Below are positions 1 through 64,000 of a DNA stretch of 64,000 nucleotides, piece by piece. Below the pieces are notes generated by a model that saw only the letters and a program-made list of their open reading frames with translations, was not told the origin of the DNA and ran no database searches. The DNA lies in the IMG/VR virus record IMGVR_UViG_3300025000_000053, positions 1 through 64,000 of that record. The stretch is one strand, 5' to 3'. Position 1 is the stretch's first letter. Each line of letters opens with the position of its first letter. The position numbers and the translations under genes are program-made.

Positions 1-239
1 TTGAGTAATCCGCAGCCAAGTCTCTAATATATTAGAGAAAGGTTCAACGACTATCCTTTAGCTTTGAAATAAGCAACAGGAGTAGGGCTCAAGTGAGTGG
101 GTGAAAATCCCTTAAATCGAAATAGGAAGCTCCTTAATGAATAATTCATTAAGGATGAAGATATAGTCTAGTATCTTATCGAAAGATAAGGAAGTTCATA
201 AGAGAACTGTATTGTTTAACGAACAATATGAATATATCG
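1..239 (+). mobile_element. Group I intron 1 (3' part; 5' end outside window), no ORF in P6, inserted in an RNAP beta-prime gene
   Basis: Core elements AATCCGCAGC (Q), GTTCAACGACTAT (R/P7), AAGATATAGTC (S/P7'), ending AATATATCG at 239; near-identical to four other copies in the window. Confidence 0.92.
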
Positions 240-404
240 GATCAAGTATCATTAAAGGTATTATTTTCTCAAGAAGCTAATCTTGAGGCAGAAAGAATTA
301 TGAAATCAAAAGGTCATATTCTTAATATCTATGGACAAAATATGAGAAAGACAACAAATGAAGGTGCTCATACTTTATTTATGCTAACGAAGTTTAATAA
401 ATAA
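240..404 (+). CDS. Last exon of a multisubunit RNA polymerase beta-prime subunit (segment starting at the final Asp of the catalytic DxDGD), probably virion RNAP
   Basis: Not in ORF track; translates DQVSLKVLFSQEANLEAERIMKSKGHILNIYGQNMRKTTNEGAHTLFMLTKFNK*, aligning by eye to RpoC [41 protein letters not shown]. Confidence 0.85.
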   Translation, partial: DQVSLKVLFSQEANLEAERIMKSKGHILNIYGQNMRKTTNEGAHTLFMLTKFNK

Positions 405-410
405 ATAATA

Positions 411-475
411 AAAATATATGTGATTTATTCACATATATTTTTTTCGTATTTTTAACATTAATAGATATATATTAT
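411..475 (+). promoter_or_regulatory. Terminator hairpin + CGTA + early-type promoter TATATATTAT (466-475)
   Basis: AAAATATATGTGA/TCACATATATTTT hairpin, then CGTA at 445 and the core motif 21 nt later; same layout at four other sites. Confidence 0.7.
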
Positions 476-523
476 TTTAGTAATATGAATAAAATAATAT
501 AAATTATAAGGGGGGTTTTCATA

Positions 524-856
524 ATGAAAATAACATTTGATTATACCATGAAGGAAGCCAATTCTATTAACGGTTTAATAACAGAGGCAAATAATGTTGC
601 TAAACTGTTATCTGAAACAAAAGGCGATGTTATTGTTATACCGTTTGAAAACAGGCTTGCAACATTGAAAGTTGTCAAAGGTGAAAAAGCTGTGCTAGAT
701 ATTAATGAAGATTTCTTTATTGATTCTTTGTCGTATTTAACACATGTTTATAACCGAATTGTACCACTTGTTTTAGCTTATAAAAATCTTATACAAGATA
801 TATTCCCTGTTGCAAAAGATTATGTAAACAAATGGTTTCCAAAGAAAGATAAATAA
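524..856 (+). CDS. Hypothetical protein (early-type promoter)
   Basis: 110-aa ORF with G-rich RBS, promoter motif upstream and terminator downstream. Confidence 0.8.
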   Translation: MKITFDYTMKEANSINGLITEANNVAKLLSETKGDVIVIPFENRLATLKVVKGEKAVLDINEDFFIDSLSYLTHVYNRIVPLVLAYKNLIQDIFPVAKDYVNKWFPKKDK

Positions 857-887
857 ATTTTTATATATTTTTATTTAATTTTACCTA

Positions 888-923
888 AAAAAATAAAGGT
901 GTAATAATCCACCTTTATTTTTT
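888..923. terminator. Intrinsic terminator hairpin
   Basis: AAAAAATAAAGGTG / CACCTTTATTTTTT inverted repeat. Confidence 0.8.
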
Positions 924-938
924 GTGTGTTCCTTGCTT

Positions 939-950
939 AACACTATTATA
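939..950 (+). promoter_or_regulatory. Late-type promoter AACA-N6-TA
   Basis: AACACTATTATA; same motif precedes capsid, sheath, terminase and other genes. Confidence 0.6.
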
Positions 951-1460
951 CTAAATTTTTATTTTCATGAACCCGTTTCCTACTATAAAAAGAAATGGGG
1001 GTGATTAAAGAATTGATAATACAATTTATATAAATATAAAACATATTTATCATAGATATTGATAATATTTTTAACTCAAATAATTTATATCTTCTATCAG
1101 TAAAATAACATATAGAAGGGAGGGATGCCTATATACACATAACGATGTATATGGGATAACCTCTAATTATTTGCGAGTTTAAAAATATTATCTTTATATA
1201 ACTTTATTTAGAATTCGCCTACAAACTCCCCATAGACACTTGTGTATATAGGCAATCTATGATGGATGGGGACACTATCGGTTTAGAATATGATGAAGAA
1301 TAATATGCTACCTATTTGTTACAATGAATTTAGATAGTGTGAAAAAATACCTACTATTTTACAATTAAATATGTTCCGATATAAATAGTAGTAATGGTGA
1401 ATTTATTTTTATAAAATAAAAATAAAGCTCTGTGTAAATAATCCACAGAGCTTTATTTTT
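950..1460 (+). ncRNA. Candidate large structured non-coding RNA of unknown family
   Basis: No ORF >=60 aa; bounded by late promoter and terminator; nested stems 1061-1084/1166-1192, 1211-1219/1396-1404, 1272-1279/1333-1340, 1351-1359/1383-1391; perfect 14-bp pairing 1126-1139/1241-1254. Confidence 0.55.
1418..1460. terminator. Bidirectional intrinsic terminator
   Basis: AAAAATAAAGCTCTGTG / CACAGAGCTTTATTTTT. Confidence 0.85.
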
Positions 1461-1805
1461 TTATTTTTTTTCAATAACATCGGGTATAATTTCTGGTTTT
1501 AAATTTTTAATTTCTTTCTGTTCAGACTTAGTACTTTTATTACTTTGTATAGGAACATTTTGAATTACTACTGGTTTTGATTTAGGGATTTCTTCCTTTA
1601 TATCATTGTCTTTATCAAAATTACGAGCTGTTAATTTAATTTCAGTACCATCTTTAAGTACTTCAACAACATTAACACCTTTACTAATCATAGCAAAGAT
1701 AGTGGAAGTTTGTTCTGTATAAGGACTTAAGATTGGTCCATACACTCCACCCTTTGCCATAATAGGAGCTGTGCTAAGGATTTTAATATTTTTAGTTTTA
1801 ATCAT
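1461..1805 (-). CDS. Hypothetical protein
   Basis: 114-aa ORF with GGAGGG RBS. Confidence 0.8.
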   Translation of the reverse strand: MIKTKNIKILSTAPIMAKGGVYGPILSPYTEQTSTIFAMISKGVNVVEVLKDGTEIKLTARNFDKDNDIKEEIPKSKPVVIQNVPIQSNKSTKSEQKEIKNLKPEIIPDVIEKK

Positions 1806-1827
1806 TTGTTAAACCCTCCAATTTTAT

Positions 1828-2079
1828 TTAATAATTAGTATCCGGAATAAAATTTTCTTTAATATGCTTTAATTTTTCTTCCATATCCTGTTCTTCATCA
1901 AACTCAGGAATTCCGTCAACAAGTTTTTTAATTTCAGTACTTTCATCATCATCTATCAAGCCGGTATCATCCAAGATAGCATCACGAATATCATCATCGC
2001 CACTACTTTGGGCTACAGCTTCCATTAAAAACAGTTCTTGATTACTTTTACGAATATTTTTTTTAAGGTTAGATAACAA
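1828..2079 (-). CDS. Hypothetical acidic protein (start revised to TTG at 2079)
   Basis: GGGGGT RBS before TTG 2079; late motif at 2101-2112 (-); the longer ORF-track start overlaps the upstream gene. Confidence 0.65.
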   Translation of the reverse strand: MLSNLKKNIRKSNQELFLMEAVAQSSGDDDIRDAILDDTGLIDDDESTEIKKLVDGIPEFDEEQDMEEKLKHIKENFIPDTNY

Positions 2080-2122
2080 TATAATTACCCCCAATCTTTT
2101 TATTAAAATGTTTAAATGAAAA

Positions 2123-3313
2123 TTAGTTATTAGAAACAAATTTATTATAATAATATCGGAGAATAAATAATAACATAGGTATTTTAATATATGAATTAAA
2201 AGTATATTCCATATAATCATATTCTTCTAATTTTTCTAAATTTATATTATAAACTGAATCAATATGTTTATTAAAATAATCTACTAATAAATTTTCAATA
2301 ATAAAATCATCACTAAGTTTAACATCAGTCATTATACTATTTAAAACTTCTTCCTCAATATAATTATCACCACTATTAGTAAATGAAATAGAATTAACAT
2401 TATCCATATAATAAAGAAATATAGAATTATAATTTTGAATTATTGCATTGATATATTTAATACTTGTAGGTAAATTCTTTTTACCTCTTTCTAATAATCT
2501 ATAAATTGATTTCTCATATTCAATCACAAATGATAAACTATCATCTTCATTAACCAAACAAATTGTATTAAAATTATATTTTTCATTAAATAAGATATTA
2601 TTATTAATAAAATGATTTAAATATTTATCATAGAATTTATTACCAAATTCATTATTAAATATAAAGCAATTATATTTTTTATTGAAAAAAAATATTTTAT
2701 ACTTATCAGCTATATATCTATAAATTTCATTTAGTTTAAGTATTTTATAATAATCATCTTCTCGAATTAAACACTTTTCTTGTGTACCAATATTTCTTAA
2801 TACACAATTATATATTTCATTAATTTGATTTTCTAAATCCGTAACTAATTCTCCATAAGCTGATTTTAAAGTAAAAGAAATTTTATAATAATTATTACTC
2901 TTTATAGTATCATATTTAACTTCTGTTACCATAAATAAATAATTTTTATCTAAATATGAAATAGTAAAAAAATCATTTGGTAAAGGTTTAAGTGTATTAG
3001 GAAGAATAATAAGTTCACTATCAAAATTAGTTGTTAAACCCTCTTCTTCTTCACTTAATTCCAACATAATAGATTCTAAACCATATACAGGAAAGTCGTT
3101 TATCTTTTTAAACTTTAGTGGAGAATTTTCCCCTAATAAATCTTCAATATTTTCAAATCCACTATCAGTAATACTATTAATATTATCAATATTATAATAT
3201 GTAACAAATGTAGGATTTTTATCTAAAAATCTAGAATATTGAGAATTCATTCTTTCTTCATACTTAAAAATATTTTCATTAATAAAAGTTTTATCATCTA
3301 TTAAATATCCCAA
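2123..3313 (-). CDS. Probable virion structural protein
   Basis: 396-aa ORF, GAGGAG RBS, late motif at 3346-3357 (-). Confidence 0.55.
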   Translation of the reverse strand: MGYLIDDKTFINENIFKYEERMNSQYSRFLDKNPTFVTYYNIDNINSITDSGFENIEDLLGENSPLKFKKINDFPVYGLESIMLELSEEEEGLTTNFDSELIILPNTLKPLPNDFFTISYLDKNYLFMVTEVKYDTIKSNNYYKISFTLKSAYGELVTDLENQINEIYNCVLRNIGTQEKCLIREDDYYKILKLNEIYRYIADKYKIFFFNKKYNCFIFNNEFGNKFYDKYLNHFINNNILFNEKYNFNTICLVNEDDSLSFVIEYEKSIYRLLERGKKNLPTSIKYINAIIQNYNSIFLYYMDNVNSISFTNSGDNYIEEEVLNSIMTDVKLSDDFIIENLLVDYFNKHIDSVYNINLEKLEEYDYMEYTFNSYIKIPMLLFILRYYYNKFVSNN

Positions 3314-3493
3314 GATTTACTCAACTCCTCTCATATATTTTAAATTAATATAATGTTAAAAAATATAAAGAAAATGATTTTTTCGTATTTTTATTATATT
3401 TATTTATATATTATTTAAATATATTTAATAAAATAATCTTACTAATAAGGGTAAATAAAAATACTTATTAGATAGAAAGGATGAAAAAAATTA

Positions 3494-3910
3494 ATGGAAA
3501 CTTTAAATGATGTTTTATTACAGAATAGATGTGATTATTATAATGTATGCCTGGAACATGATTGTCCTTGTGCATTAGATAGTAAGGAATTCGATCCCGT
3601 ATTATATAATAAATTACAAGAAGATTATTATAATGATTTAAAATCTCTTGGTTTTATTAATAGTATTGATAGTAGTATTATAGATGAAGATTATTGTGAT
3701 GATGAAAATGATGATAGAGAAGAAGATAATTATATTGATTTTTATATAAGTAATAATGAAATAAAGGTAGGTGATTCTGTAGGATTTTATCCATATGATA
3801 GTTATGATATGATAGAAGGTAAAGTAATAGGAATAGTTGATAAAATTTTATTTATTGTTTGTTATAATGGGAGATTATATAAGGTTGATGAACTCGATAT
3901 TCTTAAATAA
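3494..3910 (+). CDS. Hypothetical protein with acidic linker and short beta-rich C-terminus
   Basis: 138-aa ORF, early cassette at 3384-3414. Confidence 0.75.
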   Translation: METLNDVLLQNRCDYYNVCLEHDCPCALDSKEFDPVLYNKLQEDYYNDLKSLGFINSIDSSIIDEDYCDDENDDREEDNYIDFYISNNEIKVGDSVGFYPYDSYDMIEGKVIGIVDKILFIVCYNGRLYKVDELDILK

Positions 3911-4002
3911 AAGAATGAGTATATTCTTTTATTTTTTTAGGAACATAGAAAAAAATAAATCAGTATAAAAATTTACTGATTTATTTTTAATAAATATAAA
4001 AT

Positions 4003-4266
4003 TTAAATATAAAGTTTTTCTTTATACTCATTTAACATATAAATAGCATTATCCCTCTTATCAGTATAAAGTTCTAACAATTCTTGAGGTGACAATAAAT
4101 CCCAATTATCTGTGTCAATAATAAATCTACCATTTTTGTGAAGACTTTGCAATTCTTCTGAAGTAAGAATTAATTTTAGTTTCATATGATGAAATAACAG
4201 TCCTTCTTTCTCAGCTTTCGCAAATAAAGGTTGGAACATTTTTAAAATTTTTTGTTCCTGAGTCAT
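4003..4266 (-). CDS. Hypothetical protein, paralog family A
   Basis: AEKEGLLF...GRFII..NWDLLSP motif shared with neighbours. Confidence 0.8.
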   Translation of the reverse strand: MTQEQKILKMFQPLFAKAEKEGLLFHHMKLKLILTSEELQSLHKNGRFIIDTDNWDLLSPQELLELYTDKRDNAIYMLNEYKEKLYI

Positions 4267-4283
4267 AAATAAATCACTCCAAA

Positions 4284-4568
4284 TTATTTTTTATAGGATT
4301 TTTGAATTCTTATTTTAAATGTTTCAAGCTGATTTTCAATATTCCTTTTCCTGCACTCTAACAACTTAACTTCTTCCATAGGATCCCTCAGTATCCAATT
4401 AGGTGGACCCCAAATAAATCGTCCTTCTATATGACATTTTCTTAATTCATCAGGAGTGAACCATGAACCCTCACGTTCCAAATAAAACCATAACCCTTTT
4501 TCATCAGCCTCTTTAAACATAGGCTCTAATGATTCTAAAATAGCATTAATATTTATTGAATTAAACAT
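4284..4568 (-). CDS. Hypothetical protein, paralog family A
   Basis: ADEKGLWF..WFTPDEL..GRFIW...NWILRDP. Confidence 0.8.
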   Translation of the reverse strand: MFNSININAILESLEPMFKEADEKGLWFYLEREGSWFTPDELRKCHIEGRFIWGPPNWILRDPMEEVKLLECRKRNIENQLETFKIRIQKSYKK

Positions 4569-4689
4569 TTTATCACCCCTAAAATTTTATTCTTATTGTA
4601 TTAATAATATATATTTAATTTTTTAACCTGGTCAATCAAAGATTTTGAAATTTCTTTTTTCTTATGTTACATTATTTTATAACCTCCAT

Positions 4690-4983
4690 TTATAAATCAA
4701 CCATTATTCGTTTATCAGAAGGATTATCAATTGAATCTCTAACATTACTAATTAATTCTTCAATTTTTATTTTCTTAGATTCCAATCTTTTAATCAATTT
4801 TTCAGGATGTTCAAGTCTCCAATTTCTAGATTTAATAAGTTTTCTTTTCATTAAAGACTTAAATTCAGGCACATTATACCAACAACCACTATTCATACCA
4901 AGGAACCATAATCCATTTTCTTCGGCATCTTTAATCATTTGATTTAATATTTCTTGATTTTTATCATTTATCATATTAAACAC
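4690..4983 (-). CDS. Hypothetical protein, paralog family A
   Basis: AEENGLWF..WYNVPEF...NWRLEHP. Confidence 0.8.
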   Translation of the reverse strand: MFNMINDKNQEILNQMIKDAEENGLWFLGMNSGCWYNVPEFKSLMKRKLIKSRNWRLEHPEKLIKRLESKKIKIEELISNVRDSIDNPSDKRIMVDL

Positions 4984-5027
4984 TCCTAAAATTTATTATT
5001 CATTACTTTAATAATATATATATATAT

Positions 5028-5585
5028 TTAATTTTTTATATAATTTTCAATTTTATTTATCTCTAATTGTATTATTTCTTTTTTTTCATATAAAGAGTTA
5101 AGAATATCGTTATGACCACGTAACTCCCATTTTGTTTTACACATAATATATTCAATATTGTTATAATAATCTATTATTCCATTAGGTGTGAACCAAATTT
5201 TTAAAAATTCATCATAAAGTAATAACTTTTCATTCCTAGCTTTATTAATTAAAGATTCCAATGTTTTAAGATAATTAATTATTTCATTTTTACTAGAAAT
5301 AGAAAAAGATTCATTCCTAGATAAAATATTTGTATAATCAAACAATCCCTCATTAACTAGTTTATCCAAATAATCCGACTGAATAAATTCTATATCTAAA
5401 GGTTTAAAATTTAAAAAACTTACATCTACGTTACCGTATTTATAAATACGGTAGTTATATTCCATTTTACAAGCAGCCCTATAAATTTTAATTAGTTTAG
5501 TTATATCAATATTCTTTTGACATAATTCAAAATACCAGTCCATTAATAATATTGCTTTATCATTATAAAAAGAATTAAAAAGCAT
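5028..5585 (-). CDS. Hypothetical protein with C-terminal family A domain
   Basis: ARNEKLLL..IWFTP...KWELRG. Confidence 0.75.
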   Translation of the reverse strand: MLFNSFYNDKAILLMDWYFELCQKNIDITKLIKIYRAACKMEYNYRIYKYGNVDVSFLNFKPLDIEFIQSDYLDKLVNEGLFDYTNILSRNESFSISSKNEIINYLKTLESLINKARNEKLLLYDEFLKIWFTPNGIIDYYNNIEYIMCKTKWELRGHNDILNSLYEKKEIIQLEINKIENYIKN

Positions 5586-5609
5586 GTATAAAAGACCCCC
5601 ATTATTTTT

Positions 5610-6191
5610 TTAATAAACTAATATATTCTTAACTTTATTCCAAATAAATACGAAATGTTCTAAAGCGAACTTATCGGCATATAATTCACTAACATCAAAA
5701 TTATGTGCTATACGTATAGGGTCATATTTATCAAGTTCTGATAATTTAAACATGATACATAAAGTATTTTTAATTATATTATCAAAATAAAAACTAGTGC
5801 TAATATCTTGATTATATTTATATAGTTCATTTAATTGAGCAATGTGACCATACTCATGTAATAAAAGCAAGAGAAAATTTGTTTCTGGGCTTAATTCTAA
5901 TCCAGTATTATATTTTAAAAAATTACCAAATCTTTCATTAGTTGATTTATAAAATTCAGGATATTGTTTATAAAAGCTTTCACAATCCTCATGTCTAATA
6001 TTTATTTCAGCAATAAATCTTTTTTTGTTTTTGTCCGAATAATTTTCATTAAATTCAACAAAAGCAAATTGATCTAAAAGGTCTTCTGGTACTGACTTAT
6101 ATTCCGATTCAATTAATTTAATCTTAACCTTACCATGTTTAAATTTAAATTCCTTTTTACAAAATTGAATACAATTTTCATAGAATGACAT
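5610..6191 (-). CDS. Putative zincin metallopeptidase (ImmA/IrrE-like motif layout)
   Basis: LLLLHEYGH and downstream ELYADKFA. Confidence 0.6.
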   Translation of the reverse strand: MSFYENCIQFCKKEFKFKHGKVKIKLIESEYKSVPEDLLDQFAFVEFNENYSDKNKKRFIAEINIRHEDCESFYKQYPEFYKSTNERFGNFLKYNTGLELSPETNFLLLLLHEYGHIAQLNELYKYNQDISTSFYFDNIIKNTLCIMFKLSELDKYDPIRIAHNFDVSELYADKFALEHFVFIWNKVKNILVY

Positions 6192-6439
6192 ATGCTATAA
6201 CCACCTTTTAATATTTTTTAATATAAAAATAACACCCTGGATACTCAACATAATGTATTTCAGTACCTGGTGTGGAGTCGTTATTAAGTGTATAACTAAC
6301 ACCATAATTACTACAACTTAATATATTTACAGCTATATATTCATCTTTTTACTAAATTTTTCATTATAAAATATTTCTTTACGACCCAATACTGCTTCAA
6401 CTAAATCCATAAATCTAGTTAATGGTGTATAATTTGGTT

Positions 6440-6736
6440 TCATTTAAAGTCACCCCAATTTAAAACTATATTTTTTATCACCTTAATAATATTATCAATT
6501 TTATTTTTTATTAAACCTTGTAACACTTCAAGTGTTGTTCGCACATCCCATTCATTGATATTAATTCTAGAACTTTGGTATAATATTTTAAATTCACTAG
6601 GACTAAGCCATTCATAACTTACAGTGTTATAAAATAAAAAACCTCCTGTCTTTTCCATATCTTCAACTAATTTATTTAAAGAATCTATTATTTCATAATT
6701 GAATATATGAGATTTATCAAAACCCTTGGATTTCAT
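6440..6736 (-). CDS. Hypothetical protein, divergent family A paralog
   Basis: MEKTGGFLF..EWLSPSEF...EWDVR. Confidence 0.7.
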   Translation of the reverse strand: MKSKGFDKSHIFNYEIIDSLNKLVEDMEKTGGFLFYNTVSYEWLSPSEFKILYQSSRININEWDVRTTLEVLQGLIKNKIDNIIKVIKNIVLNWGDFK

Positions 6737-7764
6737 TTAAATTTAACCTCCTTTTTAATTAAATTAATCTCATTCTTTTTTACACCATAATCTTTTCCTA
6801 AGCTATTATAATACAAATTTATCTTATTGACAAAAGGATTTAATTCTTCGAATAGGTTTTTATAAAACCATGGTTTTTTATCTTTATCTGAAAATATATT
6901 AATAACGACATTTCCTATTACACCTGATTGAATATAAAATTTTAATACATTAATAAACCCACACCCACATACTGCTGTATATATTTTATTACTTTTTTCT
7001 TTATCAAATACATTATAATATAAACCTAAAACATCAAATACACCTTCAGCTATATTCACAGTAATAGTTTTAGGTGAGAGTAAATCAATAGTATTAGGAA
7101 TCGAATAAAACTTTCTAGTATTATCTAGATTTTTATATATGCTGTATTTAAAGTACCTTTTATATTTTCCACTGGTATCTCTAAATACAATGTGTTCATT
7201 CTTAGCTGATAAGAATCCTACATATTTATTATGTAATAAACTGGCTTGTTCTTTATTAGTTGTTATGGTTTTAATATTATTATGTCTAAGAAATTCTCCA
7301 AAATTGAATACTACTTTTAATTTAATAAATTCCTCTTCAGTAATATTTATACCAAGTCTATTCTCAATATATTCTTTCTTCTCTTTCACTAATTCTTTTA
7401 ATACTGATAGTGGTATTTTAAAATCAAAAATATTATTTTTTATACCCAATGTCTTATTAATTTTTCCTATAGTTTCTTTATTATAAGATAATAATTTACT
7501 ATTAATCTGTAAATCATTAATCCTAAATGTTCTCAATATAGATGGAGTCATAACACCTGATATATCACATAAGAAACAATGGAAAATAATGGGTGTATTT
7601 GTGTTCAATTCAATTTTTATAAAGAAGTGAGCACTTGTGCTATTCTTTATACTATCACCACAAAAAGGACAACGAATCACTATTTGTGATTCGTTGACAC
7701 TTTTCGAAGAATGCACACTAAGTAATTTATTTCTTATTTTTAATTTAAAAGAATAATTATCCAT
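6733..7764 (-). CDS. DNA primase (zinc-binding + TOPRIM, T4 gp61-like)
   Basis: CPFCGDS...CFLC zinc ribbon; IAEGVFD and SDKD TOPRIM motifs. Confidence 0.8.
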   Translation of the reverse strand: MDNYSFKLKIRNKLLSVHSSKSVNESQIVIRCPFCGDSIKNSTSAHFFIKIELNTNTPIIFHCFLCDISGVMTPSILRTFRINDLQINSKLLSYNKETIGKINKTLGIKNNIFDFKIPLSVLKELVKEKKEYIENRLGINITEEEFIKLKVVFNFGEFLRHNNIKTITTNKEQASLLHNKYVGFLSAKNEHIVFRDTSGKYKRYFKYSIYKNLDNTRKFYSIPNTIDLLSPKTITVNIAEGVFDVLGLYYNVFDKEKSNKIYTAVCGCGFINVLKFYIQSGVIGNVVINIFSDKDKKPWFYKNLFEELNPFVNKINLYYNSLGKDYGVKKNEINLIKKEVKFK

Positions 7765-7776
7765 ATAAAAAACCTC

Positions 7777-9315
7777 TTATAGTTGATTTAAGAAACTTAA
7801 GAATTCATCAGACACAACATCTTGGTTGATTTCAAGTTTTTCACCAAGTTTATCTAGATGATCATAATCAACAATAGTAAATGTTGAATTTAAAATAGTT
7901 GATAATAAATTTAAAATCAAATTAGATTTCTTTATTTCTTCAAGAGTTGAATATTTGTCTTGTATCAATGATTGATACAATGGTGTTTCTTCTAATTTAT
8001 TTAAAAATTTTGTGTTTTGAATAGTACGAGTATTTAAACGACCCTCAATATTTCCACTTATAATTTGCGGAAGATACAAACCACCCTGAATTTGTAATCT
8101 TCTCTTCAGCAATATAACAAGAATTATATATTGCTTTCTTGTTAACAAATTTAAATCTCTATATCCACCAAAATATTTGGCATAGAAATAATGAACCAAT
8201 TGTTTTTGAAATTTATTTTTCTTATGAAATTTCTTATAGAAAGTAATTTCATCTTTAGTAATCTTAACACCAATTTTTTTCTTAATTTTTTTAATTGTGC
8301 TTTTGATATTTACTTCAGATAATATTATCAATGATTCATCTATTTTATTAGAGTTCATTTCAAACTTATCTAAACCACTTAAACCATCTTCACCACTTTT
8401 ATCCGCACTTAATTCAACGAGATTAACTTTATAGTTTTTCTTAATAACAAAATAAAGTTGTTTCTCTAATATAAAAGAATTAAAATTAACAATGTTTTTA
8501 TTAAAAACATATTTAAACATAGTTTCAGTTATGATATTCTTTTTCAATAAACTGTTAAGATAAATTAATGGATCAACACCAAATATTTCTTGTTGTTCCC
8601 ACATTGGTTTATTGGAGGATAAATTCTTATTTATTTTAGCTGATACTGTCACCATTAATTTATTATAAATATTAATACCGTTACCATACAATTCAAATAA
8701 ACCTTTATAAAAAGTATAAATGTAATCAACATCTTTCTTAATGTTATTCACATTAATATATTGAAATACTACTGGAATCATTATTTTAATAGACATCGAA
8801 ATCATCATCATTATCTTGGCATGTTCATTCGTTATCTCTAATGACTCACTATACTTCTTTTTATCATTACTAGTCAAATCAATATAATAATTATCTTCAA
8901 CCATTTTGATAATCTTTTCTTTCATACTATCAGTAAATAATATACCATATAAAAGTTTAATAAAAGTTTTAGGTTTTTTAACAGGTTTAGTTTTATCATC
9001 AATAAAATATTTGAGTTTAAAGTATGACATTAATAATTCATTATTAGTATCATAAAATTTAATAAAATAATTCAAATAATGAATTATACCTTTTTCATTC
9101 TTAATTATACCATTTTCATTTTTTTTATTGGTATTATTAAGTTGATTAACATATGATTCTTTCTTAATAATAAAAACATTCAATGTACTGGCACTATCTT
9201 TTTTAAATATTTTATCAAATGGGATTATTATTAATTTCCCATCACACTTGATGATATTATCTTCTTCTTCGGGCTCCCATTCATCTACTCTTATTAAGTC
9301 GGTAACACAATCCAT
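7777..9315 (-). CDS. Non-virion RNAP promoter-specificity (sigma-like) subunit, AR9 gp226-like
   Basis: Blocks IPFDKIFKKD..NVFIIKKESY, IYNKL, LSGLDKFEMN..DESLIILSEVNIKSTIKKIKKK resemble AR9 gp226 as recalled; two genes from GroEL as in AR9 (gp226/gp228); early motifs upstream. Confidence 0.75.
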   Translation of the reverse strand: MDCVTDLIRVDEWEPEEEDNIIKCDGKLIIIPFDKIFKKDSASTLNVFIIKKESYVNQLNNTNKKNENGIIKNEKGIIHYLNYFIKFYDTNNELLMSYFKLKYFIDDKTKPVKKPKTFIKLLYGILFTDSMKEKIIKMVEDNYYIDLTSNDKKKYSESLEITNEHAKIMMMISMSIKIMIPVVFQYINVNNIKKDVDYIYTFYKGLFELYGNGINIYNKLMVTVSAKINKNLSSNKPMWEQQEIFGVDPLIYLNSLLKKNIITETMFKYVFNKNIVNFNSFILEKQLYFVIKKNYKVNLVELSADKSGEDGLSGLDKFEMNSNKIDESLIILSEVNIKSTIKKIKKKIGVKITKDEITFYKKFHKKNKFQKQLVHYFYAKYFGGYRDLNLLTRKQYIILVILLKRRLQIQGGLYLPQIISGNIEGRLNTRTIQNTKFLNKLEETPLYQSLIQDKYSTLEEIKKSNLILNLLSTILNSTFTIVDYDHLDKLGEKLEINQDVVSDEFLSFLNQL

Positions 9316-9432
9316 TATTAATATCCCACCCCCTAAAAAATACTCTCCGCTTCTGATATGTATTCTCTATTTCTATATTAATATAATATATAATTCATTT
9401 TATCTTATAATATATAGTTTAGGATGGGATAT

Positions 9433-10206
9433 CTATATTTTAGATTTTGTTACATTGGATTTCTTAGCCTTAATTTTACTTATAGGTTTAATTTTATTAA
9501 TAGCTGATTTTTTTACTCCTGATATTTTATCAATAACATTTTTAATCTTACTTTCATTTTTTTTCTTTTCTATAGTTTCTTTCTTACGTTTAATTTCATT
9601 ATTAGCATTCTTTATCTCAATCTTGATTTGATTAATATCACGAATAGACTTATTCAAATCACCTTTATTTAATTTTTTAGAATGAGAATTAAGATAAGAT
9701 TTTGATAAATATTTATTTCTATTTATTAATATATGAAAACCAATAAAATATATTGATTTTTCAAAACTTATAATTTCTCCTGGATTTCTTATTACAGGAT
9801 TATTTTTAATAACATCATTACCAAATTTATTACTAAGAAAATCAATTAATAAATCAAACTGATTAAAAGCATATGCAAAAGTAAAAGTAAAACTTGGTGA
9901 ATTTGAAAAGAATCTAACAAAATAATGGTCTATTGTTACCTCTCTTTTAAAATCTTCATCTTCCATAGTAAATGATACTACTACATCATATGAGTTATTT
10001 CTTTCAGATTCACTATGTAAAATAAAATGAAGAAGATAATCGTCTTTATCTCTATAAATAGTTGGTTCATTAATTTTTTTATTCTTTATTAATGAATAGT
10101 ATCTTCTATTAAGGTCATCCTTAATAAGTTGTCTATTCGGAATTGCATTACTACCTTTACCCATGGGATTGTCGATAAAATCTTTTAATGTCTGTAGTAT
10201 GAACAA
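9433..10206 (-). CDS. Hypothetical protein with basic C-terminal tail
   Basis: 257-aa ORF between GroEL and the sigma-like gene. Confidence 0.75.
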   Translation of the reverse strand: MFILQTLKDFIDNPMGKGSNAIPNRQLIKDDLNRRYYSLIKNKKINEPTIYRDKDDYLLHFILHSESERNNSYDVVVSFTMEDEDFKREVTIDHYFVRFFSNSPSFTFTFAYAFNQFDLLIDFLSNKFGNDVIKNNPVIRNPGEIISFEKSIYFIGFHILINRNKYLSKSYLNSHSKKLNKGDLNKSIRDINQIKIEIKNANNEIKRKKETIEKKKNESKIKNVIDKISGVKKSAINKIKPISKIKAKKSNVTKSKI

Positions 10207-10292
10207 AAGATAATACCCCCTAAGTTAGTAATTTATAAAATCTTATCTAGGAATGGTTGCTATTAACAACCATTCCTTTAATACTTATATTT

Positions 10293-11987
10293 CTAATGTT
10301 CCCTGTTAGTAATCATAATAGATATATATTGGTTACTGGATAGCAATAAAGATATTATAGATGTTGCAGCTTTTAAAATTTCAACATCCGTTTGACAAGA
10401 ATTAATAATATCTTTAGATAAACACTCATTAACCAAATCCCAACAAATCTTTCCACTAATACATGACTCAATTAATAAGTCAATTGAAAAATTAGCTTTA
10501 CCCTTAAATTTATTATCCATCACTTTACTGAATACTTCAACAAAAGCTTTTCTTAATAATTTTAAAAACCTTTTTTCAGTATCATTAAAATCAGTACACT
10601 CATTTAATAATTCATCTATTACAATCGGTATAATTAAATTACCACCAATATTATATCCATATTTAAATGCTGATTCACATGCTTTTACAGCATCTTCAAC
10701 CAAATCATAATTAGCAGTTTTTTCTAATGAAGAGTTACCACCAACATTTATTACTCCCATTTTACAAGAAAGTTTAGATACTCTTTGTTTTAAGTCATAA
10801 ATTTGACTATTAACAATATTTAAATTTTGATTAGTTTCTTCAACTTCTTTAAGTTTAGCAAGAGCATCATTTAAATATATATCATATGTGGTTTGTTTTA
10901 AAGAATTAAAACCTTTAATAACAGTTGCTTTACTTCCAATTGAAATTTTATCAACTTGCCCAATAAAATATTTGAAATAATCATCTTCTTTATTTTCTAA
11001 ATCAAATAAAGTATTTTCACCAATTAACATACCACCAGTCAACATACAAAAATCATTATAAAATAATTGTTGTAAATTATTAAATAATCCAACCCTTGTA
11101 TAAACAGTTCTACTAGTTCCAGTTGATCTAAATTCTATATTTGCTGTTTGAGAAATAAATTTTAATAACATTTGGTCATAATGTGGAGCTATTACAACAA
11201 CCCTTCTATCAGTTTTAATACCTAAATCAATTACTTTAGATATAATTTTATCAAAATGTGTTTTTTCAAGTTTATGATCAAACATAACGATTAAGGGATT
11301 TTCAATTTCACATATTCCATTTTCATTTTCAGCATATATACTATCTAAATAAGTTATATTAGCTTTATAACCTTCAATAATCTCACATGAAGTTATATTT
11401 GTTTTTGAAGGAGAAAATTCAATACTTGGATTTTTTGTTTCTTTATATATTGTATGGATTATATCTGACAGGGTATTATCACCATTAGTTGAAATCATTG
11501 CCAATTGATAGATCTCTTGATAATCATTATCCTTGGTAATTTTAACCGAAGATTGTAATATTTTATCTGTAATCATTTTAACACAAACAGATAAAATGTT
11601 AATAAAATCCCTAGGTCTTATTTTTTTTAATTCTGTATCTGAATCTAAAAGATTCAATATTGAATTGGCAGCAACTATTGATGATGAACTACCATCACCA
11701 ACTTTAATTACAACTTGTGATGCTATATTGATTAATAATTGTTTAATATTATTATCAATATTATTATCAGAATTGATATTTTTTAATATTTGCCAACCAT
11801 CTTTAGTAATATGCATTTCTCCGAATTTCTCGATTATTGTATTAGACCCATATGGTCCTAAACTTTTTTGTACAGCAGATGAAACTTTATCAAAAATCAT
11901 ATGAATACGTTGTTTAAAATCATCTTCACTAATAATATTCCAATTATTTGTTTCCTCAAAAGTAACCATAACTTTTCCTACCTCCAT
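10293..11987 (-). CDS. groEL: Phage GroEL-like chaperonin
   Basis: SLGPYG, ITKDGW, VGDGSSS, VINVGG, VEDAVKA motifs; no GroES seen in window. Confidence 0.92.
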   Translation of the reverse strand: MEVGKVMVTFEETNNWNIISEDDFKQRIHMIFDKVSSAVQKSLGPYGSNTIIEKFGEMHITKDGWQILKNINSDNNIDNNIKQLLINIASQVVIKVGDGSSSSIVAANSILNLLDSDTELKKIRPRDFINILSVCVKMITDKILQSSVKITKDNDYQEIYQLAMISTNGDNTLSDIIHTIYKETKNPSIEFSPSKTNITSCEIIEGYKANITYLDSIYAENENGICEIENPLIVMFDHKLEKTHFDKIISKVIDLGIKTDRRVVVIAPHYDQMLLKFISQTANIEFRSTGTSRTVYTRVGLFNNLQQLFYNDFCMLTGGMLIGENTLFDLENKEDDYFKYFIGQVDKISIGSKATVIKGFNSLKQTTYDIYLNDALAKLKEVEETNQNLNIVNSQIYDLKQRVSKLSCKMGVINVGGNSSLEKTANYDLVEDAVKACESAFKYGYNIGGNLIIPIVIDELLNECTDFNDTEKRFLKLLRKAFVEVFSKVMDNKFKGKANFSIDLLIESCISGKICWDLVNECLSKDIINSCQTDVEILKAATSIISLLLSSNQYISIMITNREH

Positions 11988-12048
11988 TTTTATTCTTTTA
12001 GTCTTTAGAAATATGTTGTTTGTGTAGTTGTTTTTAATATTTTAGGGT

Positions 12049-12744
12049 CTATTTAAAATTATAAGGTGAAAATGTTGCAAATTTAAATATTTTTTCCATT
12101 ATAGAATCCTCTACATTAAATCTAGGTATAAGTATATTCTTTTCATCTAAAGTAAAATTATAACCGTAGTTCGCTACAATTATATTAGTATATTCAGATT
12201 TATTTAATTCTAATATAATACCTACATCTAAAATATTTCTAAGGATATAAGTAGTAACTCCTGATAATTTACTGATAACATTAAATAAATTTCCAGTAAT
12301 ATAATTAATTTTTTCCATATCCTTAAATTGAGTTTGTATATCTATATGAACTCTTTTATCATATTTATCTGTATGAATATAAATTTTTTCAGTAAACTTT
12401 TGTTTTAACATTACATGAATACTAGAACTTATTATCAAAGGTTCAGACAATATATACATATCATCATATTTATAAAATATATCATTTAACGATTTTTTAT
12501 AATCAAATTCTTTTTTAGATAGTTGATGAAATATATTTACTTTTCTACGCTGAATACAAAATTTAAGTAAATCAATCATATTTAATTTATCTATTAATGA
12601 AAAGTTAATAAAATTATCATACACATTTCTATATGTAGTTCTCATTTGATGTAAAATAAAAGGATAAGGGTTTTTAATAACTTCATCATAACAAATAAAA
12701 ATTATTTCTGGTCTTTTAACAAACTCGGTACTCATTTTAATCAT
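12049..12744 (-). CDS. Hypothetical protein
   Basis: 231-aa ORF. Confidence 0.75.
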   Translation of the reverse strand: MIKMSTEFVKRPEIIFICYDEVIKNPYPFILHQMRTTYRNVYDNFINFSLIDKLNMIDLLKFCIQRRKVNIFHQLSKKEFDYKKSLNDIFYKYDDMYILSEPLIISSSIHVMLKQKFTEKIYIHTDKYDKRVHIDIQTQFKDMEKINYITGNLFNVISKLSGVTTYILRNILDVGIILELNKSEYTNIIVANYGYNFTLDEKNILIPRFNVEDSIMEKIFKFATFSPYNFK

Positions 12745-12808
12745 CCTTTTTATCTTAAAATATAAAAAAAGAATATAATGAAAAAATCATTATATTCTTT
12801 TAATAATT

Positions 12809-13588
12809 TTACATAAATTGATCAATACTTTCTAAGTTTTCTATATTACTAATGTCATTAGTTTCATTATTTGGTGGTGTAGAATTACTGTTAGAAAAGA
12901 CATTGCTTTGTTTTCCATAAGTGCGTCCTTCAATCCCATGTTTCTTTCCAATACCTTCAAGATATTTCATAGAAGCATCTCTATATCCTTTATCTGCATA
13001 CCTAATGGAATGTGCAGCTCCATTTGATATAGAGTCTCTACTACTTTTTAACAATTTCATAAAAGTAAGTAATTCAGAATGAAGACCAGAAGTAATCTCA
13101 AAGGTTCCTTCCTCTTCATTATAATCATCAACCCTATAAGACCTGTTAAATTCATAACAGATACTCATCTCAGGTTTTTTTGTTTCTTCATTTAGATTTT
13201 TATATATACCAACATATGGTCTATTACTACCAATTTTGTTATTTCCTGTTGCAATAACAAATAAAGAACTTGCACCAACAGGAACACCAATAGATTTAAT
13301 TTTATTGTCTTTAAGGGCAGGAAGAAGTATTTCTACAAAATCATTAATAAGAATTGTTACTTTTTCAGCTGTAAGTGCTGTTGAAACAGTTGTTTCATAA
13401 TCAAATACTTTAGACTCAGTCTGTTTATTTTTATCTAAAGCTGGATTTATTTTAATAGAAATGAATTCATTCCAGAATCCAAATGACAAAGCAGATGGAT
13501 CAAATCCCTCTTTATTTCTAAATTGAATACTTCTAGTATTAACATTAACAACATTTTTTGAATTATTTTGGGAATTGTTAGTAAACAT
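12809..13588 (-). CDS. Hypothetical protein, possibly ssDNA-binding
   Basis: Low-complexity tail ending acidic/hydrophobic (ENLESIDQFM); near polymerase gene; function is inference. Confidence 0.45.
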   Translation of the reverse strand: MFTNNSQNNSKNVVNVNTRSIQFRNKEGFDPSALSFGFWNEFISIKINPALDKNKQTESKVFDYETTVSTALTAEKVTILINDFVEILLPALKDNKIKSIGVPVGASSLFVIATGNNKIGSNRPYVGIYKNLNEETKKPEMSICYEFNRSYRVDDYNEEEGTFEITSGLHSELLTFMKLLKSSRDSISNGAAHSIRYADKGYRDASMKYLEGIGKKHGIEGRTYGKQSNVFSNSNSTPPNNETNDISNIENLESIDQFM

Positions 13589-13641
13589 GTTTTAACCTCC
13601 AATAATTTTATTTATAATAAAGTTCATTATGTTTTTAATTA

Positions 13642-14055
13642 TTAATTTATGATAAAATGTTTAAGCCAGTTACTTTCTTTAGGGTTTCTTAATAAATTAT
13701 TAATAATTGAATATATTGTATATTTCCTACCATTTTTATTAACTCTTTCAAAAGTAAAAATATCTTCATTAGAAAAATCCGGAGTTTTACCAAAAAATCT
13801 ATATATTTCTTTTAAAAATCTTTTTGCTTTCTTTTTTAATAATAAAAATTCTTTACGTGAACAACTAGAACCTAATGTACTTTTTTTTCTATTACCCTGT
13901 AAAACAATAGTTTTAGCCAATTTATATATAAATTGGCTCAGTCTTTTTTTCATATTATTAAAAACATCAACTAAACCATTTGAAAATTTTATTAATACTT
14001 CTTTGAGACTATTAGTAACCTCATTTAATACTTTTGAATCAATATTTAATTTCAT
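13642..14055 (-). CDS. Hypothetical protein
   Basis: 137-aa ORF with AGGAGG RBS. Confidence 0.75.
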   Translation of the reverse strand: MKLNIDSKVLNEVTNSLKEVLIKFSNGLVDVFNNMKKRLSQFIYKLAKTIVLQGNRKKSTLGSSCSRKEFLLLKKKAKRFLKEIYRFFGKTPDFSNEDIFTFERVNKNGRKYTIYSIINNLLRNPKESNWLKHFIIN

Positions 14056-14067
14056 ATTATTATCCTC

Positions 14068-15936
14068 CTATATACGAAGTATATTACTATAGTATTCATC
14101 TTCAGTTGTTTTAATAGTTGCAATACCCAAACTATCTAATACCCCATGGAACGTAGATAAGTTATTATTAATAATAGTATTATAATCAATAAACGGTATA
14201 ATCCAATTTGGTATTTTAGGTACATTTCTAGGTAAACCTATAACTTTAACTCCTTTCTCTTTTATTTTCTTATCACTATTATTATATATATTTTCAATAA
14301 TTCTTTCATATATTTCAGGTTCAGATTGTTTTATTCTTTCAATAGAATCTTCATCCATATTAACTTTAATGATGTCAATATGTTCAGGTAATTCTATTGC
14401 ATTATCAGGATAGGTATAATTCCATGCTATTACAGCTCGAACACCCATTTCTCTTAATGGATCTTTGTATGCTCCTAATTCTTTTACTAATTTAGGAATT
14501 AAGAAATCTTTTTGTCCTGATTCTAATGATACTCTAATCATATTTTCTAATTTTTCTAATTCTTTTAAAATATTTGAAATATTAATTTCTTCCGTTGATA
14601 ATAATTGTTCTTTAATAAGATTTTTAAAGAATTTTTCTGTTGCTTCTTTAGTTGATGATTTAACAAAATCTAAACCCTTAATATCAACTTTTTCAGGATA
14701 TATCTCATCACCTTCTCTTAATCTAACACTACTTATATACCTTTTCTTTTTTTGTGTTAGAATAATTCTAGAGAATAAAAATTCATTTTTCATATTTATT
14801 TTATGTCTATATCTTTTAGGTATATTGGCATCTTTTGTATACTTCTTTAAAACGTTAGTAATCATATTAGTTATTATATAAGCTAATATATTAATAGATA
14901 TAAATTTTAATTCAGTTTTATCCCTATTTATTAACTTATCATTAACATTAATAATATCATGTCTAATAAATTTAACCCATTTATCAATAGTCATTATTGT
15001 AGAGTCTGTATCTGAACCAACTACAGTTTTTCTTTCATCATATTTCAATCGTTTTATTCTATTATATGGAGAAAAATTAAAGAAAACAAACTCTTTATAT
15101 AATTTCCATAGTAATTCTAAATCATCTTTTACATTTTTAGGTATTTCATTGGGATTTTTAAATGTATCAATACTTTCTATAATATAAGATAACATATTTC
15201 TTATTTTTCTTAATTTTGAAAATTTAAGTAAGTTATTCTTATAATAAATTCTATTAATATCTTTTTGACTTAAAGTTGATAAATAATTTAAAATAAAATA
15301 ATTGTATTCTTCTTTATAGTTAAAGAATTTTTTCTTTAAATATTTCATTAATTGTTTTAAACTAATATTTTCTAAAAAGTTATCATTAAAATTTCTTTTT
15401 TCTTTAATAACATTAGATAAGAAAAACATACATTCTTCTAAATTATTAAATGGAGCGTTATTTTCTAAAAAAGTTTCAAAACCCATCTCAGCTGTACTAA
15501 TTAAAGATTGGCCGGAACTTGTGATCGCACTTGCAATATATAGATTATAAAAATTTGATGTAGAGGTTCCACTTGCTCCATAAAACGAATTTGCTGCCGT
15601 TTTCTCATTTCCTTGTAATCTATCAAAAGTACCATATTCATAATCATCTTTTTTATACTTTTTTAATTGATTTTTATATTCTTTCCTTAAAGACATAAAG
15701 TTTTCTAACATAACAGCCGCTGGATTTAATGACTCATCCTGATTTTTAAAAAATACACCAAAACCAGAAACTATAGGTTTAGTTTTTTTAACCCAATCAT
15801 AAACTGATATTAAATCAACATTAATAGATTTATGAATATAGTTATTATGAAGAATAGCTTTAGGATTGATTATATTTTTATCTATTATTTTATCTAAAAC
15901 TTTCGATATTTGTTTATCTGTTAATTCAGGATACAT
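14068..15936 (-). CDS. polB: Family B DNA polymerase, C-terminal subunit (motifs B and C); true start may be ATA 16005 or ATT 16011
   Basis: KTAANSFYG, GSDTDS, KKKRY, KGLDFVKS; lacks exonuclease and motif A. Confidence 0.88.
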   Translation of the reverse strand: MYPELTDKQISKVLDKIIDKNIINPKAILHNNYIHKSINVDLISVYDWVKKTKPIVSGFGVFFKNQDESLNPAAVMLENFMSLRKEYKNQLKKYKKDDYEYGTFDRLQGNEKTAANSFYGASGTSTSNFYNLYIASAITSSGQSLISTAEMGFETFLENNAPFNNLEECMFFLSNVIKEKRNFNDNFLENISLKQLMKYLKKKFFNYKEEYNYFILNYLSTLSQKDINRIYYKNNLLKFSKLRKIRNMLSYIIESIDTFKNPNEIPKNVKDDLELLWKLYKEFVFFNFSPYNRIKRLKYDERKTVVGSDTDSTIMTIDKWVKFIRHDIINVNDKLINRDKTELKFISINILAYIITNMITNVLKKYTKDANIPKRYRHKINMKNEFLFSRIILTQKKKRYISSVRLREGDEIYPEKVDIKGLDFVKSSTKEATEKFFKNLIKEQLLSTEEINISNILKELEKLENMIRVSLESGQKDFLIPKLVKELGAYKDPLREMGVRAVIAWNYTYPDNAIELPEHIDIIKVNMDEDSIERIKQSEPEIYERIIENIYNNSDKKIKEKGVKVIGLPRNVPKIPNWIIPFIDYNTIINNNLSTFHGVLDSLGIATIKTTEDEYYSNILRI

Positions 15937-16131
15937 TCGTTTAAATATTTCTATATTATTATCTTTCCAATCTTTTATAAATAAACTTTTATCTATTTTA
16001 GATATATTAATAACCTCCTTATCATAAATTTTAATAAAGAATTAATATTTTGTTATTTGAATTCTTATTTTTTATTTTAATTGAAAAATTGCCTATAGAA
16101 CAATTAATTAAAAAATTGACATTGAAAGGTT

Positions 16132-16596
16132 GTGTTGTTTGTGTTATTTAATAAAAATGGAAAATCTGATAGTTTTAATGAAGATTTAACTTCAGATTCG
16201 TTGTCTTTAATTGTTGAAAATATGTTAAAAGAAGAATTGAGTAAAGAAGAATTAGAGGCTTTTTTAGAAGATTCATCTGAAGTTAATTCAGCTATGCGGG
16301 ATGATATATTACTTGAAAGAACTATTGTTAGAATGGATAAGTATGCGAAATTAAATAGAAATCAAAAAATAGCAGTATTCACTATTGCTAAAGAAAGAAA
16401 AGATCCTAAATTCAAAAAACTATTAACTATTTGGAGAATTGAAAGATTCTTAGAAGCTGAACTTATGAAGAAATATGGTAATGAAGGTATGCGTCGGGCT
16501 AAAGCTGGTTTAAATAAAGCCAGAACCTCAACCTCTAAAGTCGTTAAAAATATTGCTACTAAAGTTCATACACAATTTAATAGTGGGCTTAAATAA
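16132..16596 (+). CDS. Hypothetical late (probably virion) protein
   Basis: Late motif at 16099-16110, terminator 16600-16640. Confidence 0.65.
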   Translation: MLFVLFNKNGKSDSFNEDLTSDSLSLIVENMLKEELSKEELEAFLEDSSEVNSAMRDDILLERTIVRMDKYAKLNRNQKIAVFTIAKERKDPKFKKLLTIWRIERFLEAELMKKYGNEGMRRAKAGLNKARTSTSKVVKNIATKVHTQFNSGLK

Positions 16597-16657
16597 TTAA
16601 AATAATACTAGATGAATATTCATCTAGTATTATTTTTTTATGTTCCGTTGATAAAAA

Positions 16658-16667
16658 TATATATTAT
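16658..16667 (+). promoter_or_regulatory. Early-type promoter TATATATTAT upstream of nvRNAP beta-prime (representative of ~14 sites)
   Basis: Same 10-mer upstream of accessory genes and the sigma-like gene, on the coding strand. Confidence 0.65.
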
Positions 16668-16720
16668 TAATAGAGAAAAAACAAATAAATAATTTATACT
16701 AAAGAAAGGTGTGACTGTAT

Positions 16721-17520
16721 TTGGAAAATAACATAAAAGAAATTATTGATTTATTAAGTAAAAGGGTATTTATTATTTCTGATATTATGGAAAGTAGGGA
16801 AACATTCAATGAGAATCTTGAAAACATTTATGACTATTTAAAACAAGGTTTCGAAATTAAAGAATTAAGAACTTGTCCAACCTATTTTAGATTTAAAGAA
16901 ACAACTGAAATTCATGCTTTACAATTAAGACATTTCCTTACCAATTTAATGTTTTGGGAACCATTGATGAGACTTGATGTTTCAGATAAATTAGATGAAA
17001 CTTATATAATTGATTGTACTAAAATGTCAACTAAGTTAATTAAGAATTATATAGATAATAAAATTGTTATACCATATAAAAGGATAGTTAATAATAAGAA
17101 AATGAATAAAGTTATTCATGATATGATTTATAATTTATCAAGAATATCAACAGATTTCAATATTATACTTGGTATGAGTATTAATATTGAAACCTTTATT
17201 GATGTTGCTAAAAGAAATCCAAGATTTAATGAAATTATTAGAACACAGTTGGATGAAAATATGCAACCAACTGAGATTGAAGAATATCTAGATAAATTAA
17301 TGCATGAACAAATAGAGATACTAAAAAATGATGAAAAAGATAATTTATTAAAACCAATACTTAAAGCAGGTGCAGGTATAAAAAGTAAACAATTAGCAGA
17401 GTTCTCAATTTCAGGCGGGTTAAAACCGAATCTCAGTGGTACTACAATACCTATCCCAATTAATACTAATTATGTAGTCGGTGGACTAAGAAATATATCT
17501 AATTATTATATAGATTCCCT
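16721..17520 (+). CDS. RNAP beta-prime C-terminal subunit (probably non-virion), exon 1; join(16721..17520,18695..19901), 668 aa
   Basis: GGLKPNLSG..PINTNYVVGGL..YYIDSL joins GGRKSL..NSGHFAR, the bridge-helix region; early motif at 16658. Confidence 0.88.
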
Positions 17521-18694
17521 AAATTACATTGGGGCTTAGTATAGTAATATACTTCGAACAACTTCTTTAATTGTCGGGGAAGCTCTAAGAGCCTAAAACT
17601 ACCAAGCTATAATAGTGATATTATGGTGGCTTAATCTAATCAATTAAGATACGGTAACAAGGTTTTAGGATTGAGTAATCCGCAGCTAAGATTCTTTACC
17701 TTAATAAAAAAATTAGAATAAAAAATATTGGGTTGAAATTGGAGGTGAAGTAATGAATGATAAATATTATGCTCGAAAAATGTTAATAATAATTAGACTT
17801 AAACCTACAATTTATAGAACTATTTATATTAATAATAATCCTACTAGGTATGAAGTTAGTAATTACGGTGATATTAGAAATAGTAAAACTAATTTGATTA
17901 TGAGACCTACTACTGATAATAAAGGATATATGAGGATTTGTTTAACTATTAATGGTAAAAAGATTACAAAAAAAATTCATAGATTAGTAGCAGAATGTTT
18001 TATTCATAAAAAATATAGTTTTCAAAATCAAGTTAATCATAAAAATAGGATTAGAAATGATAATTATGTATGTAATTTAGAATGGGTTACAGCTAAACAA
18101 AATCAGGAACATTCATATTTAGTTGGAGGACCAAGAAAAGTTAAAAAAGGTGAAAAGATGTTTAACGCTAAACACTATGAAATAGATATAATAAAAGTAT
18201 GTGAACTTTTAGAAAGAAAATTTAAATCAAAAGTAATTAATGAAATAACTGGTGTAAATAAACATGTTATAAATAAAATAAAAGAAGGTAAACTCTGGAA
18301 ACATATTTCAAAAGACTTTAATATACCTAGTCCTCGACAAAAAGAAATATATAGCTATAAATTAAAAGAAAGAATAAAAGAATTACTAATATTAAAACAT
18401 ACTTCAACCCAAATAATTAATATTTTAGATTTAGAATATAGTCAACCATATTATTCTTTAATCTTCAATATTAAGAATAAAATGAAAAAAGGTAAAGAAT
18501 AAAGTTCAACGACTATCCTTTAGCTTTGAAATAAGCATTAGGAGTAGGGCTCAAGTGAGTGGGTGAAAATCCCTTAAATCGAAATAGGAAGCATCTTTAA
18601 TAATAAAGATGATGATATAGTCTGGTATCCTAAGGAAAGCTTAGGGAAGTTCATAGGAGAACTGTATAGACTAACAATCTATATGAACTTTACG
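17521..18694 (+). mobile_element. Group I intron 2 (1174 nt) with HNH endonuclease ORF in P6
   Basis: P1 CCCU|AA..UUGGGG with U.G pair; conserved core; terminal G 18694; splicing restores CT|A Leu codon and frame. Confidence 0.93.
17753..18502 (+). CDS. Intron-encoded NUMOD4-HNH homing endonuclease (I-HmuI-like)
   Basis: YEVSNYG, IHRLVAECFI, VNHKN..N...NLEWVT; GGAGGTG RBS. Confidence 0.92.
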   Translation: MNDKYYARKMLIIIRLKPTIYRTIYINNNPTRYEVSNYGDIRNSKTNLIMRPTTDNKGYMRICLTINGKKITKKIHRLVAECFIHKKYSFQNQVNHKNRIRNDNYVCNLEWVTAKQNQEHSYLVGGPRKVKKGEKMFNAKHYEIDIIKVCELLERKFKSKVINEITGVNKHVINKIKEGKLWKHISKDFNIPSPRQKEIYSYKLKERIKELLILKHTSTQIINILDLEYSQPYYSLIFNIKNKMKKGKE

Positions 18695-19901
18695 AGGTGG
18701 AAGAAAATCTTTAATTATGAGTAAACTTGAGATGGGGAATTCTGGACATTTCGCAAGAATGGTCATGTTACTTGTTTCAAGTATTAATTTATCAAAAACT
18801 GTTGATTCATGTAATAGTGTACATCCAATAAAAATTGAACTATCTTCTAAAGAACATTTGATAAGAATGAGAGGTAGATATTACAGGACTATGTATTCTA
18901 GGAATTATCAATTGTTACGAGGAGATGAATATAATTTAATTAATGAAACTATTTTTGTTAAATCGCCTGCTACATGTGCATGTAAAGATGGTATATGTAA
19001 AATGTGTTATGGTGATTTATCTTATATAAATAAAGATATTACTATAGGTGCATTTGCTGGTACAAAAATTACTGAACCCGTATCACAAAATATTCTATCA
19101 TCTAAACACTTATTAACAACTAAATCACAAAAAATAGAATTCAATGAAGAATTCTATAAGTTTTTTAATATAAGTGGTAATGAAATCATTATTAATTCAA
19201 ATGAAGATAATGATGATTTAGATTTAGATGATTATACCTTACTTATAATTAAAAGTAATATTAAAACAATAGCAGATTATGATGATAATGATATGGAATT
19301 TAATGAATATGTAAATCTATTCCATGTATATAATAAGAAAACTGATGAAATGATAGAAATAAAAGAAACTGAAGAAAAAGATTTATATATATCTCCTGAA
19401 TTAAGAAAATTATTTAAGAAAAAAAGTAAGAAAGAAGTTTATGAGATTGATTTTAAAACTCTTGATGATGATAATAGAATATTCGTTATAGAAGTACTTA
19501 ATAATGAATTAACTAGACCTCTGTATGATATTATAAGGTTAATTGATAGAGTTGATTATAGAATCATACATTGGAACTGTGTAACAATTGATCAAATGTG
19601 TCAAAAGATGTTAGACTTAATAATAGAGTCTGAAATTAATTCAGATTCAGTTCATGGTGAATTAATACTAACACCATTACTAAGAGATAAAGACAATATA
19701 TTAGAAAGACCTAAATTCAACAGATATTTTAATAATGATGATGGATATCAAATATTAACAGTTAAAGCTGCTTTAGAGAAACATCCATCAGTATTAGTTG
19801 GCTTATCATTCCAAGCACTTGATAGACAATTAACAAACCCATTAACATTTAGAAAGAAAGAAAGTTCATTTATTGATCCTTTCTTTAAAGAAAGACCATA
19901 A
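18695..19901 (+). CDS. RNAP beta-prime C-terminal subunit, exon 2
   Basis: Zn site CACKDGICKMCYG; trigger-loop GAFAGTKITEPVSQNILSSKH; SVLVGLSFQ. Confidence 0.88.
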
Positions 19902-19924
19902 AAAATAAAAGGAGTTGTTTTGTA

Positions 19925-20344
19925 ATGGAAAACCTTAAGATAAAATTAAAATATAAAATAGGAGAACCTGATAATAATTTATTAATTAGTAAAGAAATTT
20001 GGAATAAATCTTTAGATAAACTTAAAGAATTAATAGAAAGAAATTCCTTATTAGTTACTTTAGGTAAAGAAGAACCATTATTTACGGATTTTTTCAAAGC
20101 TATTGGTAGAATAAAAGAGATAAATGATGAATATGCTATTATTGAATTAATTAAAGATGTCAATAGTACTAAAAATACTATTGACATTATCGGAATTGAT
20201 AATTTGAGATTGAATTTTAATGCTTGGTGTAAATATGATAAAATAGATAATTTAAAGGTTGTTACTAGACTTACCTTAGGAACTTTTTATATAGATTATT
20301 GTTCAACACCAAGTCATACTAAAAATAAAAGAGGAGCTGTATAA
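19925..20344 (+). CDS. Hypothetical protein
   Basis: 139-aa ORF with AGGAG RBS. Confidence 0.75.
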   Translation: MENLKIKLKYKIGEPDNNLLISKEIWNKSLDKLKELIERNSLLVTLGKEEPLFTDFFKAIGRIKEINDEYAIIELIKDVNSTKNTIDIIGIDNLRLNFNAWCKYDKIDNLKVVTRLTLGTFYIDYCSTPSHTKNKRGAV

Positions 20345-20345
20345 T

Positions 20346-21380
20346 ATGAAAAAACCACATCTTTCTGTACAATATAAAAAAGAGTTAGAGTTAGGTTGTG
20401 TTTTACCAAATCAATTTGATATTATATCAAAAGTTGGTAATTATGATGATGTAAAAGTTATTAATACTATTAAATTTCAGGAAGGTTCTGTTGAAGAATT
20501 TGGAATTAATGGTATTACTGAAGAGAGTTTATTATCAGTATTACTAATAAGATTTGAAGAGCTTCTTCAAAAGAGTCCTCTTTCTTGTGAAAAATATAAA
20601 CTATCATTAGAATTAGTAAATACACTATTACAATTATTAACAAAAACCGATGAAAATTATCTAATTCAAAATAACATAAGTAAAACAACTCTAAATCTTT
20701 TACTTGAAAAAAGAAAAGAAATTAAAGAAGAAATATTAACTAGAAAAATAACTCCAAAGCAGAGATTCATTAATCTTATTGATGAAGCTATTAAAAGGAA
20801 TATTAATCGTATTATGATTATTATACAGCAAATAGATAATTATGATTGTGAGCCAATTCATAATTATTATGGAAGTATGAATAATAATTGTTTTTCTGAT
20901 AAATTAAGATATAAGCTGATTGGTATTGAGACAGATGGGTTTAATACTTTAAAAAATGATATTATAGAAAATTTTGACGATGAATTAGTTCATAAAATAT
21001 TTAGTAAAACACTAATCTCTAGATTTTGTTATAGTAATTATATTGATAATGAATTCAATGAAAACATTTGTAAGTTATTAAATTTTAGACCATATAAACT
21101 CTATAATTCACCTAAAAAATGTTTATTAGATTATATTAAATACTCTGTTAGTATTCTTAGGAAATATATTGGTTATATTATAGAGGATTATAAAAAAGAA
21201 GTACGTCTTATAATGATTGATAATTTTTATGTACAAGACATAGAATTTATAAAAAGTCGTTTTAATGATGAATTAAATAATAAAAAAGAAACTCATTCTA
21301 TTATTGGATTTTATTCAAGTGATGATATTGATGAATTTAATAATATGATAGAAATAATGAAAAAAAGTAGATTTTATTAA
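20346..21380 (+). CDS. Protein with divergent N-terminal Tad1-like (Thoeris anti-defence sponge) domain and unknown C-terminal region
   Basis: TIKFQEG..E.GINGITEESLLSVLLIR...SPLSCE resembles Tad1 IKFQxG..GV..DLLxIVxDRL..GPFxxRE. Confidence 0.5.
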   Translation: MKKPHLSVQYKKELELGCVLPNQFDIISKVGNYDDVKVINTIKFQEGSVEEFGINGITEESLLSVLLIRFEELLQKSPLSCEKYKLSLELVNTLLQLLTKTDENYLIQNNISKTTLNLLLEKRKEIKEEILTRKITPKQRFINLIDEAIKRNINRIMIIIQQIDNYDCEPIHNYYGSMNNNCFSDKLRYKLIGIETDGFNTLKNDIIENFDDELVHKIFSKTLISRFCYSNYIDNEFNENICKLLNFRPYKLYNSPKKCLLDYIKYSVSILRKYIGYIIEDYKKEVRLIMIDNFYVQDIEFIKSRFNDELNNKKETHSIIGFYSSDDIDEFNNMIEIMKKSRFY

Positions 21381-21532
21381 AATAATTATGTATTAATAAA
21401 TCATAGTTTTAGTAGTATATAATTTATACTATAAACTATGATTTATTTTTTATAAAGAATTTAAATATATATTATATTGGTATAAGTTTTTATTATATAT
21501 AATAAAATATTTAAATTTTAGGGGGTATAAAA

Positions 21533-21790
21533 ATGGTAGGTAGAGGAACTGTGGGAGCTTTAAATAATTTAGTAAATGAATTTTGTGAAGTGTCTGAAGA
21601 CAAGTATAAAATAGTTAAGTTAAAAGAAAATATTAAATTCACTAGCAATTTTAAAGGAACAATTGAAGATTTAAAAAATGGTTTATTATATTTATTTGAA
21701 AAAAGCCATTCTGGTGATTGTCTTTGTCTATTGAATGATAGTCATTTAGTACTTGTTGATAGAAGAGATGTTTTAGATATAGTTTGTTAG
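21533..21790 (+). CDS. Hypothetical protein
   Basis: 85-aa ORF, early motif at 21466. Confidence 0.7.
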   Translation: MVGRGTVGALNNLVNEFCEVSEDKYKIVKLKENIKFTSNFKGTIEDLKNGLLYLFEKSHSGDCLCLLNDSHLVLVDRRDVLDIVC

Positions 21791-21827
21791 ATATATAATT
21801 TTATTGGGAGATGGAGGATGTAACTAA

Positions 21828-23786
21828 ATGAATGAGTTAAAAAAATTAGAATTACCAATTCATAATTATAGGGATGAAATTTTATCAGCTGTTAAAGAAA
21901 ATCCTGTTGTGATTATTACAGCTGAAACGGGTGCAGGTAAATCAACTCAAGTACCCCAATTCCTTATGGAAGAGGGATATAGGGTAGTTGTAACACAACC
22001 TAGAAGAATTAGTTGTACAACTTTAGCTTCAAGGGTAAGTGATGAGATTGGTTGTGAACTTGGAACTATAGTTGGATATCGTACAGCATATGATAGAAAA
22101 TGTAATGATGATACTGAAATATTATTTTGTACGGATGGTCTTCAACTTGTTCGTGAAATAAATAATAATGGCTTAACAGATGTTCTTATAATAGATGAAG
22201 TCCATGAATGGAATATTAATATTGAAACTTTAGTAGCATGGACTCATAAACAAATAGAAGAAGGATGGTCTATAAAAGTTATTTTAATGAGTGCTACACT
22301 TGAATCTAATGAATTGGCATTATTTTATGGTGAAGATACACCTATTATAAAAGTACCTGGGAGACTTTTTAATGTAACAAGTCAAGAAGATTCACACTAT
22401 AGATTAATTTATAATATTGAAAACCTTGTTAAAGAAGGTCGTAATGTTCTCGTATTCTTACCAGGTAAAAAAGAAATCGAAGAAACTTGTGATGAGTTAA
22501 AATATTCTCAAGCAATAGTTTTACCCCTTCATGCTGAACTTGATTTAACTGAACAAGAAAAATGTTTTTTAACTTATGAACAACCTAAAGTTGTAGTTGC
22601 TACGAATGTTGCTCAGACTTCTATAACAATTCCAGATATTGATGCAGTTGTTGATTCTGGAGTAGAAAGAAGGGTTGAGCTCGTCGATAATATAGAAGGT
22701 TTATATTTAAAAGATATTAGTCAAGCGGACTGTTTACAACGTAAAGGTAGAGCTGGAAGAGTAAAAGAAGGTATTTATATACTTTGCTCGGATGTATCAT
22801 TTAAAGAACGTCCAGTTTTCTCTATATCTGAGATAAATAGATCTAGATTAGATCAATTATTTTTACGCCTTGCTGTTGTAGGCATTGATGCAACAAAACT
22901 AGAATTTTTCCATCAACCAAATATAGAAGATCTACTTGAAGCTAAAAGAACTCTCCATGTTTTAGGTGCCATGTTAGATGATAAAGTAACCACTATCGGT
23001 AGACTCATGGGAAAATTACCAGTATCAGTTCATATAGCTAGAATGATTGTTGAAGCCGATAAACTTGGAGTTGTTGATGATGTAATAACAATTGCATCTA
23101 TATTGGAAACATACACTGGAACTCTTCGTGATAGAAATGGTAGATGGTTATCTTTTACATCAGAACGTAAAAGTGATTTATTAGTAGAACTCGATCTATG
23201 GAATTTAGCACAAGGTAAATTAGCAAAAGACCTTCATGAATTCGGTATATTTAAAAAATCTTATTATAAAGCAAGAGAAATTCGTAATAAACTATATAAA
23301 TCACTAAATGGATTAGTACAATTTGGCTCTAACGGTAAACGTGAATCTATTATGCAATCATGTGTTGCTGGTATGATAGATCATGTATATTTTAATAGTT
23401 TCATCGGATACCAAAATAGTAAAGATACCATTGGGCGTAATATATCGAAAGATAGTGTTACTAATATTTATGGTGGGAGTAAATTAATTGTAGGTCTACC
23501 AAAAGATATTCAATTTATTGGAAGATGGGGTAATAAATGTATTATAAATTTAGTTTCAATGTGTACGGAGATTGATGCAGAGCAATTAATTAAAGTAGCC
23601 CCACAGTTTATCCAAATTAAAGAGGGTATCAATCCTTTTTATAGTGTTGAACAAGATTCATGTTATTCAACAAAAAGAATTTTGTTTAATGATCAATTAA
23701 TTAAAGAAGAAATTGTTAAAAGTCCAGAACATGAAAAAGCAAGTGAACTTTTTATAAATTGGCTCGCTTGTAACATGGTTATATAA
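21828..23786 (+). CDS. HrpA/HrpB-like DEAH-box (DEVH) RNA helicase
   Basis: AETGAGKSTQVPQ, TQPRR, DEVHE, MSAT, ATNVAQTSITIP, QRKGRAGR, HA2-like GRLMGKLPV. Confidence 0.9.
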   Translation: MNELKKLELPIHNYRDEILSAVKENPVVIITAETGAGKSTQVPQFLMEEGYRVVVTQPRRISCTTLASRVSDEIGCELGTIVGYRTAYDRKCNDDTEILFCTDGLQLVREINNNGLTDVLIIDEVHEWNINIETLVAWTHKQIEEGWSIKVILMSATLESNELALFYGEDTPIIKVPGRLFNVTSQEDSHYRLIYNIENLVKEGRNVLVFLPGKKEIEETCDELKYSQAIVLPLHAELDLTEQEKCFLTYEQPKVVVATNVAQTSITIPDIDAVVDSGVERRVELVDNIEGLYLKDISQADCLQRKGRAGRVKEGIYILCSDVSFKERPVFSISEINRSRLDQLFLRLAVVGIDATKLEFFHQPNIEDLLEAKRTLHVLGAMLDDKVTTIGRLMGKLPVSVHIARMIVEADKLGVVDDVITIASILETYTGTLRDRNGRWLSFTSERKSDLLVELDLWNLAQGKLAKDLHEFGIFKKSYYKAREIRNKLYKSLNGLVQFGSNGKRESIMQSCVAGMIDHVYFNSFIGYQNSKDTIGRNISKDSVTNIYGGSKLIVGLPKDIQFIGRWGNKCIINLVSMCTEIDAEQLIKVAPQFIQIKEGINPFYSVEQDSCYSTKRILFNDQLIKEEIVKSPEHEKASELFINWLACNMVI

Positions 23787-23809
23787 AAATAAAGGAGTGT
23801 GATAATAAT

Positions 23810-24826
23810 ATGAATTTATCCTCTATAATAGTATACAATCAACAAATACAACTGAATGCCCGAAAATTTAATATTCAGGCAGGTGAAGACATTTTTCCAA
23901 TAATGTCTAAATCTCAATGGAAAGAACACTTAACTAATCTATTAAATGGTGCAAGAAATTTATCAGAAATTATAGATTTAAGTATTCTTCAGATTCCTCA
24001 ATTAGATTCAGAATTAATTGAGATAATAAAAGAATTTAATCCTGATTTTATTACAGTTGACAATAATATTCTACATATAGAATATGGTAAAGAAGATGAT
24101 AAATACTATTGTCGAACTAATGTTGACGAAAATTTTGCACGTAATACTATATTAGATAATATAGTATTACCTGGAGGTCGTATTGTTGAAATTTATTGTA
24201 ATAATATTTCAGCCAATAATTTTATAAATTTAGTAGAAAAAATCGAGGGTGAACGAATAAAAAGACGTTTATCTCAGATTTCAACTAAATATGAAAAATG
24301 GACATCTAAATTAGACAATGTGTTGGAATGGATACCAGAAATTGGTTCCAAAGTTGAAATTACACGTAAGGATAATGGAAAGGGTGAACCAATCAACGGT
24401 TTTATAACATTGAAAATGGAACACAATGGGTGGACAAAATTTATTACAGAAGATGATAGATATAAAGTGATTGTTGATACCCAAAGTATTATTGAACAAA
24501 TAATGAAATTATTTGTTGACGAGATTTTTACAATAAATAGAGAAGACCCATGGTACAAAAATGAAGGAAGCTTTTTTTCAAATTGGCGATTAACTGAATT
24601 GGGTCAACGATTGCTAGATAAATTTAATGAACTTGCTAATGTTGACTATATTGAAAACTTATCTATTAATAATATAATAGATAGGATTAATAATATTAAA
24701 GGTCTTATATCATCTACTAAAAATGAAATTGAATTTGGTGGAAAGGATAAAGCAATAAAAAATCTTAATAATTCTATAGAATTATTAAGAGATTCTTTTA
24801 ATGCAAGTAAATGTTATAAAAAATAA
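23810..24826 (+). CDS. Hypothetical protein, possibly the separated C-terminal part of the helicase
   Basis: 338-aa ORF directly downstream with own RBS. Confidence 0.65.
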   Translation: MNLSSIIVYNQQIQLNARKFNIQAGEDIFPIMSKSQWKEHLTNLLNGARNLSEIIDLSILQIPQLDSELIEIIKEFNPDFITVDNNILHIEYGKEDDKYYCRTNVDENFARNTILDNIVLPGGRIVEIYCNNISANNFINLVEKIEGERIKRRLSQISTKYEKWTSKLDNVLEWIPEIGSKVEITRKDNGKGEPINGFITLKMEHNGWTKFITEDDRYKVIVDTQSIIEQIMKLFVDEIFTINREDPWYKNEGSFFSNWRLTELGQRLLDKFNELANVDYIENLSINNIIDRINNIKGLISSTKNEIEFGGKDKAIKNLNNSIELLRDSFNASKCYKK

Positions 24827-24845
24827 AAAAAGGGGCTGTTTTATA

Positions 24846-25280
24846 ATGTTATCCCATCAAGTTGCATCAGTTTTTATCATTAATGATAAAAATGAAATTC
24901 TATTAATTAATCACAAAAAACTTATTGTTTGGCTTCCACCAGGCGGTCATGTTGAACATGAAAAAAATGAATTAATTCATCATGCTGCAATTAGAGAAGT
25001 GATGGAAGAGACTGGTGTTCATTTTAAGTTTATAAGTGGTGGGAAAGGTGATATGAATAAAGTATTAGGTTCATTACCTTTACCCTCATTTATTCAACTA
25101 GAAGATTTAGGCGATCATTATCATGAAGACTTTATTTATGTTGGACTATTTGTTTCAAATGATATACCTAAAGAAGCTACAGAAATTAAATGGTTTAACA
25201 AAGAAAGTATTAATTCAATTAATACTTTTGAACATGTTAAAAGACATCTTCAAATAATTTGTAATAGATATTTTATTTAA
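24846..25280 (+). CDS. Nudix hydrolase
   Basis: PGGHVE...AAIREVMEETG Nudix box; ATG 24846 after AGGGG. Confidence 0.88.
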   Translation: MLSHQVASVFIINDKNEILLINHKKLIVWLPPGGHVEHEKNELIHHAAIREVMEETGVHFKFISGGKGDMNKVLGSLPLPSFIQLEDLGDHYHEDFIYVGLFVSNDIPKEATEIKWFNKESINSINTFEHVKRHLQIICNRYFI

Positions 25281-25431
25281 TAAAAATAAAGGAGAGAAAA
25301 TCTCCTTTATTTTTTTCGTATGTTTGTACTATTCATTTATATATTATATTAACATAATAGGATATAATACACACTAAAAATATATATTAAATATATCTTA
25401 TTAAAAAATAAAAAGAGGGGGAATTTTTTGT

Positions 25432-26184
25432 ATGAGTAGAAAGTTATTGGTTAGTATTATTATCTGTTGTTTATTATGTATTTGTGGAGGTGCTTTTGCT
25501 AATCAACCAATAATTAAGATTGATCTTATTACTAGGGACTTTTCATCAACCCCCCTAGTAAATGAAAATGGTACTTTATTAGCTCCAGCTAAACCTATTG
25601 CTGAAGCATTTAGGGGGACTGTTAAAGGTACTGTTAATACTTGCTATGTGTATATAAATCGTGGTAATAAATGTGTTGTTTTGAATCCTACTAATATAGG
25701 GGAATATTATCTTCAAGAGGGTAAGTATGTTAAAAGTAAAGATACCTCAATTGCAGGACAAGTAATAAATGGAAATTTATATATACCTATAAGAGCTTAT
25801 GTTGAAGCTCTTGAAGGTAGAGTTCTATGGGATGGAACTAAAAATACTGTAATGGTTTATACTGATTCTGCTGATGTTAACTATTTTTTAAGTAAGCAAA
25901 AATTAGAACCATCCTCTAATCAAAATTCAGAATCTTCTAATGTAAGTGTATCAGAAAATTCACTAGATAGAAATGGTAATGAAATCCAAATAGGAGATAT
26001 TGTTTCATCTGGTGGATTTTATGGAAATGTGCAGCAAATAAATGGTAGTAGAATATTAGTTTATTGGGATAGTAAATCAGAATTCATTCCCGATAAAGAT
26101 ATTACTTTCTGGGCATCCATAAATGGAATTAGATATAAATCCAGTAATTGGGTTGATTCTAGTGGTGTATTAATAGAAAGATAA
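25432..26184 (+). CDS. Secreted protein with copper-amine-oxidase N-terminal (stalk)-like domain
   Basis: Signal peptide ending AFA; NGTLLAPAKPIAEAF and NGNLYIPIRAYVEALEGRVLWD repeats. Confidence 0.75.
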   Translation: MSRKLLVSIIICCLLCICGGAFANQPIIKIDLITRDFSSTPLVNENGTLLAPAKPIAEAFRGTVKGTVNTCYVYINRGNKCVVLNPTNIGEYYLQEGKYVKSKDTSIAGQVINGNLYIPIRAYVEALEGRVLWDGTKNTVMVYTDSADVNYFLSKQKLEPSSNQNSESSNVSVSENSLDRNGNEIQIGDIVSSGGFYGNVQQINGSRILVYWDSKSEFIPDKDITFWASINGIRYKSSNWVDSSGVLIER

Positions 26185-26347
26185 ATTTTTATTAATAAAA
26201 GAACTTTTAATTAAGTTCTTTTATTTTTTTAGTATTATTATATATTTTAAATATATATTATTTCATTGAATAAAATATTATTCCCACAATAAGGGGAAAT
26301 AAATATACTTATTGTATATATCTAAGATGATATATTTAGGAGGTGTA

Positions 26348-26425
26348 ATGAATTTTATCTCATCATTCTCAATTTCGTTAATTTGTTTCTGTGTTCCATA
26401 TATGTTTTTTAAACTTATATTTTAA
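26348..26425 (+). CDS. Small hydrophobic peptide (25 aa)
   Basis: AGGAGGTG RBS then MNFISSFSISLICFCVPYMFFKLIF*; downstream of early cassette at 26231-26261. Confidence 0.45.
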   Translation: MNFISSFSISLICFCVPYMFFKLIF

Positions 26426-26437
26426 GGGGGTATTAAA

Positions 26438-26878
26438 ATGAGTTCAATGAATACTCATCAATATGTAATTATAACTTTACCAAGTTCTATTTATGATTCT
26501 AGTAGGGAAGTGGCATCTTTATCATTAAAGAATTATATTTTTCAGTTTTGTCAAAAGCATGGAATTACTCCAGCTAAATTTCCTGTAGATATTTATAGCA
26601 CATATAACAAATGTCCAGAATATTACTGTGATGGTAGTAACCCATTTGAAATTATTGATGCTAATTTCGATGGAATAAAGTTAATTTCCAAAAAGGAAAA
26701 AGTTGAATTAGCTGTAGCCATTGAAACAAATTTACCATGTGAGAATATTGTTAGACTTTTTGAACTAAAAATTATTCAAGGGTTTTCAGTTCATGTTTTC
26801 GGCTCAATATTCCGTCATGATAACATATCGGGTTTATTAGCAAAGTTGTTCAAGATAATCAATGAAAAAAAGAAATAA
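26438..26878 (+). CDS. Hypothetical protein
   Basis: 146-aa ORF with RBS. Confidence 0.7.
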   Translation: MSSMNTHQYVIITLPSSIYDSSREVASLSLKNYIFQFCQKHGITPAKFPVDIYSTYNKCPEYYCDGSNPFEIIDANFDGIKLISKKEKVELAVAIETNLPCENIVRLFELKIIQGFSVHVFGSIFRHDNISGLLAKLFKIINEKKK

Positions 26879-27017
26879 AATTTTGTTCTTTGCCATTATC
26901 CAACACTAATAAAAAAGTGTTGGATACATGAAAAGAATTATAACGCTTGCAAGTGCGAAAATACTTGCATCGTCATTGTAATTAAAAAATATTACTTTGA
27001 CGTAAAAAGGAGGAAAA

Positions 27018-27545
27018 ATGAAAAATAATAGTTTTAAGAAATTAACAGAGCAAGAAAAGAAAGCAATGTTACTTGCTGTTATTGCCAAAAGAACTGAAGG
27101 TAAGTTAAGTAAAAGTCAGTTGGAATATATGGTTAGAGATATTCCAACAGATGTGCAATATAGCATTAAAGTAATAACTGATGCTAAAGAATTTGCAAAG
27201 GCTATTACTTTACCTGACTATGAAATGAAACATTCATGGGCAGGAGAAACAAAATGTAATGCTGAAACTAATATTTTATTAATTTCAGGTATAAAATTTG
27301 GTAGAACAAAACATTATCAATACCTTGATAATGGTAGTTTAACTAGTGAAGAAAAATGGAACTCTTTACCAGATTTTGATGTGAATGAAATTCATGCAGT
27401 TGCAGTTAGTATTCGGTCTTTTAGTGATTATAACAATGAACACTACAACAATACTGATAATTTCATTTATATTTATATACCTTCTAACATGGCCTTTATT
27501 GTGTCAAAAGAAGTTCAATATATTCTTGATAATTTCTCTATTTAG
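27018..27545 (+). CDS. Hypothetical protein
   Basis: 175-aa ORF with AGGAGG RBS. Confidence 0.75.
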   Translation: MKNNSFKKLTEQEKKAMLLAVIAKRTEGKLSKSQLEYMVRDIPTDVQYSIKVITDAKEFAKAITLPDYEMKHSWAGETKCNAETNILLISGIKFGRTKHYQYLDNGSLTSEEKWNSLPDFDVNEIHAVAVSIRSFSDYNNEHYNNTDNFIYIYIPSNMAFIVSKEVQYILDNFSI

Positions 27546-27610
27546 TTTTCATCGGTTTGGTGTTATCCGTTAAACACTAAATAAAAATTTTAATAAAATG
27601 AGGTGATGAT

Positions 27611-27784
27611 GTGATTAAAAGAATGACATGTGATGACTGTGGTAATACATTTTCAACTAATACAGAAAATGTAAATGACCAAGGTATGGTTCTTGATGTT
27701 CAGTGTAAATGTGGTAGTTGGGAAGTTAATATAGCCAAAGATGAAAAAGTTGAACAAATACTTCCTAAACATTTAAGGAAATAA
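27611..27784 (+). CDS. Small zinc-ribbon protein (57 aa)
   Basis: Below ORF-track cutoff; GAGGTG RBS; CDDC...CKCG. Confidence 0.65.
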   Translation: MIKRMTCDDCGNTFSTNTENVNDQGMVLDVQCKCGSWEVNIAKDEKVEQILPKHLRK

Positions 27785-27845
27785 TCAGATTTAATTAATA
27801 AGAGAACTTTTTAATAAGGTTCTCTTATTTTTTTTATACTAGGAG

Positions 27846-29294
27846 GTGTACTATATGAATATTATTAAGGCTAAACATACTTCAATTATTATTCCTAATT
27901 ATAATTTAGGTGATAATTTAACATTGGAACATAGTTTATCAGTTTGGAATGATAGTTATTATAGATATGATAATAAAGGCTTTTATTATAATAAAAGCAC
28001 TAAAGAATTATTATTACCAAGAGGTTTAGATTTAGGTTATTTAGAAAAAGTTTTTAATTTAAATATAGATATTGATTTTAAACCTGATCCATATGAAACA
28101 GTTTCATACAGATTAAAGGTAGAACCAAGAAATGATATACAAAGAAAATCTATTTGTTTTTTAATTGGAGAAGATGATTTTTCATATACTAAAAAATATT
28201 CTCAGTTAGCTTTAAATTTAGGTACTGGGGATGGAAAAACGTATACTGTTATAGCATCACTTTCATTTATAAGAACAAAAGCTATTATATTTACTCATGT
28301 TAATGAGTTAAAGAAACAATGGATAAAAGAGATTAAAAAATTTACTGATGTAATAGACTCTCAAATATGTAATATTAGTGGTGGAGCTACTATAAAAAAA
28401 ATATTAAAATCCGATAAGCTACCTTATAAAATTTATCTTGTTAATCATAGAACCATTAATAATTATGGTGAAACACATGGTTGGGATAAAGTGACTGAAT
28501 TATTTCAAAAGATTAAAGTTGGGGTTAAAGTTTATGATGAAGCCCATTTTGAATTTGATAATATAATAAAAACTGATTTACATACTAATACTAAAAAAAC
28601 TATTTATTTAACAGCTAATTTTGAGAGATCTGATTTTAAAGAAAATAAATTATTTAATTTATGTTTTAAGAATATTGCTAAGTATGGTGTTGAAACAAGA
28701 CATGAAAAAAGAAAGCATATTGTATATTTAGGTTTATTATTCAATAGTAAACCTGATATAGTTAACCAAGCTTCTATAAAGAAAAGACATGGATTTGATA
28801 AAAATACTTATATTGATTATCAAATAAAAAAAGGAAAGATATTTGATGTATTATTTTATATAATGTATTATTTTCATGATAAAGAAGGTAAGATGCTAGT
28901 ATTATCTTCTAAAATAGAATCTACTGAAGTAATAGCAAAATATTTAAAAGAAGAATTTCCTGAAAAAACTGTAGGTGTTTTTAATTCTACTATAAGTGAA
29001 AGTGATAAAATTAAAGCATTACAATGTGATATAATAAGTTCAACTCCTAAAAGTTTAGGAACTGGGTTAGATATACCTGATTTAAGATTTATTATTATGA
29101 CAGAACCATATAGTTCATCTATAACAGCTAACCAAACATCTGGTAGATTAAGAGAATTATCTCCAGAAATATATACTTTTTTTATTGAGTTGGTTGATAC
29201 TGGATTTAATAAAGTTCATAGTATGTATAAATCTAGAATGAAAATATTTAAACAAAAATGTGCTAAATTGGTTCAATTAAAATACACTGAATAA
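27846..29294 (+). CDS. Superfamily 2 DNA helicase (UvsW-like)
   Basis: GTGDGKT, YDEAH, LTA, GLDIPDL, QTSGRLR. Confidence 0.87.
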   Translation: MYYMNIIKAKHTSIIIPNYNLGDNLTLEHSLSVWNDSYYRYDNKGFYYNKSTKELLLPRGLDLGYLEKVFNLNIDIDFKPDPYETVSYRLKVEPRNDIQRKSICFLIGEDDFSYTKKYSQLALNLGTGDGKTYTVIASLSFIRTKAIIFTHVNELKKQWIKEIKKFTDVIDSQICNISGGATIKKILKSDKLPYKIYLVNHRTINNYGETHGWDKVTELFQKIKVGVKVYDEAHFEFDNIIKTDLHTNTKKTIYLTANFERSDFKENKLFNLCFKNIAKYGVETRHEKRKHIVYLGLLFNSKPDIVNQASIKKRHGFDKNTYIDYQIKKGKIFDVLFYIMYYFHDKEGKMLVLSSKIESTEVIAKYLKEEFPEKTVGVFNSTISESDKIKALQCDIISSTPKSLGTGLDIPDLRFIIMTEPYSSSITANQTSGRLRELSPEIYTFFIELVDTGFNKVHSMYKSRMKIFKQKCAKLVQLKYTE

Positions 29295-29343
29295 AATAAA
29301 TATATATTATTAAGTAGAATAAAAAATAAAGGGGTAGATAAAT

Positions 29344-29550
29344 GTGATTAATATTAAGAAAATTGAAGTATTAATGTATGAGATGACAATTACAGCAGAT
29401 GACATGTGTGAACTTTGGGAGATTATGAATACAATAAATAGAGGGGATTCAATAGGTACTGGTGTTATTAAGAGTGCTGAAAAATTTTTTAATAAACTTG
29501 AGGATATTAGACCCGGTGGTGGCTTTGAACAAAGAAAATATGTAAAGTAA
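29344..29550 (+). CDS. Hypothetical protein
   Basis: 68-aa ORF, early motif at 29301. Confidence 0.6.
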   Translation: MINIKKIEVLMYEMTITADDMCELWEIMNTINRGDSIGTGVIKSAEKFFNKLEDIRPGGGFEQRKYVK

Positions 29551-29599
29551 TAATTATATATGTCATAATATTTAATAAAAAATAGGAGGTTTATTATAA

Positions 29600-30181
29600 A
29601 TGAAACAATATCTTGTAACCTGCGGTATAATACCACAATCAGGTGAATGTAAATTTGGAGAAAAATGTACTCCTAAAATGTGCCCAAATTTTATACACAA
29701 TTTATCAGATAAACAAAAAATTATTGAGATTATTAAACATCATGTTATATTTAGTGATGATGAACTATTTGAGGAACACCGATTTGTTGGTAAAGCTGCA
29801 AATGGTAAGTATTTTTATTTATGGGGAGAAAAATATCTTACTGATGGTTTAATACCAGTAATAAATCTTGGAAATACAGATAGTGGTATTATGTATTTTA
29901 ATACTAAGGATGATGTTATCGAAGCATTTAATATTGTCCTTGAAATAATTGAATTTTCACAAAAAGAACTTCTTGGTAAAATATGTTTTAATAAACATTC
30001 GATTAGTCATAAAGCTGTAATAATAAATAGTAGTATTTGTTATTTAGATGAAGAAACAAATGAAATAAAGGTAATAGATAATAAGTTAAATTCTTTACTC
30101 TTTTGTACCATTAATAATTTATATTATGAAAATTATTTAAATCTATTTATGAAACTTAAATATGATGACTTGTTACCATAA
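29600..30181 (+). CDS. Hypothetical protein with N-terminal Cys cluster
   Basis: AGGAGG RBS; four Cys in first 30 aa. Confidence 0.7.
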   Translation: MKQYLVTCGIIPQSGECKFGEKCTPKMCPNFIHNLSDKQKIIEIIKHHVIFSDDELFEEHRFVGKAANGKYFYLWGEKYLTDGLIPVINLGNTDSGIMYFNTKDDVIEAFNIVLEIIEFSQKELLGKICFNKHSISHKAVIINSSICYLDEETNEIKVIDNKLNSLLFCTINNLYYENYLNLFMKLKYDDLLP

Positions 30182-30309
30182 ATATATAAAATAATAAGTG
30201 ATGATTATATAATCATCACTTATTATTTTTTTAGTATTTTTAACATAATACTTTATATATTATAAATACATATATAGAAAAGATTTAGTTGTATTGGAGG
30301 TGAGATTAG

Positions 30310-30576
30310 TTGAAAGCAAAAATAGAAACAAAAATAGGTTTAAATAAAGATGAATATATTAAATTCTTATCATTAACTGAAATAAGTTCAGGTGAATGGA
30401 TAGCACTAACTAATAACAATAGGGAATTAAGTATTACAGTAATTGATGGGAAAGAATTAACTGTTACTGTAAAAGAATCTAAAGAAATATTATTTAAAAT
30501 AATATTTCGTGGATGTGTAAATAGAATAGTTCTTATTAGAAATCTATTACAATTACATGGATATAAAATTGCTTAA
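30310..30576 (+). CDS. Hypothetical protein
   Basis: GGAGGTG RBS; early cassette 30233-30263. Confidence 0.7.
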   Translation: MKAKIETKIGLNKDEYIKFLSLTEISSGEWIALTNNNRELSITVIDGKELTVTVKESKEILFKIIFRGCVNRIVLIRNLLQLHGYKIA

Positions 30577-30619
30577 ATTTAAAAGTACAGTGATTTTTTC
30601 ACTGTACTTTATTTTTTTG

Positions 30620-31345
30620 TTAAATAATGAATATTGGACTCTGTTCTAAATGTGAAATATCTCGATATTTCTCAATCATTTCTTTTCTATCAGATTCAGC
30701 GTTAGACCATTCATCTATTTTTAAAGATATTGTACCATAAGCTGTTTGAATTTCATTATAATGCTTTAATGTATTATATAAGAATCTTTTAATATCAATT
30801 AATGCTAATTCATAAAAACTTTCCCATTGTGTTGATGGTATTGTGGCCAGATTTGTAGTATGGGCTAACCCAATTTCAACATCAATTTCACCATACATTG
30901 TTGCAAAATTATATAATACTAAAATATTAGGTTCTTGAAATTTAAATGTCATCGGTGGGGCAGCAACCGACATTAAATCAGCACTAGCTTGACCTAACAT
31001 TAATGATTCATATGTTGAAATTTCTCCATCAAATATTGGAGATGTATATCCATTAGAAAAAGATTTATTTTTAGGATTTACATTCTTTATCATTATAACT
31101 TTTTTATCACCAAAAATATCAGGTAATTTATAAGATGATTCACTGTAATTAGAATTTAAACAAGTTAGAGTTCTTATATCTAAATTTAATTTCATTGTGT
31201 AAGGAAAGAATACACTATAAGATGTTAAAGACTTTAATTTAATAACATTAAACAATGTTTCATCAGGTTTTTCAAAAGGAAGAGCTAATCCATATATACC
31301 TAAATCCATTTTTATAGAAGTTAATAAATCACTAACATTTATCAT
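30620..31345 (-). CDS. Probable neck/head-tail adaptor protein
   Basis: Next to prohead protease; C-terminal GTISLKIDEWSNAESDRKEMIE resembles T4 gp13-type ends. Confidence 0.5.
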   Translation of the reverse strand: MINVSDLLTSIKMDLGIYGLALPFEKPDETLFNVIKLKSLTSYSVFFPYTMKLNLDIRTLTCLNSNYSESSYKLPDIFGDKKVIMIKNVNPKNKSFSNGYTSPIFDGEISTYESLMLGQASADLMSVAAPPMTFKFQEPNILVLYNFATMYGEIDVEIGLAHTTNLATIPSTQWESFYELALIDIKRFLYNTLKHYNEIQTAYGTISLKIDEWSNAESDRKEMIEKYRDISHLEQSPIFII

Positions 31346-31368
31346 TTTTTATCACCACTCTTATTTTT

Positions 31369-32199
31369 TTATAGTCTTGACATAAAATGAGTAATATCTC
31401 TTTTTATTTTATCCTCAATTTTTACAATAAAAGTAGAACCATTTTCTTTTAAAATCACATTTTTAAAATCAGATGTAACTTCCATACTTTCACTTACAAC
31501 TTCATATATATTAGAGACCAATTTAATATTCTTTGATTCAGTTTTGATAAAATCAACAATTTGTGATTCTTGAACTGTAGTTAATAGATTTTCTTGTATA
31601 GTGTTACCACTAAGTTCAATATTTTTAATAATTTTTTTAATTGGAACTGAATCATCTCTATACGCTTTATCATGACTAGGAAGTATAACCCAATCATATG
31701 TAACAACATGACCTCTACTATTAATTAACCCACCATTAGCTGTTTTAACAACTTTAGCTAATGCTCTTAGACTAAAAGCAGGTTCCATTCCCTGTAAGAT
31801 AGATTTAGTCATATCTTTACCAAAATGGTCATTATCTAATGTCTCAATTCTTCCTCTTAATAAATTACCAGATAAATTAAATGATAAAATTTTATGAGAT
31901 GTTAATTTAGGATCAATTACTAATATACGTTTTGGATCATCTGATGTTGGATGACCTGCCTCACCACACCATGAGTTCTTTAATATTAATTCACTAATAT
32001 GAGGAGCATTTAATGATTCCATCATAGGTTTATCAACATATAATCTCCCGTTTCTATTTTTTATATTAAACTCTTGTAATACTGTATCAAACTGTAAATA
32101 AAATAAATTATCTCTATTGATTGTTTTTAAATTTATTGGTTTAACTGGTTCTGAAACAGACTCCCTTATAAGATAAGCGACAACTTCTTGTTTTTGCAT
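31369..32199 (-). CDS. Prohead maturation protease (T4 gp21-like)
   Basis: NRNGRLY, GEAGHP, FSLRA, YDWVILPS; late motif at 32242-32253 (-). Confidence 0.87.
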   Translation of the reverse strand: MQKQEVVAYLIRESVSEPVKPINLKTINRDNLFYLQFDTVLQEFNIKNRNGRLYVDKPMMESLNAPHISELILKNSWCGEAGHPTSDDPKRILVIDPKLTSHKILSFNLSGNLLRGRIETLDNDHFGKDMTKSILQGMEPAFSLRALAKVVKTANGGLINSRGHVVTYDWVILPSHDKAYRDDSVPIKKIIKNIELSGNTIQENLLTTVQESQIVDFIKTESKNIKLVSNIYEVVSESMEVTSDFKNVILKENGSTFIVKIEDKIKRDITHFMSRL

Positions 32200-32345
32200 A
32201 ATTATATAATCAACTCCTTTAAGTTATTTTATAGGTATTTTTAAATTATTGTTTTTGGTTGTTCATATAATTCTTATAAATAAAGTCTTTATTTGTAACA
32301 CAAACAAATATTTAAATGAATATTTATAAAGGAGTGAATTAATTT

Positions 32346-33899
32346 ATGAATATAAACATAGATAGAGTTTTATCTAATGTAAAAGTTAATACTATTAAAA
32401 AAGAGTTTACTATTTTAAAAGAAAACTATTCGGCTGTAAATTCAATTAATTTTTTAAAGTTTGTACGTTCCCAACCTATTGATACTATTTTTGAGAATTC
32501 TCAATATATATTTTCAGAATTAAGAGAAGGATATAAATTTTACAATAGAATTTTAAAATCCTTTGATTTATCATTAGAACAACTACAAGTTCAACAAAAT
32601 AAATTAAATGATTTTATAACTAAATGTAAAAATGAAAAATACAATAATAAAAATCATCTTATTTCACTTAATGAATCTATTGAGTTTATTAAATCGGAAA
32701 TACAATATAAAAATAGTTTTGAATATTTAAAAGAATCCATTATTTATGATATTCATTGTAATTATCTTCAGCCAGTATTGGAAAATAATATTAATGACAT
32801 AATGGATGAAATTATATTAGATATAAATTATGAGCCTGAACTTTTGTCTGATTATCAAGCTCTTATTCAAAATATAGAAAAAAATTATATATTAGTAACA
32901 GGAAAGAACTTTCCTTTAATTCTAACCAAAAACACTGTTCTTATTTTATCTATGGGTGGAATTATAGCTGGAACACTTCTTATATTAGTTTTATCAATAC
33001 CTTTGCTGATAGTTAATTCAATTATAGAAAAAAAATTAGATACTAAATATATTGAATCATATAAATATTGTATAAGGAAAGAAATATCAAGATTGAAATT
33101 ATCTAAAGAAGAGGATGTTAATAGAAAGAAAAATACTGATAAATATATTGACCAATTGGAATTGGCATATAAAAAATTAGATGAGTTTAAAGGTAGTAAT
33201 ATTATTAAAGAAAATACTGGTTCAGTAACAACTATAAATGAGGATGAAAATGATTTAACAACCACCATTTTAACTCAATTTATTGATACTTTAGTATTTG
33301 ATGAAGAAGAAGATGACGAAACTGAAGACATGCAAATTGAATTAGAAAATTTTAATATTTTAATTAGAAATATAAGAAAATTACAATCATTAAAAGAAAG
33401 AGAATATTTACAAGAAAGTTTAATTAATGATGCTAGTAGAAAGGTTGCTCATGCAGTTCGTTCTACAGGCAAATCTATAAGTAATGCTGGTACTAATGTT
33501 AAAAAATCAACTAATAATGTTGTAGATGCTTTTAATGATACAATTGATAAATATAGAAAAATGCAAGCAAATGAAAGAAGAAATAGAATTATTGAAGGTG
33601 GTTCTCAATTTACTTTAATGAAAATAATTAAATATGGTATTGCAGTTGGGGGAATTTGGGCTGTTTCACCAGCTTTAGCAGCTATAGGTTTATTGGCTTC
33701 AATTGCTCTTGATATTAGAGCTGATGATAAAGCAAGAAAAAAAATTCTTGATGACTTAGAAGATGAATTAAAAATAGTTGAAGCTAAAATAGAAGATTCT
33801 AGAAATGATGAACAAAAAGAAAAAAAATATCAATTAATGAGAATTAAAGGTAAATTAGAAAAAGATATTGCTCGAATTAAATACAGGTTAAATGATTAG
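32346..33899 (+). CDS. Probable head/inner virion protein
   Basis: Late motif 32303-32314; head module; two hydrophobic segments. Confidence 0.55.
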   Translation: MNINIDRVLSNVKVNTIKKEFTILKENYSAVNSINFLKFVRSQPIDTIFENSQYIFSELREGYKFYNRILKSFDLSLEQLQVQQNKLNDFITKCKNEKYNNKNHLISLNESIEFIKSEIQYKNSFEYLKESIIYDIHCNYLQPVLENNINDIMDEIILDINYEPELLSDYQALIQNIEKNYILVTGKNFPLILTKNTVLILSMGGIIAGTLLILVLSIPLLIVNSIIEKKLDTKYIESYKYCIRKEISRLKLSKEEDVNRKKNTDKYIDQLELAYKKLDEFKGSNIIKENTGSVTTINEDENDLTTTILTQFIDTLVFDEEEDDETEDMQIELENFNILIRNIRKLQSLKEREYLQESLINDASRKVAHAVRSTGKSISNAGTNVKKSTNNVVDAFNDTIDKYRKMQANERRNRIIEGGSQFTLMKIIKYGIAVGGIWAVSPALAAIGLLASIALDIRADDKARKKILDDLEDELKIVEAKIEDSRNDEQKEKKYQLMRIKGKLEKDIARIKYRLND

Positions 33900-33913
33900 G
33901 AGGTGTTATTAAT

Positions 33914-34660
33914 ATGGATTTTTTTGATGTGTTATTAGAAGCTAAAAAATCTAAATCAACAAAAACACCATCTAAAAAAACTATTAAAGTAGATAGTCCT
34001 TCAAATAAAACTACTGATTACTCAGATGATGTTAAAATTGATAACAAAGACGATAGTAAAGATGATGACAGTAATAATAAAGATAATGATGTAACTGACT
34101 ATACAGATGATGAAAATAATAAAGATGATAATACAACAGATTACACATCAGAAGATGTACAAAAAGATCCAACTGATAATCCTGATGATAGCACAGATAC
34201 AACAGATGAAAATACTGATGATAATATAGATGGTACTAATGATTATACTGATGAAAATATGGATGACAATACAGATGATTCATCTGATGATACTGATAAT
34301 TCAGACTCAACTGATGAAAGTTCAGATGATGATAATAATGAAAAAATTAAAAATAATAGTTTATTAAAAGATTATTTAGATCTTTATTATTTAACAAAAA
34401 ATACTATTACTAAATTATCAAATTTAGATAAGAGCGATATAATACTAAATAAAGTTTCAACACAAGTTATTTCAAATTTAAATAAAATTCAAAATCAAAT
34501 ATTTAGTTTTATTTTATATAAGTTTTCAAAAAATAATTATATAAATAACCTATATCAATATAACTATTTTATTGAAGCCTTTAGAATTAATATTGAAATG
34601 GTAAAAAAAATAAGCTTTTTTGTGACCAATAAACAAAACAAATATATAAAAAATCAATGA
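33914..34660 (+). CDS. Acidic low-complexity protein, scaffold-like
   Basis: D/N/T-rich tract with repeated (T/N)DY(T/S); directly upstream of capsid gene. Confidence 0.55.
   Translation: MDFFDVLLEAKKSKSTKTPSKKTIKVDSPSNKTTDYSDDVKIDNKDDSKDDDSNNKDNDVTDYTDDENNKDDNTTDYTSEDVQKDPTDNPDDSTDTTDENTDDNIDGTNDYTDENMDDNTDDSSDDTDNSDSTDESSDDDNNEKIKNNSLLKDYLDLYYLTKNTITKLSNLDKSDIILNKVSTQVISNLNKIQNQIFSFILYKFSKNNYINNLYQYNYFIEAFRINIEMVKKISFFVTNKQNKYIKNQ
34637..34648 (+). promoter_or_regulatory. Late-type promoter of capsid gene (representative of 16 AACA-N6-TA sites)
   Basis: AACAAATATATA; matches the AR9 nvRNAP late consensus as recalled. Confidence 0.7.
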
Positions 34661-34676
34661 GAGGAAGTGCCAAAGA

Positions 34677-36383
34677 ATGTACGAATACTTAGATGACAAT
34701 CAAAACCCGACGAGGGTAATTGGCTCGTTTACTATGGATAGAAATACAGATTTTAAAGACAATTTTAAAGCTCTTGTTGAAAACTTCAAAGGACATTACA
34801 GTATTGACCCCATTGATGATTTACTTAAAATTTTAAAAGTTGATACCTTAAGAGAAGATTATAAAGACCAACTACTTGGTGATGTTGATACAGGACAGAT
34901 TGATGATATGTATTATTCATTACATCCTCAAAAACTAAGTCAATTGTTTGAAAACACATGCCTAGAACTTATTAAAGAATCTTCGGACATCGGACAATTA
35001 TCTCCGATTGTTGGTATTTCATTACCGGTACTTAAAAAAAATTATTTGGAATGTCATTCTAAAGATATTGTTATGACAGAAATCCCCACCAAACCAATTA
35101 TTAAAATTGCGTTTGAAAGAAAATTTTTAAAAGATAAACCTGGTAATAAGTATTATATTCCTGAAATTTTTTATGATGGTTCTTATGCGGATGTAGTTGC
35201 AAAAACTAAAGGTGCCGCTATTGTAAATACATGGTTTCCGGCAGATGAAGGAGTAACATTACCCTTCCAAGATTTACCGATTATGAGATTGTCAGGTGGT
35301 TCTCTTGAAACAAGAGACAGTCTTGCTTATGATTTCTGTATTGAAGCTGTTAAAATGACTGTTGATGGTGAGGATAAAATCATTGATGGTTTAAATGTTC
35401 AGGCTGATTTTGGTTCCAACAACTCTTTTAACTATCGTGTTAAAACTGTAAATGCAGCTGGTCAATCTGTAGAAGATATAATTACAGGTCAGGTGGATAC
35501 CTATTCAGGTTCCGTATCTGTTGCGTGTACAAGTGGTAAAATAACTAAAGTGAGATTTGGTGGACACTTAAGTAATGAAAATAACGTTGAAACCGTTGAA
35601 CTGGATAAAGAAAGAGTGACCAAAGAATGGAAAATTCCTGATGGTCAAAGAATTAACACCGGTTTGACCATTGAGAAAATTAAAGATAACCGTGCTTTAT
35701 TTAATACAAATCTAACTGCTGATATTATTACTGATATGAGTACGGTTTTGACTCATTTCGAAGACAGTAATATTCTACAGTTTTTAGATGACAGTTTTGG
35801 TAAATGGAAAGATAAAAAAGACCTACCTTTTGGTTATACTGGTGGTTTTGTCGAAACCTCTAGTTTTAACTGTTTCCCAACTTCAAGTGTTCACATTCCA
35901 ATTTCACAATGGATTAATACTGAACTTAAGTTTTATTTGACTCGTCTTATTGATGAACTCAAAACAAAACTCAAAATCACCGATATGATGTTTGTTATTT
36001 ATGGTAATCCAAGTAATATTACTTTGATTCAAGATAATGTTAAATGGGTTATAGATGAGGATACGAAAATCGGTGGAATTCAACTTGAATACAAATTTGG
36101 TGTACTTACCGGTAATAAGAGTAGAGTTCACGTTGTAAGTTCATTGAAAGTTCCAAGGGAGAAAGGGCTACGTATTGTAGCATTTCCTCTGACTCAAGAA
36201 ACAATTACATTCAAGCATTACAAATATAGTATGAACATTGAAAATGTTTACAGAAATCCAAATACTCCGCTGATTCCCAACATTATGGGAACCTCCAGAT
36301 ATTTAACAACTGAAGTTCTTCCAGTTCAAGGTGGAATGACTTTGCTAAATAATGATTTCGGTATTAGTAAATACTCTTCTTAA
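34677..36383 (+). CDS. Major capsid protein
   Basis: 568 aa, late motif 34637-34648, position after scaffold-like gene and near protease, terminator after. Confidence 0.75.
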   Translation: MYEYLDDNQNPTRVIGSFTMDRNTDFKDNFKALVENFKGHYSIDPIDDLLKILKVDTLREDYKDQLLGDVDTGQIDDMYYSLHPQKLSQLFENTCLELIKESSDIGQLSPIVGISLPVLKKNYLECHSKDIVMTEIPTKPIIKIAFERKFLKDKPGNKYYIPEIFYDGSYADVVAKTKGAAIVNTWFPADEGVTLPFQDLPIMRLSGGSLETRDSLAYDFCIEAVKMTVDGEDKIIDGLNVQADFGSNNSFNYRVKTVNAAGQSVEDIITGQVDTYSGSVSVACTSGKITKVRFGGHLSNENNVETVELDKERVTKEWKIPDGQRINTGLTIEKIKDNRALFNTNLTADIITDMSTVLTHFEDSNILQFLDDSFGKWKDKKDLPFGYTGGFVETSSFNCFPTSSVHIPISQWINTELKFYLTRLIDELKTKLKITDMMFVIYGNPSNITLIQDNVKWVIDEDTKIGGIQLEYKFGVLTGNKSRVHVVSSLKVPREKGLRIVAFPLTQETITFKHYKYSMNIENVYRNPNTPLIPNIMGTSRYLTTEVLPVQGGMTLLNNDFGISKYSS

Positions 36384-36483
36384 TACAAATATATAAAGAT
36401 TATAGGTTAATAACCTATAATCTTTATTATTTATTTCAAAGAACACTTTAGTAATATAAAACAATTGAAAGGATGGTTATAAA

Positions 36484-37722
36484 ATGTCAGATTCTATACT
36501 AAAAATAGTTGAAAATTGTTTTAAAGAAATAAAAGAAAAAGTAAATATTTTATCTAATTTAAATATAATTGAACGTAATATAAATAGATTATTTGATTTA
36601 AATTTTAAAGTTAGTATTGTAGAAAATAATATTAATGAATTTTTTGGTATGAGTGTCTTTCCATCAACAAATCTTATTGATAATGTTATTTTAGCAACAT
36701 TTAAAAGAGATGTTAGAACACAATTAGATATTATAATGAAAATGTGGGGAGAAGAAAGAGATTGGTTTTTAGAAATAGATAGTATATTATTATATGATAA
36801 AAATTTAAATGTTAATCCATCGGAAATTGTAGCTGTATTATTACATGAAATAGGCCATGTTATTCATTCTAATGAAGCACCACAAAGATTTGTTAGACTA
36901 GTTAAATATTCATTGATGAATATTAATTTTCATATTAGAGAATTATGTAAAAATGATACAATAAGAAAATTATTTTCATTAGCACTAATTGAATCATGTA
37001 TAACTAAAAACTTTAATATAATTCAATCTAATACAGAAGTTATTGCAGATAAACATGTAATAAAATTTGGTTATGGTGATTCTTTAAATAATTTTATTGA
37101 TAAATTAATTACATCACAAAATAATAGATTAGTTGAAAGAACAGATAAAGATAAAGACATAGATGTGAAAATTATTATTAAATGGACAATAGATAATATT
37201 AGTGAATTAGAATTTAGGAAAAATAAATTAAGAAGTACAATACAAGCTGAAATGCTAGGCACATCAAGTATGTATATTAAATCATATCTTAAAAAACTAG
37301 CTGTTATATTTTTTGGTGAACAAGGTGCTGATAGTTATAAACAGATCTTATCTGAACAATATTTTGTTGAAATGTGTAATTTAAGTAAAACAAAAGTTAT
37401 TAAAGAATTCTTTGATAAGTTTGGTAAAATTAAAAAGATTCAACAAAGTGATATTGATATTCTCTTTATTGAATTTGATAAAATGCAAAATAATAATGAT
37501 AAAATTTACCTTATTGAATTAATTCATGATAAATTAGATACTATTAGTATGGCTTTAGAATGTATTAATAATAATGAAAAAGATAGAGTTCAACAAAGTG
37601 AAACTACTCTTAAAGGATTTAAAACTCAATTAGAAAAGTTAAGATTACAAACTTTGAGTATTCATCTTAAAGAAAAAGAATATGGTTTATTTATTAAATA
37701 CCCAAAAGGATATGAGGGTTAA
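36484..37722 (+). CDS. Late protein with HEXXH metallopeptidase motif
   Basis: VLLHEIGH, EVIADK..GYG; late motif 36442-36453. Confidence 0.6.
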   Translation: MSDSILKIVENCFKEIKEKVNILSNLNIIERNINRLFDLNFKVSIVENNINEFFGMSVFPSTNLIDNVILATFKRDVRTQLDIIMKMWGEERDWFLEIDSILLYDKNLNVNPSEIVAVLLHEIGHVIHSNEAPQRFVRLVKYSLMNINFHIRELCKNDTIRKLFSLALIESCITKNFNIIQSNTEVIADKHVIKFGYGDSLNNFIDKLITSQNNRLVERTDKDKDIDVKIIIKWTIDNISELEFRKNKLRSTIQAEMLGTSSMYIKSYLKKLAVIFFGEQGADSYKQILSEQYFVEMCNLSKTKVIKEFFDKFGKIKKIQQSDIDILFIEFDKMQNNNDKIYLIELIHDKLDTISMALECINNNEKDRVQQSETTLKGFKTQLEKLRLQTLSIHLKEKEYGLFIKYPKGYEG

Positions 37723-37773
37723 ATAAAAAATAATAAAGTTTATATTTTTTACATGGAGGTGTACAATAATTTT

Positions 37774-39444
37774 ATGAATATAATTAGTCAGATTCAACAT
37801 AGAAGGGATACTACAGCTAATTGGGAATTAAATAATCCTATATTAAATGAAGGTGAATTAGGAATAGAATTTAGAACTAATGGATCTACAGGTGTTAAAA
37901 TAGGTGATGGGACTAGTACATGGAATGATTTAGTATATATTAGTGCTGATGGTATTACAGTAGAAACACAGGAAGCTATTGATGATATAGCTGGTGAAGG
38001 GAGAACTATTGAAACAGTTAAAGGATTAAGTGATATAGTTAGTAATCATTTGGATGATATTGCAAAAGTATTTAAATTGGCTACAGAGCTAGGAATGGTG
38101 GATAATGACGAAACAAAAGCTGTTGCAAACTATGAAATTATTAATACTTTCCTAAATGGTGGAGAAAATAGAGTAATATTTTTAAATGGTGGTAAATTTT
38201 GGATTAGTGAAAAGTTAAGGTTAACTCTACCCCATACATCTATATTAGGAAACAATAGGGGTAAAAATCTTGATGTATCTTGTATTGCTGGAAATTTTGC
38301 TGATACTGTAATTGAAGTGGCTATTATCTCGGGGGATAATGGCTCGTATATTCAAAACATAGCTATAGACGGTAATGATGTAGCAACAATGGGATTAGAT
38401 ACTGGAAACAATAATTTCCATGATAATTTGTTTGACGGAATTTATATTGATAATATCAATGGTGTTGGTTTTCATGTAGGTGAAAATAATTATTCATCCA
38501 TTTATTACAGAATATTTACTGGAAGTGAATGCTCGGTAGGTTTACAATTAGAAAGTGAAGCAAATCAACAAAGTAGTTTTCGAGATTGTAAATTTCTTGG
38601 AATTACTTATGGTGGTATTATTGGAACTGATGATAATGTAAAAGAAGAATTAAGATGTATTGATTTTTCAGGTTGTTTATTTAATTCTCCTGGTACCCCG
38701 TTGAAATTTAACAAGTGTAGTTACGGGATAGAATTTCAAAGAACATGGGTGGAAAAATCTACTTCTGGTATATTATCAGACTATTTGATAATTTTAGGTT
38801 CCATAGATACCAAGGCATCTGGCATAACATTTACTGACACACATTTCCAAAGTAATGCATTAACTAATTATACATTTCATTGGAAAAACGCAGATGCAAT
38901 TAATTTTATGGGTAATGTAAAAATTAATAATAGTGTAAATGGGTTTATAGATGCAACTGGAGCAATTACAGTAAATTCAAACAGTATTTTTTTGGCAACT
39001 GGGGCACCAAATCCTACAACAGTAGTTAATGGATTAAAAATTTCACAATTGTTTAAGCTATACTTGGGTGATTCTGTTGTTACAGACCCTCAGTTTAAAA
39101 CGTCTGTGTATATTGATTTAGATGCACAAACAGCTGCTTCACCAAACGGAGTTCTTATAAGATCAAGACGTAAGAGTGAAACACAGGACAGAGTTTCACT
39201 AAAAGAATCAGGGTTATATTTTGGTGACGGATCTATTGCTGCTGATACTAGATTTGCAAGAAAAAGTGCAGGTGTGGGGGGTATGGGAACAGGTCAACAT
39301 TTTCAACTTGATGGTACTTGGGATGGTGGTCATTTTCTGATGGGTAATTATCATATGTGGATTGACGGGACCGGAAAACCAAGACTTAAAAATGGTGCTC
39401 CGACGAGTGATACAGACGGAGTTATATTTAGTGCAATAGTATAA
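37774..39444 (+). CDS. Fibre/spike protein: Mtd-like N-terminal domain + beta-helix (possible depolymerase)
   Basis: QIQHRRDTTANW..NPILNEGELG..KIGDG; G/N/I-rich beta-helix-like repeats. Confidence 0.75.
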   Translation: MNIISQIQHRRDTTANWELNNPILNEGELGIEFRTNGSTGVKIGDGTSTWNDLVYISADGITVETQEAIDDIAGEGRTIETVKGLSDIVSNHLDDIAKVFKLATELGMVDNDETKAVANYEIINTFLNGGENRVIFLNGGKFWISEKLRLTLPHTSILGNNRGKNLDVSCIAGNFADTVIEVAIISGDNGSYIQNIAIDGNDVATMGLDTGNNNFHDNLFDGIYIDNINGVGFHVGENNYSSIYYRIFTGSECSVGLQLESEANQQSSFRDCKFLGITYGGIIGTDDNVKEELRCIDFSGCLFNSPGTPLKFNKCSYGIEFQRTWVEKSTSGILSDYLIILGSIDTKASGITFTDTHFQSNALTNYTFHWKNADAINFMGNVKINNSVNGFIDATGAITVNSNSIFLATGAPNPTTVVNGLKISQLFKLYLGDSVVTDPQFKTSVYIDLDAQTAASPNGVLIRSRRKSETQDRVSLKESGLYFGDGSIAADTRFARKSAGVGGMGTGQHFQLDGTWDGGHFLMGNYHMWIDGTGKPRLKNGAPTSDTDGVIFSAIV

Positions 39445-39464
39445 ATTAGGAGGTGTGAAACTTA

Positions 39465-39737
39465 ATGGGACTGATTCAAAGAGTTGAATTTGAAAATGGG
39501 CTTATAGCAGAAAATTGCTACCATAAAGTTGGAAGTGTAAGTCACGGTGATAATACCGGACTGATTGAATTATTATTATACAAAGATCAGCCTGCCAAAA
39601 ATGATGGTAAACCAGTAATTGATAAAAAGTATTATGTGTTTATACCTTCAGTTGAGGACAATGCACCTAATGCTAAGAAGCAGGCATATTTGTATTTGAA
39701 AAGCTTACCAGAATTTACAAATGTTATTGATGCATAA
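39465..39737 (+). CDS. Small fibre-associated protein (chaperone-like)
   Basis: Follows fibre gene; QAYLYLKSLPEF C-terminus. Confidence 0.55.
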   Translation: MGLIQRVEFENGLIAENCYHKVGSVSHGDNTGLIELLLYKDQPAKNDGKPVIDKKYYVFIPSVEDNAPNAKKQAYLYLKSLPEFTNVIDA

Positions 39738-39884
39738 TAAATATATGATATACAACAATATATATGTTGACAAACCAAATATATAAATTAATAATATTAA
39801 AACTTATCTTTATAATAAAGATAAGTTTTAATATATTTTAACATCTCAATAAATCATATATATATATTAAGGAGGTTTTATCAT

Positions 39885-40529
39885 GTGAAGAAACCATATA
39901 TTTATGATTTAGAAACTAAGAATTTATCTTTTATACAAACGGCTAAAGATTTACATATACTTGGTATTAAGAATAATGTATTTTTTTTAAAGCTATATGA
40001 TAAATCTTTAAAGAAAGTTGATCCCCATTCACCATTTTTAACAGATGATCAAATTATTAAAATTATTAATGAGTGTATGATTAACCCTTGGTATTATTTA
40101 AGAGAGGTTGCAAGGATTCCAGATCAGGGTGGTCGTGGTATAAGTTACCAGTTAAATAGAGGTAATTTAGCATCTACTTGGTGTTATTTAAATGGTATAG
40201 ACGACTATTTAGTATTACCAAGACAAATAGGTAAAACACAAAGTAAACTATGTATAATAAATTGGACATTTTTACTAGGTACTACTAATTCACAATTTAT
40301 GTTTTTGAGTTTAGATCAAACGGCCGCTAATGAAAATCTTGATAGGTTAAAAAAACAAAGAGATTTATTACCTCCTTATTTACAATTTAAACTAGTAACT
40401 TCAGATGAAGGTAAAATTATTAAAGAAATTGATAATGTTAAAACTCTAGTTAACCCAGTTAATAATAATAAAATTGTAACTAAACCTTCTGCTAAATCAA
40501 CTGAAGCTGCTGAGAAAATAGGTAGGGGT
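39885..40529 (+). CDS. terL: Terminase large subunit, exon 1; join(39885..40529,40916..42334), 687 aa
   Basis: Walker A LPRQIGKT; spliced GRG|NTQPIQMYDE gives Walker B; late motif 39840-39851. Confidence 0.88.
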
Positions 40530-40915
40530 AATTTTTTAGCCCCAACATATAGTAATATATGTTAAAAACTTCTTTAATTGTCGGGGAAGCTCTTAGAGCC
40601 TAAAACTACTAAATTAATATAGTAATATATTAATGGCTTGGACTAATCAACCAAGGTATAGTAATAAGGTTTTAGGATTGGGTGATCCGCAGCTAAGATT
40701 CCTGTATACAGGAATAAAGTTCAACGACTATCCCATGGATCTAAAATGATCATTAGGAGTAGGGCTCAAGTGAGTGGGTGAAAATCCCTTAAATCGAAAT
40801 AGGAGACTCCTTATTATTTAATAATAAGGATGAAGATATAGTCTAGTATCCTAAGGAAATCTTAGGGAAGTTCATAAGAGAACTGCATAGATTAACGACC
40901 TATGTGAATATATCG
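40530..40915 (+). mobile_element. Group I intron 3 (386 nt, no ORF)
   Basis: P1 GGGGU|..GCCCC; conserved core; terminal G 40915; frame restored. Confidence 0.93.
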
Positions 40916-42334
40916 AATACTCAACCAATTCAGATGTATGACGAAGTAGAATTTACGAGTTATATTAAAACTATTATTGAAGCTGCTGCCATGGCGTTTA
41001 AAACGGCTTCAGACAATGCTAAGAGAAATAATGCCCCTTATTCAAGGTCCCTACTCTCAACTCCTGGTGATCTCGATACTAAAGCTGGACAAGATGCCAT
41101 GGAAATAATTAGTAAGACATATAGATGGACTGAAAAATTTTATGATATGAAGATAGATGATGTTAAAGAAATTATAAAAAATAATTCAGAAAATAGGATA
41201 GTTTATATTGAATATGAGTATAAACAATTAGGAAAAGATGAAGAGTGGTTTAATGATTCATGTGCAATAATAGGTAATAACCCATTAAAAATTAAGAGAG
41301 AAATATTATTACAAAGAATGAGAGGTTCTTCTAATTCCCCATTTGAACCAGAAGATTTAGAACTTATTAGGGAAAAACAGGGTAAAATAATTGAAGAAAT
41401 CTTTATTAATAAATTATTTAGATTAGATGTTTATAAACCATTAGTAAGAGATAGGATATATTTTATATGTGTTGACGTTTCTAAAGGTTATGGTCAAGAT
41501 AATTCAGCCGTAGTAATATTAGACCCATATGAATTAAAACCTGTGGCAGAATTTGAATCGCCATATATAGGTGTAACTCAACTAAAGAATTTTTTATATA
41601 CACTTGTTAAAAAATATTTACCTAGAAGTATTTTATGTATTGAAAGAAATGAAAATGGTGAATCTATATTAGATGGATTGAGATATACTGATATAATGCA
41701 TAATTTATATTTTGATAAAGATAAAGATCCAATTGCCTCTCAATTAGATGATAGGATGGATAGTCAGGGATTTTTAAAACAAGAAGCTTTAAAACGTAAA
41801 TTATATGGAGTATGGACTGGAACTAAATCAAGACAAGTGATGTTTAGTTTGTTAGAAACACATATTGCAGAGTATAAAGATAATTTTATTTGTGCTAATA
41901 TTATTAATGATTTATTTAAATTAGTTATGAAAAAGAATGGTAAGATTGAAGCTGAGTCTGGATTCCATGATGATTCTATTATGGCTTATTTAATAGGATT
42001 GTATGTATATTATCATGGTAATAATCTACACTATTTTGGTTTTGTTAAGGGTCAGTTACCTGATGAGGAAGAAAGAAATAAAGGATTACAAACATATGAT
42101 GAGATAATGGAAGAAATGCCTGATGAAGAAAGACAATATTTCAATGAAAGTTTTGGTTCTAAATCTATAGATGATTATCAACAACATGTAATAGAAGAAC
42201 TTAAAAGAGTACAAAAAGAACAAAATAGTTTAATTAATATGAGTGGAATGATGAAACCCTCAACATATGCAGAAGAATATGATAATGATGAGAATGAAAT
42301 ATCATTAGATTTCTTTGATGAATTAAATAATTAA
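40916..42334 (+). CDS. terL: Terminase large subunit, exon 2
   Basis: MYDE, LSTP, nuclease CVDVSKG, IERN, HDDSIMA. Confidence 0.88.
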   Translation, partial: NTQPIQMYDEVEFTSYIKTIIEAAAMAFKTASDNAKRNNAPYSRSLLSTPGDLDTKAGQDAMEIISKTYRWTEKFYDMKIDDVKEIIKNNSENRIVYIEYEYKQLGKDEEWFNDSCAIIGNNPLKIKREILLQRMRGSSNSPFEPEDLELIREKQGKIIEEIFINKLFRLDVYKPLVRDRIYFICVDVSKGYGQDNSAVVILDPYELKPVAEFESPYIGVTQLKNFLYTLVKKYLPRSILCIERNENGESILDGLRYTDIMHNLYFDKDKDPIASQLDDRMDSQGFLKQEALKRKLYGVWTGTKSRQVMFSLLETHIAEYKDNFICANIINDLFKLVMKKNGKIEAESGFHDDSIMAYLIGLYVYYHGNNLHYFGFVKGQLPDEEERNKGLQTYDEIMEEMPDEERQYFNESFGSKSIDDYQQHVIEELKRVQKEQNSLINMSGMMKPSTYAEEYDNDENEISLDFFDELNN

Positions 42335-42415
42335 TAATATAATGTGTTATTTAACACATTATATTATTTTTTACTAATTTAGTAACATTGTTTTAATTAT
42401 GAATAAAAAAGGAGT

Positions 42416-43198
42416 GTGATTAAATTGAATTATGATGATGATGAATATATTAGAACTAGTGATTTAGATATAGAGATGTTATTAGCAGAATTACCATTTA
42501 ATTTAACAAAAGAAAATATAATTGAACAAATAAATGATCCACTTTCCATTCAGGTTGATTATATAACTACATTAAAAGATAAGTGTGAAATTGTTAAACA
42601 ACAGTTTAGTGATAATTCAGAAGTTATTAAAGAGATTGATATAAAATTGAGATCAGTTTTTGACCTTGTAATAAGAGAAATGAATTATAAATTTAGTTTA
42701 CATGCAAGTTTAGAACAAACTGATGAAGACATTATTAAAATGGGTGAGTCTTTATATACCTATTTAATATTAAGATATAAGAAAAATATTAGTAGGTTTA
42801 TATTTAGATTTATATTAAAAAATAAGAAAGAACTTATTGAAAAATTTGATACAACTAAGAAAAAAGATATTACTTCATTGGCATTAAAGAAACAATTTAA
42901 AAATAAAGATGATGTTATTTTAATAACATCATTACCTAATATTATAAAACATATTATGAATTTAGATATAGAACCTATTGAATTTTTGGATTATATATCT
43001 AAAGGTGAACATTATGATGCTAGTATTATTAAAGATTATATTCTATCAGGACAGATAATAGGTAATTTTATACCAAGATATTTTTATCTAATGATAGATG
43101 AATATGAACATATTATGGATGAAATTCAAACAGATATAAAATTAAAGTTGATAAATAAAATAAAAAACAATGAAGGGAAGAGGATGAAAAATGAATAA
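42416..43198 (+). CDS. Hypothetical late protein
   Basis: Late motif 42384-42395. Confidence 0.7.
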   Translation: MIKLNYDDDEYIRTSDLDIEMLLAELPFNLTKENIIEQINDPLSIQVDYITTLKDKCEIVKQQFSDNSEVIKEIDIKLRSVFDLVIREMNYKFSLHASLEQTDEDIIKMGESLYTYLILRYKKNISRFIFRFILKNKKELIEKFDTTKKKDITSLALKKQFKNKDDVILITSLPNIIKHIMNLDIEPIEFLDYISKGEHYDASIIKDYILSGQIIGNFIPRYFYLMIDEYEHIMDEIQTDIKLKLINKIKNNEGKRMKNE

Positions 43199-44165
43199 CC
43201 CATTGAGAAGGATTGATAATGAACCGTTAACATTAGATGGTGGTTTTGAAAGTACTAAACTTTTAGAAGTTAATAAAGACAAAGACATTCTAAATATACT
43301 AGGAATTAAATCTAAGTTAAATAACTTTACTCAAATGAGAAATAAAATTGTTAATCAAAAAATATCGGTTATTAATAATAGTGAGGTAATTGATATTTTA
43401 AATGAGCGTACTAAAAATTTAACTGTTTTTCAAATCAAACGGTTAACTAATGAACAAGTTGAAGAGATTTATACTATCAATGGTGAGAAAGTTATTTTAT
43501 CTATTGAAATGGATAATGAAGAAAAAAAGATTAGTTTCATGAGAGAATACTTAATATTTAATAAAGAAAGTTCAGAAGCATTAAGACAAATTGATAAATC
43601 TATAGAAACTTTTGAAAAAGAATTAAAAAAAGATGAGGATGAATTAAATAAGGTTATTAATGAATATGGAGATGTTCAAACACTTATTAAAAATCATCTT
43701 ATTGATAATATTAATAAGTCTACGGATGAAAATATAAAAAATCGTAATATTAAAATTCTTGATAATTTTAATGATGCCTCCACATTAAATATAATTTATG
43801 AACATTATAAAAATCAAAAAGTTCTAAATACTTTACATGATTATAAAATAAGAGCTGAAGGTATTTATAAGAATTATGTTAAGACATGTAAACAATTAAG
43901 TATTAAATCGGACATAACTATTTTTGAGAATTTAGAAATGAAATTCCTACCTCAAAAATATCATAAATATCCGAATCTATTTTTATTTGCAATTATTAGG
44001 TATTTTGCATATAAGAAAGATGACTGTAATAAATATTCTGATGGTATTTTTTTATCTCAGTTTATAGTGAATGTACAAAATCTATTTTGTGATAAATTTA
44101 AAGATAGTGAAGAAAAACAATTATTTATTAATTCAATTATGAAAGTGTTAGATTTATTTTACTAA
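43191..44165 (+). CDS. Hypothetical late protein
   Basis: 324-aa ORF overlapping the previous gene end. Confidence 0.7.
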   Translation: MNNPLRRIDNEPLTLDGGFESTKLLEVNKDKDILNILGIKSKLNNFTQMRNKIVNQKISVINNSEVIDILNERTKNLTVFQIKRLTNEQVEEIYTINGEKVILSIEMDNEEKKISFMREYLIFNKESSEALRQIDKSIETFEKELKKDEDELNKVINEYGDVQTLIKNHLIDNINKSTDENIKNRNIKILDNFNDASTLNIIYEHYKNQKVLNTLHDYKIRAEGIYKNYVKTCKQLSIKSDITIFENLEMKFLPQKYHKYPNLFLFAIIRYFAYKKDDCNKYSDGIFLSQFIVNVQNLFCDKFKDSEEKQLFINSIMKVLDLFY

Positions 44166-44230
44166 TAAAAACATTAGGATAAGGTTGTGAATTTTTAATT
44201 CACTTCCTTATCCTAATTTTATTTTTTAAG

Positions 44231-44977
44231 GTGGGTGATATTTTAATGATTGAAAAATTCTTAAGTGATGATGGAACAAATATAATATTTAATGGAGAAC
44301 AATTAATAGCGTATATACCTGAATTTTATTTTAAAAATGGTAAATTAGGTGAACATTTAGGTTCATCATTAAGAGTTTTTGGTTTATTTAATGTTAGGAT
44401 GAATAATGGGGGTAGACTATCAAAACTTGAAACATTTAATTTACCTTCTATGATTTTTTTATTTCCATCGACAATAGAATACAAAACACTAAAATTAGTA
44501 GATGAACAAGAAGAAGAATGTTATATGGTGTTAAATTTTTTTAAAGGCGGAAAAATAACACCTAACAATATGTCACAAGATGCAACTAATGTAGAATTAT
44601 TTTTAGACCTTATATGTGGTGGTAAATTACCAGAAACAATTCCTTATAATCAAATAATTCAAATATGGCAAAAAAATTTAACTTTAAATAATATTAATTT
44701 AAATGTAACATCAACTGTATTAGAAGTTATTTTAAGTGAAATTTATCGTAATAAGAAAAAACCCGAAGAAACATTTGCTAAATTATGGGGACGCAACCCA
44801 AATATATCTCAATATGAATATAAACGTGCTAATATTAGAGAAATTTGTGCTAGAAATTCTACTTTTGCTGCTTTAACGTATGAAGATATGGATGCTATGA
44901 TAACATCATCTCTTAATATTAAGAATTATAATAGAGAGGAAACTGAATCCCCTATAGAAAAAATAATAAAGATGTAA
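44231..44977 (+). CDS. Probable virion RNAP beta-prime extreme C-terminal subunit
   Basis: LEVILSEIYR...NSTFAALTYEDM...ESPIEKII parallels RpoC HIEVIVRQM...SFISAASFQET and the C-terminus of 18695-19901; late motif 44170-44181. Confidence 0.55.
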   Translation: MGDILMIEKFLSDDGTNIIFNGEQLIAYIPEFYFKNGKLGEHLGSSLRVFGLFNVRMNNGGRLSKLETFNLPSMIFLFPSTIEYKTLKLVDEQEEECYMVLNFFKGGKITPNNMSQDATNVELFLDLICGGKLPETIPYNQIIQIWQKNLTLNNINLNVTSTVLEVILSEIYRNKKKPEETFAKLWGRNPNISQYEYKRANIREICARNSTFAALTYEDMDAMITSSLNIKNYNREETESPIEKIIKM

Positions 44978-45018
44978 TAATCAATGAGAACAATTAAATA
45001 AAAAAATTCACAAGGAGG

Positions 45019-46869
45019 TTGAATACTTTGCCTGCAATCGGACAAATCATTCCTAAATATACACATCCTCATACAGAAACATTTATTAATGATAATACTG
45101 TATTTGAGGAAATTGTTTCCGAACCAGAAAGTGGTATACGTTTTATTAACGTATTCGCTTCAGCAAAAGGACGAGATGGTGTTGTTTTAAAGAAAAAAAC
45201 ATACACTGATTATATTGAAGAGTATGGTAAACCAAACTATAAATTATTTGGCCAACCTGGTTATATGCCGTATGCTTCTTTAAGAACATTTCAAGCAGAG
45301 TGTAATTGTATGCGGATTATGCCGGAGGATGCCGCTTATGCGAATGTCGTAATTTTAGCTAAAGTTAAAGTTGATACATCTGTAGTTAATAGTCCAAAAT
45401 TACTAATTAGGCATCAAGCAGTATCTCTTGTAGGTCTTACTGATGCAGCGGAGTTATCTGTTAAGGTGGAGCTATTAAAAGACACTGATCCGGATGAAGA
45501 TGATTGGTTAACATATCCTTTATTTGGTGTATATGTACTTGGTAGAGGTATTTATGGTAACACTTTAAGAATAAGAATGAGTGCATCCCCACAAGCAGAC
45601 ATTGATAATGGGTATAAAAATTATCGTTTTGAAATTCTTGATAGTGATGGTGGTTTGGTACGTAAAGAACTATTTACTGGTAGCTTATTTACTGATGCCT
45701 TAGTTGGTTCAAATACTTTATTTATTGAAGAATTAATTAATGATTCTGAAACTGGAAGTAATAAAATTGGATTTTATGTATCTGATAACTCTCTTAGTGA
45801 AATTCTTGACATGTATAATACTAGTGTTGCACCAGATGCTAATTTAACATTACAAACTTTTGATATTATTACAGCTCGCAGTATGACTGCAACTACTTTA
45901 TCTGATATAGTAATTTCAAAAACTGTCGATGATGTTTCTTTAGATGATGTATCAGGTATTTTACTTTCTGGTGGAACAGATGGTTCTTTTTCGATTGATG
46001 CTGATGCTGGAACCAGAGAAACAGCTATTGATGATGCTTATATTAAGGCATTTACAGAAAATAAAGTTCTTTTAAGTAAAAGAAGAACTCCAGCAGATTT
46101 AATACTTGATGCTAATTATTCAGATGATGTTAAAAGAGCTCTTATTAGTTTTATTACTAAAAGATATGACGCATATGGTTTTATTGATGGTGGTATACTT
46201 GAAACTCCAACTGACGCTATATCATGGGCTGAGTCAATGGCATCTTTATCAGATAGAGTATTTTCTAAAGAGTGTAATCACTATTATATAAAAGATCCAT
46301 TTTCAGGTAAATCTATTCCCATGACAATAACATATTTTTATGCTAGTCAATTACCACTCCATTTTAAAACTAATGGTAATAATATTCCATTCCAAGGTGA
46401 AAAATATGCTAAATTAACCGGTTTTGTTAAAAACTCTTTAAAACCAGTTATTGATGCTGATGATGATGATATAAAAGAAGAAATATATAATCTTAAAGTA
46501 AACTATTTCGAATGTATTGCAGAAAATACTTTTATCAGAGGAGTTCAAGGTACATCTCAAAATGTTTGGTCTGATTTATCAGAAGAACATAATATGCATG
46601 TTTTGTTAGAATTAAAAAGAAAAGTTGAAGCTTTAGTAGCTTCAAAATCATATAATTTTGCTGAAAAAGAAGATAGAGTTGAATTTACGGAAATAGCTGA
46701 ACGAATTTTTTCACCATATCGTGGTAAAAAAGTAAGAGAAATTGAAATATATTTTGATATGAATCCTTTTGAAGAAGAAAGAAGTATACTGCATTGCTAT
46801 ATGGCTGTTATTTATAAAACAATAGCTAAAAGAGGTATTATTGAAATTGATATCAACAAGAGGGTTTAA
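45019..46869 (+). CDS. Contractile tail sheath protein
   Basis: LSGGTDG, ILDANY, C-terminal IIEIDINKRV; late motif 44989-45000; precedes tube gene. Confidence 0.85.
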   Translation: MNTLPAIGQIIPKYTHPHTETFINDNTVFEEIVSEPESGIRFINVFASAKGRDGVVLKKKTYTDYIEEYGKPNYKLFGQPGYMPYASLRTFQAECNCMRIMPEDAAYANVVILAKVKVDTSVVNSPKLLIRHQAVSLVGLTDAAELSVKVELLKDTDPDEDDWLTYPLFGVYVLGRGIYGNTLRIRMSASPQADIDNGYKNYRFEILDSDGGLVRKELFTGSLFTDALVGSNTLFIEELINDSETGSNKIGFYVSDNSLSEILDMYNTSVAPDANLTLQTFDIITARSMTATTLSDIVISKTVDDVSLDDVSGILLSGGTDGSFSIDADAGTRETAIDDAYIKAFTENKVLLSKRRTPADLILDANYSDDVKRALISFITKRYDAYGFIDGGILETPTDAISWAESMASLSDRVFSKECNHYYIKDPFSGKSIPMTITYFYASQLPLHFKTNGNNIPFQGEKYAKLTGFVKNSLKPVIDADDDDIKEEIYNLKVNYFECIAENTFIRGVQGTSQNVWSDLSEEHNMHVLLELKRKVEALVASKSYNFAEKEDRVEFTEIAERIFSPYRGKKVREIEIYFDMNPFEEERSILHCYMAVIYKTIAKRGIIEIDINKRV

Positions 46870-46906
46870 AAAGTTAATAAATTATAATAAAGGAGTGAGA
46901 ATATAG

Positions 46907-47731
46907 ATGCCAGATATTAATACACTACAAACTAATATTAAAAATAATACTAAAGATATGACATTGTATTCCTTATTTTTAGGTGGATTAAATGTAACCT
47001 CTAAAGCACTAGCACAATATGACCCATTAAAAACTGGATATGCGAGAATATTTTTTATAAAAATGCCTCCTTTTATGAAAACCATTTTACCTGAAAAAAC
47101 TAAACAATTTAAACATTTACTCGAATATGGATTCGTAGGGATAGATGGTTTGCAAAACATTTCAATGGAGTTTGAACAAGTTACGGGTGGTTATGCCGGA
47201 AGACAATTTGAAATACCGACAGTCGCTAAGGATGAAACTAATAGTCTTACTGTTAAAGTATATGAACAAGCAGGTTCACCTGTTAGAGAATATACTGATA
47301 TGTGGATTTCTGGTATTGCAGACCCATATACTGGGCTTGGACATTACCATGGTGCATTGGAAATAGCGAGTGCAGGATTAACATATTCTCAAGTAAATCA
47401 TTCTGGGGAAGCAATTTATGTTGAAACTGACCCAACCGGTCGTAGTAATGGTATTGAGTATTCATGTCTATTATCTAATTTGGTACCTAAAACTACAAAA
47501 ATGGATCATTTTAATCAAGAGGCTGGTAGTCATCCAATTGTCCAGACTGATATTGAATTTACTGCAACCAGATATCAATCTCCTCAAATTAATGAAATTG
47601 CAAAAGCATTAGTTGCTAAATTTAAAATCCTTAGGGATTATTTAAGTTTTAATTCTCAATATACTATTACAGATGTAGCTAACATGACAGTACCTAATAT
47701 TAGTGATTGGGGTACTTCTGGTACAACTTAA
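46907..47731 (+). CDS. Tail tube protein
   Basis: Follows sheath; VYEQAGSPVREYTDMWISGIADPYTG pattern. Confidence 0.75.
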   Translation: MPDINTLQTNIKNNTKDMTLYSLFLGGLNVTSKALAQYDPLKTGYARIFFIKMPPFMKTILPEKTKQFKHLLEYGFVGIDGLQNISMEFEQVTGGYAGRQFEIPTVAKDETNSLTVKVYEQAGSPVREYTDMWISGIADPYTGLGHYHGALEIASAGLTYSQVNHSGEAIYVETDPTGRSNGIEYSCLLSNLVPKTTKMDHFNQEAGSHPIVQTDIEFTATRYQSPQINEIAKALVAKFKILRDYLSFNSQYTITDVANMTVPNISDWGTSGTT

Positions 47732-47736
47732 AAAAT

Positions 47737-47775
47737 ATTTATGTCTATACTGAATATTCAGTATAGACATAAATT
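47737..47775. terminator. Bidirectional terminator between tube and portal genes
   Basis: ATTTATGTCTATACTGAAT / ATTCAGTATAGACATAAAT inverted repeat. Confidence 0.75.
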
Positions 47776-48209
47776 TATTGTTCAGTTGTTGCTTCATCAG
47801 GATTCTCTAATTTAAATTTTTCATACTCTAATTTAGAATCCTCTATCACTTCATCAAACATTCTCCAAGGTAACATAGGTAACATTTCTCTTGATGCCTT
47901 ATTCATAACAATATCTTTAATTTTATTATCTTTATCAGTTGGAGTAAGATTTTCACCTGTTGTTGTTTTTAACATAAATGCTAAAACTTGATCGGCGTTT
48001 GAAATTAAATCACTCATATTCATAGTATTTAATGCTTTTGGTAAATTTAAACTATATATAAAAGTTTCAATTATTTCTTGGGGTATTTCAGTACTAGAAA
48101 ATTTCATTACTTTTTTATAAAATTCAGTTATATTAGGGTTAAAATCAAGTTGATCACTTACAACTCTACCAATAAATTTAGCATTAGCCATAACTAAAGT
48201 TTTGGCATA
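47775..48209 (-). CDS. Portal protein, exon 2
   Basis: YAKTLVMANAKFIGRV continues exon 1 in frame; resembles T4 gp20 ..DELKFAKFI.. helix. Confidence 0.72.
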   Translation of the reverse strand, partial: YAKTLVMANAKFIGRVVSDQLDFNPNITEFYKKVMKFSSTEIPQEIIETFIYSLNLPKALNTMNMSDLISNADQVLAFMLKTTTGENLTPTDKDNKIKDIVMNKASREMLPMLPWRMFDEVIEDSKLEYEKFKLENPDEATTEQ

Positions 48210-48595
48210 CGATATATTCACATAGGTCGTTAATCTATGCAGTTCTCTTATGAACTTCCTTATCTTTTGATAAGATACTAGACTATATCTTCATCCTTAT
48301 TATTTCTAATAAGGAGCTCTCCACTTCGATTTAAGGGATTCTCACCCACTCACTTGAGCCCTACTCCTGTTGATCATTTCAGATCCAATGGGATAGTCGT
48401 TGAACCTTTCTCATAGTAATACTATGAGACTTGGCTGCGGATCATCTAATCTTAAACATTATTACCTTACTCAGGTTAATTACTCCTGACCACTTATACC
48501 ATCGCTAATATAGTTTGGTAGTTTAAGATTTAAAGGCTTCCCCGACAATTAAAAGAGAATTGGTATTATAGATTGCTCTATAACCTGACTAATAA
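48210..48595 (-). mobile_element. Group I intron 4 (386 nt, no ORF)
   Basis: P1 CUGAU|UUAUUA GUCAG; conserved core on minus strand; terminal G at 48210. Confidence 0.92.
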
Positions 48596-50389
48596 ATCAG
48601 CTTCATTAATATAATTCATTATTACTGATGGAACTCCACTTCCATTAATATATGATGTTTTCAACATTTCCATTAAATCTGTATTTAATTGTATGTCCTG
48701 ACCTGCTAATACATCAAATTCTATACCCTTGTCTCCTGTTCTACCTACAGGAACAAAAATACCTTTAGCATGACCAATTTTAGATACCATCGTATTATAA
48801 TTCAGTAAATCCATAAAATTTATATCTCTTTCTTTCATAGTTCTAGCAACATCTTGTAGTTTATTAATAATATTTGCATCTATACCAGAATTTTTAATAT
48901 AATTAATTCTAGTATCATTAGATTTACTAATAATAGAAACCATTTTAAATATTAATAATGCCAGATAAAGCTTAGCATAAAATAATGATTTCATTAATAT
49001 GCTAGTACCTTCACCTTCTTCATTCTCATTGACAGTAAATTCAGTTATATAATCAACTGGTATAAATTGAAATTTTATTTTCTTCTTATACATTTCGTTA
49101 TAAGATAGGCAGTTCATTATTAATTCTTTAAATTTAATATTTTCTTCTAAATATTTCTTATTAAATGCTTTAACAATCTTTTCAGTTAATTTAGTTAAAA
49201 ACATATTTTCAAGTTCAGGTGTATTGAGATTCACTGTATTAACTCTTATTGTATTTATAAAAGGAGATTTAGTAATAGGTGATGATTCATGTATATAATA
49301 ATAACCTATAACATGTTCCATTATTTTAACTGGTATCATTTTTTTAGGACTAATTAATTTTATATAACAATCAGTTATATTATCAAAATTATTATTTTTA
49401 TCTTTTTCTGTAGATATAGTTCCATCATTAAAAAATGAAGATATTGAATTAGTTCTATTTTTAGTCTTAGCGTTATTTTTAATGGCTTCTTCAACATTTT
49501 TCTTAAATTTTTCATCAGTAATAAGTTCCGATACATCTACACCTTCTAAAATAGGTATATGTACAACATCATTTTCAATCTCAATGTCTTTAACTAAACT
49601 ATTTATTTCATTTTTTAAAGATGATGGATTACTTTTAATATTACCTTCATTTTTTAATTCAGTTATAAAATTGTCATCAATAGATTCAGTAATAGAAAAT
49701 GTTGTTAATTCTTTATTTTTCTTATCATAAAAATTTTCAAATAGTTTTGAATATGGTACAGTATATGCATAGTACTTACCATATTGTAGAGTTTTCGGTA
49801 TAATATGATTCTTTAATTTATTTGCTAATTTAAATTTCTTTTCTAAATTTTCAACTAAAGAAATATAACTTTGTTTATCCTCTTCACTACAGTTAGAACT
49901 TTTAAATTGTAAATTTCTAGATATAGATTGAGTTACATCATCAGCTGTTACAATAGCATCCCTAGTTGCATTAACAGCTTCCTCCAATTCAAATAAATGA
50001 CTACAGATTAAATCAAGGTCTTCATATAAAAGATTTTGATTTCTATATCTTTCATTAAAAAATTGAAATACAGCATTATCTTCTGCTGAAAATATATCTT
50101 CAATTTTTTTTATATTTGAAAATTGTTGATTGTCATAATCATTAAATAATTTTACTAAAAATGTTGAAACATCTTCACCAGTAAAATCAGTTAATTTTTT
50201 TATTTCATGATAAATAACATCATCAACTTGGTCTGATAATTTCTTTAATTCTTTTTCTCTTTTAGTATCATTAGAAAAAGTATTAAAAGATATTTTATCT
50301 ATTAAATCCGTAAATAAAGAATTCAATTTTACTAAGGGCTTTTCAATTTTTTTTACAACTTTTTTTTTATCATCTTTTTCATTACTCAC
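48596..50389 (-). CDS. Portal protein, exon 1; complement join gives 742 aa
   Basis: YGKYY, GTSIL, IEFDVLAG, YINGSGVPS motifs typical of T4 gp20-like portals. Confidence 0.72.
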
Positions 50390-50441
50390 TTATTCACACC
50401 CCTTATTATTTTTTAATAAAAATACTAGGATATATTATATC

Positions 50442-51083
50442 CTAGTATTTAATACATGTATACTTATGAAATAAGTTAAAATAATTAGTTTCTGATACTA
50501 TTAAACTTTCAAATAAATTACTATTAATAATATCTTTAAAGTAAATATTATTTTTTATACTTTTTAACATTAATGGTATTAGTTTAGAAGTTAATCGTAT
50601 TTTATAGTTATTCTCCGAAAAAGTAATAATATTCTTACTATTTAATTTTTTTATTATATCATCTGATAATATTATTTTATTAGTATTATTAAATTCATTT
50701 ATTTTATTTAGAGCTATTTTATATAGAATAACTAATTCTTTTGTTAATGAATTGATATTAGTTAAAGTTCCTATTTGAAAAACATTATCACCTTTTTCAT
50801 CTGTTAATAATATTTTGTCTTTTGAAATTGTTAAATATTTTATATGCTTTTTATTTTCTTGAATAACTTTAAATATATCCTTGGAATTTATACAAAATAT
50901 TTGTTTTTCTTCAATCATACTAAAGACTTGAACATCCATTTTACCAAAATGTTCTCCATAGCTCAAATGTTTATCATCGTTAATAAATAATATAGTACCA
51001 TCAGAAAATATAAAATATTCTGTAGATACCTTTTTAGCTAATTGGTTAAATTCATTTATTTTATTTACTTCAATTTTATACAT
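50442..51083 (-). CDS. Hypothetical protein
   Basis: 213-aa ORF with AAGGAG RBS downstream of polymerase. Confidence 0.75.
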   Translation of the reverse strand: MYKIEVNKINEFNQLAKKVSTEYFIFSDGTILFINDDKHLSYGEHFGKMDVQVFSMIEEKQIFCINSKDIFKVIQENKKHIKYLTISKDKILLTDEKGDNVFQIGTLTNINSLTKELVILYKIALNKINEFNNTNKIILSDDIIKKLNSKNIITFSENNYKIRLTSKLIPLMLKSIKNNIYFKDIINSNLFESLIVSETNYFNLFHKYTCIKY

Positions 51084-51094
51084 AAAATACTCCT

Positions 51095-51649
51095 TTATAC
51101 TACAAGTTTATTAATATAATAACTATTAACATCATTAATATCAATAATTAATTTACTCTTAGGTTTAATATTTAATTCCTCTTTTATAATAGAGTCTATT
51201 TCTTCTAACTTAGGAAGATTGAAAAATGCATGACCTAAACTATTCAAATCACCAGTTAACATATTATCTACAAATATTTTTCCTATATCTTCTTTCTTAC
51301 CCTTATCATCAATATCTTCAATATAATTAGGTAACTCTTTATTAGTTTCTATAATTAATTTACCTATCATAGAATTTGGTTCAATATTAAAACAAATAAT
51401 AATACTTGGATACATAGCAGAAAAATCCATATCAATAATATTATCAAATATAAATTTACTTTTTTTACCTAAAATTTCAATACCAACATGTGAGTTTAAT
51501 AATGGATTAGCAACTAGTGCTCCTGCAAATTTTTCATCTTCTTCTTCCTCATTATTTTTAACTGATTCTACACCATATTGAATATTATTGTTATTACCTA
51601 TTATTAAACCTTGTTTATAAAATTCTATATATGCACGATTTTTTAAGAA
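51095..51649 (-). CDS. polB: Family B DNA polymerase N-terminal subunit, exon 2 (motif A)
   Basis: FAGALV..P, DMDFSAMYPSII..NI. Confidence 0.88.
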   Translation of the reverse strand, partial: FLKNRAYIEFYKQGLIIGNNNNIQYGVESVKNNEEEEDEKFAGALVANPLLNSHVGIEILGKKSKFIFDNIIDMDFSAMYPSIIICFNIEPNSMIGKLIIETNKELPNYIEDIDDKGKKEDIGKIFVDNMLTGDLNSLGHAFFNLPKLEEIDSIIKEELNIKPKSKLIIDINDVNSYYINKLVV

Positions 51650-52756
51650 CGTATTATTCACATAGGTCGTTAGTCTATGCAGTTCTCTTATGAACTTCCT
51701 TATCTTTCAATAAGATACCAGACTATATCATTAACCTAATAATTTCTTATTGGGCTACTTCCTATTTCGATTTAAGGGATTTTCACCCACTCACTTGAGC
51801 CCTACTCCTAATGATCATTTCAGACCCAATGGGATAGTCGTTGAACCTTTTACCTTTTTTCGTATTCTGTCAATAACATTTCTGACGGCGTCATTATTTT
51901 TTAAAAATAATTTTTCTTTGATTTCTTTATTACTAAATCCCATTTTAATTAAAGAAATTATTTCTTCCTTTAATTCAATAGGATATTTTAGAGTAAAGTT
52001 AAAATCTTTTTTGGGTGGGAACTCATATTTTTTTGTTACATGTCTCCAAAATTTTTTATAATATAACTCTGTAATATATGACTGGCTTAAATCATATTTC
52101 AATGAAAGTTCTTTTGTAGTTTTCCCTTTCACTAAATCATTACAGATTGATATGATTAATTTTTTAGGATATTTATTAAAATGACTCCGTTCCCCAATAC
52201 AGGTTAAACCAATATCCCTAGCATGTATAGAATTATCTTTATGAGTTGACCATTCCAAATTATTAGAATAATTATTTTTTACATTACCGTCTTTATGATT
52301 AACTACTGGAAGATTATCGGGATTGGGAATAAACGCTTTTGCGACTAATCTGCTAATTTGTCTTCTATATTGAATACCATTTATATATAAATTAACATAT
52401 TCCCGTTTATTTTTAAATTCATTATTTTTTAATATTCTTCCAGAAACAGAATTTCTAACTCTACCAAGATCGCTAATTAAATATTTAGTTTTAATATTAT
52501 TAATTATAATCGGTCTAAAAAATTCAACATTAACTTTCATATTTTTCACCCTTTCTTTTTATTAGCGTCTAAAGAGTTTAAAAGGAATTTTGGCTGCGGA
52601 TTACTCAATCCTAAAACCTTATTACTATACCTTAGTTAATTAGACTAAGCCATTAATATATCACTATATTAACTTAGTAGTTTTAGGCTCTAAGAGCTTC
52701 CCCGACAATTAAAGAAGTTTTCTATATATGTTACCACATATAGGGTCTAATAATTA
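51650..52756 (-). mobile_element. Group I intron 5 (1107 nt) with HNH endonuclease ORF
   Basis: P1 GGUU|UAA..UUAGACC; conserved core; terminal G 51650; joins RQTV|FLKNR in frame. Confidence 0.93.
51815..52549 (-). CDS. Intron-encoded NUMOD4-HNH homing endonuclease
   Basis: YLISDLGRV, RLVAKAFIPNP, VNHKDG..NN..NLEW; paralogous to 17753-18502. Confidence 0.92.
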   Translation of the reverse strand: MKNMKVNVEFFRPIIINNIKTKYLISDLGRVRNSVSGRILKNNEFKNKREYVNLYINGIQYRRQISRLVAKAFIPNPDNLPVVNHKDGNVKNNYSNNLEWSTHKDNSIHARDIGLTCIGERSHFNKYPKKLIISICNDLVKGKTTKELSLKYDLSQSYITELYYKKFWRHVTKKYEFPPKKDFNFTLKYPIELKEEIISLIKMGFSNKEIKEKLFLKNNDAVRNVIDRIRKKVKGSTTIPLGLK

Positions 52757-54007
52757 AACCGTTTGTCTGAATACTTTTTTATAAGTTGTTGCATTGGTAT
52801 AAGAACGTTGATAAACATTATCAATATCGTTAACCTTCCTTTCAATACCTAATTGAAGTAAAACATCTTTAATATTATACATAACAAATTTCTTATAATT
52901 TCTGTATGGTAAAGTTTTAATATTACCATCTTCAGCATAATCTAATTTTTTATCACTAATCTCTTTTTCTGCAACATAAGTAAGAGCATTGGAACGTAGT
53001 TCTGATCCTCCTTTTCGTAAACTCGCATACACTATCATTTGGTCTAAGAAAACAGTATAAGAAGATATTTTAAAATAGTCTCCTTTATTTGCTACTTTAA
53101 AGTTTCTCATATCCTTTACAAACATTAGTTCTTTTATGTTAAAATCAGGATGACACATTACCTCTTTTGGGTCTAAATCTAACTCTTTCATCCTAGCTAT
53201 CATATACGGTACATCAAATCCGATATTCCATATCATTAGAAAATCTCGTTTAAGAGTATTTATTAATTTAAATGTATCTATTAGTAATTCACTTTCATCC
53301 TCATACATATAAATATTGTAATTTAGTTTCCCATATGATTCATCAAATGTATTATGAAGTTCTTCAATAAAATTATCTATATCTTTTTTAAATTCTTCTA
53401 TTTGAGGATTATTTTCATTTTCTAAAAGAAAAGTAAAACAAGTATTAGTTGTTTCATCTATTAAAGTAATTGCATTGATAGGGCATTCACCATCTTTAGG
53501 GAATCCAACTACTTCTATTGAATCAACCTCAATATCAAGATATGTTTTAGTTATAGGTTTAGGTTTATCATTATGATAATTTAATAACCATTGTATTCTA
53601 TACCAATTTTCAATATTATAATCTGAACCAAATACATATCTATATTTATGTAAATTATTAATAGCATATCTATTTCTGGTTTCTATCTTTTGTTTAATAT
53701 AAGTTAAATATTCTTCACCAGCTTGTTTAGCTATATAAAAAGGTAAGTCTTTATATTTGGCTCGGTGACATTCAGTTTCGTTTAAAGGACTAAATGATTT
53801 ATTATGTTGAAAGTTTTTAAATTCTTCTTTTGTAAAATAAATTTCCATTTCAGGCTCATCTATAGTTAATATATGTTTCTCTCCAGTAGTTAAATCTTTA
53901 TAAATAATGTCAAGACTGTCTTTATACTTTCTTTCCTTATTAGGATAATGATAAATTGTTTCTAAAAACATTATGTTATTACTTTTTATTTTTCCGAGAA
54001 AATTCAT
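52757..54007 (-). CDS. polB: Family B DNA polymerase N-terminal subunit, exon 1 (3'-5' exonuclease); spliced product 601 aa
   Basis: ExoI YLDIEV, ExoII WNIGFDVPY, ExoIII YNIKDV; late motif 54040-54051 (-). Confidence 0.88.
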
Positions 54008-54137
54008 TCAATTCACCACCAATTCAAATATTTTTTATTTAAAAATTTGTTACTAAAATAATTGAAAGCTATCATTTTGGTACTGGCTATATTATATGAA
54101 TTAATTAACAAAACACAATAATAAGGGGGTTGATATT

Positions 54138-55244
54138 ATGAATAAAAAATTATTTACTGTAGATATTAAAATACCTTTAAAAGATAATGAATTATTAGAA
54201 GGAATTCGTTCTTTAACTACACCAATATATCAAAAGAATGAAAAAAATAATTCATTTACTTTATCTTCAATAAGTAATAATAAAAAAAAAGAAAAGAAAA
54301 AAAAGAATAAATTTGATAATATAGAATTAATGGCTGGTGGTGAAATAAAAAATATAGCAGATGACAATATTGAAAGAAATGAAGATACAAATCTAATAGA
54401 CATAGATGAATTACTTAGGGATGAGGATGATGATATAGGGAATTTGATTATTAATGAGCAAGGAAAAAATTATAAAAAATTAAAAGAGAAAGAAGATTAT
54501 AAGAAAGAATTTGCTGAAGAGTTAATTCTATTATATAGATTATTAGATGAAACTAATGTATTTGGTAAAGAACTAGAAAAAAAATATAAAAGTTTAGATG
54601 GGACTAAAGTTAGAGGTATTAATAAATTTGTTTTTGATTTAGGTTTATTAGTATTAAATTCTAAGCAAAGTAAATTAAATATACTAAAAGAAATTTCATC
54701 AGTGAAAAAATCTATTATTGATTTGAAGATTAAGGCTGATGGTAAAAAAGATGCTGCTTTAAATACAATGACATCAGAACATTTAGCTTCTTCATATCTT
54801 AAAGCTGTTGTTAATCATGGTCGTTCTGATTTCATAAAAGAAATGAATAATAAAGATACTTATAGTGGAATAATAGAATCAATAAATTCAGATTCAGATG
54901 ATAATAATATTGAAGGTTATAATGAAAAAGAATTTAGCAATTATAATGAGTACATTGCTTCAAGATTAGAAAAGGAAAATAATCCTTTTAGAAGTAGTGA
55001 TGGTAGTAAATATATTGAGTATGAGAATTTAGAAGTAAAGCTTCATATAAAAAAATGTGTTGATACTGGTGAATGGGAATTTGTTGCATTAGATAAAGAT
55101 AAACAACAAATATTTGATTATCCGGTACCAACTAAAAGAGATGTTGGTAAAATGAAATTTAGTCCTGATGGAACATATGCAACAGATTCAAGAGGAAGAA
55201 GTTATAGAGTAACAGAATATTTTTCTAGTATGAGTGATGAATAA
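54138..55244 (+). CDS. Hypothetical late protein
   Basis: Late motif 54112-54123; terminator 55247-55285. Confidence 0.75.
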   Translation: MNKKLFTVDIKIPLKDNELLEGIRSLTTPIYQKNEKNNSFTLSSISNNKKKEKKKKNKFDNIELMAGGEIKNIADDNIERNEDTNLIDIDELLRDEDDDIGNLIINEQGKNYKKLKEKEDYKKEFAEELILLYRLLDETNVFGKELEKKYKSLDGTKVRGINKFVFDLGLLVLNSKQSKLNILKEISSVKKSIIDLKIKADGKKDAALNTMTSEHLASSYLKAVVNHGRSDFIKEMNNKDTYSGIIESINSDSDDNNIEGYNEKEFSNYNEYIASRLEKENNPFRSSDGSKYIEYENLEVKLHIKKCVDTGEWEFVALDKDKQQIFDYPVPTKRDVGKMKFSPDGTYATDSRGRSYRVTEYFSSMSDE

Positions 55245-55289
55245 AAAAATAATAGATATGGGAATTCCCATATCTATTATTTTTATTAA

Positions 55290-55453
55290 TTAATAACAAG
55301 TTGATACTATTTTTAGAGCCTTTTCTAACCCTTTAATCATTCCCTGTAATTCTAAATCTTCAGGGTTCTCTTTTAGTTTAATATCTAATTCTTTTTTTCA
55401 TCTGTAATCTTTTCAATTACATTATCATATGCGATATCGGCAAACATTGACAA
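55290..55453 (-). pseudogene. Small gene broken by a -1 frameshift at A_AAA_AAG (programmed frameshift, pseudogene or indel error)
   Basis: GGAGGTG RBS; MFADIAYDNVIEKITDEKK then -1 frame ELDIKLKENPEDLELQGMIKGLEKALKIVSTCY*. Confidence 0.5.
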
Positions 55454-55465
55454 AAATACCACCTC

Positions 55466-56320
55466 CTATTTTTTAATAATTTCTTTCATTGTACATTCTA
55501 AACAAAGAATACCCAAACCTAATATATTAAACACAGGGATTGTTCTTTTATCACATTTTACACAATTATCAACCCCCATATATTGATGAAGTAACATACT
55601 TTTATCATAAAATAAAATAGGGAATAAATTAATTTTAGCTTCAGATAAAAATTTTTTAATACAATCTTCACAAAGAATATATTCTTGATTAGTATTATCT
55701 CGTATATGGTAAAATGATTCGGATATGCAATTACATTTAATTGCTCCCTTTTTAACAGGTTTATCTTCAATAAAAGCTTCCAATAATTGTTCAGAGTTTT
55801 TCTTTACATATTCTCTAATATTAGTATTATTCATATTATTAAAAAACTTTACATGAAGGCTTTCATTTGTTCTAAACGGAAGGTATGCTGATTTAATTTC
55901 ATGATTATCATCTTCCTCATTTTTAATATAAAATTCTTCTATTCTCCATTTAAATATAGCAAGAATAACTTGTATCCATGAAAGCAATCCTGTATTTCTA
56001 AAATCATACCATTTAGTTAACTCATAGGTTTCTGAACCAATTTGTATATCAAAATCTAACTTCTCAGGAATATTTAGATATTCTTGATTTAAGAATTTAG
56101 TAACTTTTTCATAACCTCTAGTGTTACTTTCTTCACTAAATCCCCTATACTTAACTCTTTGTGGATATACTTTTGTTATTTCTTTGTCATCATTAATATT
56201 ATCAACAATAGCCCAACCAAATACATGAAGATTCATATTCACATACCATAACATACCACTATCTCTAAATTCCTGCCACGCATCTTGAACTAACTTATCC
56301 ATTATTTTAAAACCTCCCAT
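55466..56320 (-). CDS. Hypothetical protein with two family B repeats and C-terminal Cys motifs
   Basis: WQEFRDSGML..FGW and WYDFRNTGLL..FKW; CxxC motifs. Confidence 0.75.
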   Translation of the reverse strand: MGGFKIMDKLVQDAWQEFRDSGMLWYVNMNLHVFGWAIVDNINDDKEITKVYPQRVKYRGFSEESNTRGYEKVTKFLNQEYLNIPEKLDFDIQIGSETYELTKWYDFRNTGLLSWIQVILAIFKWRIEEFYIKNEEDDNHEIKSAYLPFRTNESLHVKFFNNMNNTNIREYVKKNSEQLLEAFIEDKPVKKGAIKCNCISESFYHIRDNTNQEYILCEDCIKKFLSEAKINLFPILFYDKSMLLHQYMGVDNCVKCDKRTIPVFNILGLGILCLECTMKEIIKK

Positions 56321-56367
56321 TTTTCTTTTGTATTAAAATTTATATTAATCGTATTATCAATATTAAT

Positions 56368-56415
56368 ATTTGGATATTAAACTATCAATTAGGATTGATA
56401 GTTTAATATCCAAAT
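56368..56415. repeat. Perfect 22-bp inverted repeat with 4-nt loop
   Basis: ATTTGGATATTAAACTATCAAT tagg ATTGATAGTTTAATATCCAAAT. Confidence 0.9.
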
Positions 56416-56496
56416 TCAGAACTTTTTATCATTTTAAGTAAAGATCTTTTAATATTATTCACCAATACATTTTTATCTATTTATATGATAAGGAAA

Positions 56497-56709
56497 CTAT
56501 TCACCGAATGCACCAAAAGTTAATATACTAGTAATAATAAAAGAAATTGCAAATAAAAATAAACCTGTAAAAATTTCAATTAATATTTTAAATACAATCA
56601 AATAATCATTATTTATCCATATTTCTTTTAATATAGGTATGGTTAAAAATATATTGAATAATGATATTATGCCAATAAACATAATAAGAAATAATGAATC
56701 TTTTACCAT
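56497..56709 (-). CDS. Small two-helix membrane protein
   Basis: Two hydrophobic segments; AGGAG RBS. Confidence 0.7.
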   Translation of the reverse strand: MVKDSLFLIMFIGIISLFNIFLTIPILKEIWINNDYLIVFKILIEIFTGLFLFAISFIITSILTFGAFGE

Positions 56710-56786
56710 TTTATTATGTCATCTCCTAATGAGAACATTTTATTGTTTTAAGTAAAGTTCTTTTAATATTATCAATTACTACATTT

Positions 56787-57392
56787 TTATCCAATATAAT
56801 CAGTCTTATCTATAATAGTTTTAAAATTTATTGGATAACAATAAAGTTTCATTATTGATTTTATTTTTATTTCTTTAATTTTATTTGTTGTACCTGTTAT
56901 AAAATCATCTTGCAATAAAAAACGGTGTCTATAATCAAATAACTTAATTCTAATTGGTAAAAATAAAATATTATCTTTATTATAATAAATAAGTTCCCAA
57001 CCAAAAGTTTTTAATACTGTATTGATATATTTCAATACTCCTGTATAAATAAACCCATACCAACAATTTTCCTCTTTATTAACATATTTCGAAGTCTTTT
57101 TAGTTAATATGACTTCAATTATATTTTTATTCTTTTTATATTCTAACTCATAGTTAAAAATATTTTTATTTACTATTTGTAACATATTACTTTCTATGAA
57201 GTCATTCCAAAGAATATTAATTGTTAGATTATCATATTTTGTTCTTTCATGCACTTTACATATATATTCCGGTGATTTAAATTCATTAAACATTATTAAC
57301 ATATGATTATACCATAATTCTTTATACTCTTTAAGTAACTTATTTTCACATGTTTCTGTTTTTAATAAAAATTCCATTAATAAACACCCCAA
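56787..57392 (-). CDS. Hypothetical protein with family B repeats
   Basis: WNDFIESNML and WYGFIYTGVL..FGW..LPIR. Confidence 0.7.
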   Translation of the reverse strand: MGCLLMEFLLKTETCENKLLKEYKELWYNHMLIMFNEFKSPEYICKVHERTKYDNLTINILWNDFIESNMLQIVNKNIFNYELEYKKNKNIIEVILTKKTSKYVNKEENCWYGFIYTGVLKYINTVLKTFGWELIYYNKDNILFLPIRIKLFDYRHRFLLQDDFITGTTNKIKEIKIKSIMKLYCYPINFKTIIDKTDYIG

Positions 57393-57400
57393 TATATTAT

Positions 57401-57736
57401 TTATTCTAAAGTTTTTACAAAATCAATTAATTTATTGATATATTCATCTCTTATACAAAGCATTAATTGAACAGTTTCATCATTTTTAAGCCAAATAAAT
57501 CCTTTTTTACCTATTCTTTTAGATAACTCATCATAATATTCTTGACATTTATTAATCGTTTCCATTTGTATATCTTTCATGTCATCTATTTTCTCATCTA
57601 TAATAGGTTCATGAAAATATAAGGTATCATTTTCCTTACAATATCCACATATACAACCCCAAGGTTTTTCTGTTAAATTCATTATTGACAACTTATATTT
57701 TACAGGTAAATCTAAGTTAGGTCCTATTCCCCACAA
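57401..57736 (-). CDS. Hypothetical protein, paralog family C (N-terminus probably frameshifted, start 57816)
   Basis: LTEKPWGCICGYC.EN.TLY.HE shared with 58298-58543. Confidence 0.65.
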   Translation of the reverse strand: MWGIGPNLDLPVKYKLSIMNLTEKPWGCICGYCKENDTLYFHEPIIDEKIDDMKDIQMETINKCQEYYDELSKRIGKKGFIWLKNDETVQLMLCIRDEYINKLIDFVKTLE

Positions 57737-57844
57737 ATATTATCAACATCATGATCATGAAATCTTTCATGAACTAAAACGGTGTTTTCATTTGTTGGAA
57801 CTAGCTCATATTTCATTTAATTCATCCCCTATATTATTCATATT

Positions 57845-58231
57845 TTAATTACCATAATCTATTTTTAAAAGTTTACCATTTTTATATCCCCAATTATTTA
57901 CCCCACAATCATCTAACATAAAATCTTTCATTTTATCATCTTTATATCTTTCTTCTATCATTTCAACAAATGGTAACCAAGAATCATGGGGGTTATATCC
58001 ATCTATAACAACAAAATCGACTTTTTCCATAATTAAAAACAATCCAAATCTATTACAATGATAAACTTTTGCTAAGTCTTTATGACTGCCGGAAAAAATC
58101 TTTTCATTTAAATTATGAATTATTCCCCTTATAAAAAGATTATAATGTTTTATATTGGGTATTTTAATAACAAAATTCTTAAAAATAAAAACTATTCTAG
58201 TGTTTCCTCTTTTATCAATATTAAAAAACAT
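57845..58231 (-). CDS. Minimal protein-kinase-like protein
   Basis: G.TR.V, VIKIP, N.NE, LIMEK, D....NNWG, KIDYG in kinase order. Confidence 0.55.
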   Translation of the reverse strand: MFFNIDKRGNTRIVFIFKNFVIKIPNIKHYNLFIRGIIHNLNEKIFSGSHKDLAKVYHCNRFGLFLIMEKVDFVVIDGYNPHDSWLPFVEMIEERYKDDKMKDFMLDDCGVNNWGYKNGKLLKIDYGN

Positions 58232-58297
58232 TTTTTGCCTCCTTATTTATTAGGACAATCATTTTTTAGTTATAAATATCGGTTTTGTTAAGTTACT

Positions 58298-58543
58298 TTA
58301 TATAATTTTTTTGATAGAGTCGTACATTTCTAATTTCATTCTCGTTATTTCATCCACATTATCATGTTCATGATAATATAATGTGTTATTCTCTTCACAA
58401 TAACCACATATACAACCCCATGGCTTTTCAGTTAATGGTATGGTTAAAGTAATGAATTGTTTCATATCTCCAGGAGAGTTATTACTAATAAATACATTAA
58501 CTTTTACATTATAACTTCCGGGTGGTATCAGAAAATACTTCAT
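58298..58543 (-). CDS. Hypothetical protein, paralog family C
   Basis: LTEKPWGCICGYC; early motif 58579-58588 (-). Confidence 0.7.
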   Translation of the reverse strand: MKYFLIPPGSYNVKVNVFISNNSPGDMKQFITLTIPLTEKPWGCICGYCEENNTLYYHEHDNVDEITRMKLEMYDSIKKII

Positions 58544-58653
58544 AATATTTATTTCTCCTTTTTATTTATTCTTAATTTATAATATATATTTTTATAATAT
58601 TTAAAAATTATATATTTAATCTTGTAAATATTTATCTAAATAAGATAAATAAT

Positions 58654-58956
58654 TTATTTAGAGAAATACCCATTACATTTTTCACACTTATAAATTTTTA
58701 TATTACCATAACTTTTATGTTCTTTTTTTAGTGATGTTATGAATTTATATAATCTTGAACAGTTACACTGATTAAAACTCTTCAATATTTGTAATTCTTT
58801 TTTATACCATGATAAACGTTTTTCTTCTCTTAGTAACATACCAATCCCTGAATCTGTAATATGACACCAAGAGTATTTAGATATTTGGTAATGTGCATTT
58901 AATGATGTTTGAGTTTGCTCAATTTTATTTTCAAATATTTTAATAATTAAATTCAT
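58654..58956 (-). CDS. Hypothetical protein with C-terminal Cys motifs
   Basis: CNC...CEKC. Confidence 0.6.
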   Translation of the reverse strand: MNLIIKIFENKIEQTQTSLNAHYQISKYSWCHITDSGIGMLLREEKRLSWYKKELQILKSFNQCNCSRLYKFITSLKKEHKSYGNIKIYKCEKCNGYFSK

Positions 58957-58977
58957 TTAATAAAACCCTCATCTCCC

Positions 58978-61638
58978 TTATTTAAAAATTATGTTTTTAT
59001 TCTTATAATTATCTAATTCAACATTAGATGTTAGTATTAAATCAACTGGATAACTATCAAACATGTTATTATGTGTTATTAAGAATATCTGTTCCGCTTT
59101 TATAATATCAAGCTGTATGTCTAGTATATTAAGAAACATAATTCTATTTTTTTGATCCAATGTGGCATCAATTTCATCTAATAACATAATATTATATTTT
59201 TTTATAGATTGCTCTATTAGAGCAAAGGACAAAGCTATTGAAACAAAGCTTCTTTCTCCTTGAGATGTGTGAATAATATCATCAATTTTCATATTATTTT
59301 TAATGTACGGAATCTTAAATTCCTTTTCATTAATTTCAAAATCATCTATTTCTAATTCACCTTTATATATAAAATCTAATAAATTATTAACAATCATTTT
59401 AGTATTTTTTAAATATAATTGTATGAATAATAAGGGTATACCTTTATTAGATGATACTGATTCTTTGATTAGTGAAATTTCATCAAATTGTTCTTCAAGG
59501 ATATTTCTTTCTTCATTTAATGATTTAAATTCCCTTATTTTAAATTTAATATTATTAATCTCATTTTCTATCTTCTTTATTTGTACATCATAATTACTTA
59601 TTTCTTTCTTATAAATATTTATCCTATTAAAATAAACTTCTGTTTCTTGAAGTTTATTTTTCTTATCTTTAATATATTTATCAATTTCATCATATCTTTC
59701 TTCTAATAGTATTAACCCATTATTTAAAAATGTATATGATAAATATAGTTCTTTAGTATTATTGTATTTATCAATAGTAATATTTAATTGATTAGTATTA
59801 TCTTTTAAATCACTTATTTGATTTTCTAATGACAAAATATCATCATTAATCTTATTTATTTCATCTTGTAATACTTTCAATGATTTAGAATTCTTCTCTA
59901 TAAAAATCATTTCTCTTTTAATTTCTTTAATTTTATCATTAATAGATAAATAATCTTCATAGTCTTCTAAAACACTAATATATTCAGTAATCTTCTCTTC
60001 ATCAAAGAATGTAATATATTCCTTAATAGAATTAAGAAGATTATTAATATTGAAAAATTCTTCTGGTAATTTATCTAATAATTCTTTATTAGTCTTAATC
60101 AGTAAATAAATATAATTCATATTTTTACTAATAGAATCCATGGTTATATAATATTCTCTTCTAGTTTCAAGTTTATTATTTTCTTGGTTTAGTTTTTCAA
60201 TAGGTGTTTCTGTTTTAGATGAATATCTATTATAAAAATTAATATATGGACATTCATTTTCTTTACAACCAGGAGTTTTAAACATAACGAATAAACCTTT
60301 ATTAGTAAAACCACTTTCATTAAGATTCATAAGTTTAATATTATTCTTATTTATCTTATCATCAATTCTAAGAATATTTTCTTTAATTATACCATCTAAA
60401 TTACTCTTATTTATTATATGATTAATTACTTCAATTACAGCATTAGAATTAAAAGTATAAATATTAGAAATAATATTATTAATTTCTTGCATTAGTCTTA
60501 AAGCTCGTAATAGTTCTTCTTTGGTACATTTAGGATTAAAATCTCTAAATATTTTTTTATAATTACTTTGTTTATTATTTAATTCTATATAGAAATCATT
60601 TAGTTTAATATACTCAACTTCAGATATAAGATATTTTAATTCATTATCAAGTTCTTCTCTTTTTAAATAAAGTTTATCCAATTGAGTAATATAAAAACTA
60701 ATCATATTTTTATTAGATTCAATTTTACTATTAGAATTATATATATTCTTATCTAATTCTTTTATATTATCAGAAACATTTCCTATTATAATAAGATTCA
60801 TTTTACTTTTTTTCTTTTTAATAGATTGAATTTCAATATGAATATCTTTTAATAACTCAATATGTGATTTTAAATCATTATTAAATGATTCTATTGAATC
60901 GGGTATTATTGATTCAATAGTAGTATTATATTTCCATATTAAACCTATATTATTTTCTCTATGTTCCTTTAACTTATTTAACTCTAATTCTAACTTCTTT
61001 ATTTCATTCTTTAATTCTTTAATATCAATAATTCTCAACTTATCTATTTTATCAACAACTGATTTTAACATAACTCTTAATAATTTACTATCCTCATTTA
61101 TCTTCTTATAAAATTGAGAATATATATCAATATCAGATAATAAATCTGATGTAAATCCTTTTCTTTCAGTTGCTTTCATATCAATAAAATTAGTTACATT
61201 AGAACCTAATCTAATTAATTTTAAGAAATCTAATTCTAATAAAAATTCCATTAAAATACATTCTTTAAATGAGTTAACATTACCATTAGGATTTAATTCA
61301 ATATCATTCTTAGATATAAAGCTCTTAACGCTAATTCCATTTTTAGAATTAATGTAATGATGTTTAATTACGTATAAAATATCATCATCTTTTATATGTA
61401 TTTCCTTATAACCATTCTCACCTTCTATTATTAAATTAGTGTTATTTCTGACATCCATATTACCAGGATAAGGAAAAGGATGTAAATGACTTATTAAAGA
61501 TGTTTTACCTGAACCATTATCACCTACTAATAAAATAACCCTATTTTTTGATTTAGATATATCTATTTCAATAGTCTTTCTTCTCATAGAAGAATATATA
61601 CTAGCCATATTTTTTAAACATAAATAAAGTATTTTCAT
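58978..61638 (-). CDS. sbcC: SbcC/Rad50-like SMC ATPase
   Basis: GDNGSGKTS, long coiled coil with C..CP hook-like motif, SQGE signature, LLDEID, ITH. Confidence 0.9.
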   Translation of the reverse strand: MKILYLCLKNMASIYSSMRRKTIEIDISKSKNRVILLVGDNGSGKTSLISHLHPFPYPGNMDVRNNTNLIIEGENGYKEIHIKDDDILYVIKHHYINSKNGISVKSFISKNDIELNPNGNVNSFKECILMEFLLELDFLKLIRLGSNVTNFIDMKATERKGFTSDLLSDIDIYSQFYKKINEDSKLLRVMLKSVVDKIDKLRIIDIKELKNEIKKLELELNKLKEHRENNIGLIWKYNTTIESIIPDSIESFNNDLKSHIELLKDIHIEIQSIKKKKSKMNLIIIGNVSDNIKELDKNIYNSNSKIESNKNMISFYITQLDKLYLKREELDNELKYLISEVEYIKLNDFYIELNNKQSNYKKIFRDFNPKCTKEELLRALRLMQEINNIISNIYTFNSNAVIEVINHIINKSNLDGIIKENILRIDDKINKNNIKLMNLNESGFTNKGLFVMFKTPGCKENECPYINFYNRYSSKTETPIEKLNQENNKLETRREYYITMDSISKNMNYIYLLIKTNKELLDKLPEEFFNINNLLNSIKEYITFFDEEKITEYISVLEDYEDYLSINDKIKEIKREMIFIEKNSKSLKVLQDEINKINDDILSLENQISDLKDNTNQLNITIDKYNNTKELYLSYTFLNNGLILLEERYDEIDKYIKDKKNKLQETEVYFNRINIYKKEISNYDVQIKKIENEINNIKFKIREFKSLNEERNILEEQFDEISLIKESVSSNKGIPLLFIQLYLKNTKMIVNNLLDFIYKGELEIDDFEINEKEFKIPYIKNNMKIDDIIHTSQGERSFVSIALSFALIEQSIKKYNIMLLDEIDATLDQKNRIMFLNILDIQLDIIKAEQIFLITHNNMFDSYPVDLILTSNVELDNYKNKNIIFK

Positions 61639-61717
61639 AAGTTCACCTCCAAAAATATAAAAAAATAATAGACTATATAAATATAGTCTATTATTTTGTA
61701 GTTGATAATTTAAAAAA

Positions 61718-62044
61718 CTAATTTGAAATACTTCTAGAAATATAATCTATTTTTTTCAATTCCTTAGATGTTTTATTTAAAATGACACTAATCCCATAAA
61801 TAATATCAGATGAATTTAATAAAAAGGCTTTAACATCACGACTCTTAGATAAATCTACCATTAAAATATCTTTATCAAAATGTAACGGTAACGAATCACT
61901 CCATGCTATATTATATCCATCATCATTTTTACAGACAGAAATAGGAACAGGGCTATTTATTACAAAATTACCAACAAGTGTGTGAGTAACTTTTAATAAT
62001 TCTAATAAATTCTCAGCAGCTTTAATTATATTTTCATTTACCAT
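61718..62044 (-). CDS. Hypothetical protein
   Basis: 108-aa ORF. Confidence 0.65.
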   Translation of the reverse strand: MVNENIIKAAENLLELLKVTHTLVGNFVINSPVPISVCKNDDGYNIAWSDSLPLHFDKDILMVDLSKSRDVKAFLLNSSDIIYGISVILNKTSKELKKIDYISRSISN

Positions 62045-62053
62045 GGTGACCCC

Positions 62054-62365
62054 CTAATTTAAATTTAGTCTATTATTTTGATATATATTACCAACAATTT
62101 CACAAATTGAATTAACATCTTTTAATTGATAGCCTGCATAAAAGATACCATCTTTAAAAGTCACTGGTTTAATAGTTTCTTCTTTTTCTGAAAAGAAATT
62201 TTTATATTTCACTAAAAATCCACTATAAATTTTTTTACCATTTTTATCCCGTAATCCAGTATATAAAAGTTTCTTATGACTATCTGGGTTTAAAGTTAAA
62301 CCTCTTCTTATATCAATAATTCTACCATCACAAGTTATTACACATTTATCTTTTTTCATATTCAT
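62054..62365 (-). CDS. YopX-family phage protein
   Basis: YTGLRDKNGKKIYSG..V...EIVGNIYQN. Confidence 0.8.
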   Translation of the reverse strand: MNMKKDKCVITCDGRIIDIRRGLTLNPDSHKKLLYTGLRDKNGKKIYSGFLVKYKNFFSEKEETIKPVTFKDGIFYAGYQLKDVNSICEIVGNIYQNNRLNLN

Positions 62366-62417
62366 TTTTATTTATATACCAAATAAGGAATTCAATATTC
62401 AAAATAAAGAACCTCCT

Positions 62418-62711
62418 TTATTCAACCGGAATTAAAATTACTGCTGGTATACCTCTAGGTTTATCGGGACATAAATCTTTCTCAGAAAACCCCTGTGCAA
62501 TTAACTTATCCGACAATTTTCTGATATATATCCCACCAGAAGTTTTAGTAGTTTTATCAGGTAAATAAATACATTTTTTTATTTTTTCCAGTGGTTTTAT
62601 ATTCTCGGTACTTCTAGGATTGTTTCCTATGACAAGTATATCATTGTCATTGTAAGGTTTTAGTAATTTAATTAAATCTTTTTTTCTTATATACATATTT
62701 TTTACCCCCAT
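62418..62711 (-). CDS. Hypothetical protein
   Basis: 97-aa ORF. Confidence 0.65.
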   Translation of the reverse strand: MGVKNMYIRKKDLIKLLKPYNDNDILVIGNNPRSTENIKPLEKIKKCIYLPDKTTKTSGGIYIRKLSDKLIAQGFSEKDLCPDKPRGIPAVILIPVE

Positions 62712-62715
62712 AAAT

Positions 62716-63150
62716 TTATTTTATTGAACTATTATATATACTAAAAACCTCTTTTACAATTTTATCAACTGTAGGAGAATTAATTCTATTACAACTAAAT
62801 TCAATTTCATATTCATCAGTAACTGGAATTTCTTTTAATTCTTTTTTATTACTGAAAATACTTAAAAATATGTTATGGTCTGTTCGTGTATTTTCTAAAA
62901 TCATTGTATATCTTTTTGCATGATAAATATGTTTCTCTAAAAATCTACAAAAATATATTTTACTGGAAAAATAATCCCCTGTAGTAAAGTCTTTCATATT
63001 CTTTGCATATATAACTCTATTCTTTTCTAAATCTAAATACCAAAAATACTCAGTATTATCATTTAGAGGATAAATTCTCCAATCTTCTTTATAACCAAAA
63101 TATTTATATATTAATTCCTGTAACTTAAAATATTTATCAAGTAATTTCAT
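62716..63150 (-). CDS. Hypothetical protein
   Basis: 144-aa ORF with GAGGAGG RBS. Confidence 0.75.
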   Translation of the reverse strand: MKLLDKYFKLQELIYKYFGYKEDWRIYPLNDNTEYFWYLDLEKNRVIYAKNMKDFTTGDYFSSKIYFCRFLEKHIYHAKRYTMILENTRTDHNIFLSIFSNKKELKEIPVTDEYEIEFSCNRINSPTVDKIVKEVFSIYNSSIK

Positions 63151-63168
63151 TTTTCCTCCTCATTTAAC

Positions 63169-63321
63169 TTATATTTTAATATCAATAACTAAACCACCAT
63201 TACTATTTTCAGATGGTTTTTTATCCTTTTTTTTCTTTTTCTTTTCTACTTTCTTTTGAAACTTTTCTAACATATCAAATACATCATCAATACAGAAATT
63301 ATCAACGTCTATTTTAGCCAT
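63169..63321 (-). CDS. Small Lys-rich protein (start revised)
   Basis: AGGAG RBS at 63331-63335; early motif 63355-63364 (-). Confidence 0.55.
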   Translation of the reverse strand: MAKIDVDNFCIDDVFDMLEKFQKKVEKKKKKKDKKPSENSNGGLVIDIKI

Positions 63322-63441
63322 ATAAAACATCTCCTTTTTTATTTTATTTAAATAATAATATATATTCATATATGATTTTGTTGTTGAAATAATAAAAAAT
63401 AAAATCCAATAATTATTGGATTTTATTATATAATAAAATAA

Positions 63442-63954
63442 TTAATATTTCTCTAATAACTTACTAAATTTATTAACTAATAATAAGGATAAATCTTCAT
63501 CCTTTAAGTTAATGTTATTAGCCTCTTTGCCAAATAAATAAATTAAACGTGTGATACCAAACTCAGAAACCAATGAAGTTATTTTTTCTTTACTTTTTAT
63601 TGATAAAGGAATTTTTATTTCTTTTTCAAATAAATTAAAAAATATCTCATCCTCTTTAGAAGGAGTATAGTACAGTCCATGAATTGCCCAGTTTCTAACT
63701 ATAGAAACAAAATAACCAAAAGTCTGTTTTTTCTCATCATCTTTTCTAGAAAATACATCTATGGCCGCTTCTAAATATTTAATAGGGTTAAGCTTACGTG
63801 AAGTAAGATAAAAATATAATTCTTTTATACCCTTAACTTCAATATCATGTTCATGAATATTTGGGGATATATTTTTCCTATAATAATTTATTAAATGGTC
63901 TATTTCAGTACCAACTTTATCAACTTTATTCTGAGTATTATTTTTTGTCTGCAT
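63442..63954 (-). CDS. Hypothetical protein, weak DnaD-like motif; may extend beyond window
   Basis: YFVSIVRNW resembles DnaD YxxxIxxxW. Confidence 0.5.
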   Translation of the reverse strand: MQTKNNTQNKVDKVGTEIDHLINYYRKNISPNIHEHDIEVKGIKELYFYLTSRKLNPIKYLEAAIDVFSRKDDEKKQTFGYFVSIVRNWAIHGLYYTPSKEDEIFFNLFEKEIKIPLSIKSKEKITSLVSEFGITRLIYLFGKEANNINLKDEDLSLLLVNKFSKLLEKY

Positions 63955-64000
63955 TCTACTCCATGCTGACCTAACTGTAGTGATAAGTATATTCTTATCT

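What the first reader, a model, noticed from the sequence alone, without database searches (positions are those of the whole stretch)
1..52756. The five introns are mosaics of each other
Seen: sharing patterns are incongruent. P6 groups introns 1+4 (CAGCCAAGTCTC..GAGAAAGG) and 2+3 (CAGCTAAGATTC..GAATAAAG). The post-P7 stem groups 1+2 (CCTTTAGCTTTGAAATAAGCA) against 3+4+5 (CCCAT..G(A/G)TCT.AAATGATCA). The next bases group 1+4 (ACAGGAG) against 2+3+5 (TTAGGAG). P9 groups 1+4+5 (TCTTAT..AAAGATAAG) against 2+3 (TCCTAAGGAAA.CTTAGG). Inference: gene conversion or module swapping among dispersed introns, which could also move HNH ORFs between sites. Copies in both orientations could mediate inversions.
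Basis: seen in the sequence. Interest (0 to 1): 0.6.

Follow-up and report, generated by a model that had tools for sequence, protein, structure and literature searches.

The report
Mosaic group I introns, jumbo phage
The five self-splicing introns in this window belong to a family of about twenty in an uncultured jumbo phage, and they have exchanged individual RNA helices with one another by recombination, so that copies within one genome evolve together; no inversion between them is seen.

Summary
The window holds five related group I introns: I01 <1-239(+), I02 17521-18694(+), I03 40530-40915(+), I04 48595-48210(-) and I05 52756-51650(-). Informative sites support 23|145 (8 sites), 12|345 (8), 25|134 (6) and 14|235 (5), clustered helix by helix, and no single tree fits them.

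The five alone give only weak statistics. The window is the start of a 249,853-base phage contig with about 21 family members. Ten introns on one haplotype reject a single tree (PHI p<=2e-4; 0 of 300 single-tree simulations reach the observed conflict).

A collinear relative of about 85% identity is decisive. Introns at the same site keep their P1-P5 half. Their P6, P7.1, P7.2, P8 and P9 helices match paralogues in their own genome instead.

The best explanation is short-patch gene conversion among dispersed copies, filtered by selection for helix pairing. Turnover of open reading frames (ORFs) in the P6 loop is rapid, but the HNH genes are only 29-53% identical, so no recent HNH transfer is shown. 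No inversion is seen. I could not check reads, so an assembly artefact is unlikely but not excluded.

The parts
1..239 (+). I01: the 3' part (P4' to the terminal G) of a group I intron, cut by the start of the record. The complete copy, with a short P5, is read from the identical contig G006.
   Evidence: Rfam RF00028 scores 56 bits, truncated at the 5' end. nhmmer gives E=2e-49. G006:9591-10790 is 100% identical to window 1-1200, and the 5' half lies upstream there.
240..404 (+). Downstream exon of I01. It is the end of an RNA polymerase beta'-like gene; the junction reads GGDYDG|DQV, which is the DxDGD metal-binding motif.
   Evidence: Read from the sequence. The upstream exon in the strain-B copy matches phrog_2986, RNA polymerase beta subunit. 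The 61-aa exon itself has no family hit.
16721..17520 (+). Exon 1 of the RNA polymerase beta subunit gene. It ends ...GATTCCCT, and this U pairs with a G of the GGGG guide sequence.
   Evidence: Matches phrog_3015 positions 41-233, E=1.5e-11. Sequence read.
17521..18694 (+). I02: a group I intron of 1174 bases with an ORF in the P6 loop.
   Evidence: nhmmer E=9e-40 for the 5' half and 3e-48 for the 3' half. The reading frame is restored across the junction: CT|A GGT ... reaches the ATG at 18717 in frame.
17753..18502 (+). HNH endonuclease ORF of I02 (249 aa). Its stop codon lies in the 3' strand of P6.
   Evidence: Pfam NUMOD4 27 bits (above cut-off) and HNH_3 22.1 bits (below the 24.8 cut-off). 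PHROG phrog_59, HNH endonuclease, E=1e-36.
18695..19901 (+). Exon 2 of the RNA polymerase beta subunit gene.
   Evidence: Matches phrog_3015 positions 246-650, E=1.2e-39, which continues from exon 1.
39885..40529 (+). Exon 1 of the terminase large subunit gene (215 codons). It ends GGGGT, which pairs with GCCCC.
   Evidence: Matches phrog_32359, E=3.6e-55. Sequence read.
40530..40915 (+). I03: a group I intron of 386 bases without an ORF.
   Evidence: nhmmer E=8e-39 and 4.5e-50. Exon 2 continues in frame. Rfam's model misses it.
40916..42334 (+). Exon 2 of the terminase large subunit gene.
   Evidence: Matches phrog_2 positions 407-612, E=1.3e-8. tblastn finds terminases of jumbo phages at 31-34% identity.
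48210..48595 (-). I04: a group I intron of 386 bases without an ORF.
   Evidence: Rfam RF00028 scores 73.4 bits against a gathering score of 50, over the full model. Both exons are in frame.
48596..50389 (-). Exon 1 of a virion structural protein gene (598 codons).
   Evidence: Matches phrog_3004, E=7e-15.
47775..48209 (-). Exon 2 of the same virion protein gene.
   Evidence: Frame continuity read from the sequence. No family hit.
51650..52756 (-). I05: a group I intron of 1107 bases with an ORF in the P6 loop.
   Evidence: nhmmer E=7e-39 and 1.6e-50. Exon 1 is exactly 417 codons and exon 2 is in frame.
51815..52549 (-). HNH endonuclease ORF of I05 (244 aa). It runs on through P6', P7 and into P7.1.
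   Evidence: Pfam NUMOD4 24.7 bits (above cut-off) and HNH_3 23.9 bits (below the 24.8 cut-off). It is 28.8% identical to the I02 ORF.
52757..54007 (-). Exon 1 of a family-B DNA polymerase gene.
   Evidence: Pfam DNA_pol_B_exo1 29.3 bits. Matches phrog_3011 positions 40-407, E=5e-44.
51095..51649 (-). Exon 2 of the family-B DNA polymerase gene.
   Evidence: Pfam DNA_pol_B 24 bits. Matches phrog_3011 positions 427-566.

Best explanation
The five elements are members of one family of about twenty IA-type group I introns (with P7.1 and P7.2) that interrupt core genes of an uncultured low-G+C jumbo phage.

The copies share invariant core stretches: P3/P4, P7, the P7.2-P3' region, P7' and the segment after P9. 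Exact matches between copies run from 27 to 168 bases. During recombination-dependent replication, in single or mixed infections, these stretches let a broken or invading strand prime on a non-allelic intron copy. This step is inferred.

Non-crossover repair then copies a short patch of about 20-170 bases, typically one hairpin (P6, P7.1, P7.2, P8, P9 or P9.1), from one intron into another without disturbing the flanking exons. Crossovers would fuse unrelated essential genes and would be lost.

Selection keeps only products that still fold. Local hairpins therefore move as whole units, while the site-specific P1-P2 guide region and the long-range P3/P3' pairing stay with the site.

The result is a mosaic of helix alleles and concerted evolution of copies within a lineage. 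The same process replaces P6 loops, so endonuclease ORFs are lost or exchanged with the loop.

Shown here: the mosaic, its statistical support, the contrast between orthologues and paralogues, the preserved pairing, the intact host genes and the presence of a UvsX-like recombinase gene. Inferred: the molecular pathway (gene conversion of the synthesis-dependent strand-annealing type) and any role of HNH nicks in starting it.
For: 1. Family and anatomy.
- About 21 copies lie in the 249,853-base record.
- The consensus structure has 29 of 64 pairs with compensatory changes, including the long-range P3 helix.

2. Allele table.
- Helix alleles are shared reticulately.
- I12 combines the P2 of I05, the short P5 of I09/I10/I17/I19, the P6, P7.1 and P9.1 of I01, and the P8 of I05/I11.
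- I05 and I11 share an exact 168-base 3' tract but differ in P2, P5 and P6.

3. Recombination tests on ten introns of one haplotype (the part of G000 that is also held by G006).
- PHI gives z from -5.3 to -6.9 and p<=2e-4.
- After dropping the 3' partner of every predicted pair, p is 0.005, 0.003 and 2e-4 for windows of 2, 10 and 20 informative sites, but 0.10 for a window of 5.
- None of 300 single-tree GTR+G simulations reaches the observed 57% of incompatible site pairs.
- Seventeen introns give PHI z from -5.3 to -7.3.

4. Orthologues against paralogues.
- G004 is about 85% identical and collinear.
- I04 and its orthologue J03 differ at 7 of about 156 bases in P2-P5.
- They differ at 13 of 29 bases in P6, 6 of 20 in P9 and 13 in P8, whereas paralogues in each genome match at 0-3 differences.
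- Over all orthologous pairs the nearest relative is a paralogue rather than the orthologue in 12:2 cases for the P6 stem, 9:3 for P7.1, 11:2 for P7.2, 8:1 for P8 and 9:4 for P9. For P2 the orthologue is nearer, 9:3.

5. Concerted evolution.
- The P7.2 stem allele CTCAAGTGAG is present in 14 of 15 G000 introns.
- CCTAAGTAGG is present in 8 of 10 G004 introns. The two alleles differ by two compensatory pairs. Fisher p=3e-4.

6. The same site in two strains.
- I01 and I19 differ in P6, P7.1, P8, P9 and P9.1, while I01 matches I12 or I10 at 0-2 differences in those helices.

7. Host genes are intact.
- Exon pairs hit consecutive parts of one protein profile and stay in frame.

8. The sister sample 3300025000, a separate IMG/VR sample id, carries the same allele pool in other combinations.
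- These include third variants at the I03 and I04 sites.

9. A UvsX-like recombinase gene is present (phrog_97, E=3e-27) and is itself split by I10 and I11.
Against: - The five window introns alone give only weak site-level signals.
- G000, G004 and G006 probably come from one metagenome assembly. G004 and G006 carry sample id 3300025010. The metagenome scan returned only a contig of G000's exact length, Ga0209318_1000017, and G006 duplicates 85 kb of G000.
- The record is a strain chimera. Bases 1-21,181 duplicate 228,254-249,853 at 81-89% identity. 'Within one genome' is therefore strictly secure only for I01-I11.
- Contigs start and end inside introns, so the assembler did struggle with these repeats.
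- Ectopic exchange within a genome cannot be separated from exchange between co-infecting genomes.
- No conversion event was observed directly.
Confidence: 0.75

Rival explanations
1. Exchange only at the population level. Each site is repeatedly re-invaded or replaced by different intron variants from co-infecting phages (homing plus allelic recombination inside the intron). There is no conversion between non-allelic copies within a genome, and the shared alleles simply reflect a common external pool.
For: - Several strains of 81-90% identity co-occur in one sample.
- Intron presence varies between strains. I20 and I21 are only in strain B. J05 and J11 are only in G004. The I20 site is intron-less at 14673/14674 in strain A.
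- Three different module combinations are found at the I03 and I04 sites in three contigs.
- HNH endonucleases that could drive homing are present.
Against: - The same helix allele sits in introns at different sites, so at least one non-allelic transfer per shared allele is still needed.
- The genome-specific P7.2 allele (14:1 against 2:8, p=3e-4) and the exact paralogue matches point to homogenisation within a lineage.
- Most copies have no endonuclease gene.
Confidence: 0.15
2. Assembly artefact. Repeated k-mers shared by intron copies, and by co-occurring strains, led the assembler to collapse or mix paths, creating false shared modules.
For: - G000 starts inside I01, G006 ends inside I11, and G004 starts inside an intron.
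- The record joins two strains.
- Exact shared tracts reach 168 bases.
- No reads could be examined.
Against: - Adjacent variable modules lie 14-50 bases apart. Most junctions would therefore be spanned by single reads or long k-mers; this is an inference about typical short-read assembly.
- Shared alleles often differ by single or compensatory changes, for example P8 of I01 against I10 and P6 of I04 against I10. Collapse would not create such differences.
- P3/P3' pairing is kept in all but 2 of 18 sequences, both at one closing pair.
- Exons on both sides belong to the same gene and are collinear with G004.
- Contigs of a different sample id (3300025000) show the same phenomenon.
Confidence: 0.07
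3. Vertical descent on a single tree, with convergent or compensatory evolution of the helices and rate heterogeneity producing the conflicts.
For: - For the five introns alone, 23 of 300 single-tree simulations reach the observed conflict.
- PHI for the five loses significance after collapsing stems.
- RNA stems do produce correlated changes.
Against: - Conflicting characters are whole helices with 6-7 differences and identical loops, for example the 9-base P6 loop shared by I01, I12 and I16 and the 28-base P8 shared by I05, I11 and I12.
- Ten introns give 0 of 300 simulations, and PHI stays significant after stem collapse for three of the four window sizes.
- Orthologues differ where paralogues are identical.
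Confidence: 0.03

Closest known systems
Recombination between the td, nrdB and sunY group I introns of phage T4 (Bryk and Belfort 1990, 'Spontaneous shuffling of domains between introns of phage T4'). I cite this from memory; it was not found in the paper library.
   Same: Homologous core sequences of different group I introns in one phage genome act as sites of recombination and yield chimeric introns.
   Different: - In T4 the events were selected in the laboratory, were crossovers that deleted the DNA between the introns, and involved three distantly similar introns.
- Here the products are natural, non-crossover, helix-sized patches among about twenty closely related copies.
- Gene order is intact and there is a concerted-evolution signature.
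Homing of phage group I introns by HNH nicking endonucleases (I-HmuI of SPO1/SP82, I-BasI, I-TwoI of Twort), as referenced in PMC12908238, and the HNH gp210 of PhiPA3 encoded by an intron in an RNA polymerase gene (PMC11620839).
   Same: - Group I introns in phage DNA polymerase and RNA polymerase genes, placed at conserved motifs.
- ORFs of NUMOD4 plus HNH type in a peripheral loop.
- Gene conversion as the mode of spread.
- Presence or absence differs between related strains.
   Different: - Homing is allelic and moves the whole intron with flanking exon markers.
- The exchange here is between introns at different sites and moves sub-intron modules.
- Most copies have no ORF.
- No endonuclease activity was tested.
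Intron-rich huge phages: the Jug phages, with 18.5 group I introns per genome on average, and crAss-like phages (PMC12880540).
   Same: About twenty group I introns per jumbo-phage genome, which split the terminase, the DNA polymerase and other core genes.
   Different: - That work counts and validates introns. The passages I read (a term search, not the whole paper) say nothing of mosaic or concerted evolution among copies.
- This phage is a different, low-G+C lineage. Its terminase is 31-34% identical to those of Bacillus BpSp, Yersinia phiR1-37 and the Staphylococcus jumbo phages.
- Most of its introns lie in multisubunit RNA polymerase genes.
Concerted evolution of dispersed repeats by ectopic gene conversion, as in rRNA operons and tuf or other duplicated bacterial genes. 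This is general knowledge.
   Same: Paralogues within a genome are more alike than orthologues between genomes, the conversion tracts are patchy, and gene order is preserved.
   Different: The repeats here are selfish ribozymes inside unrelated essential genes. The tracts follow RNA helices, and the site-specific guide region is excluded.

Membership tests
Group I intron (Rfam RF00028), IA-type with P7.1/P7.2 | Match to the family covariance model at or above the gathering score. | tested here: inconclusive
   I04 scores 73.4 bits and the truncated I01 scores 56 bits, against a gathering score of 50. I02, I03 and I05 are not reported, even at a loose E-value. They are unambiguous homologues of I04 by nhmmer (E from 1e-39 to 1e-51).
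Group I intron (Rfam RF00028), IA-type with P7.1/P7.2 | Conserved P3-P9 core supported by compensatory base changes. | tested here: met
   RNAalifold on 18 ORF-less copies predicts 64 pairs, of which 29 have changes on both sides. P3, P5, P5a, P6, P7.1, P7.2, P9 and P9.1 all covary. RNAalifold's pairing for P7 differs from the canonical one given by the Rfam alignment.
Group I intron (Rfam RF00028), IA-type with P7.1/P7.2 | The 5' exon ends in a U that pairs with a G of an internal guide sequence, the intron ends in G, and removal restores the reading frame. | tested here: met
   Read from the sequence for I02-I05. The P1 pairings are CCCU/GGGG, GGGGU/GCCCC, GCUGAU/GUCAG and GGUU/GACC. The frames are continuous, and each exon pair hits consecutive parts of one PHROG profile.
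Group I intron (Rfam RF00028), IA-type with P7.1/P7.2 | Self-splicing in vitro or spliced RNA in vivo. | not testable with these tools
Intron-encoded HNH homing endonuclease of I-HmuI type | An HNH catalytic domain with NUMOD-type DNA-binding modules, encoded in a peripheral loop. | tested here: inconclusive
   NUMOD4 is above its cut-off in the I02, I05 and I07 ORFs. HNH_3 scores 22.1-23.9 bits, just under its 24.8 cut-off. PHROG phrog_59, HNH endonuclease, gives E=1e-36 for the I02 ORF, the only intron ORF scanned against PHROGs. The ORFs lie in the P6 loop.
Intron-encoded HNH homing endonuclease of I-HmuI type | Site-specific nicking or cutting of the intron-less allele. | not testable with these tools
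   This needs enzyme assays.
Concerted evolution by ectopic gene conversion | The phylogenetic signal changes along the sequence beyond what one tree allows. | tested here: met
   PHI p<=2e-4 for 10 and 17 copies, and 0 of 300 single-tree simulations for ten copies. The five window copies alone are only weakly significant.
Concerted evolution by ectopic gene conversion | Paralogues in one genome are closer than orthologues between genomes. | tested here: met
   Met for P6, P7.1, P7.2, P8 and P9; not for P1-P2 or part of P5. The P7.2 allele is distributed 14:1 against 2:8, p=3e-4.
Concerted evolution by ectopic gene conversion | Flanking DNA is not rearranged (non-crossover outcome). | tested here: met
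   G000 and G004 are collinear over the whole length, and the exon pairs are intact.
Repeat-mediated inversion between inverted intron copies | Synteny breakpoints or inverted segments bounded by introns in relatives. | tested here: not met
   No inversion is seen in G004 or in L033 and L042, which span I03 to I04. Only close relatives were compared.

The most novel reading that the evidence does not exclude
A family of about twenty ribozymes in a jumbo phage behaves as one evolving unit. Helix-sized ectopic conversion patches continually repair and homogenise copies at unrelated sites. This lets ORF-less introns persist instead of decaying, and it removes endonuclease genes precisely by copying an ORF-less P6 from a paralogue. 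That would be a route out of the usual cycle of invasion, degeneration and loss. It would also make the intron set a genome-wide network of recombination hotspots inside the phage's most conserved genes.
Probability: 0.35. Interest if true: 0.75.

Novelty: new variant of a known kind. Interest (0 to 1): 0.6.

Why it matters
Group I introns in phages are usually treated as independent selfish insertions. Each is thought to follow its own cycle of homing, endonuclease decay and loss.

Here the copies are coupled. They exchange helices and evolve in concert, and this has three consequences:
- Intron phylogenies, and dating of invasions from intron sequence, become unreliable.
- It offers a mechanism for the long persistence of ORF-less introns and for precise loss of endonuclease genes.
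- About twenty islands of homology are placed inside RNA polymerase, DNA polymerase, terminase and recombinase genes. These can seed recombination between co-infecting strains.

There is also a practical side:
- The repeats break metagenome assemblies and produced a strain-chimeric 'complete' record.
- The standard covariance model misses most copies, so gene calls in such phages are fragmented.

Tried and rejected
- **Rfam at gathering score on the whole window:** no hit. At a loose E-value only I04 was found, and on small loci only I04 and I01. I therefore defined the family with nhmmer profiles of my own.
- **The sixth motif hit, at 26571:** one mismatch, inside an ORF and with no profile match. 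Rejected as chance.
- **PHI on the five with the usual 100-base window:** not significant. The patches are shorter than the window.
- **Parametric bootstrap on the five:** p about 0.08. The maximum-likelihood tree absorbs the conflict into long terminal branches, so the test is conservative.
- **GENECONV-like test on ten introns:** gap columns confound it, so I used only the five-intron result, with caution.
- **The look-up of encoding contigs with the I05 HNH protein:** nothing on record.
- **Metagenome scan with an I04-specific junction:** it returned only a contig of G000's exact length, which I take to be the source contig itself. It gave no independent replicate.
- **Paper searches for T4 intron domain shuffling and for concerted evolution of group I introns:** nothing pertinent. 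One search failed on the format of its terms.
- **Recent HNH transfer between sites:** rejected, because the proteins are 29-53% identical.
- **Inversions:** no support.
- **Joined exons:** spliced exons were not searched as one sequence. Each exon was searched by reference on its own.

Full report
**What the window is.** The window is bases 1-64,000 of a 249,853-base IMG/VR virus record, G000. A metagenome scan later returned a contig of exactly that length, Ga0209318_1000017, which I take to be the same contig. G+C is about 25%. The nearest cultured phages are distant: the terminase exon is 31-34% identical to those of Bacillus phage BpSp, Yersinia phiR1-37, Listeria LPJP1 and the Staphylococcus jumbo phages. 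Many genes match the split multisubunit RNA polymerase of phiKZ-like jumbo phages.

**Checking the observation.** I placed the introns from P1 pairing and reading frames:

| Intron | Window coordinates | Length and ORF | Host gene |
|---|---|---|---|
| I01 | <1-239 (+) | cut by the record start | RNA polymerase beta', DxDGD motif |
| I02 | 17521-18694 (+) | 1174 bases, ORF in the P6 loop | RNA polymerase beta |
| I03 | 40530-40915 (+) | 386 bases, no ORF | large terminase |
| I04 | 48595-48210 (-) | 386 bases, no ORF | virion structural protein |
| I05 | 52756-51650 (-) | 1107 bases, ORF in the P6 loop | family-B DNA polymerase |

- Each exon pair stays in frame and hits consecutive parts of one protein profile. 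The pairs are RNA polymerase beta (phrog_3015, positions 41-233 then 246-650), large terminase, a virion structural protein, and family-B DNA polymerase (phrog_3011, positions 40-407 then 427-566). Exons were searched one by one by reference; I made no joined sequence.
- I01 splits the codons of the GGDYDG|DQV motif of an RNA polymerase beta'-like gene.
- Rfam's group I model scores I04 at 73.4 bits and the truncated I01 at 56 bits, but misses I02, I03 and I05. Profile searches show that all five are close homologues.

**The groupings.** Informative columns of the five aligned cores give these splits:

| Split | Sites | Where |
|---|---|---|
| 23\|145 | 8 | P6 ends and P9 |
| 12\|345 | 8 | seven contiguous in P7.1, plus P9.1 |
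| 25\|134 | 6 | P8 flanks, P7' and the 3' end |
| 14\|235 | 5 | P6 and the two bases after P7.1 |
| 34\|125 | 2 | scattered |

The split 12|345 is incompatible with 23|145 and with 14|235. The split 25|134 is incompatible with 23|145 and with 12|345. Per-helix identities make the same point:
- I01/I02 are 91% identical in P7.1 but 65% in P9.
- I01/I04 are 95% identical in P9 but 69% in P7.1.
- I02/I03 are 93% identical in P6 but 65% in P7.1.

**Is it more than chance?** On the five alone, site-level tests are weak:
- PHI is not significant at a 100-base window.
- PHI gives p=0.017 for adjacent sites and loses significance after stem partners are collapsed.
- A single-tree simulation reaches the observed 50% of incompatible pairs in 23 of 300 runs.
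- A fragment test gives Bonferroni p of 0.006-0.03 for I01/I04 (P8-P9), I01/I03 and I01/I05 (P2-P4), I01/I02 (P7.1) and I03/I05. I01's gapped P5 columns inflate its pairs.

The conflicting characters are nevertheless whole hairpins that differ at 6-7 positions, including 2-3 compensatory pairs. Parallel mutation is not a credible source.

**The wider family.** The record holds about 21 copies.
- Besides the five, they lie in further RNA polymerase subunit genes, a polymerase-like gene and a UvsX-like recombinase gene.
- A table of helix alleles shows reticulate sharing everywhere.
- I12 combines the P2 of I05, the short P5 of I09/I10/I17/I19, the P6, P7.1 and P9.1 of I01, and the P8 of I05/I11.
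- I10 combines the P5 of I09, the P6 of I04, the P7.1-P7.2 of I18, and the P8 and P9 of I01.
- I05 and I11 share an exact 168-base 3' tract, although their P2, P5 and P6 differ.
- For the ten copies that lie on one haplotype, PHI gives p<=2e-4. After stem collapse p is 0.005, 0.003 and 2e-4 for windows of 2, 10 and 20 informative sites, and 0.10 for a window of 5. No simulation out of 300 reaches the observed conflict.

**The decisive comparison.** G004 (IMGVR_UViG_3300025010_000028, 187 kb) is about 85% identical to G000 and collinear with it. It has 14 copies. Introns at the same site can therefore be compared.
- I04 and its orthologue J03 differ at 7 of about 156 bases in P2-P5, where every paralogue is far away.
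- They differ at 13 of 29 bases in P6, 6 of 20 in P9 and 13 in P8, where paralogues in each genome match at 0-3 differences.
- Over all orthologous pairs, the nearest relative of P6, P7.1, P7.2, P8 and P9 is usually a paralogue (12:2, 9:3, 11:2, 8:1 and 9:4). For the guide-bearing P2 region it is the orthologue (9:3).
- The P7.2 stem is CTCAAGTGAG in 14 of 15 G000 copies and CCTAAGTAGG in 8 of 10 G004 copies. The alleles differ by two compensatory pairs; Fisher p=3e-4. This is concerted evolution.
- A contig of a different sample id (3300025000) carries third combinations at the I03 and I04 sites.

**Structure.** A consensus fold of 18 ORF-less copies has 29 of 64 pairs with compensatory changes. 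These include the long-range P3 helix, whose 3' strand sits between the swapped P7.2 and P8 modules and yet stays matched to its 5' strand. The copies are therefore under selection to fold. The exchanged units are helices, and the site-specific P1-P2 region and the P3 pairing stay with the site.

**Mechanism.** The shared core stretches give exact matches of 27-168 bases. This is ample for a recombinase-driven strand invasion, and a UvsX-like gene is present. I infer non-crossover repair that copies short patches between non-allelic introns, during single or mixed infections. Crossovers would be removed because they would fuse unrelated essential genes. Whether HNH nicks start the events was not tested.

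**The ORF and inversion parts of the interpretation.**
- The ORFs of I02, I05 and I07 are of NUMOD4 plus HNH type. They are only 29-53% identical to each other and to those of G004, so no recent HNH transfer is seen.
- All seven orthologous pairs compared in G004 differ in the content of the P6 insert: I02, I03, I05, I15, I17 and I18, plus I04, whose ORF-free P6 is of a different allele class. A third orthologue of I04, from another sample, carries an insert of about 800 bases there.
- ORF-less P6 hairpins are identical or nearly so to those of paralogues.
- A reverse-strand ORF insert in I17 has its homologue in J10, the orthologue of I15 (47% aa identity).
- Replacement of P6 modules, with ORF loss or exchange, is thus likely.
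- No inversion is seen in G004 or in two further contigs that span I03-I04.

**Caveats.**
- The record is not a clean genome. Bases 1-21,181 duplicate 228,254-249,853 at 81-89% identity, while G004 has a single copy of that region. The record therefore looks like a permuted genome of about 228 kb whose overlap came from a second strain.
- G006 (95 kb) is identical to G000 over 1-75 kb and 99.75% identical up to 85.5 kb, but it differs upstream.
- Contigs begin and end inside introns.
- G000, G004 and G006 probably come from one assembly.
- Reads could not be examined.
- Against an assembly artefact: the variable modules are 14-50 bases apart, shared alleles carry single and compensatory differences, pairing and gene continuity are intact, and another sample shows the same pattern. 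I put the artefact at about 7%.

**Comparison with what is known.**
- Intron-rich huge phages are on record, with 18.5 group I introns per Jug phage genome (PMC12880540).
- So are HNH-driven homing and an intron endonuclease in a phiKZ-like RNA polymerase gene (PMC12908238 and PMC11620839).
- Laboratory recombination between T4 introns is known to me from memory only.
- Natural, helix-by-helix concerted evolution across about twenty copies in one phage lineage was not found in the library.
- I rate this a new variant of a known kind, with interest 0.6.

Noticed in passing
window 1-21181 against G000 228254-249853: The two ends of the record are a collinear duplicate at 81-89% identity, whereas the relative G004 has one copy. 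The 'complete' record looks like a permuted genome of about 228 kb whose overlap was assembled from a second strain. The start lies inside an intron.
   Followed up: partly
G000 177393-178135 (L017), outside the window: Apparent twintron. Intron I16 is inserted one base before the terminal G of intron I15. Removing I16 recreates exactly the I15 3' end and exon seen in G004 (AACAGCGAT|G|AGTGTAAAAC).
   Followed up: partly
L092 (G006) 9118-9830, just upstream of window base 1: In the identical contig G006 the RNA polymerase beta' DxDGD codons carry two introns separated by a 9-base micro-exon (TATGATGGT). The upstream intron belongs to a different group I family.
   Followed up: partly
G000 142930-143300; G004 141231-141593, 148097-149143 and 54937-55994: There is a second group I intron family. 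I14 and J12 have a 5' half of that family and a 3' half (P7 onwards) resembling the main family, so they may be chimeras between families.
   Followed up: no
L006:1096-1449:- (G000 178543-178896), inside I17: The P6 loop of I17 holds a 118-aa ORF on the strand opposite to the intron, with no Pfam hit. A homologue (47% aa identity) sits in the P6 loop of a different intron in G004.
   Followed up: partly
L007:1770-2615:- (G000 85679-86524) and introns I10/I11 at 85021-85694: The UvsX-like recombinase gene is itself split by two introns of the family.
   Followed up: no
L027:649-1377:+ (G000 245720-246448), intron I21: One divergent intron carries its ORF in P5 rather than in P6. The ORF has an AP2 domain and is 75% identical to the ORF at the same site in G004.
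   Followed up: no
window 51815-51850 (-): The I05 endonuclease ORF reads through P6', P7 and into P7.1, so a swap of P7.1 would also change the C-terminus of the protein.
   Followed up: no
window 40530-40915: Rfam RF00028 does not report the ORF-less I03 even at E<=0.01 on a 3-kb locus, although I03 is about 76% identical to I04, which scores 73 bits. Intron counts based on this model will be too low in such phages.
   Followed up: partly
G000 231674-232640 and 172679-173337, outside the window: Self-comparison shows tandem repeats with a period of about 138 bases at 76-84% identity. They were not examined.
   Followed up: no

What the first reader, a model, noticed from the sequence alone, without database searches (positions are those of the whole stretch)
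1..52756. One group I intron lineage has colonised five unrelated essential genes
Seen: five near-identical ribozyme cores (1-239, 17521-18694, 40530-40915, 48210-48595, 51650-52756). GGAGTAGGGCTCAAGTGAGTGGGTGAAAATCCCTTAAATCGAA is identical in four copies and differs by one base in the fifth. They sit in two RNAP beta-prime genes, terminase, portal and DNA polymerase. Flanking exons are unrelated, and each of the four visible P1 guides is tailored to its own exon. Established: homing copies an intron only into the cognate site, and AR9 and phiKZ relatives have introns in RNAP genes. Inference: repeated ectopic spread (reverse splicing or recombination with guide re-tailoring), placing transcription, replication and packaging under one splicing requirement.
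Basis: partly seen in the sequence, partly recalled or inferred. Interest (0 to 1): 0.8.

Follow-up and report, generated by a model that had tools for sequence, protein, structure and literature searches.

The report
Group I intron family in jumbo phage
Five related self-splicing group I introns really do interrupt five essential genes of an AR9-like jumbo phage, and the genome holds at least 16 of them, but intron-riddled essential genes are already well known in this phage group, so this is a good new example rather than a new kind of thing.

Summary
The 43-nt block occurs five times (0 expected). Each starts after a U that pairs with a G of its own guide, each ends in G, and removing them gives open frames colinear with uninterrupted homologues.

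Hosts:
- virion-type RNAP beta'-N, inside the DYDGD Mg site
- nvRNAP beta'-C
- TerL
- portal
- PolB

"Near-identical" is overstated: the cores are 58-88% identical.

The window is the start of a 250-kb IMG/VR contig from a distant AR9/PBS1 relative (25% GC). That genome carries at least 16 family copies, mostly in RNAP subunit genes and also in a RecA-like gene. Co-occurring relatives share some sites, lack others and have extra ones.

Same-site introns in relatives are on average the more similar. However, several different-site pairs are closer, up to 95.6% with bootstrap 100, or with identical 5' ends and guides. So spread between sites is well supported, most of it probably older than this genome. 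The mechanism of that spread is unresolved, and "one splicing requirement" is speculation.

Verdict: new member of a known kind.

The parts
1..239 (+). I1: 3' part (P5' to the final G) of a group I intron in the beta'-N gene of the virion-type RNAP. The full intron is 327 nt and is visible in L020 3919-4245.
   Evidence: 76.0 bits RF00028 on L020
240..404 (+). Last exon of beta'-N (DQVSLKV..., 54 codons plus stop). Together with the upstream exons it completes the Mg-binding motif DYDG|D.
   Evidence: (variant L003 reads GGDYDG|intron|DQV)
16721..17520 (+). Exon 1 of the nvRNAP beta'-C gene. The start codon is not verified. The exon ends in codon phase 2.
   Evidence: (AR9 nvRNAP 7S00_D residues 116-253)
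17521..18694 (+). I2: group I intron of 1174 nt with an ORF in the P6 loop.
   Evidence: The intronless allele in L026 is gap-free across the junction.
17753..18502 (+). I-HmuI-like HNH/NUMOD4 homing endonuclease ORF inside I2 (249 aa).
18695..19901 (+). Exon 2 of nvRNAP beta'-C. It starts (L)GGRKSL, at the bridge-helix region.
   Evidence: 7S00_D residues 257-629, E 4.8e-31
39885..40529 (+). TerL exon 1 (215 codons).
40530..40915 (+). I3: ORF-less group I intron of 386 nt, 7 codons upstream of the Walker B motif YDE.
   Evidence: (53.8 bits). The intronless allele in L041 is gap-free across the junction.
40916..42334 (+). TerL exon 2.
48596..50389 (-). Portal gene exon 1 (598 codons; start codon not verified).
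48210..48595 (-). I4: ORF-less group I intron of 386 nt.
   Evidence: (73.4 bits). The spliced product aligns without a gap across the junction to the uninterrupted AR9 portal g128.
47775..48209 (-). Portal gene exon 2.
52757..54007 (-). Family B DNA polymerase (N-terminal gene) exon 1.
51650..52756 (-). I5: group I intron of 1107 nt with an ORF in the P6 loop. The ORF's 3' end overlaps P7.
51815..52549 (-). I-HmuI-like HNH/NUMOD4 homing endonuclease ORF inside I5 (244 aa).
   Evidence: PDB 1U3E, E 2.6e-10
51095..51649 (-). DNA polymerase B (N-terminal gene) exon 2.
   Evidence: colinear with phrog_3011 and phrog_262 after exon 1

Best explanation
The five elements are paralogous members of one family of phage-type (IA2-like, with P7.1/P7.2) self-splicing group I introns. 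They sit in an AR9/PBS1-related jumbo phage.

How they work (established knowledge of group I introns): each is transcribed within its host gene. It folds, pairs its own internal guide with the last 3-5 exon bases (P1, with a U.G pair at the splice site), and is removed by the GTP-initiated two-step transesterification. This restores beta'-N, beta'-C, TerL, portal and PolB.

Two copies (I2, I5) carry I-HmuI-like HNH endonuclease genes in the P6 loop. These presumably drive DNA-level homing into intron-less alleles of co-infecting relatives.

The family reached its many sites, at least 16 in this genome, by rare moves between non-homologous sites. Most of these moves happened in ancestors of this phage clade, and ordinary homing keeps each site occupied. 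Exchange between copies continues, either as new moves or as gene conversion.

Shown here: homology, boundaries, guide-exon matching, covariation, exon colinearity, and site polymorphism.
Inferred: actual splicing, endonuclease activity, and the route of spread between sites.
For: - Motif and repeats.
- Rfam scores above threshold.
- Boundaries: every copy starts after a U, ends in G, and leaves an open frame when removed.
- Intron-less alleles are gap-free across the I2 and I3 junctions.
- Colinearity across the junctions with AR9 beta'-C, the AR9 portal and the PolB profiles.
- The variant strain shows GGDYDG|I1|DQV.
- Covariation: 28 of 66 predicted pairs keep pairing through double changes in 13 copies.
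- Guide matching: cognate P1 4.2 bp against 2.2 bp non-cognate.
- HNH ORFs match I-HmuI.
- At least 16 copies in the source genome, and many in relatives.
- Presence/absence and ORF+/ORF- polymorphism at the same sites.
- Different-site closeness: the I5 and RecA-gene introns are 95.6% identical with bootstrap 100.
- I1's first 57 nt, guide included, are identical to those of a beta-C intron in a relative, and both exons end ATGGT.
- Distant introns at or next to the same sites do not group with the window copies.
Against: - No RNA evidence of splicing could be obtained.
- I2 and I5 were not scored by Rfam as whole introns, because the ORF interrupts them.
- The intron tree from about 200 nt is poorly resolved; most deep nodes are below 70.
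- Same-site pairs are on average more similar than different-site pairs, so most of the signal is ordinary vertical or homing inheritance.
- The two HNH proteins are only 29% identical. The copies may therefore be old, and the core similarity may partly reflect functional constraint rather than recent common origin.
Confidence: 0.82

Rival explanations
1. No movement between sites happened in this lineage. Each of the five introns was acquired or inherited separately by ordinary homing from a donor with an intron at the same site. They look alike only because all belong to the widespread, strongly constrained phage IA2-type class.
For: - Same-site introns exist in related phages, and for TerL even in a distant phage; another distant phage has a family intron 3 nt from I1's site.
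- Same-site pairs are more similar on average: 81% against 72%.
- The 3' exon next to I5 is 97.5% identical to relative c263, against 89% upstream. This looks like a co-conversion tract from homing.
- The P9.1 motif and the 43-mer are conserved across hundreds of phage contigs.
Against: - The window copies are 75-88% identical to each other, but only 66-73% identical to the distant introns at or next to the same sites, and about 70-78% to introns of cultured phages.
- Several different-site pairs are closer than any same-site pair.
- Different-site pairs share identical 5' ends including the guide.
- At some point a family spread over at least 25 sites must have changed sites.
Confidence: 0.2
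2. Concerted evolution. The introns are old and were independently established. They are kept similar by gene conversion between copies within the genome, not by recent copying to new sites.
For: - Similarity is mosaic. I3 and I5 are 88% identical in the 5' half but 81% in the 3' half. I5 and the RecA-gene intron are nearly identical only from P7 onward and have different P1, P2 and P5 regions.
- The HNH ORFs are far more diverged (29% aa) than the cores.
Against: - Conversion should homogenise copies within a genome more than between genomes. Different-site identity is almost the same within phages as between them (72.5% against 71.0%).
- Abundant compensatory differences persist between copies of one genome.
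Confidence: 0.15
3. The elements are decayed intron relics or mere repeats, and the host genes are truly split or inactive.
For: Only the absence of RNA data.
Against: - Intact conserved cores, canonical U and G ends, and guide-exon pairing at every copy.
- Covariation that preserves the helices.
- Exons in phase with one another, in genes a phage cannot lose.
Confidence: 0.03

Closest known systems
[quoted passage not shown]
   Same: - Same phage group: TerL is 31-34% identical, and the portal and nvRNAP beta'-C are homologous.
- The same kinds of genes are interrupted: RNAP subunits, DNA polymerase and TerL.
- Intron content varies between relatives (bioRxiv 10.1101/2020.12.14.422802).
- AR9 g189 is annotated as joined from 6 pieces and contains four matches to this family's 3' half.
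   Different: - This is an uncultured phage with 25% GC and no close relative among the deposited phage records searched.
- The portal and a RecA-like gene are also hit here.
- The copies are closer to each other than to the AR9 or Staphylococcus phage introns, which match at about 70-78% over half the length.
[quoted passage not shown]
   Same: - Several similar IA2-type introns in one phage genome.
- Tandem introns separated by a very short exon: 23 nt in Twort (PMC10136302, PMC3073962).
- Sequence matches to Twort-like Staphylococcus phage introns.
   Different: - Far more copies and target genes here.
- The short exons in the same genome, outside the window, are 15 nt and apparently 9 nt.
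I-HmuI / I-BasI / I-TwoI type HNH nicking endonucleases of Bacillus and Staphylococcus phage introns
   Same: NUMOD4 plus HNH architecture. PDB 1U3E (I-HmuI) matches at E 2.6e-10. The ORF lies in a peripheral loop of a DNA polymerase intron.
   Different: Only about 30% identity. Nicking activity and target sites are untested.
Jug (jumbo gut) phages with about 18.5 group I introns per genome
   Same: Uncultured jumbo phages whose essential genes (terL, DNA polymerase, nrdD) are riddled with group I introns and HNH genes. Splicing there was confirmed from metatranscriptomes (PMC12880540).
   Different: A different phage clade, and mostly about 206-nt introns. That paper does not, in the passages read, address the relatedness of copies or movement between sites.
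Proposed ectopic transposition of group I introns (reverse splicing, or relaxed endonuclease specificity with illegitimate recombination)
   Same: Related introns at different sites whose 5' exon ends match the guide. This is the same kind of circumstantial evidence cited for rDNA introns (PMC3984707).
   Different: Here the sites are protein-coding genes of a phage. No reverse transcriptase step or RNA intermediate is evidenced.

Membership tests
Group I intron (Rfam RF00028) | Score at or above the family's gathering threshold against the covariance model | tested here: met
   I4 73.4 bits, I3 53.8 bits, full I1 76.0 bits; threshold 50. I2 and I5 are interrupted by ORFs and were not scored whole, but their halves match the family HMMs at 160-213 bits.
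Group I intron (Rfam RF00028) | 5' splice site after a U that forms a U.G pair with the internal guide (P1) | tested here: met
   All five: GGU/GCC, CCCU/GGGG, GGGGU/GCCCC, CUGAU/GUCAG, GGUU/GACC.
Group I intron (Rfam RF00028) | Terminal G at the 3' end of the intron | tested here: met
   G at 239, 18694, 40915, 48210 and 51650.
Group I intron (Rfam RF00028) | Conserved core helices maintained by compensatory changes | tested here: met
   P2, P3, P4, P5, P6, P9, P9.1 and P9.2 were predicted on 13 copies; 28 of 66 pairs show double changes. P7 and P8 are seen in the Rfam alignments but are not in the RNAalifold prediction.
Group I intron (Rfam RF00028) | Removal restores a continuous gene colinear with uninterrupted homologues | tested here: met
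   I2 and I3: gap-free intron-less alleles. I2: AR9 7S00_D residues 253/257. I4: AR9 portal. I5: PHROG colinearity. I1: DYDG|DQV.
Group I intron (Rfam RF00028) | Self-splicing with guanosine; ligated exons in RNA | not testable with these tools
This needs bench work.
Subgroup IA2-like phage introns | Extra P7.1/P7.2 hairpins between P7 and P3' | tested here: met
   The 43-nt block lies as an insertion between the P7 5' strand and the P3' strand in the Rfam alignment. It folds as two short hairpins in the consensus, columns 317-341. The subgroup assignment itself rests on my reading, not on a subgroup-specific model.
HNH homing endonuclease (I-HmuI-like) | NUMOD4 and HNH domains; similarity to a characterised enzyme | tested here: met
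   NUMOD4 is above its cut-off in both ORFs. HNH_3 scores 22.1 and 23.9, just under the cut-off of 24.8. phrog_59 matches at E 1e-37 to 4e-39. 1U3E matches at E 2.6e-10.
HNH homing endonuclease (I-HmuI-like) | Site-specific nicking or cleavage of the intron-less allele | not testable with these tools
Mobile (homing) intron | Presence/absence polymorphism at the same site among closely related genomes | tested here: met
   - I2 is absent in the variant L026, which instead has an intron 95 nt upstream.
- An extra PolB-C intron is present in L026.
- A second PolB intron is present in L022 and absent in the window.
- ORF+/ORF- forms occur at the portal, PolB and beta'-C sites.

The most novel reading that the evidence does not exclude
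This phage clade preserves a recent record of a group I intron moving between non-homologous protein-coding sites by selecting targets that match its unchanged guide. Different-site pairs share identical 5' ends and exon ends (ATGGT, GGGT, CCCT). This would be the strongest natural evidence so far for ectopic, possibly reverse-splicing-like, transposition of group I introns in a virus. The same genome also splices exons as short as 15 nt and 9 nt between tandem introns.
Probability: 0.25. Interest if true: 0.65.

Novelty: new member of a known kind. Interest (0 to 1): 0.38.

Why it matters
How group I introns reach new sites is an acknowledged open question; the review PMC3984707 states there is no direct evidence for the reverse-splicing route. 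A set of co-occurring, 80-90% identical jumbo phages offers a natural comparative dataset and a tractable experimental system for that question. It combines dozens of paralogous introns, site polymorphism, ORF gain and loss, and different-site copies that share guides.

For genome annotation, it shows that essential genes of such uncultured phages will be mis-called as fragments unless introns are modelled. The default Rfam scan missed all five copies here.

It does not change what is known about how such introns work.

Tried and rejected
- **Rfam gathering scan of the whole window:** 0 hits. This was a filter artefact; sensitive scans score the introns above threshold.
- **tRNA scan:** nothing.
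- **Megablast of 12 kb against phage records:** only intron pieces matched, so there is no close cultured relative.
- **First automated P1 search without a positional constraint:** it picked spurious helices. It was replaced by a constrained search, which still failed for five copies with tandem introns.
- **Maximum-likelihood tree of the 3' halves:** mostly unresolved, so I relied on pairwise identities and a few well-supported pairs.
- **Scan for the P9.1 motif to complete the copy count:** The count of at least 16 therefore rests on fetched segments only.
- **Genome-contig scan for the 23-mer:** 0 hits, so it gave no host clue.
- **PDB sequence searches with the beta'-N exons and the portal:** no hits.
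- **Papers not held:** the primary Twort and AR9 genome papers. Twort facts are cited from secondary sources.
- **Rejected idea:** that the five copies are a recent burst private to this genome. Same-site copies exist in relatives, and the HNH genes are only 29% identical.
Full report
**Observation**

None is expected by chance.

The repeat finder links the same five places over 140-390 nt. HMMs built from the copies find exactly five elements in the window.

- I1: ..-239 (+)
- I2: 17521-18694 (+)
- I3: 40530-40915 (+)
- I4: 48595-48210 (-)
- I5: 52756-51650 (-)

"Near-identical" is too strong. Pairwise identity is 58-88% over the 5' halves and 75-83% over the 3' halves.

**What they are**

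Rfam's default scan found nothing. With laxer filters, the group I intron model RF00028 (threshold 50) scores as follows:
- I4: 73.4 bits
- I3: 53.8 bits
- complete I1, read from an overlapping contig: 76.0 bits

I2 and I5 are the same ribozyme, split by an ORF inserted in the P6 loop.

The 43-nt block lies between the P7 strand and the P3' strand and forms two small hairpins. This is the P7.1/P7.2 extension typical of phage IA2-type introns.

An RNAalifold consensus of 13 ORF-less family members recovers P2, P3, P4, P5, P6, P9, P9.1 and P9.2. In 28 of 66 pairs, pairing is kept through changes on both sides. The RNAs are therefore under selection for structure.

**Splice boundaries and host genes**

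Removing the introns gives uninterrupted frames of 669, 688, 743 and 602 codons, including the stop. Evidence for each junction:
- **I2 and I3.** The junctions are confirmed by homologous intron-less alleles that align without a gap: L026 for I2 and L041 for I3.
- **I2 host.** It is the C-terminal beta' gene of the non-virion RNAP. Exon 1 ends at residue 253 of AR9 nvRNAP chain 7S00_D and exon 2 starts at residue 257.
- **I4 host.** It aligns across the junction, without a gap there, to the uninterrupted AR9 portal vertex protein g128.
- **I5 host.** It is a family B DNA polymerase whose two exons are colinear on the PHROG and Pfam profiles.
- **I3 host.** It splits TerL seven codons before the Walker B motif YDE.
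- **I1 host.** It sits inside the catalytic Mg motif of a beta' N-terminal gene. The upstream contig and a variant strain read GGDYDG | intron | DQVSLKV.

The I1 host gene has no sequence match to the solved AR9 or phiKZ non-virion enzymes. A second beta'-N gene elsewhere in the genome does match them. I1's host is therefore probably the virion RNAP, which is an inference.

**Guides**

For all five copies, the last 3-5 exon bases pair with a G-initiated guide placed just before P2:
- GGU/GCC
- CCCU/GGGG
- GGGGU/GCCCC
- CUGAU/GUCAG
- GGUU/GACC

Over the 22 family copies for which the constrained search returned a 5' splice site, the cognate P1 averages 4.2 bp. Non-cognate exon-guide combinations average 2.2 bp.

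**Endonucleases**

The ORFs in I2 and I5 have NUMOD4 and HNH domains. They match PHROG HNH families and the I-HmuI structure 1U3E.

They are only 29% identical to each other. Homologues in other family introns are 29-42% identical, so they are much more diverged than the ribozyme cores.

**Wider context**

- **Source contig.** The window is the first 64 kb of IMG/VR contig 3300025000_000053, which is 249,853 bp.
- **Contig end.** Its last ~22 kb is a 79-89% identical second copy of the window's first 21 kb, with a different intron content. This is most simply a second strain joined on by the assembler, which implies a genome of about 227 kb (inference).
- **Phage type.** The phage is a distant relative of AR9/PBS1, BpSp and the Staphylococcus jumbo phages, with TerL 31-34% identical. 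Its GC content is 25%.
- **Family size in the collection.** A 23-mer from the conserved block hits 49 loci in more than 15 viral contigs and none in bacterial genomes.
- **Family size in this genome.** In the segments fetched, the source genome has at least 16 family introns:
  - two in the virion-type beta'-N gene
  - one each in nvRNAP beta'-C, TerL, portal, PolB-N and the second beta'-N gene
  - five or six in beta genes
  - two in a RecA/UvsX-like gene
  - one in an unidentified gene

**History**

Related co-occurring phages, whose exons are about 83-89% identical, carry family introns at the same TerL, portal, PolB, beta'-N and beta'-C sites. There are also clear presence/absence differences:
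- The variant strain lacks I2. It has a divergent intron 95 nt upstream and an extra intron in the PolB C-terminal gene.
- One relative has three introns within about 150 nt around the I2 site.
- Another has a second PolB intron at the SLYPS-type motif, which the window lacks.

ORF-containing and ORF-less forms alternate at the same site.

Mean identity of the 3' halves by class:

| Comparison | Mean identity |
|---|---|
| Same site, different phage | 81% |
| Different site, same phage | 72.5% |
| Different site, different phage | 71% |

So there is a real site-specific signal from vertical descent or homing.

Several different-site pairs are nevertheless closer than any same-site pair:
- I5 and the first RecA-gene intron are 95.6% identical from P7 to the end, with bootstrap 100. 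I5's same-site partner in a relative is 83.6% identical.
- The first 57 nt of I1, covering the P1 loop, guide, P2 and P3, are identical to those of a beta-C intron in a relative. Both 5' exons end ATGGT. The same-site intron of the variant strain differs.
- Two other introns in different genes of this genome share GGGT and nearly identical 5' ends.

One has a family intron at the same TerL site, and another has one 3 nt from I1's site in DYDGD. These are only 73% and 66% identical to I3 and I1. The second groups with a different-site intron of another distant phage at bootstrap 96. The test therefore does not refute a shared lineage.

Deeper tree nodes are unresolved, and similarity is mosaic. 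Recombination between copies is therefore likely.

**Mechanism**

*Splicing.* The anatomy is that of ordinary self-splicing group I introns.

*Maintenance at a site.* I-HmuI-type homing is the established model. The 97.5% identity of the 79 nt downstream of I5 to a relative, against 89% upstream, looks like a co-conversion tract.

*Spread between sites.* The data show that it happened, but not how. Guide-sharing different-site pairs fit insertion at sites that match an unchanged guide, by reverse splicing or by selection after DNA-level insertion. Other sites have unique guides, which implies re-tailoring. A caveat applies: in a 25% GC genome, any workable P1 must use rare G/C-rich exon tetramers, so shared GGGT or CCCT ends are weak evidence.

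*Alternatives.* Gene conversion between copies is a partial alternative. It is weakened because within-genome and between-genome different-site identities are equal.

*Common control.* Nothing supports a common regulatory "splicing requirement".

**Comparison with what is known**

- AR9, PBS1 and the MarsHill-type phages are already described as having introns in RNAP subunit, DNA polymerase and TerL genes, with variable positions between relatives (bioRxiv 10.1101/2020.12.14.422802).
- AR9 g189 is annotated in six pieces and contains four matches to this family.
- Twort has several similar IA2 introns and a 23-nt exon between two of them (PMC10136302, PMC3073962).
- Jug phages average 18.5 group I introns per genome, in terL, polymerase and nrdD (PMC12880540).
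- Insertion at catalytic motifs is the textbook pattern (PMC12908238).
- Ectopic spread is hypothesised but unproven (PMC3984707).

This is therefore a new member of a known kind. It has some value as a comparative dataset for movement between sites.

**Limits**

- No RNA data were available.
- The copy count comes only from fetched segments.
- Start codons of the exons are not verified.
- Subgroup assignment is by anatomy, not by a subgroup-specific model.
- The primary Twort and AR9 genome papers were not available.

Noticed in passing
L020 3535-3918 (IMGVR_UViG_3300025010_000040, same genome, just upstream of window position 1): I1 is preceded by a second, unrelated and GC-richer group I-like intron, 'X' (RF00028 only 20.5 bits). 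By comparison with the X-less variant strain, only a 9-nt exon TATGATGGT (YDG of DYDGD) separates the two. By that homology the last base of X is A or U, not G. An X-like intron with a GIY-YIG ORF sits at the same codon of the other beta' gene in a relative, and it ends canonically in G.
   Followed up: partly
L016 ~20-745 minus strand (source contig ~85.0-85.7 kb); same arrangement in L033: A RecA/UvsX-like gene carries two family introns separated by a 15-nt exon, GGTGGGAATGCACCT. It encodes GGNAP of the GGNALKFYAS-type motif. This is shorter than the 23-nt Twort and 34-nt Coxiella exons cited in PMC10136302.
   Followed up: partly
window 439-475, 3378-3414, 25311-25347, 26225-26261, 30227-30263 (+): A repeated intergenic module occurs five times with 0 expected: a T-run, then MGTAT, 12-24 nt, then TATATATTAT. 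Each lies upstream of a + strand gene. It contains the TATATTAT core reported as the AR9-type early promoter.
   Followed up: partly
source contig 227,856-249,853 (L003, L026) against window 392-21181: The end of the contig is a 79-89% identical second copy of its start, with different intron content. It is probably a second strain joined on by the assembler around a ~227-kb genome, so contig length overstates genome size.
   Followed up: partly
window 14068-15936 (-) and 51095-54007 (-): The family B DNA polymerase is encoded as two separate genes about 35 kb apart. The N-terminal exonuclease/motif A part carries I5. The C-terminal part is intron-free here but interrupted in the variant strain at about window 14673.
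   Followed up: partly
window 51815-51860 (-): The last ~14 codons and the stop of the I5 endonuclease ORF overlap the J6/7-P7 core of the ribozyme. The I2 ORF stops just before that core. Such overlap is known from the T4 td intron with I-TevI.
   Followed up: no
alignment A3: I1, L001, L003, L004, L008, L022 against I2-I5, L006, L027, L033, L034: The family comes in a long form with a ~60-nt P5 extension and a short form without it. Both forms occur within one genome, and the two forms can differ between relatives at the same site (PolB: long in the window, short in L022).
   Followed up: no
L047 5440-5791: A GC-richer distant relative has a family intron 3 nt upstream of I1's site (GDYD|GDQV). 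Across relatives, three different intron insertion points therefore fall within the 15 nt that encode the RNAP Mg-binding motif.
   Followed up: partly

What the first reader, a model, noticed from the sequence alone, without database searches (positions are those of the whole stretch)
411..30263. Fixed-spacing terminator-promoter cassette in front of accessory genes
Seen: at five loci a T-tract (the tail of a terminator hairpin in at least four) runs into (C/A)GTAT, and TATATATTAT starts exactly 21 nt after the C/A: 445/466, 3384/3405, 25317/25338, 26231/26252, 30233/30254. Other copies of the core (e.g. 16658, 21466, 29301) lack it. Inference: an upstream element of the virion-RNAP early promoter, or a mobile regulatory cassette like the PeSL elements of T4-type phages that shuffles accessory genes.
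Basis: partly seen in the sequence, partly recalled or inferred. Interest (0 to 1): 0.6.

Follow-up and report, generated by a model that had tools for sequence, protein, structure and literature searches.

The report
Two-part early promoter of jumbo phage
About a quarter of this giant phage's early promoters carry a second short signal (T-C/A-GTAT) exactly 16 bases upstream of the known core; related phages keep the same signal, and in the studied phage AR9 it marks the genes whose transcripts peak first after infection.

Summary
All five window sites read T(C/A)GTAT-N16-TATATATTAT. The whole 250-kb phage record has 14 such sites among 52 intergenic cores, where about 0.05 are expected by chance.

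The core equals the published early promoter of Bacillus phage AR9, which is read by the RNA polymerase carried in the virion. The phage is a distant AR9 relative from groundwater.

The upstream GTAT element is not in the AR9 papers I could search. It is conserved:
- A roughly 85%-identical relative keeps GTAT at 43 of 44 positions, while spacers keep 134 of 176.
- Three other metagenomic jumbo phages, AR9 and BpSp carry it at N16 or N17, and the spacing is fixed within each genome.

In published AR9 RNA-seq data, the 10 promoters with the element include all 6 that drive the eight "pre-early" genes. Their median 5-min/20-min ratio is 1.16, against 0.21 for the rest (p=1.6e-5).

The T-tract is mostly the tail of the upstream gene's terminator, packed against the promoter's edge.

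Best reading: a -35-like element that defines an immediate-early subclass. The PeSL-like mobile-cassette idea is only partly supported. Early promoters of both classes sit at synteny breaks more often than other intergenic regions, and one crossover falls in TAGTAT. No transcription start site data exist for this phage.

The parts
410..444 (+). Terminator hairpin plus T7 tail of the upstream co-directional reading frame. The tail abuts the upstream element.
   Evidence: RNA fold -13.8 kcal/mol, z -6.0
444..475 (+). Bipartite early promoter 1: TCGTAT-N16-TATATATTAT. Predicted start at A482. Drives a 110-aa ORFan (524-856).
   Evidence: The allele at 228780-228811 and the G001 orthologue keep TCGTAT. 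No family hit for the ORF.
3383..3414 (+). Bipartite early promoter 2: TCGTAT-N16-core. It has a T6 run but no hairpin, and the upstream gene is divergent. Drives a 138-aa ORFan (3494-3910) that is absent at this place in relative G001.
25282..25316 (+). Terminator hairpin plus T7 tail after gene 24801-25280
   Evidence: -15.6 kcal/mol, z -4.5
25316..25347 (+). Bipartite early promoter 3: TCGTAT-N16-core. Drives a 250-aa protein (25432-26184) with a hydrophobic, signal-peptide-like N-terminus (read by eye) and a Cu_amine_oxidN1 domain.
   Evidence: The orthologue in G001 keeps TCGTAT while the spacer differs at 4 of 16 positions.
26194..26230 (+). Terminator hairpin plus T7 tail after gene 25432-26184
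   Evidence: -12.1 kcal/mol, z -6.0
26230..26261 (+). Bipartite early promoter 4: TAGTAT-N16-core. Heads a unit of four genes (26438-29294) that ends with a helicase.
26268..26315 (+). Conserved 5' leader with a possible hairpin (loop GGGGAAATAAATATA). It is shared with the promoters at 3405, 98491(-) and 99329(-).
   Evidence: 88.5% of cells paired; covariation weak
30188..30232 (+). Terminator hairpin (19 pairs) plus T7 tail after gene 29600-30181
   Evidence: -20 kcal/mol, z -9.6. Also found by the terminator scan.
30232..30263 (+). Bipartite early promoter 5: TAGTAT-N16-core. Drives an 88-aa ORFan (30310-30576), followed by its own terminator at 30582-30617.
   Evidence: Conserved in G001 and G002.
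16658..16667 (+). Example of a core-only early promoter without the upstream element. Others in the window are 21466 and 29301 on the + strand, and 4613, 5020, 9392, 9416, 58588 and 63364 on the - strand.

Best explanation
**What the window is.** It is the first 64 kb of an AR9-like jumbo phage from groundwater. Its early genes are preceded by the same core that phage AR9's virion RNA polymerase (vRNAP) uses, TATATATTAT-N6-purine(+1).

**What the finding is.** A subclass of these promoters is bipartite. It has a second, -35-like element, T(C/A)GTAT, at -38..-33 from the predicted start. This lies exactly 16 bp upstream of the core, or 17 bp in the AR9 lineage.

**Proposed mechanism (inferred).**
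- The element is contacted by the vRNAP complex itself, or by a factor delivered with it.
- It puts these promoters in an immediate-early ('pre-early') temporal class. That class drives small, fast-evolving ORFans, probably host-takeover genes.

**The T-tract.** It is the U-tail of the intrinsic terminator of the preceding gene. Tight packing pushes terminators against the upstream edge of whichever promoter follows. That edge is -22 for bipartite promoters and -3 for core-only ones. This produces the 'fixed-spacing terminator-promoter cassette'.

**A by-product.** The repeated roughly 36-bp promoter sequences can act as short homology patches for insertion or deletion of promoter-plus-ORFan units.

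**Shown here:** the motif, its spacing, its conservation, the terminator hairpins, and the AR9 kinetic correlation.

**Inferred:** who binds the element, the start site in this phage, and the temporal class in this phage.
For: 1. **The core matches AR9.** It equals the AR9 early consensus, whose starts were mapped 7 nt after the core (PMC5312081). Here, every one of 52 promoters has a purine at that position.
2. **Phage type.**
   - It encodes beta-like and beta'-like RNAP pieces.
   - It has an AR9-type major head protein at 27% identity.
   - It has no sigma-70 r2 or r4 domain.
   - Sigma-70-type promoter matches are not enriched: 92 found against 100 expected.
3. **Spacing.** 14 of 52 promoters have TMGTAT at one exact offset, P about 1e-30.
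4. **Not simple duplication.** The 14 downstream proteins are unrelated to each other, except the allelic pair 524-856 and 228859-229182.
5. **Purifying selection.** In 11 orthologous promoter pairs with relative G001:
   - GTAT is identical at 43 of 44 positions.
   - The spacer is identical at 134 of 176.
   - The core is identical at 110 of 110.
   - No pair has an indel in the spacer (p=0.0005 for GTAT against spacer).
6. **Breadth.**
   - G001 has 10 of 42 cores with GTAT at N16.
   - G005 has 13 at N16.
   - G004 has 8 at N17.
   - G006 has 3 at N17.
   - AR9 has 10 at N17.
   - BpSp has 8 at N17.
   - Reversed-pattern controls gave 0-1 for the AR9, G001 and metagenomic scans. For BpSp the looser 8-mer pattern gave 5 control matches, but its 8 sites share one exact spacing.
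7. **Function in AR9.**
   - All eight published pre-early genes lie in operons driven by 6 of the 10 CGTAT promoters, and none by the other 28 (Fisher p=7.6e-5).
   - The median first-gene 5'/20' FPKM ratio is 1.16 against 0.21 (Mann-Whitney p=1.6e-5).
   - Data; tests.
8. **Terminator abutment.** T-runs end at -21 in 9 of 14 bipartite promoters, 7 of them after hairpins. They end at -3 in 9 of 38 core-only promoters. G005 shows the same hairpin-then-element layout.
Against: - **No RNA data for this phage.** Only DNA runs from groundwater hold the sequence. The start site and temporal class here are extrapolated from AR9.
- **The AR9 link is a correlation.**
   - It comes from one published RNA-seq time course.
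   - A repressor operator, or differences in mRNA stability, could give the same kinetics.
- **No binding protein is identified.** vRNAPs of this group have no known sigma-like subunit.
- **Not universal.** Staphylococcus (MarsHill, SA1) and Listeria (LPJP1) relatives show no clear signal.
- **Gene calls are heuristic.** I made them with a simple script.
Confidence: 0.6

Rival explanations
1. Operator for a shut-off factor. TMGTAT is the binding site of an early phage-encoded repressor. The repressor switches these promoters off within minutes and so produces the pre-early profile. The element does not help the polymerase.
For: AR9 element-bearing transcripts stay flat or fall between 5 and 20 min, while other early transcripts rise about fivefold. 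That fits active shut-off as well as it fits early firing. AR9-like phages encode many small DNA-binding and zinc-finger proteins (annotation tables).
Against: - The element is a short, asymmetric 5-6-mer in one orientation. Its distance to the core is fixed to the base pair within each genome and shifted by exactly 1 bp between lineages. That is typical of polymerase or activator contact elements, such as -35 hexamers and T4 MotA boxes (my own knowledge). Operators tolerate variable placement and are usually dyads.
- No dyad symmetry is shared among the 14 sites.
Confidence: 0.2
2. A PeSL-like mobile or recombinogenic cassette. On this reading, the composite terminator-element-core unit is conserved mainly because it travels with ORFans or mediates their shuffling by recombination. 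The GTAT element has no role of its own in transcription.
For: - G001 carries an extra promoter plus 177-aa gene between two TAGTAT-core cassettes. G000 has one hybrid cassette with the crossover at TAGTAT.
- The unit at 3383-3910 is absent from G001 and from the record's second end copy.
- Early promoters coincide with G000/G001 homology breaks in 19 of 38 cases, against 26 of 101 for promoterless intergenic regions (p=0.008).
- Four cassettes share about 95 nt, including a leader hairpin, in front of unrelated ORFans.
Against: - Break frequency does not differ between bipartite (7/12) and core-only (12/26) promoters (p=0.73).
- Spacers between GTAT and the core are unrelated among most copies within a genome. 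So most copies are not recent duplicates.
- The element is kept at orthologous sites while the flanks diverge. In AR9 it correlates with expression timing, which a pure recombination role does not predict.
- The promoter is not sigma-70-like.
Confidence: 0.12
3. Part of the terminator rather than the promoter. On this reading, the T-tract plus MGTAT is a termination or pause signal for the polymerase that transcribes the upstream gene.
For: In 9 of 14 sites the element follows a T5-7 run directly, and in 7 a strong hairpin precedes the run.
Against: - TTTTT[CA]GTAT occurs 25 times, but only the 9 copies followed by the core at +21 lie in this context.
- Five sites have the element with no T-tract.
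- Site 3384 and several AR9 sites (g120, g169) face a divergent upstream gene, where nothing needs terminating.
- AR9 elements are preceded by A-rich sequence, not T-rich.
- Terminators in front of core-only promoters lack it.
Confidence: 0.03

Closest known systems
AR9 (Takahashivirus) early promoters read by the virion multisubunit RNA polymerase: AAATATATATTAT-N6-G(+1) (Lavysh et al. 2017, PMC5312081)
   Same: - The 10-nt core is identical.
- There is an A three bases before the core and a purine 7 nt after it.
- The sites lie in front of early-type genes.
- The phage has split beta and beta' RNAP genes and an AR9-type head protein.
- AR9 itself carries the upstream CGTAT element in 10 of its roughly 40 early promoters.
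   Different: - The published consensus covers only the core. The searchable AR9 paper and the jumbo-phage RNAP review do not mention an upstream element.
- Here the spacing is N16 and the consensus is T(C/A)GTAT. In AR9 it is N17 and (C/A)CGTAT(T/C)AAA.
- This phage is only about 27% identical to AR9 in the head protein, and its host is unknown.
PeSL (promoter-early stem-loop) cassettes of T4-like phages (Arbiol et al. 2010, PMC2839356; Comeau et al. 2014, PMC4122927)
   Same: - It is a composite of a terminator stem-loop and an early promoter in short intergenic spaces.
- It sits in front of ORFans.
- At least one insertion/deletion between close relatives has its crossover inside the cassette.
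   Different: - PeSL promoters are strong sigma-70 promoters read by the host polymerase. These are vRNAP-type.
- Association with synteny breaks is not specific to the bipartite class.
- Mini-circles were not tested.
T4 middle promoters: a -10 element plus a MotA box at a fixed distance (my own knowledge, cited as an analogy only)
   Same: A fixed-distance upstream box is added to a shared downstream element, and it defines a temporal promoter class.
   Different: The T4 system works through host sigma-70 with AsiA and MotA. No such factors, and no sigma, are detectable here. The timing is the earliest class, not a middle one.

Membership tests
AR9-type vRNAP early promoter | Highly conserved AT-rich core TATATATTAT, preceded by A-rich bases | tested here: met
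   57 exact cores in the genome. Among the 52 intergenic promoters, 49 have an A at position -3. Published consensus.
AR9-type vRNAP early promoter | Transcription start 7 nt after the core (a G in AR9) | tested here: inconclusive
   All 52 sites have a purine at that position (38 A, 14 G). No RNA data exist for this phage.
AR9-type vRNAP early promoter | Lies upstream of, and co-oriented with, genes of a phage that encodes two split multisubunit RNAPs | tested here: met
   52 of 57 cores are intergenic and within 250 nt of a co-directional gene. RNAP beta-like and beta'-like genes were found at 7777-9315, 174457-177408, 179350-180057, 82847-82966 and 134971-135782. Which set is packed in the virion was not tested.
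AR9-type vRNAP early promoter | Transcribed early, without new protein synthesis and without the host RNAP | not testable with these tools
   This needs infection experiments, and no host or isolate is known.
PeSL cassettes of T4-like phages | Strong sigma-70-like early promoter (-35 and -10 boxes) read by the host RNAP | tested here: not met
   TMGTAT does not resemble TTGACA. Relative to the expected start it lies 3 bp too far upstream. Sigma-70-type matches are not enriched (92 found against 100 expected).
PeSL cassettes of T4-like phages | A stem-loop that acts as a terminator forms part of the conserved cassette | tested here: met
   Four of the 5 window sites and 7 of the 14 genome sites have a hairpin plus T-run ending at the element. 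The same layout occurs in G005. The hairpin sequences themselves are not conserved between copies.
PeSL cassettes of T4-like phages | Cassettes flank ORFans and mark indel or replacement ends between close relatives | tested here: inconclusive
   The downstream genes are ORFans. There is one clear crossover in TAGTAT. Breaks are enriched at early promoters in general, but no more so at bipartite ones.
PeSL cassettes of T4-like phages | Recombination between cassettes gives mini-circles | not testable with these tools
   This needs inverse PCR or read-level junction analysis from infected cells.

The most novel reading that the evidence does not exclude
AR9-like jumbo phages have a conserved, previously undescribed -35-like promoter element, (T/C)(C/A)GTAT, placed 16 or 17 bp upstream of the core. 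It is read by the sigma-less virion RNA polymerase or by a co-injected factor, and it defines an immediate-early regulon of fast-evolving host-takeover ORFans. This would be the first sequence determinant that explains AR9's 'pre-early' class. It would also be the first hint that promoter recognition by a virion multisubunit RNAP is bipartite.
Probability: 0.5. Interest if true: 0.75.

Novelty: new variant of a known kind. Interest (0 to 1): 0.62.

Why it matters
How the virion-packaged multisubunit RNA polymerases of jumbo phages find promoters without a sigma factor is an open question. Published work describes only a roughly 10-nt core near -10.

A second element with base-pair-exact spacing implies a second DNA-contact surface, or a factor. 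That surface or factor could be looked for in virion proteomes and in vRNAP structures.

- **Explanatory value.** The element gives a sequence-level explanation for the AR9 'pre-early' class, which the authors left unexplained.
- **Predictive value.** It allows the very first genes expressed, which are candidate host-takeover and anti-defence functions, to be predicted from sequence alone in uncultured jumbo phages such as this groundwater one.
- **Testability.** The claim can be tested directly in AR9 and Bacillus subtilis with promoter mutants.
- **Genome evolution.** The terminator-promoter-ORFan units also show how accessory genes may be swapped in this group.

Tried and rejected
- **Host sigma-A promoter reading.** Rejected. 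The hexamers do not fit, sigma-70-type matches are not enriched, and the phage has no sigma domains.
- **Gene-family duplication as the source of the motif.** Rejected. Only one pair of downstream proteins is related, and that pair is allelic.
- **Cores with one mismatch.** 351 sites, almost all noise. Only 29 are intergenic near a gene, and none carries the element. I therefore used exact cores only.
- **Nucleotide search of isolate phages.** No match.
- **IMG/VR-wide scan for CGTAT-N10-24-core.**
   - It did lead to three further jumbo phages.
- **Staphylococcus phages MarsHill and SA1, and Listeria phage LPJP1.** No clear fixed-spacing signal.
- **Homology between genes behind element-bearing promoters.**
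   - AR9 against BpSp: none apart from one weak match of AR9 g049 (annotated LysM peptidoglycan-binding).
   - AR9 against this phage: none apart from the homing-endonuclease protein g190.
- **Overlap with an AR9-type late promoter (AACA-N6-TA/G) in the spacers that contain AACA.** The downstream T-purine is missing, so I rejected this by eye.
- **RNA evidence.** Only DNA runs hold the sequence.
- **Rfam.** No hit in the window or at 132-152 kb. No tRNAs in the window.
- **Leader hairpin.** RNAalifold preferred a different 5-bp stem, and covariation for my 8-bp stem is weak.

Full report
**1. What the window is**

The window is the first 64 kb of a 249,853-bp IMG/VR virus record with 24.5% G+C. 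The same sequence is held only by DNA runs of a groundwater metagenome.

The record encodes:
- RNA polymerase pieces of the split multisubunit type;
- a GroEL, topoisomerase II, ligase, sheath and head proteins.

Its major head protein is 25-27% identical to those of Bacillus phages AR9, PBS1 and BpSp, and of the Staphylococcus jumbo phages. It has no nucleotide-level relative among isolate phages. It is therefore a distant, uncultured member of the AR9-like jumbo phages.

**2. Check of the observation**

- All five sites read T(C/A)GTAT-N16-TATATATTAT at the stated coordinates.
- None of 100 shuffles of the window gave a single match to this pattern.
- Four of the five T-tracts are tails of strong hairpins, z -4.5 to -9.6. 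The fifth, at 3384, faces a divergent gene and has no hairpin.
- Genome-wide there are 57 exact cores. Of these, 52 are intergenic and within 250 nt of a co-directional start codon.
- [CA]GTAT lies exactly 21 nt before the core start in 14 of them. No other offset occurs more than twice. The T at -22 is invariant.
- From the intergenic frequency of TMGTAT, about 0.05 are expected, P about 1e-30.
- In the reverse direction, 9 of the 25 genomic TTTTT[CA]GTAT are followed by the exact core. The other 16 have 3-8 mismatches to the core at +21 and no evident hairpin.
- The record's first 21.2 kb and last 21.6 kb are collinear copies at 82-89% identity. The sites at 466 and 228802 are therefore probably two alleles, which leaves 13 independent loci.

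**3. What the core is**

AR9 early promoters were mapped by dRNA-seq. They read AAATATATATTAT-N6-G(+1), and they are used by the virion RNA polymerase without new protein synthesis (PMC5312081).

The core here is identical. An A lies three bases before it in 49 of 52 promoters, and a purine lies 7 nt after it in all 52.

With that start site, TMGTAT lies at -38..-33.

Sigma-70-type promoters are not enriched, and the phage has no sigma-70 domains.

**4. Is the upstream element functional or inherited?**

The 14 downstream proteins are unrelated to each other, apart from the allelic pair. The 16-nt spacers are mostly unrelated.

A relative at about 85% nucleotide identity, G001 (187 kb), has orthologues of 11 sites. 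Identity by segment is:

| Segment | Identical positions |
|---|---|
| GTAT | 43 of 44 |
| TMGTAT | 63 of 66 |
| Spacer | 134 of 176 |
| Core | 110 of 110 |
| Upstream flank | 150 of 253 |

No pair has an indel in the spacer. GTAT against the spacer gives p=0.0005.

The element also recurs in other genomes, always at a spacing fixed within the genome:

| Genome | Sites with GTAT at the fixed spacing |
|---|---|
| G001 (187 kb) | 10 of 42 cores at N16 |
| G005 (292 kb) | 13 at N16 |
| G004 (265 kb) | 8 at N17 |
| G006 (145-kb fragment) | 3 at N17 |
| Bacillus pumilus phage BpSp | 8 at N17 |
| AR9 | 10 of about 40 at N17, CGTAT |

Reversed-pattern controls gave 0-1 for those, for G001 and for AR9.
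- The BpSp scan used a looser 8-mer pattern whose control gave 5 matches, but its 8 sites share one exact spacing.
- One of the AR9 sites spans the record's ends.
- MarsHill, SA1 and LPJP1 gave no clear signal.

**5. What it does: evidence from AR9**

Lavysh et al. listed eight 'pre-early' genes whose transcripts peak at 5 min: g048, g109, g111, g120, g169, g235, g289 and g292. They left the cause open.

- Mapping the element onto their Table S2 and the GenBank annotation shows that all eight lie in operons driven by element-bearing promoters: P048, P108, P120, P169, P234 and P292.
- That is 6 of the 10 element-bearing promoters and 0 of the 28 others (Fisher p=7.6e-5).
- With their Table S4 FPKM values, the first gene behind element-bearing promoters has a median 5-min/20-min ratio of 1.16, against 0.21 for the rest. 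Mann-Whitney p=1.6e-5.
- I found no mention of the element in that paper, in the 2020 review of jumbo-phage RNAPs, or in full-text searches. The 2016 AR9 genome paper is not in the library, so I cannot exclude a mention there.

**6. The T-tract and the 'cassette'**

- In bipartite promoters, T-runs end immediately before the C/A in 9 of 14 cases. Seven of these follow hairpins.
- In core-only promoters, the commonest end of a T-run is 3 nt before the core, in 9 of 38 cases.
- AR9 elements are preceded by A-rich sequence, not T-rich.
- In G005, GC-richer hairpins abut the element, but their tails are not pure T-runs.

I conclude that the T-tract belongs to the terminator of the preceding gene. 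The exact abutment reflects tight packing of terminators against the promoter's upstream edge. That packing itself shows that the functional promoter extends to -22 in this class.

**7. The mobile-cassette idea**

The genes behind the 14 promoters are small. Their median length is 114 aa and none exceeds 250 aa, against a median of 190 aa for core-only promoters. The ten scanned have no informative PHROG or Pfam match, except one Cu_amine_oxidN1 domain and one weak hit to a PHROG of unknown function. The last three, and the allele at 228859-229182, were not scanned.

I compared G000 with G001:
- Homology breaks coincide with 7 of 12 bipartite promoters, 12 of 26 core-only promoters and 26 of 101 promoterless intergenic regions.
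- Promoters against the rest gives p=0.008. Bipartite against core-only gives p=0.73.
- At 112266, G001 has an extra promoter plus a 177-aa gene between two TAGTAT-core cassettes. G000 has one hybrid cassette whose upstream side matches the first and whose spacer matches the second. The crossover is therefore at TAGTAT.
- The unit at 3383-3910 is missing from G001 and from the record's other end copy.

This resembles PeSL-mediated shuffling in T4-like phages (PMC2839356, PMC4122927). It is a property of early promoters in general, however, and the promoter type differs. I treat it as an analogy, not as membership.

**8. Mechanism and its rivals**

The element has a strict orientation. Its spacing is exact to the base pair within a genome and shifts by 1 bp between lineages. 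It lacks dyad symmetry. These features favour a contact element for the polymerase complex or for a co-delivered activator.

An operator for an early repressor would also explain the flat or falling AR9 kinetics, and I cannot exclude it by computation.

A terminator-only role is contradicted by three things: sites without T-tracts, sites facing divergent genes, and AR9.

My confidence breaks down as follows:
- about 0.8 that this is a functional, conserved promoter-linked element marking a subclass;
- 0.6 for the specific reading given as the best explanation;
- about 0.45 for direct contact by the virion RNAP complex.

**9. Limits**

- There is no transcript evidence for this phage.
- Gene calls come from a simple script.
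- The AR9 link rests on one published data set.
- The synteny-break classification depends on blastn in AT-rich DNA.

Noticed in passing
window 1-21181 and G000 228254-249853: The two ends of the record are direct, collinear copies at 82-89% identity, and the record ends exactly where the similarity ends. The likely cause is an assembly that runs more than once round a roughly 228-kb circularly permuted or terminally redundant genome and joins two co-occurring strains. Essential genes (RNAP piece, GroEL, DNA polymerase) therefore appear twice.
   Followed up: partly
window 40549-40918 and 48209-48559; G000 73030-73403, 82965-83278, 84995-85722, 92086-92393, 135123-135499, 177776-178137, 227133-227470, 228189-228489, 242527-242864: A repeat of about 350 bp occurs in at least 12 copies here and in many copies in relative G001. 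One copy splits the beta'-like reading frames at 134971-135782, and another abuts a 63-aa beta-like exon at 82847-82966. It looks like an intron family, as in the AR9 RNAP genes. Rfam gave no hit.
   Followed up: partly
window 3421-3470 and 26268-26315; G000 98475-98425(-) and 99313-99260(-): Four bipartite promoters share a conserved leader of about 50 nt in front of unrelated ORFans. It has a possible 8-bp hairpin whose 14-nt loop, GGGGAAATAAATATA, contains a Shine-Dalgarno-like run. Three orthologues exist in G001. It could be a 5' stabiliser or a protein-binding site. Covariation support is weak: 88.5% of cells are paired, but only one pair shows a compensatory change.
   Followed up: partly
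window 25432-26184: An early-promoter-driven 250-aa protein has a hydrophobic, signal-peptide-like N-terminus (read by eye) and a Cu_amine_oxidN1 domain (E 2e-11).
   Followed up: no
window 9383-9416 (- strand): Two exact cores lie in tandem, 24 nt apart, upstream of the RNA polymerase gene at 7777-9315. AR9 also has a few genes with two shifted early promoters.
   Followed up: no
window 63355-63364(-) and G000 64133-64142(-): Two core-only promoters about 780 bp apart have nearly identical 35-nt upstream regions (TTTTTTATTATTTCAACAACAAAAT.ATATATGAA). This points to a local duplication of a promoter region.
   Followed up: no
AR9 record KU878088, ends (251030-251042 joined to 1-30): The promoter of g292 has its CCGTAT element only when the linear record's two ends are joined. 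The same bases, read on the other strand, lie upstream of the divergent g001 promoter.
   Followed up: yes
G000 promoters, position 7 nt after the core: G rather than A at the predicted start is commoner in bipartite promoters (7 of 14) than in core-only ones (7 of 38), p=0.035. AR9 starts are almost all G.
   Followed up: no
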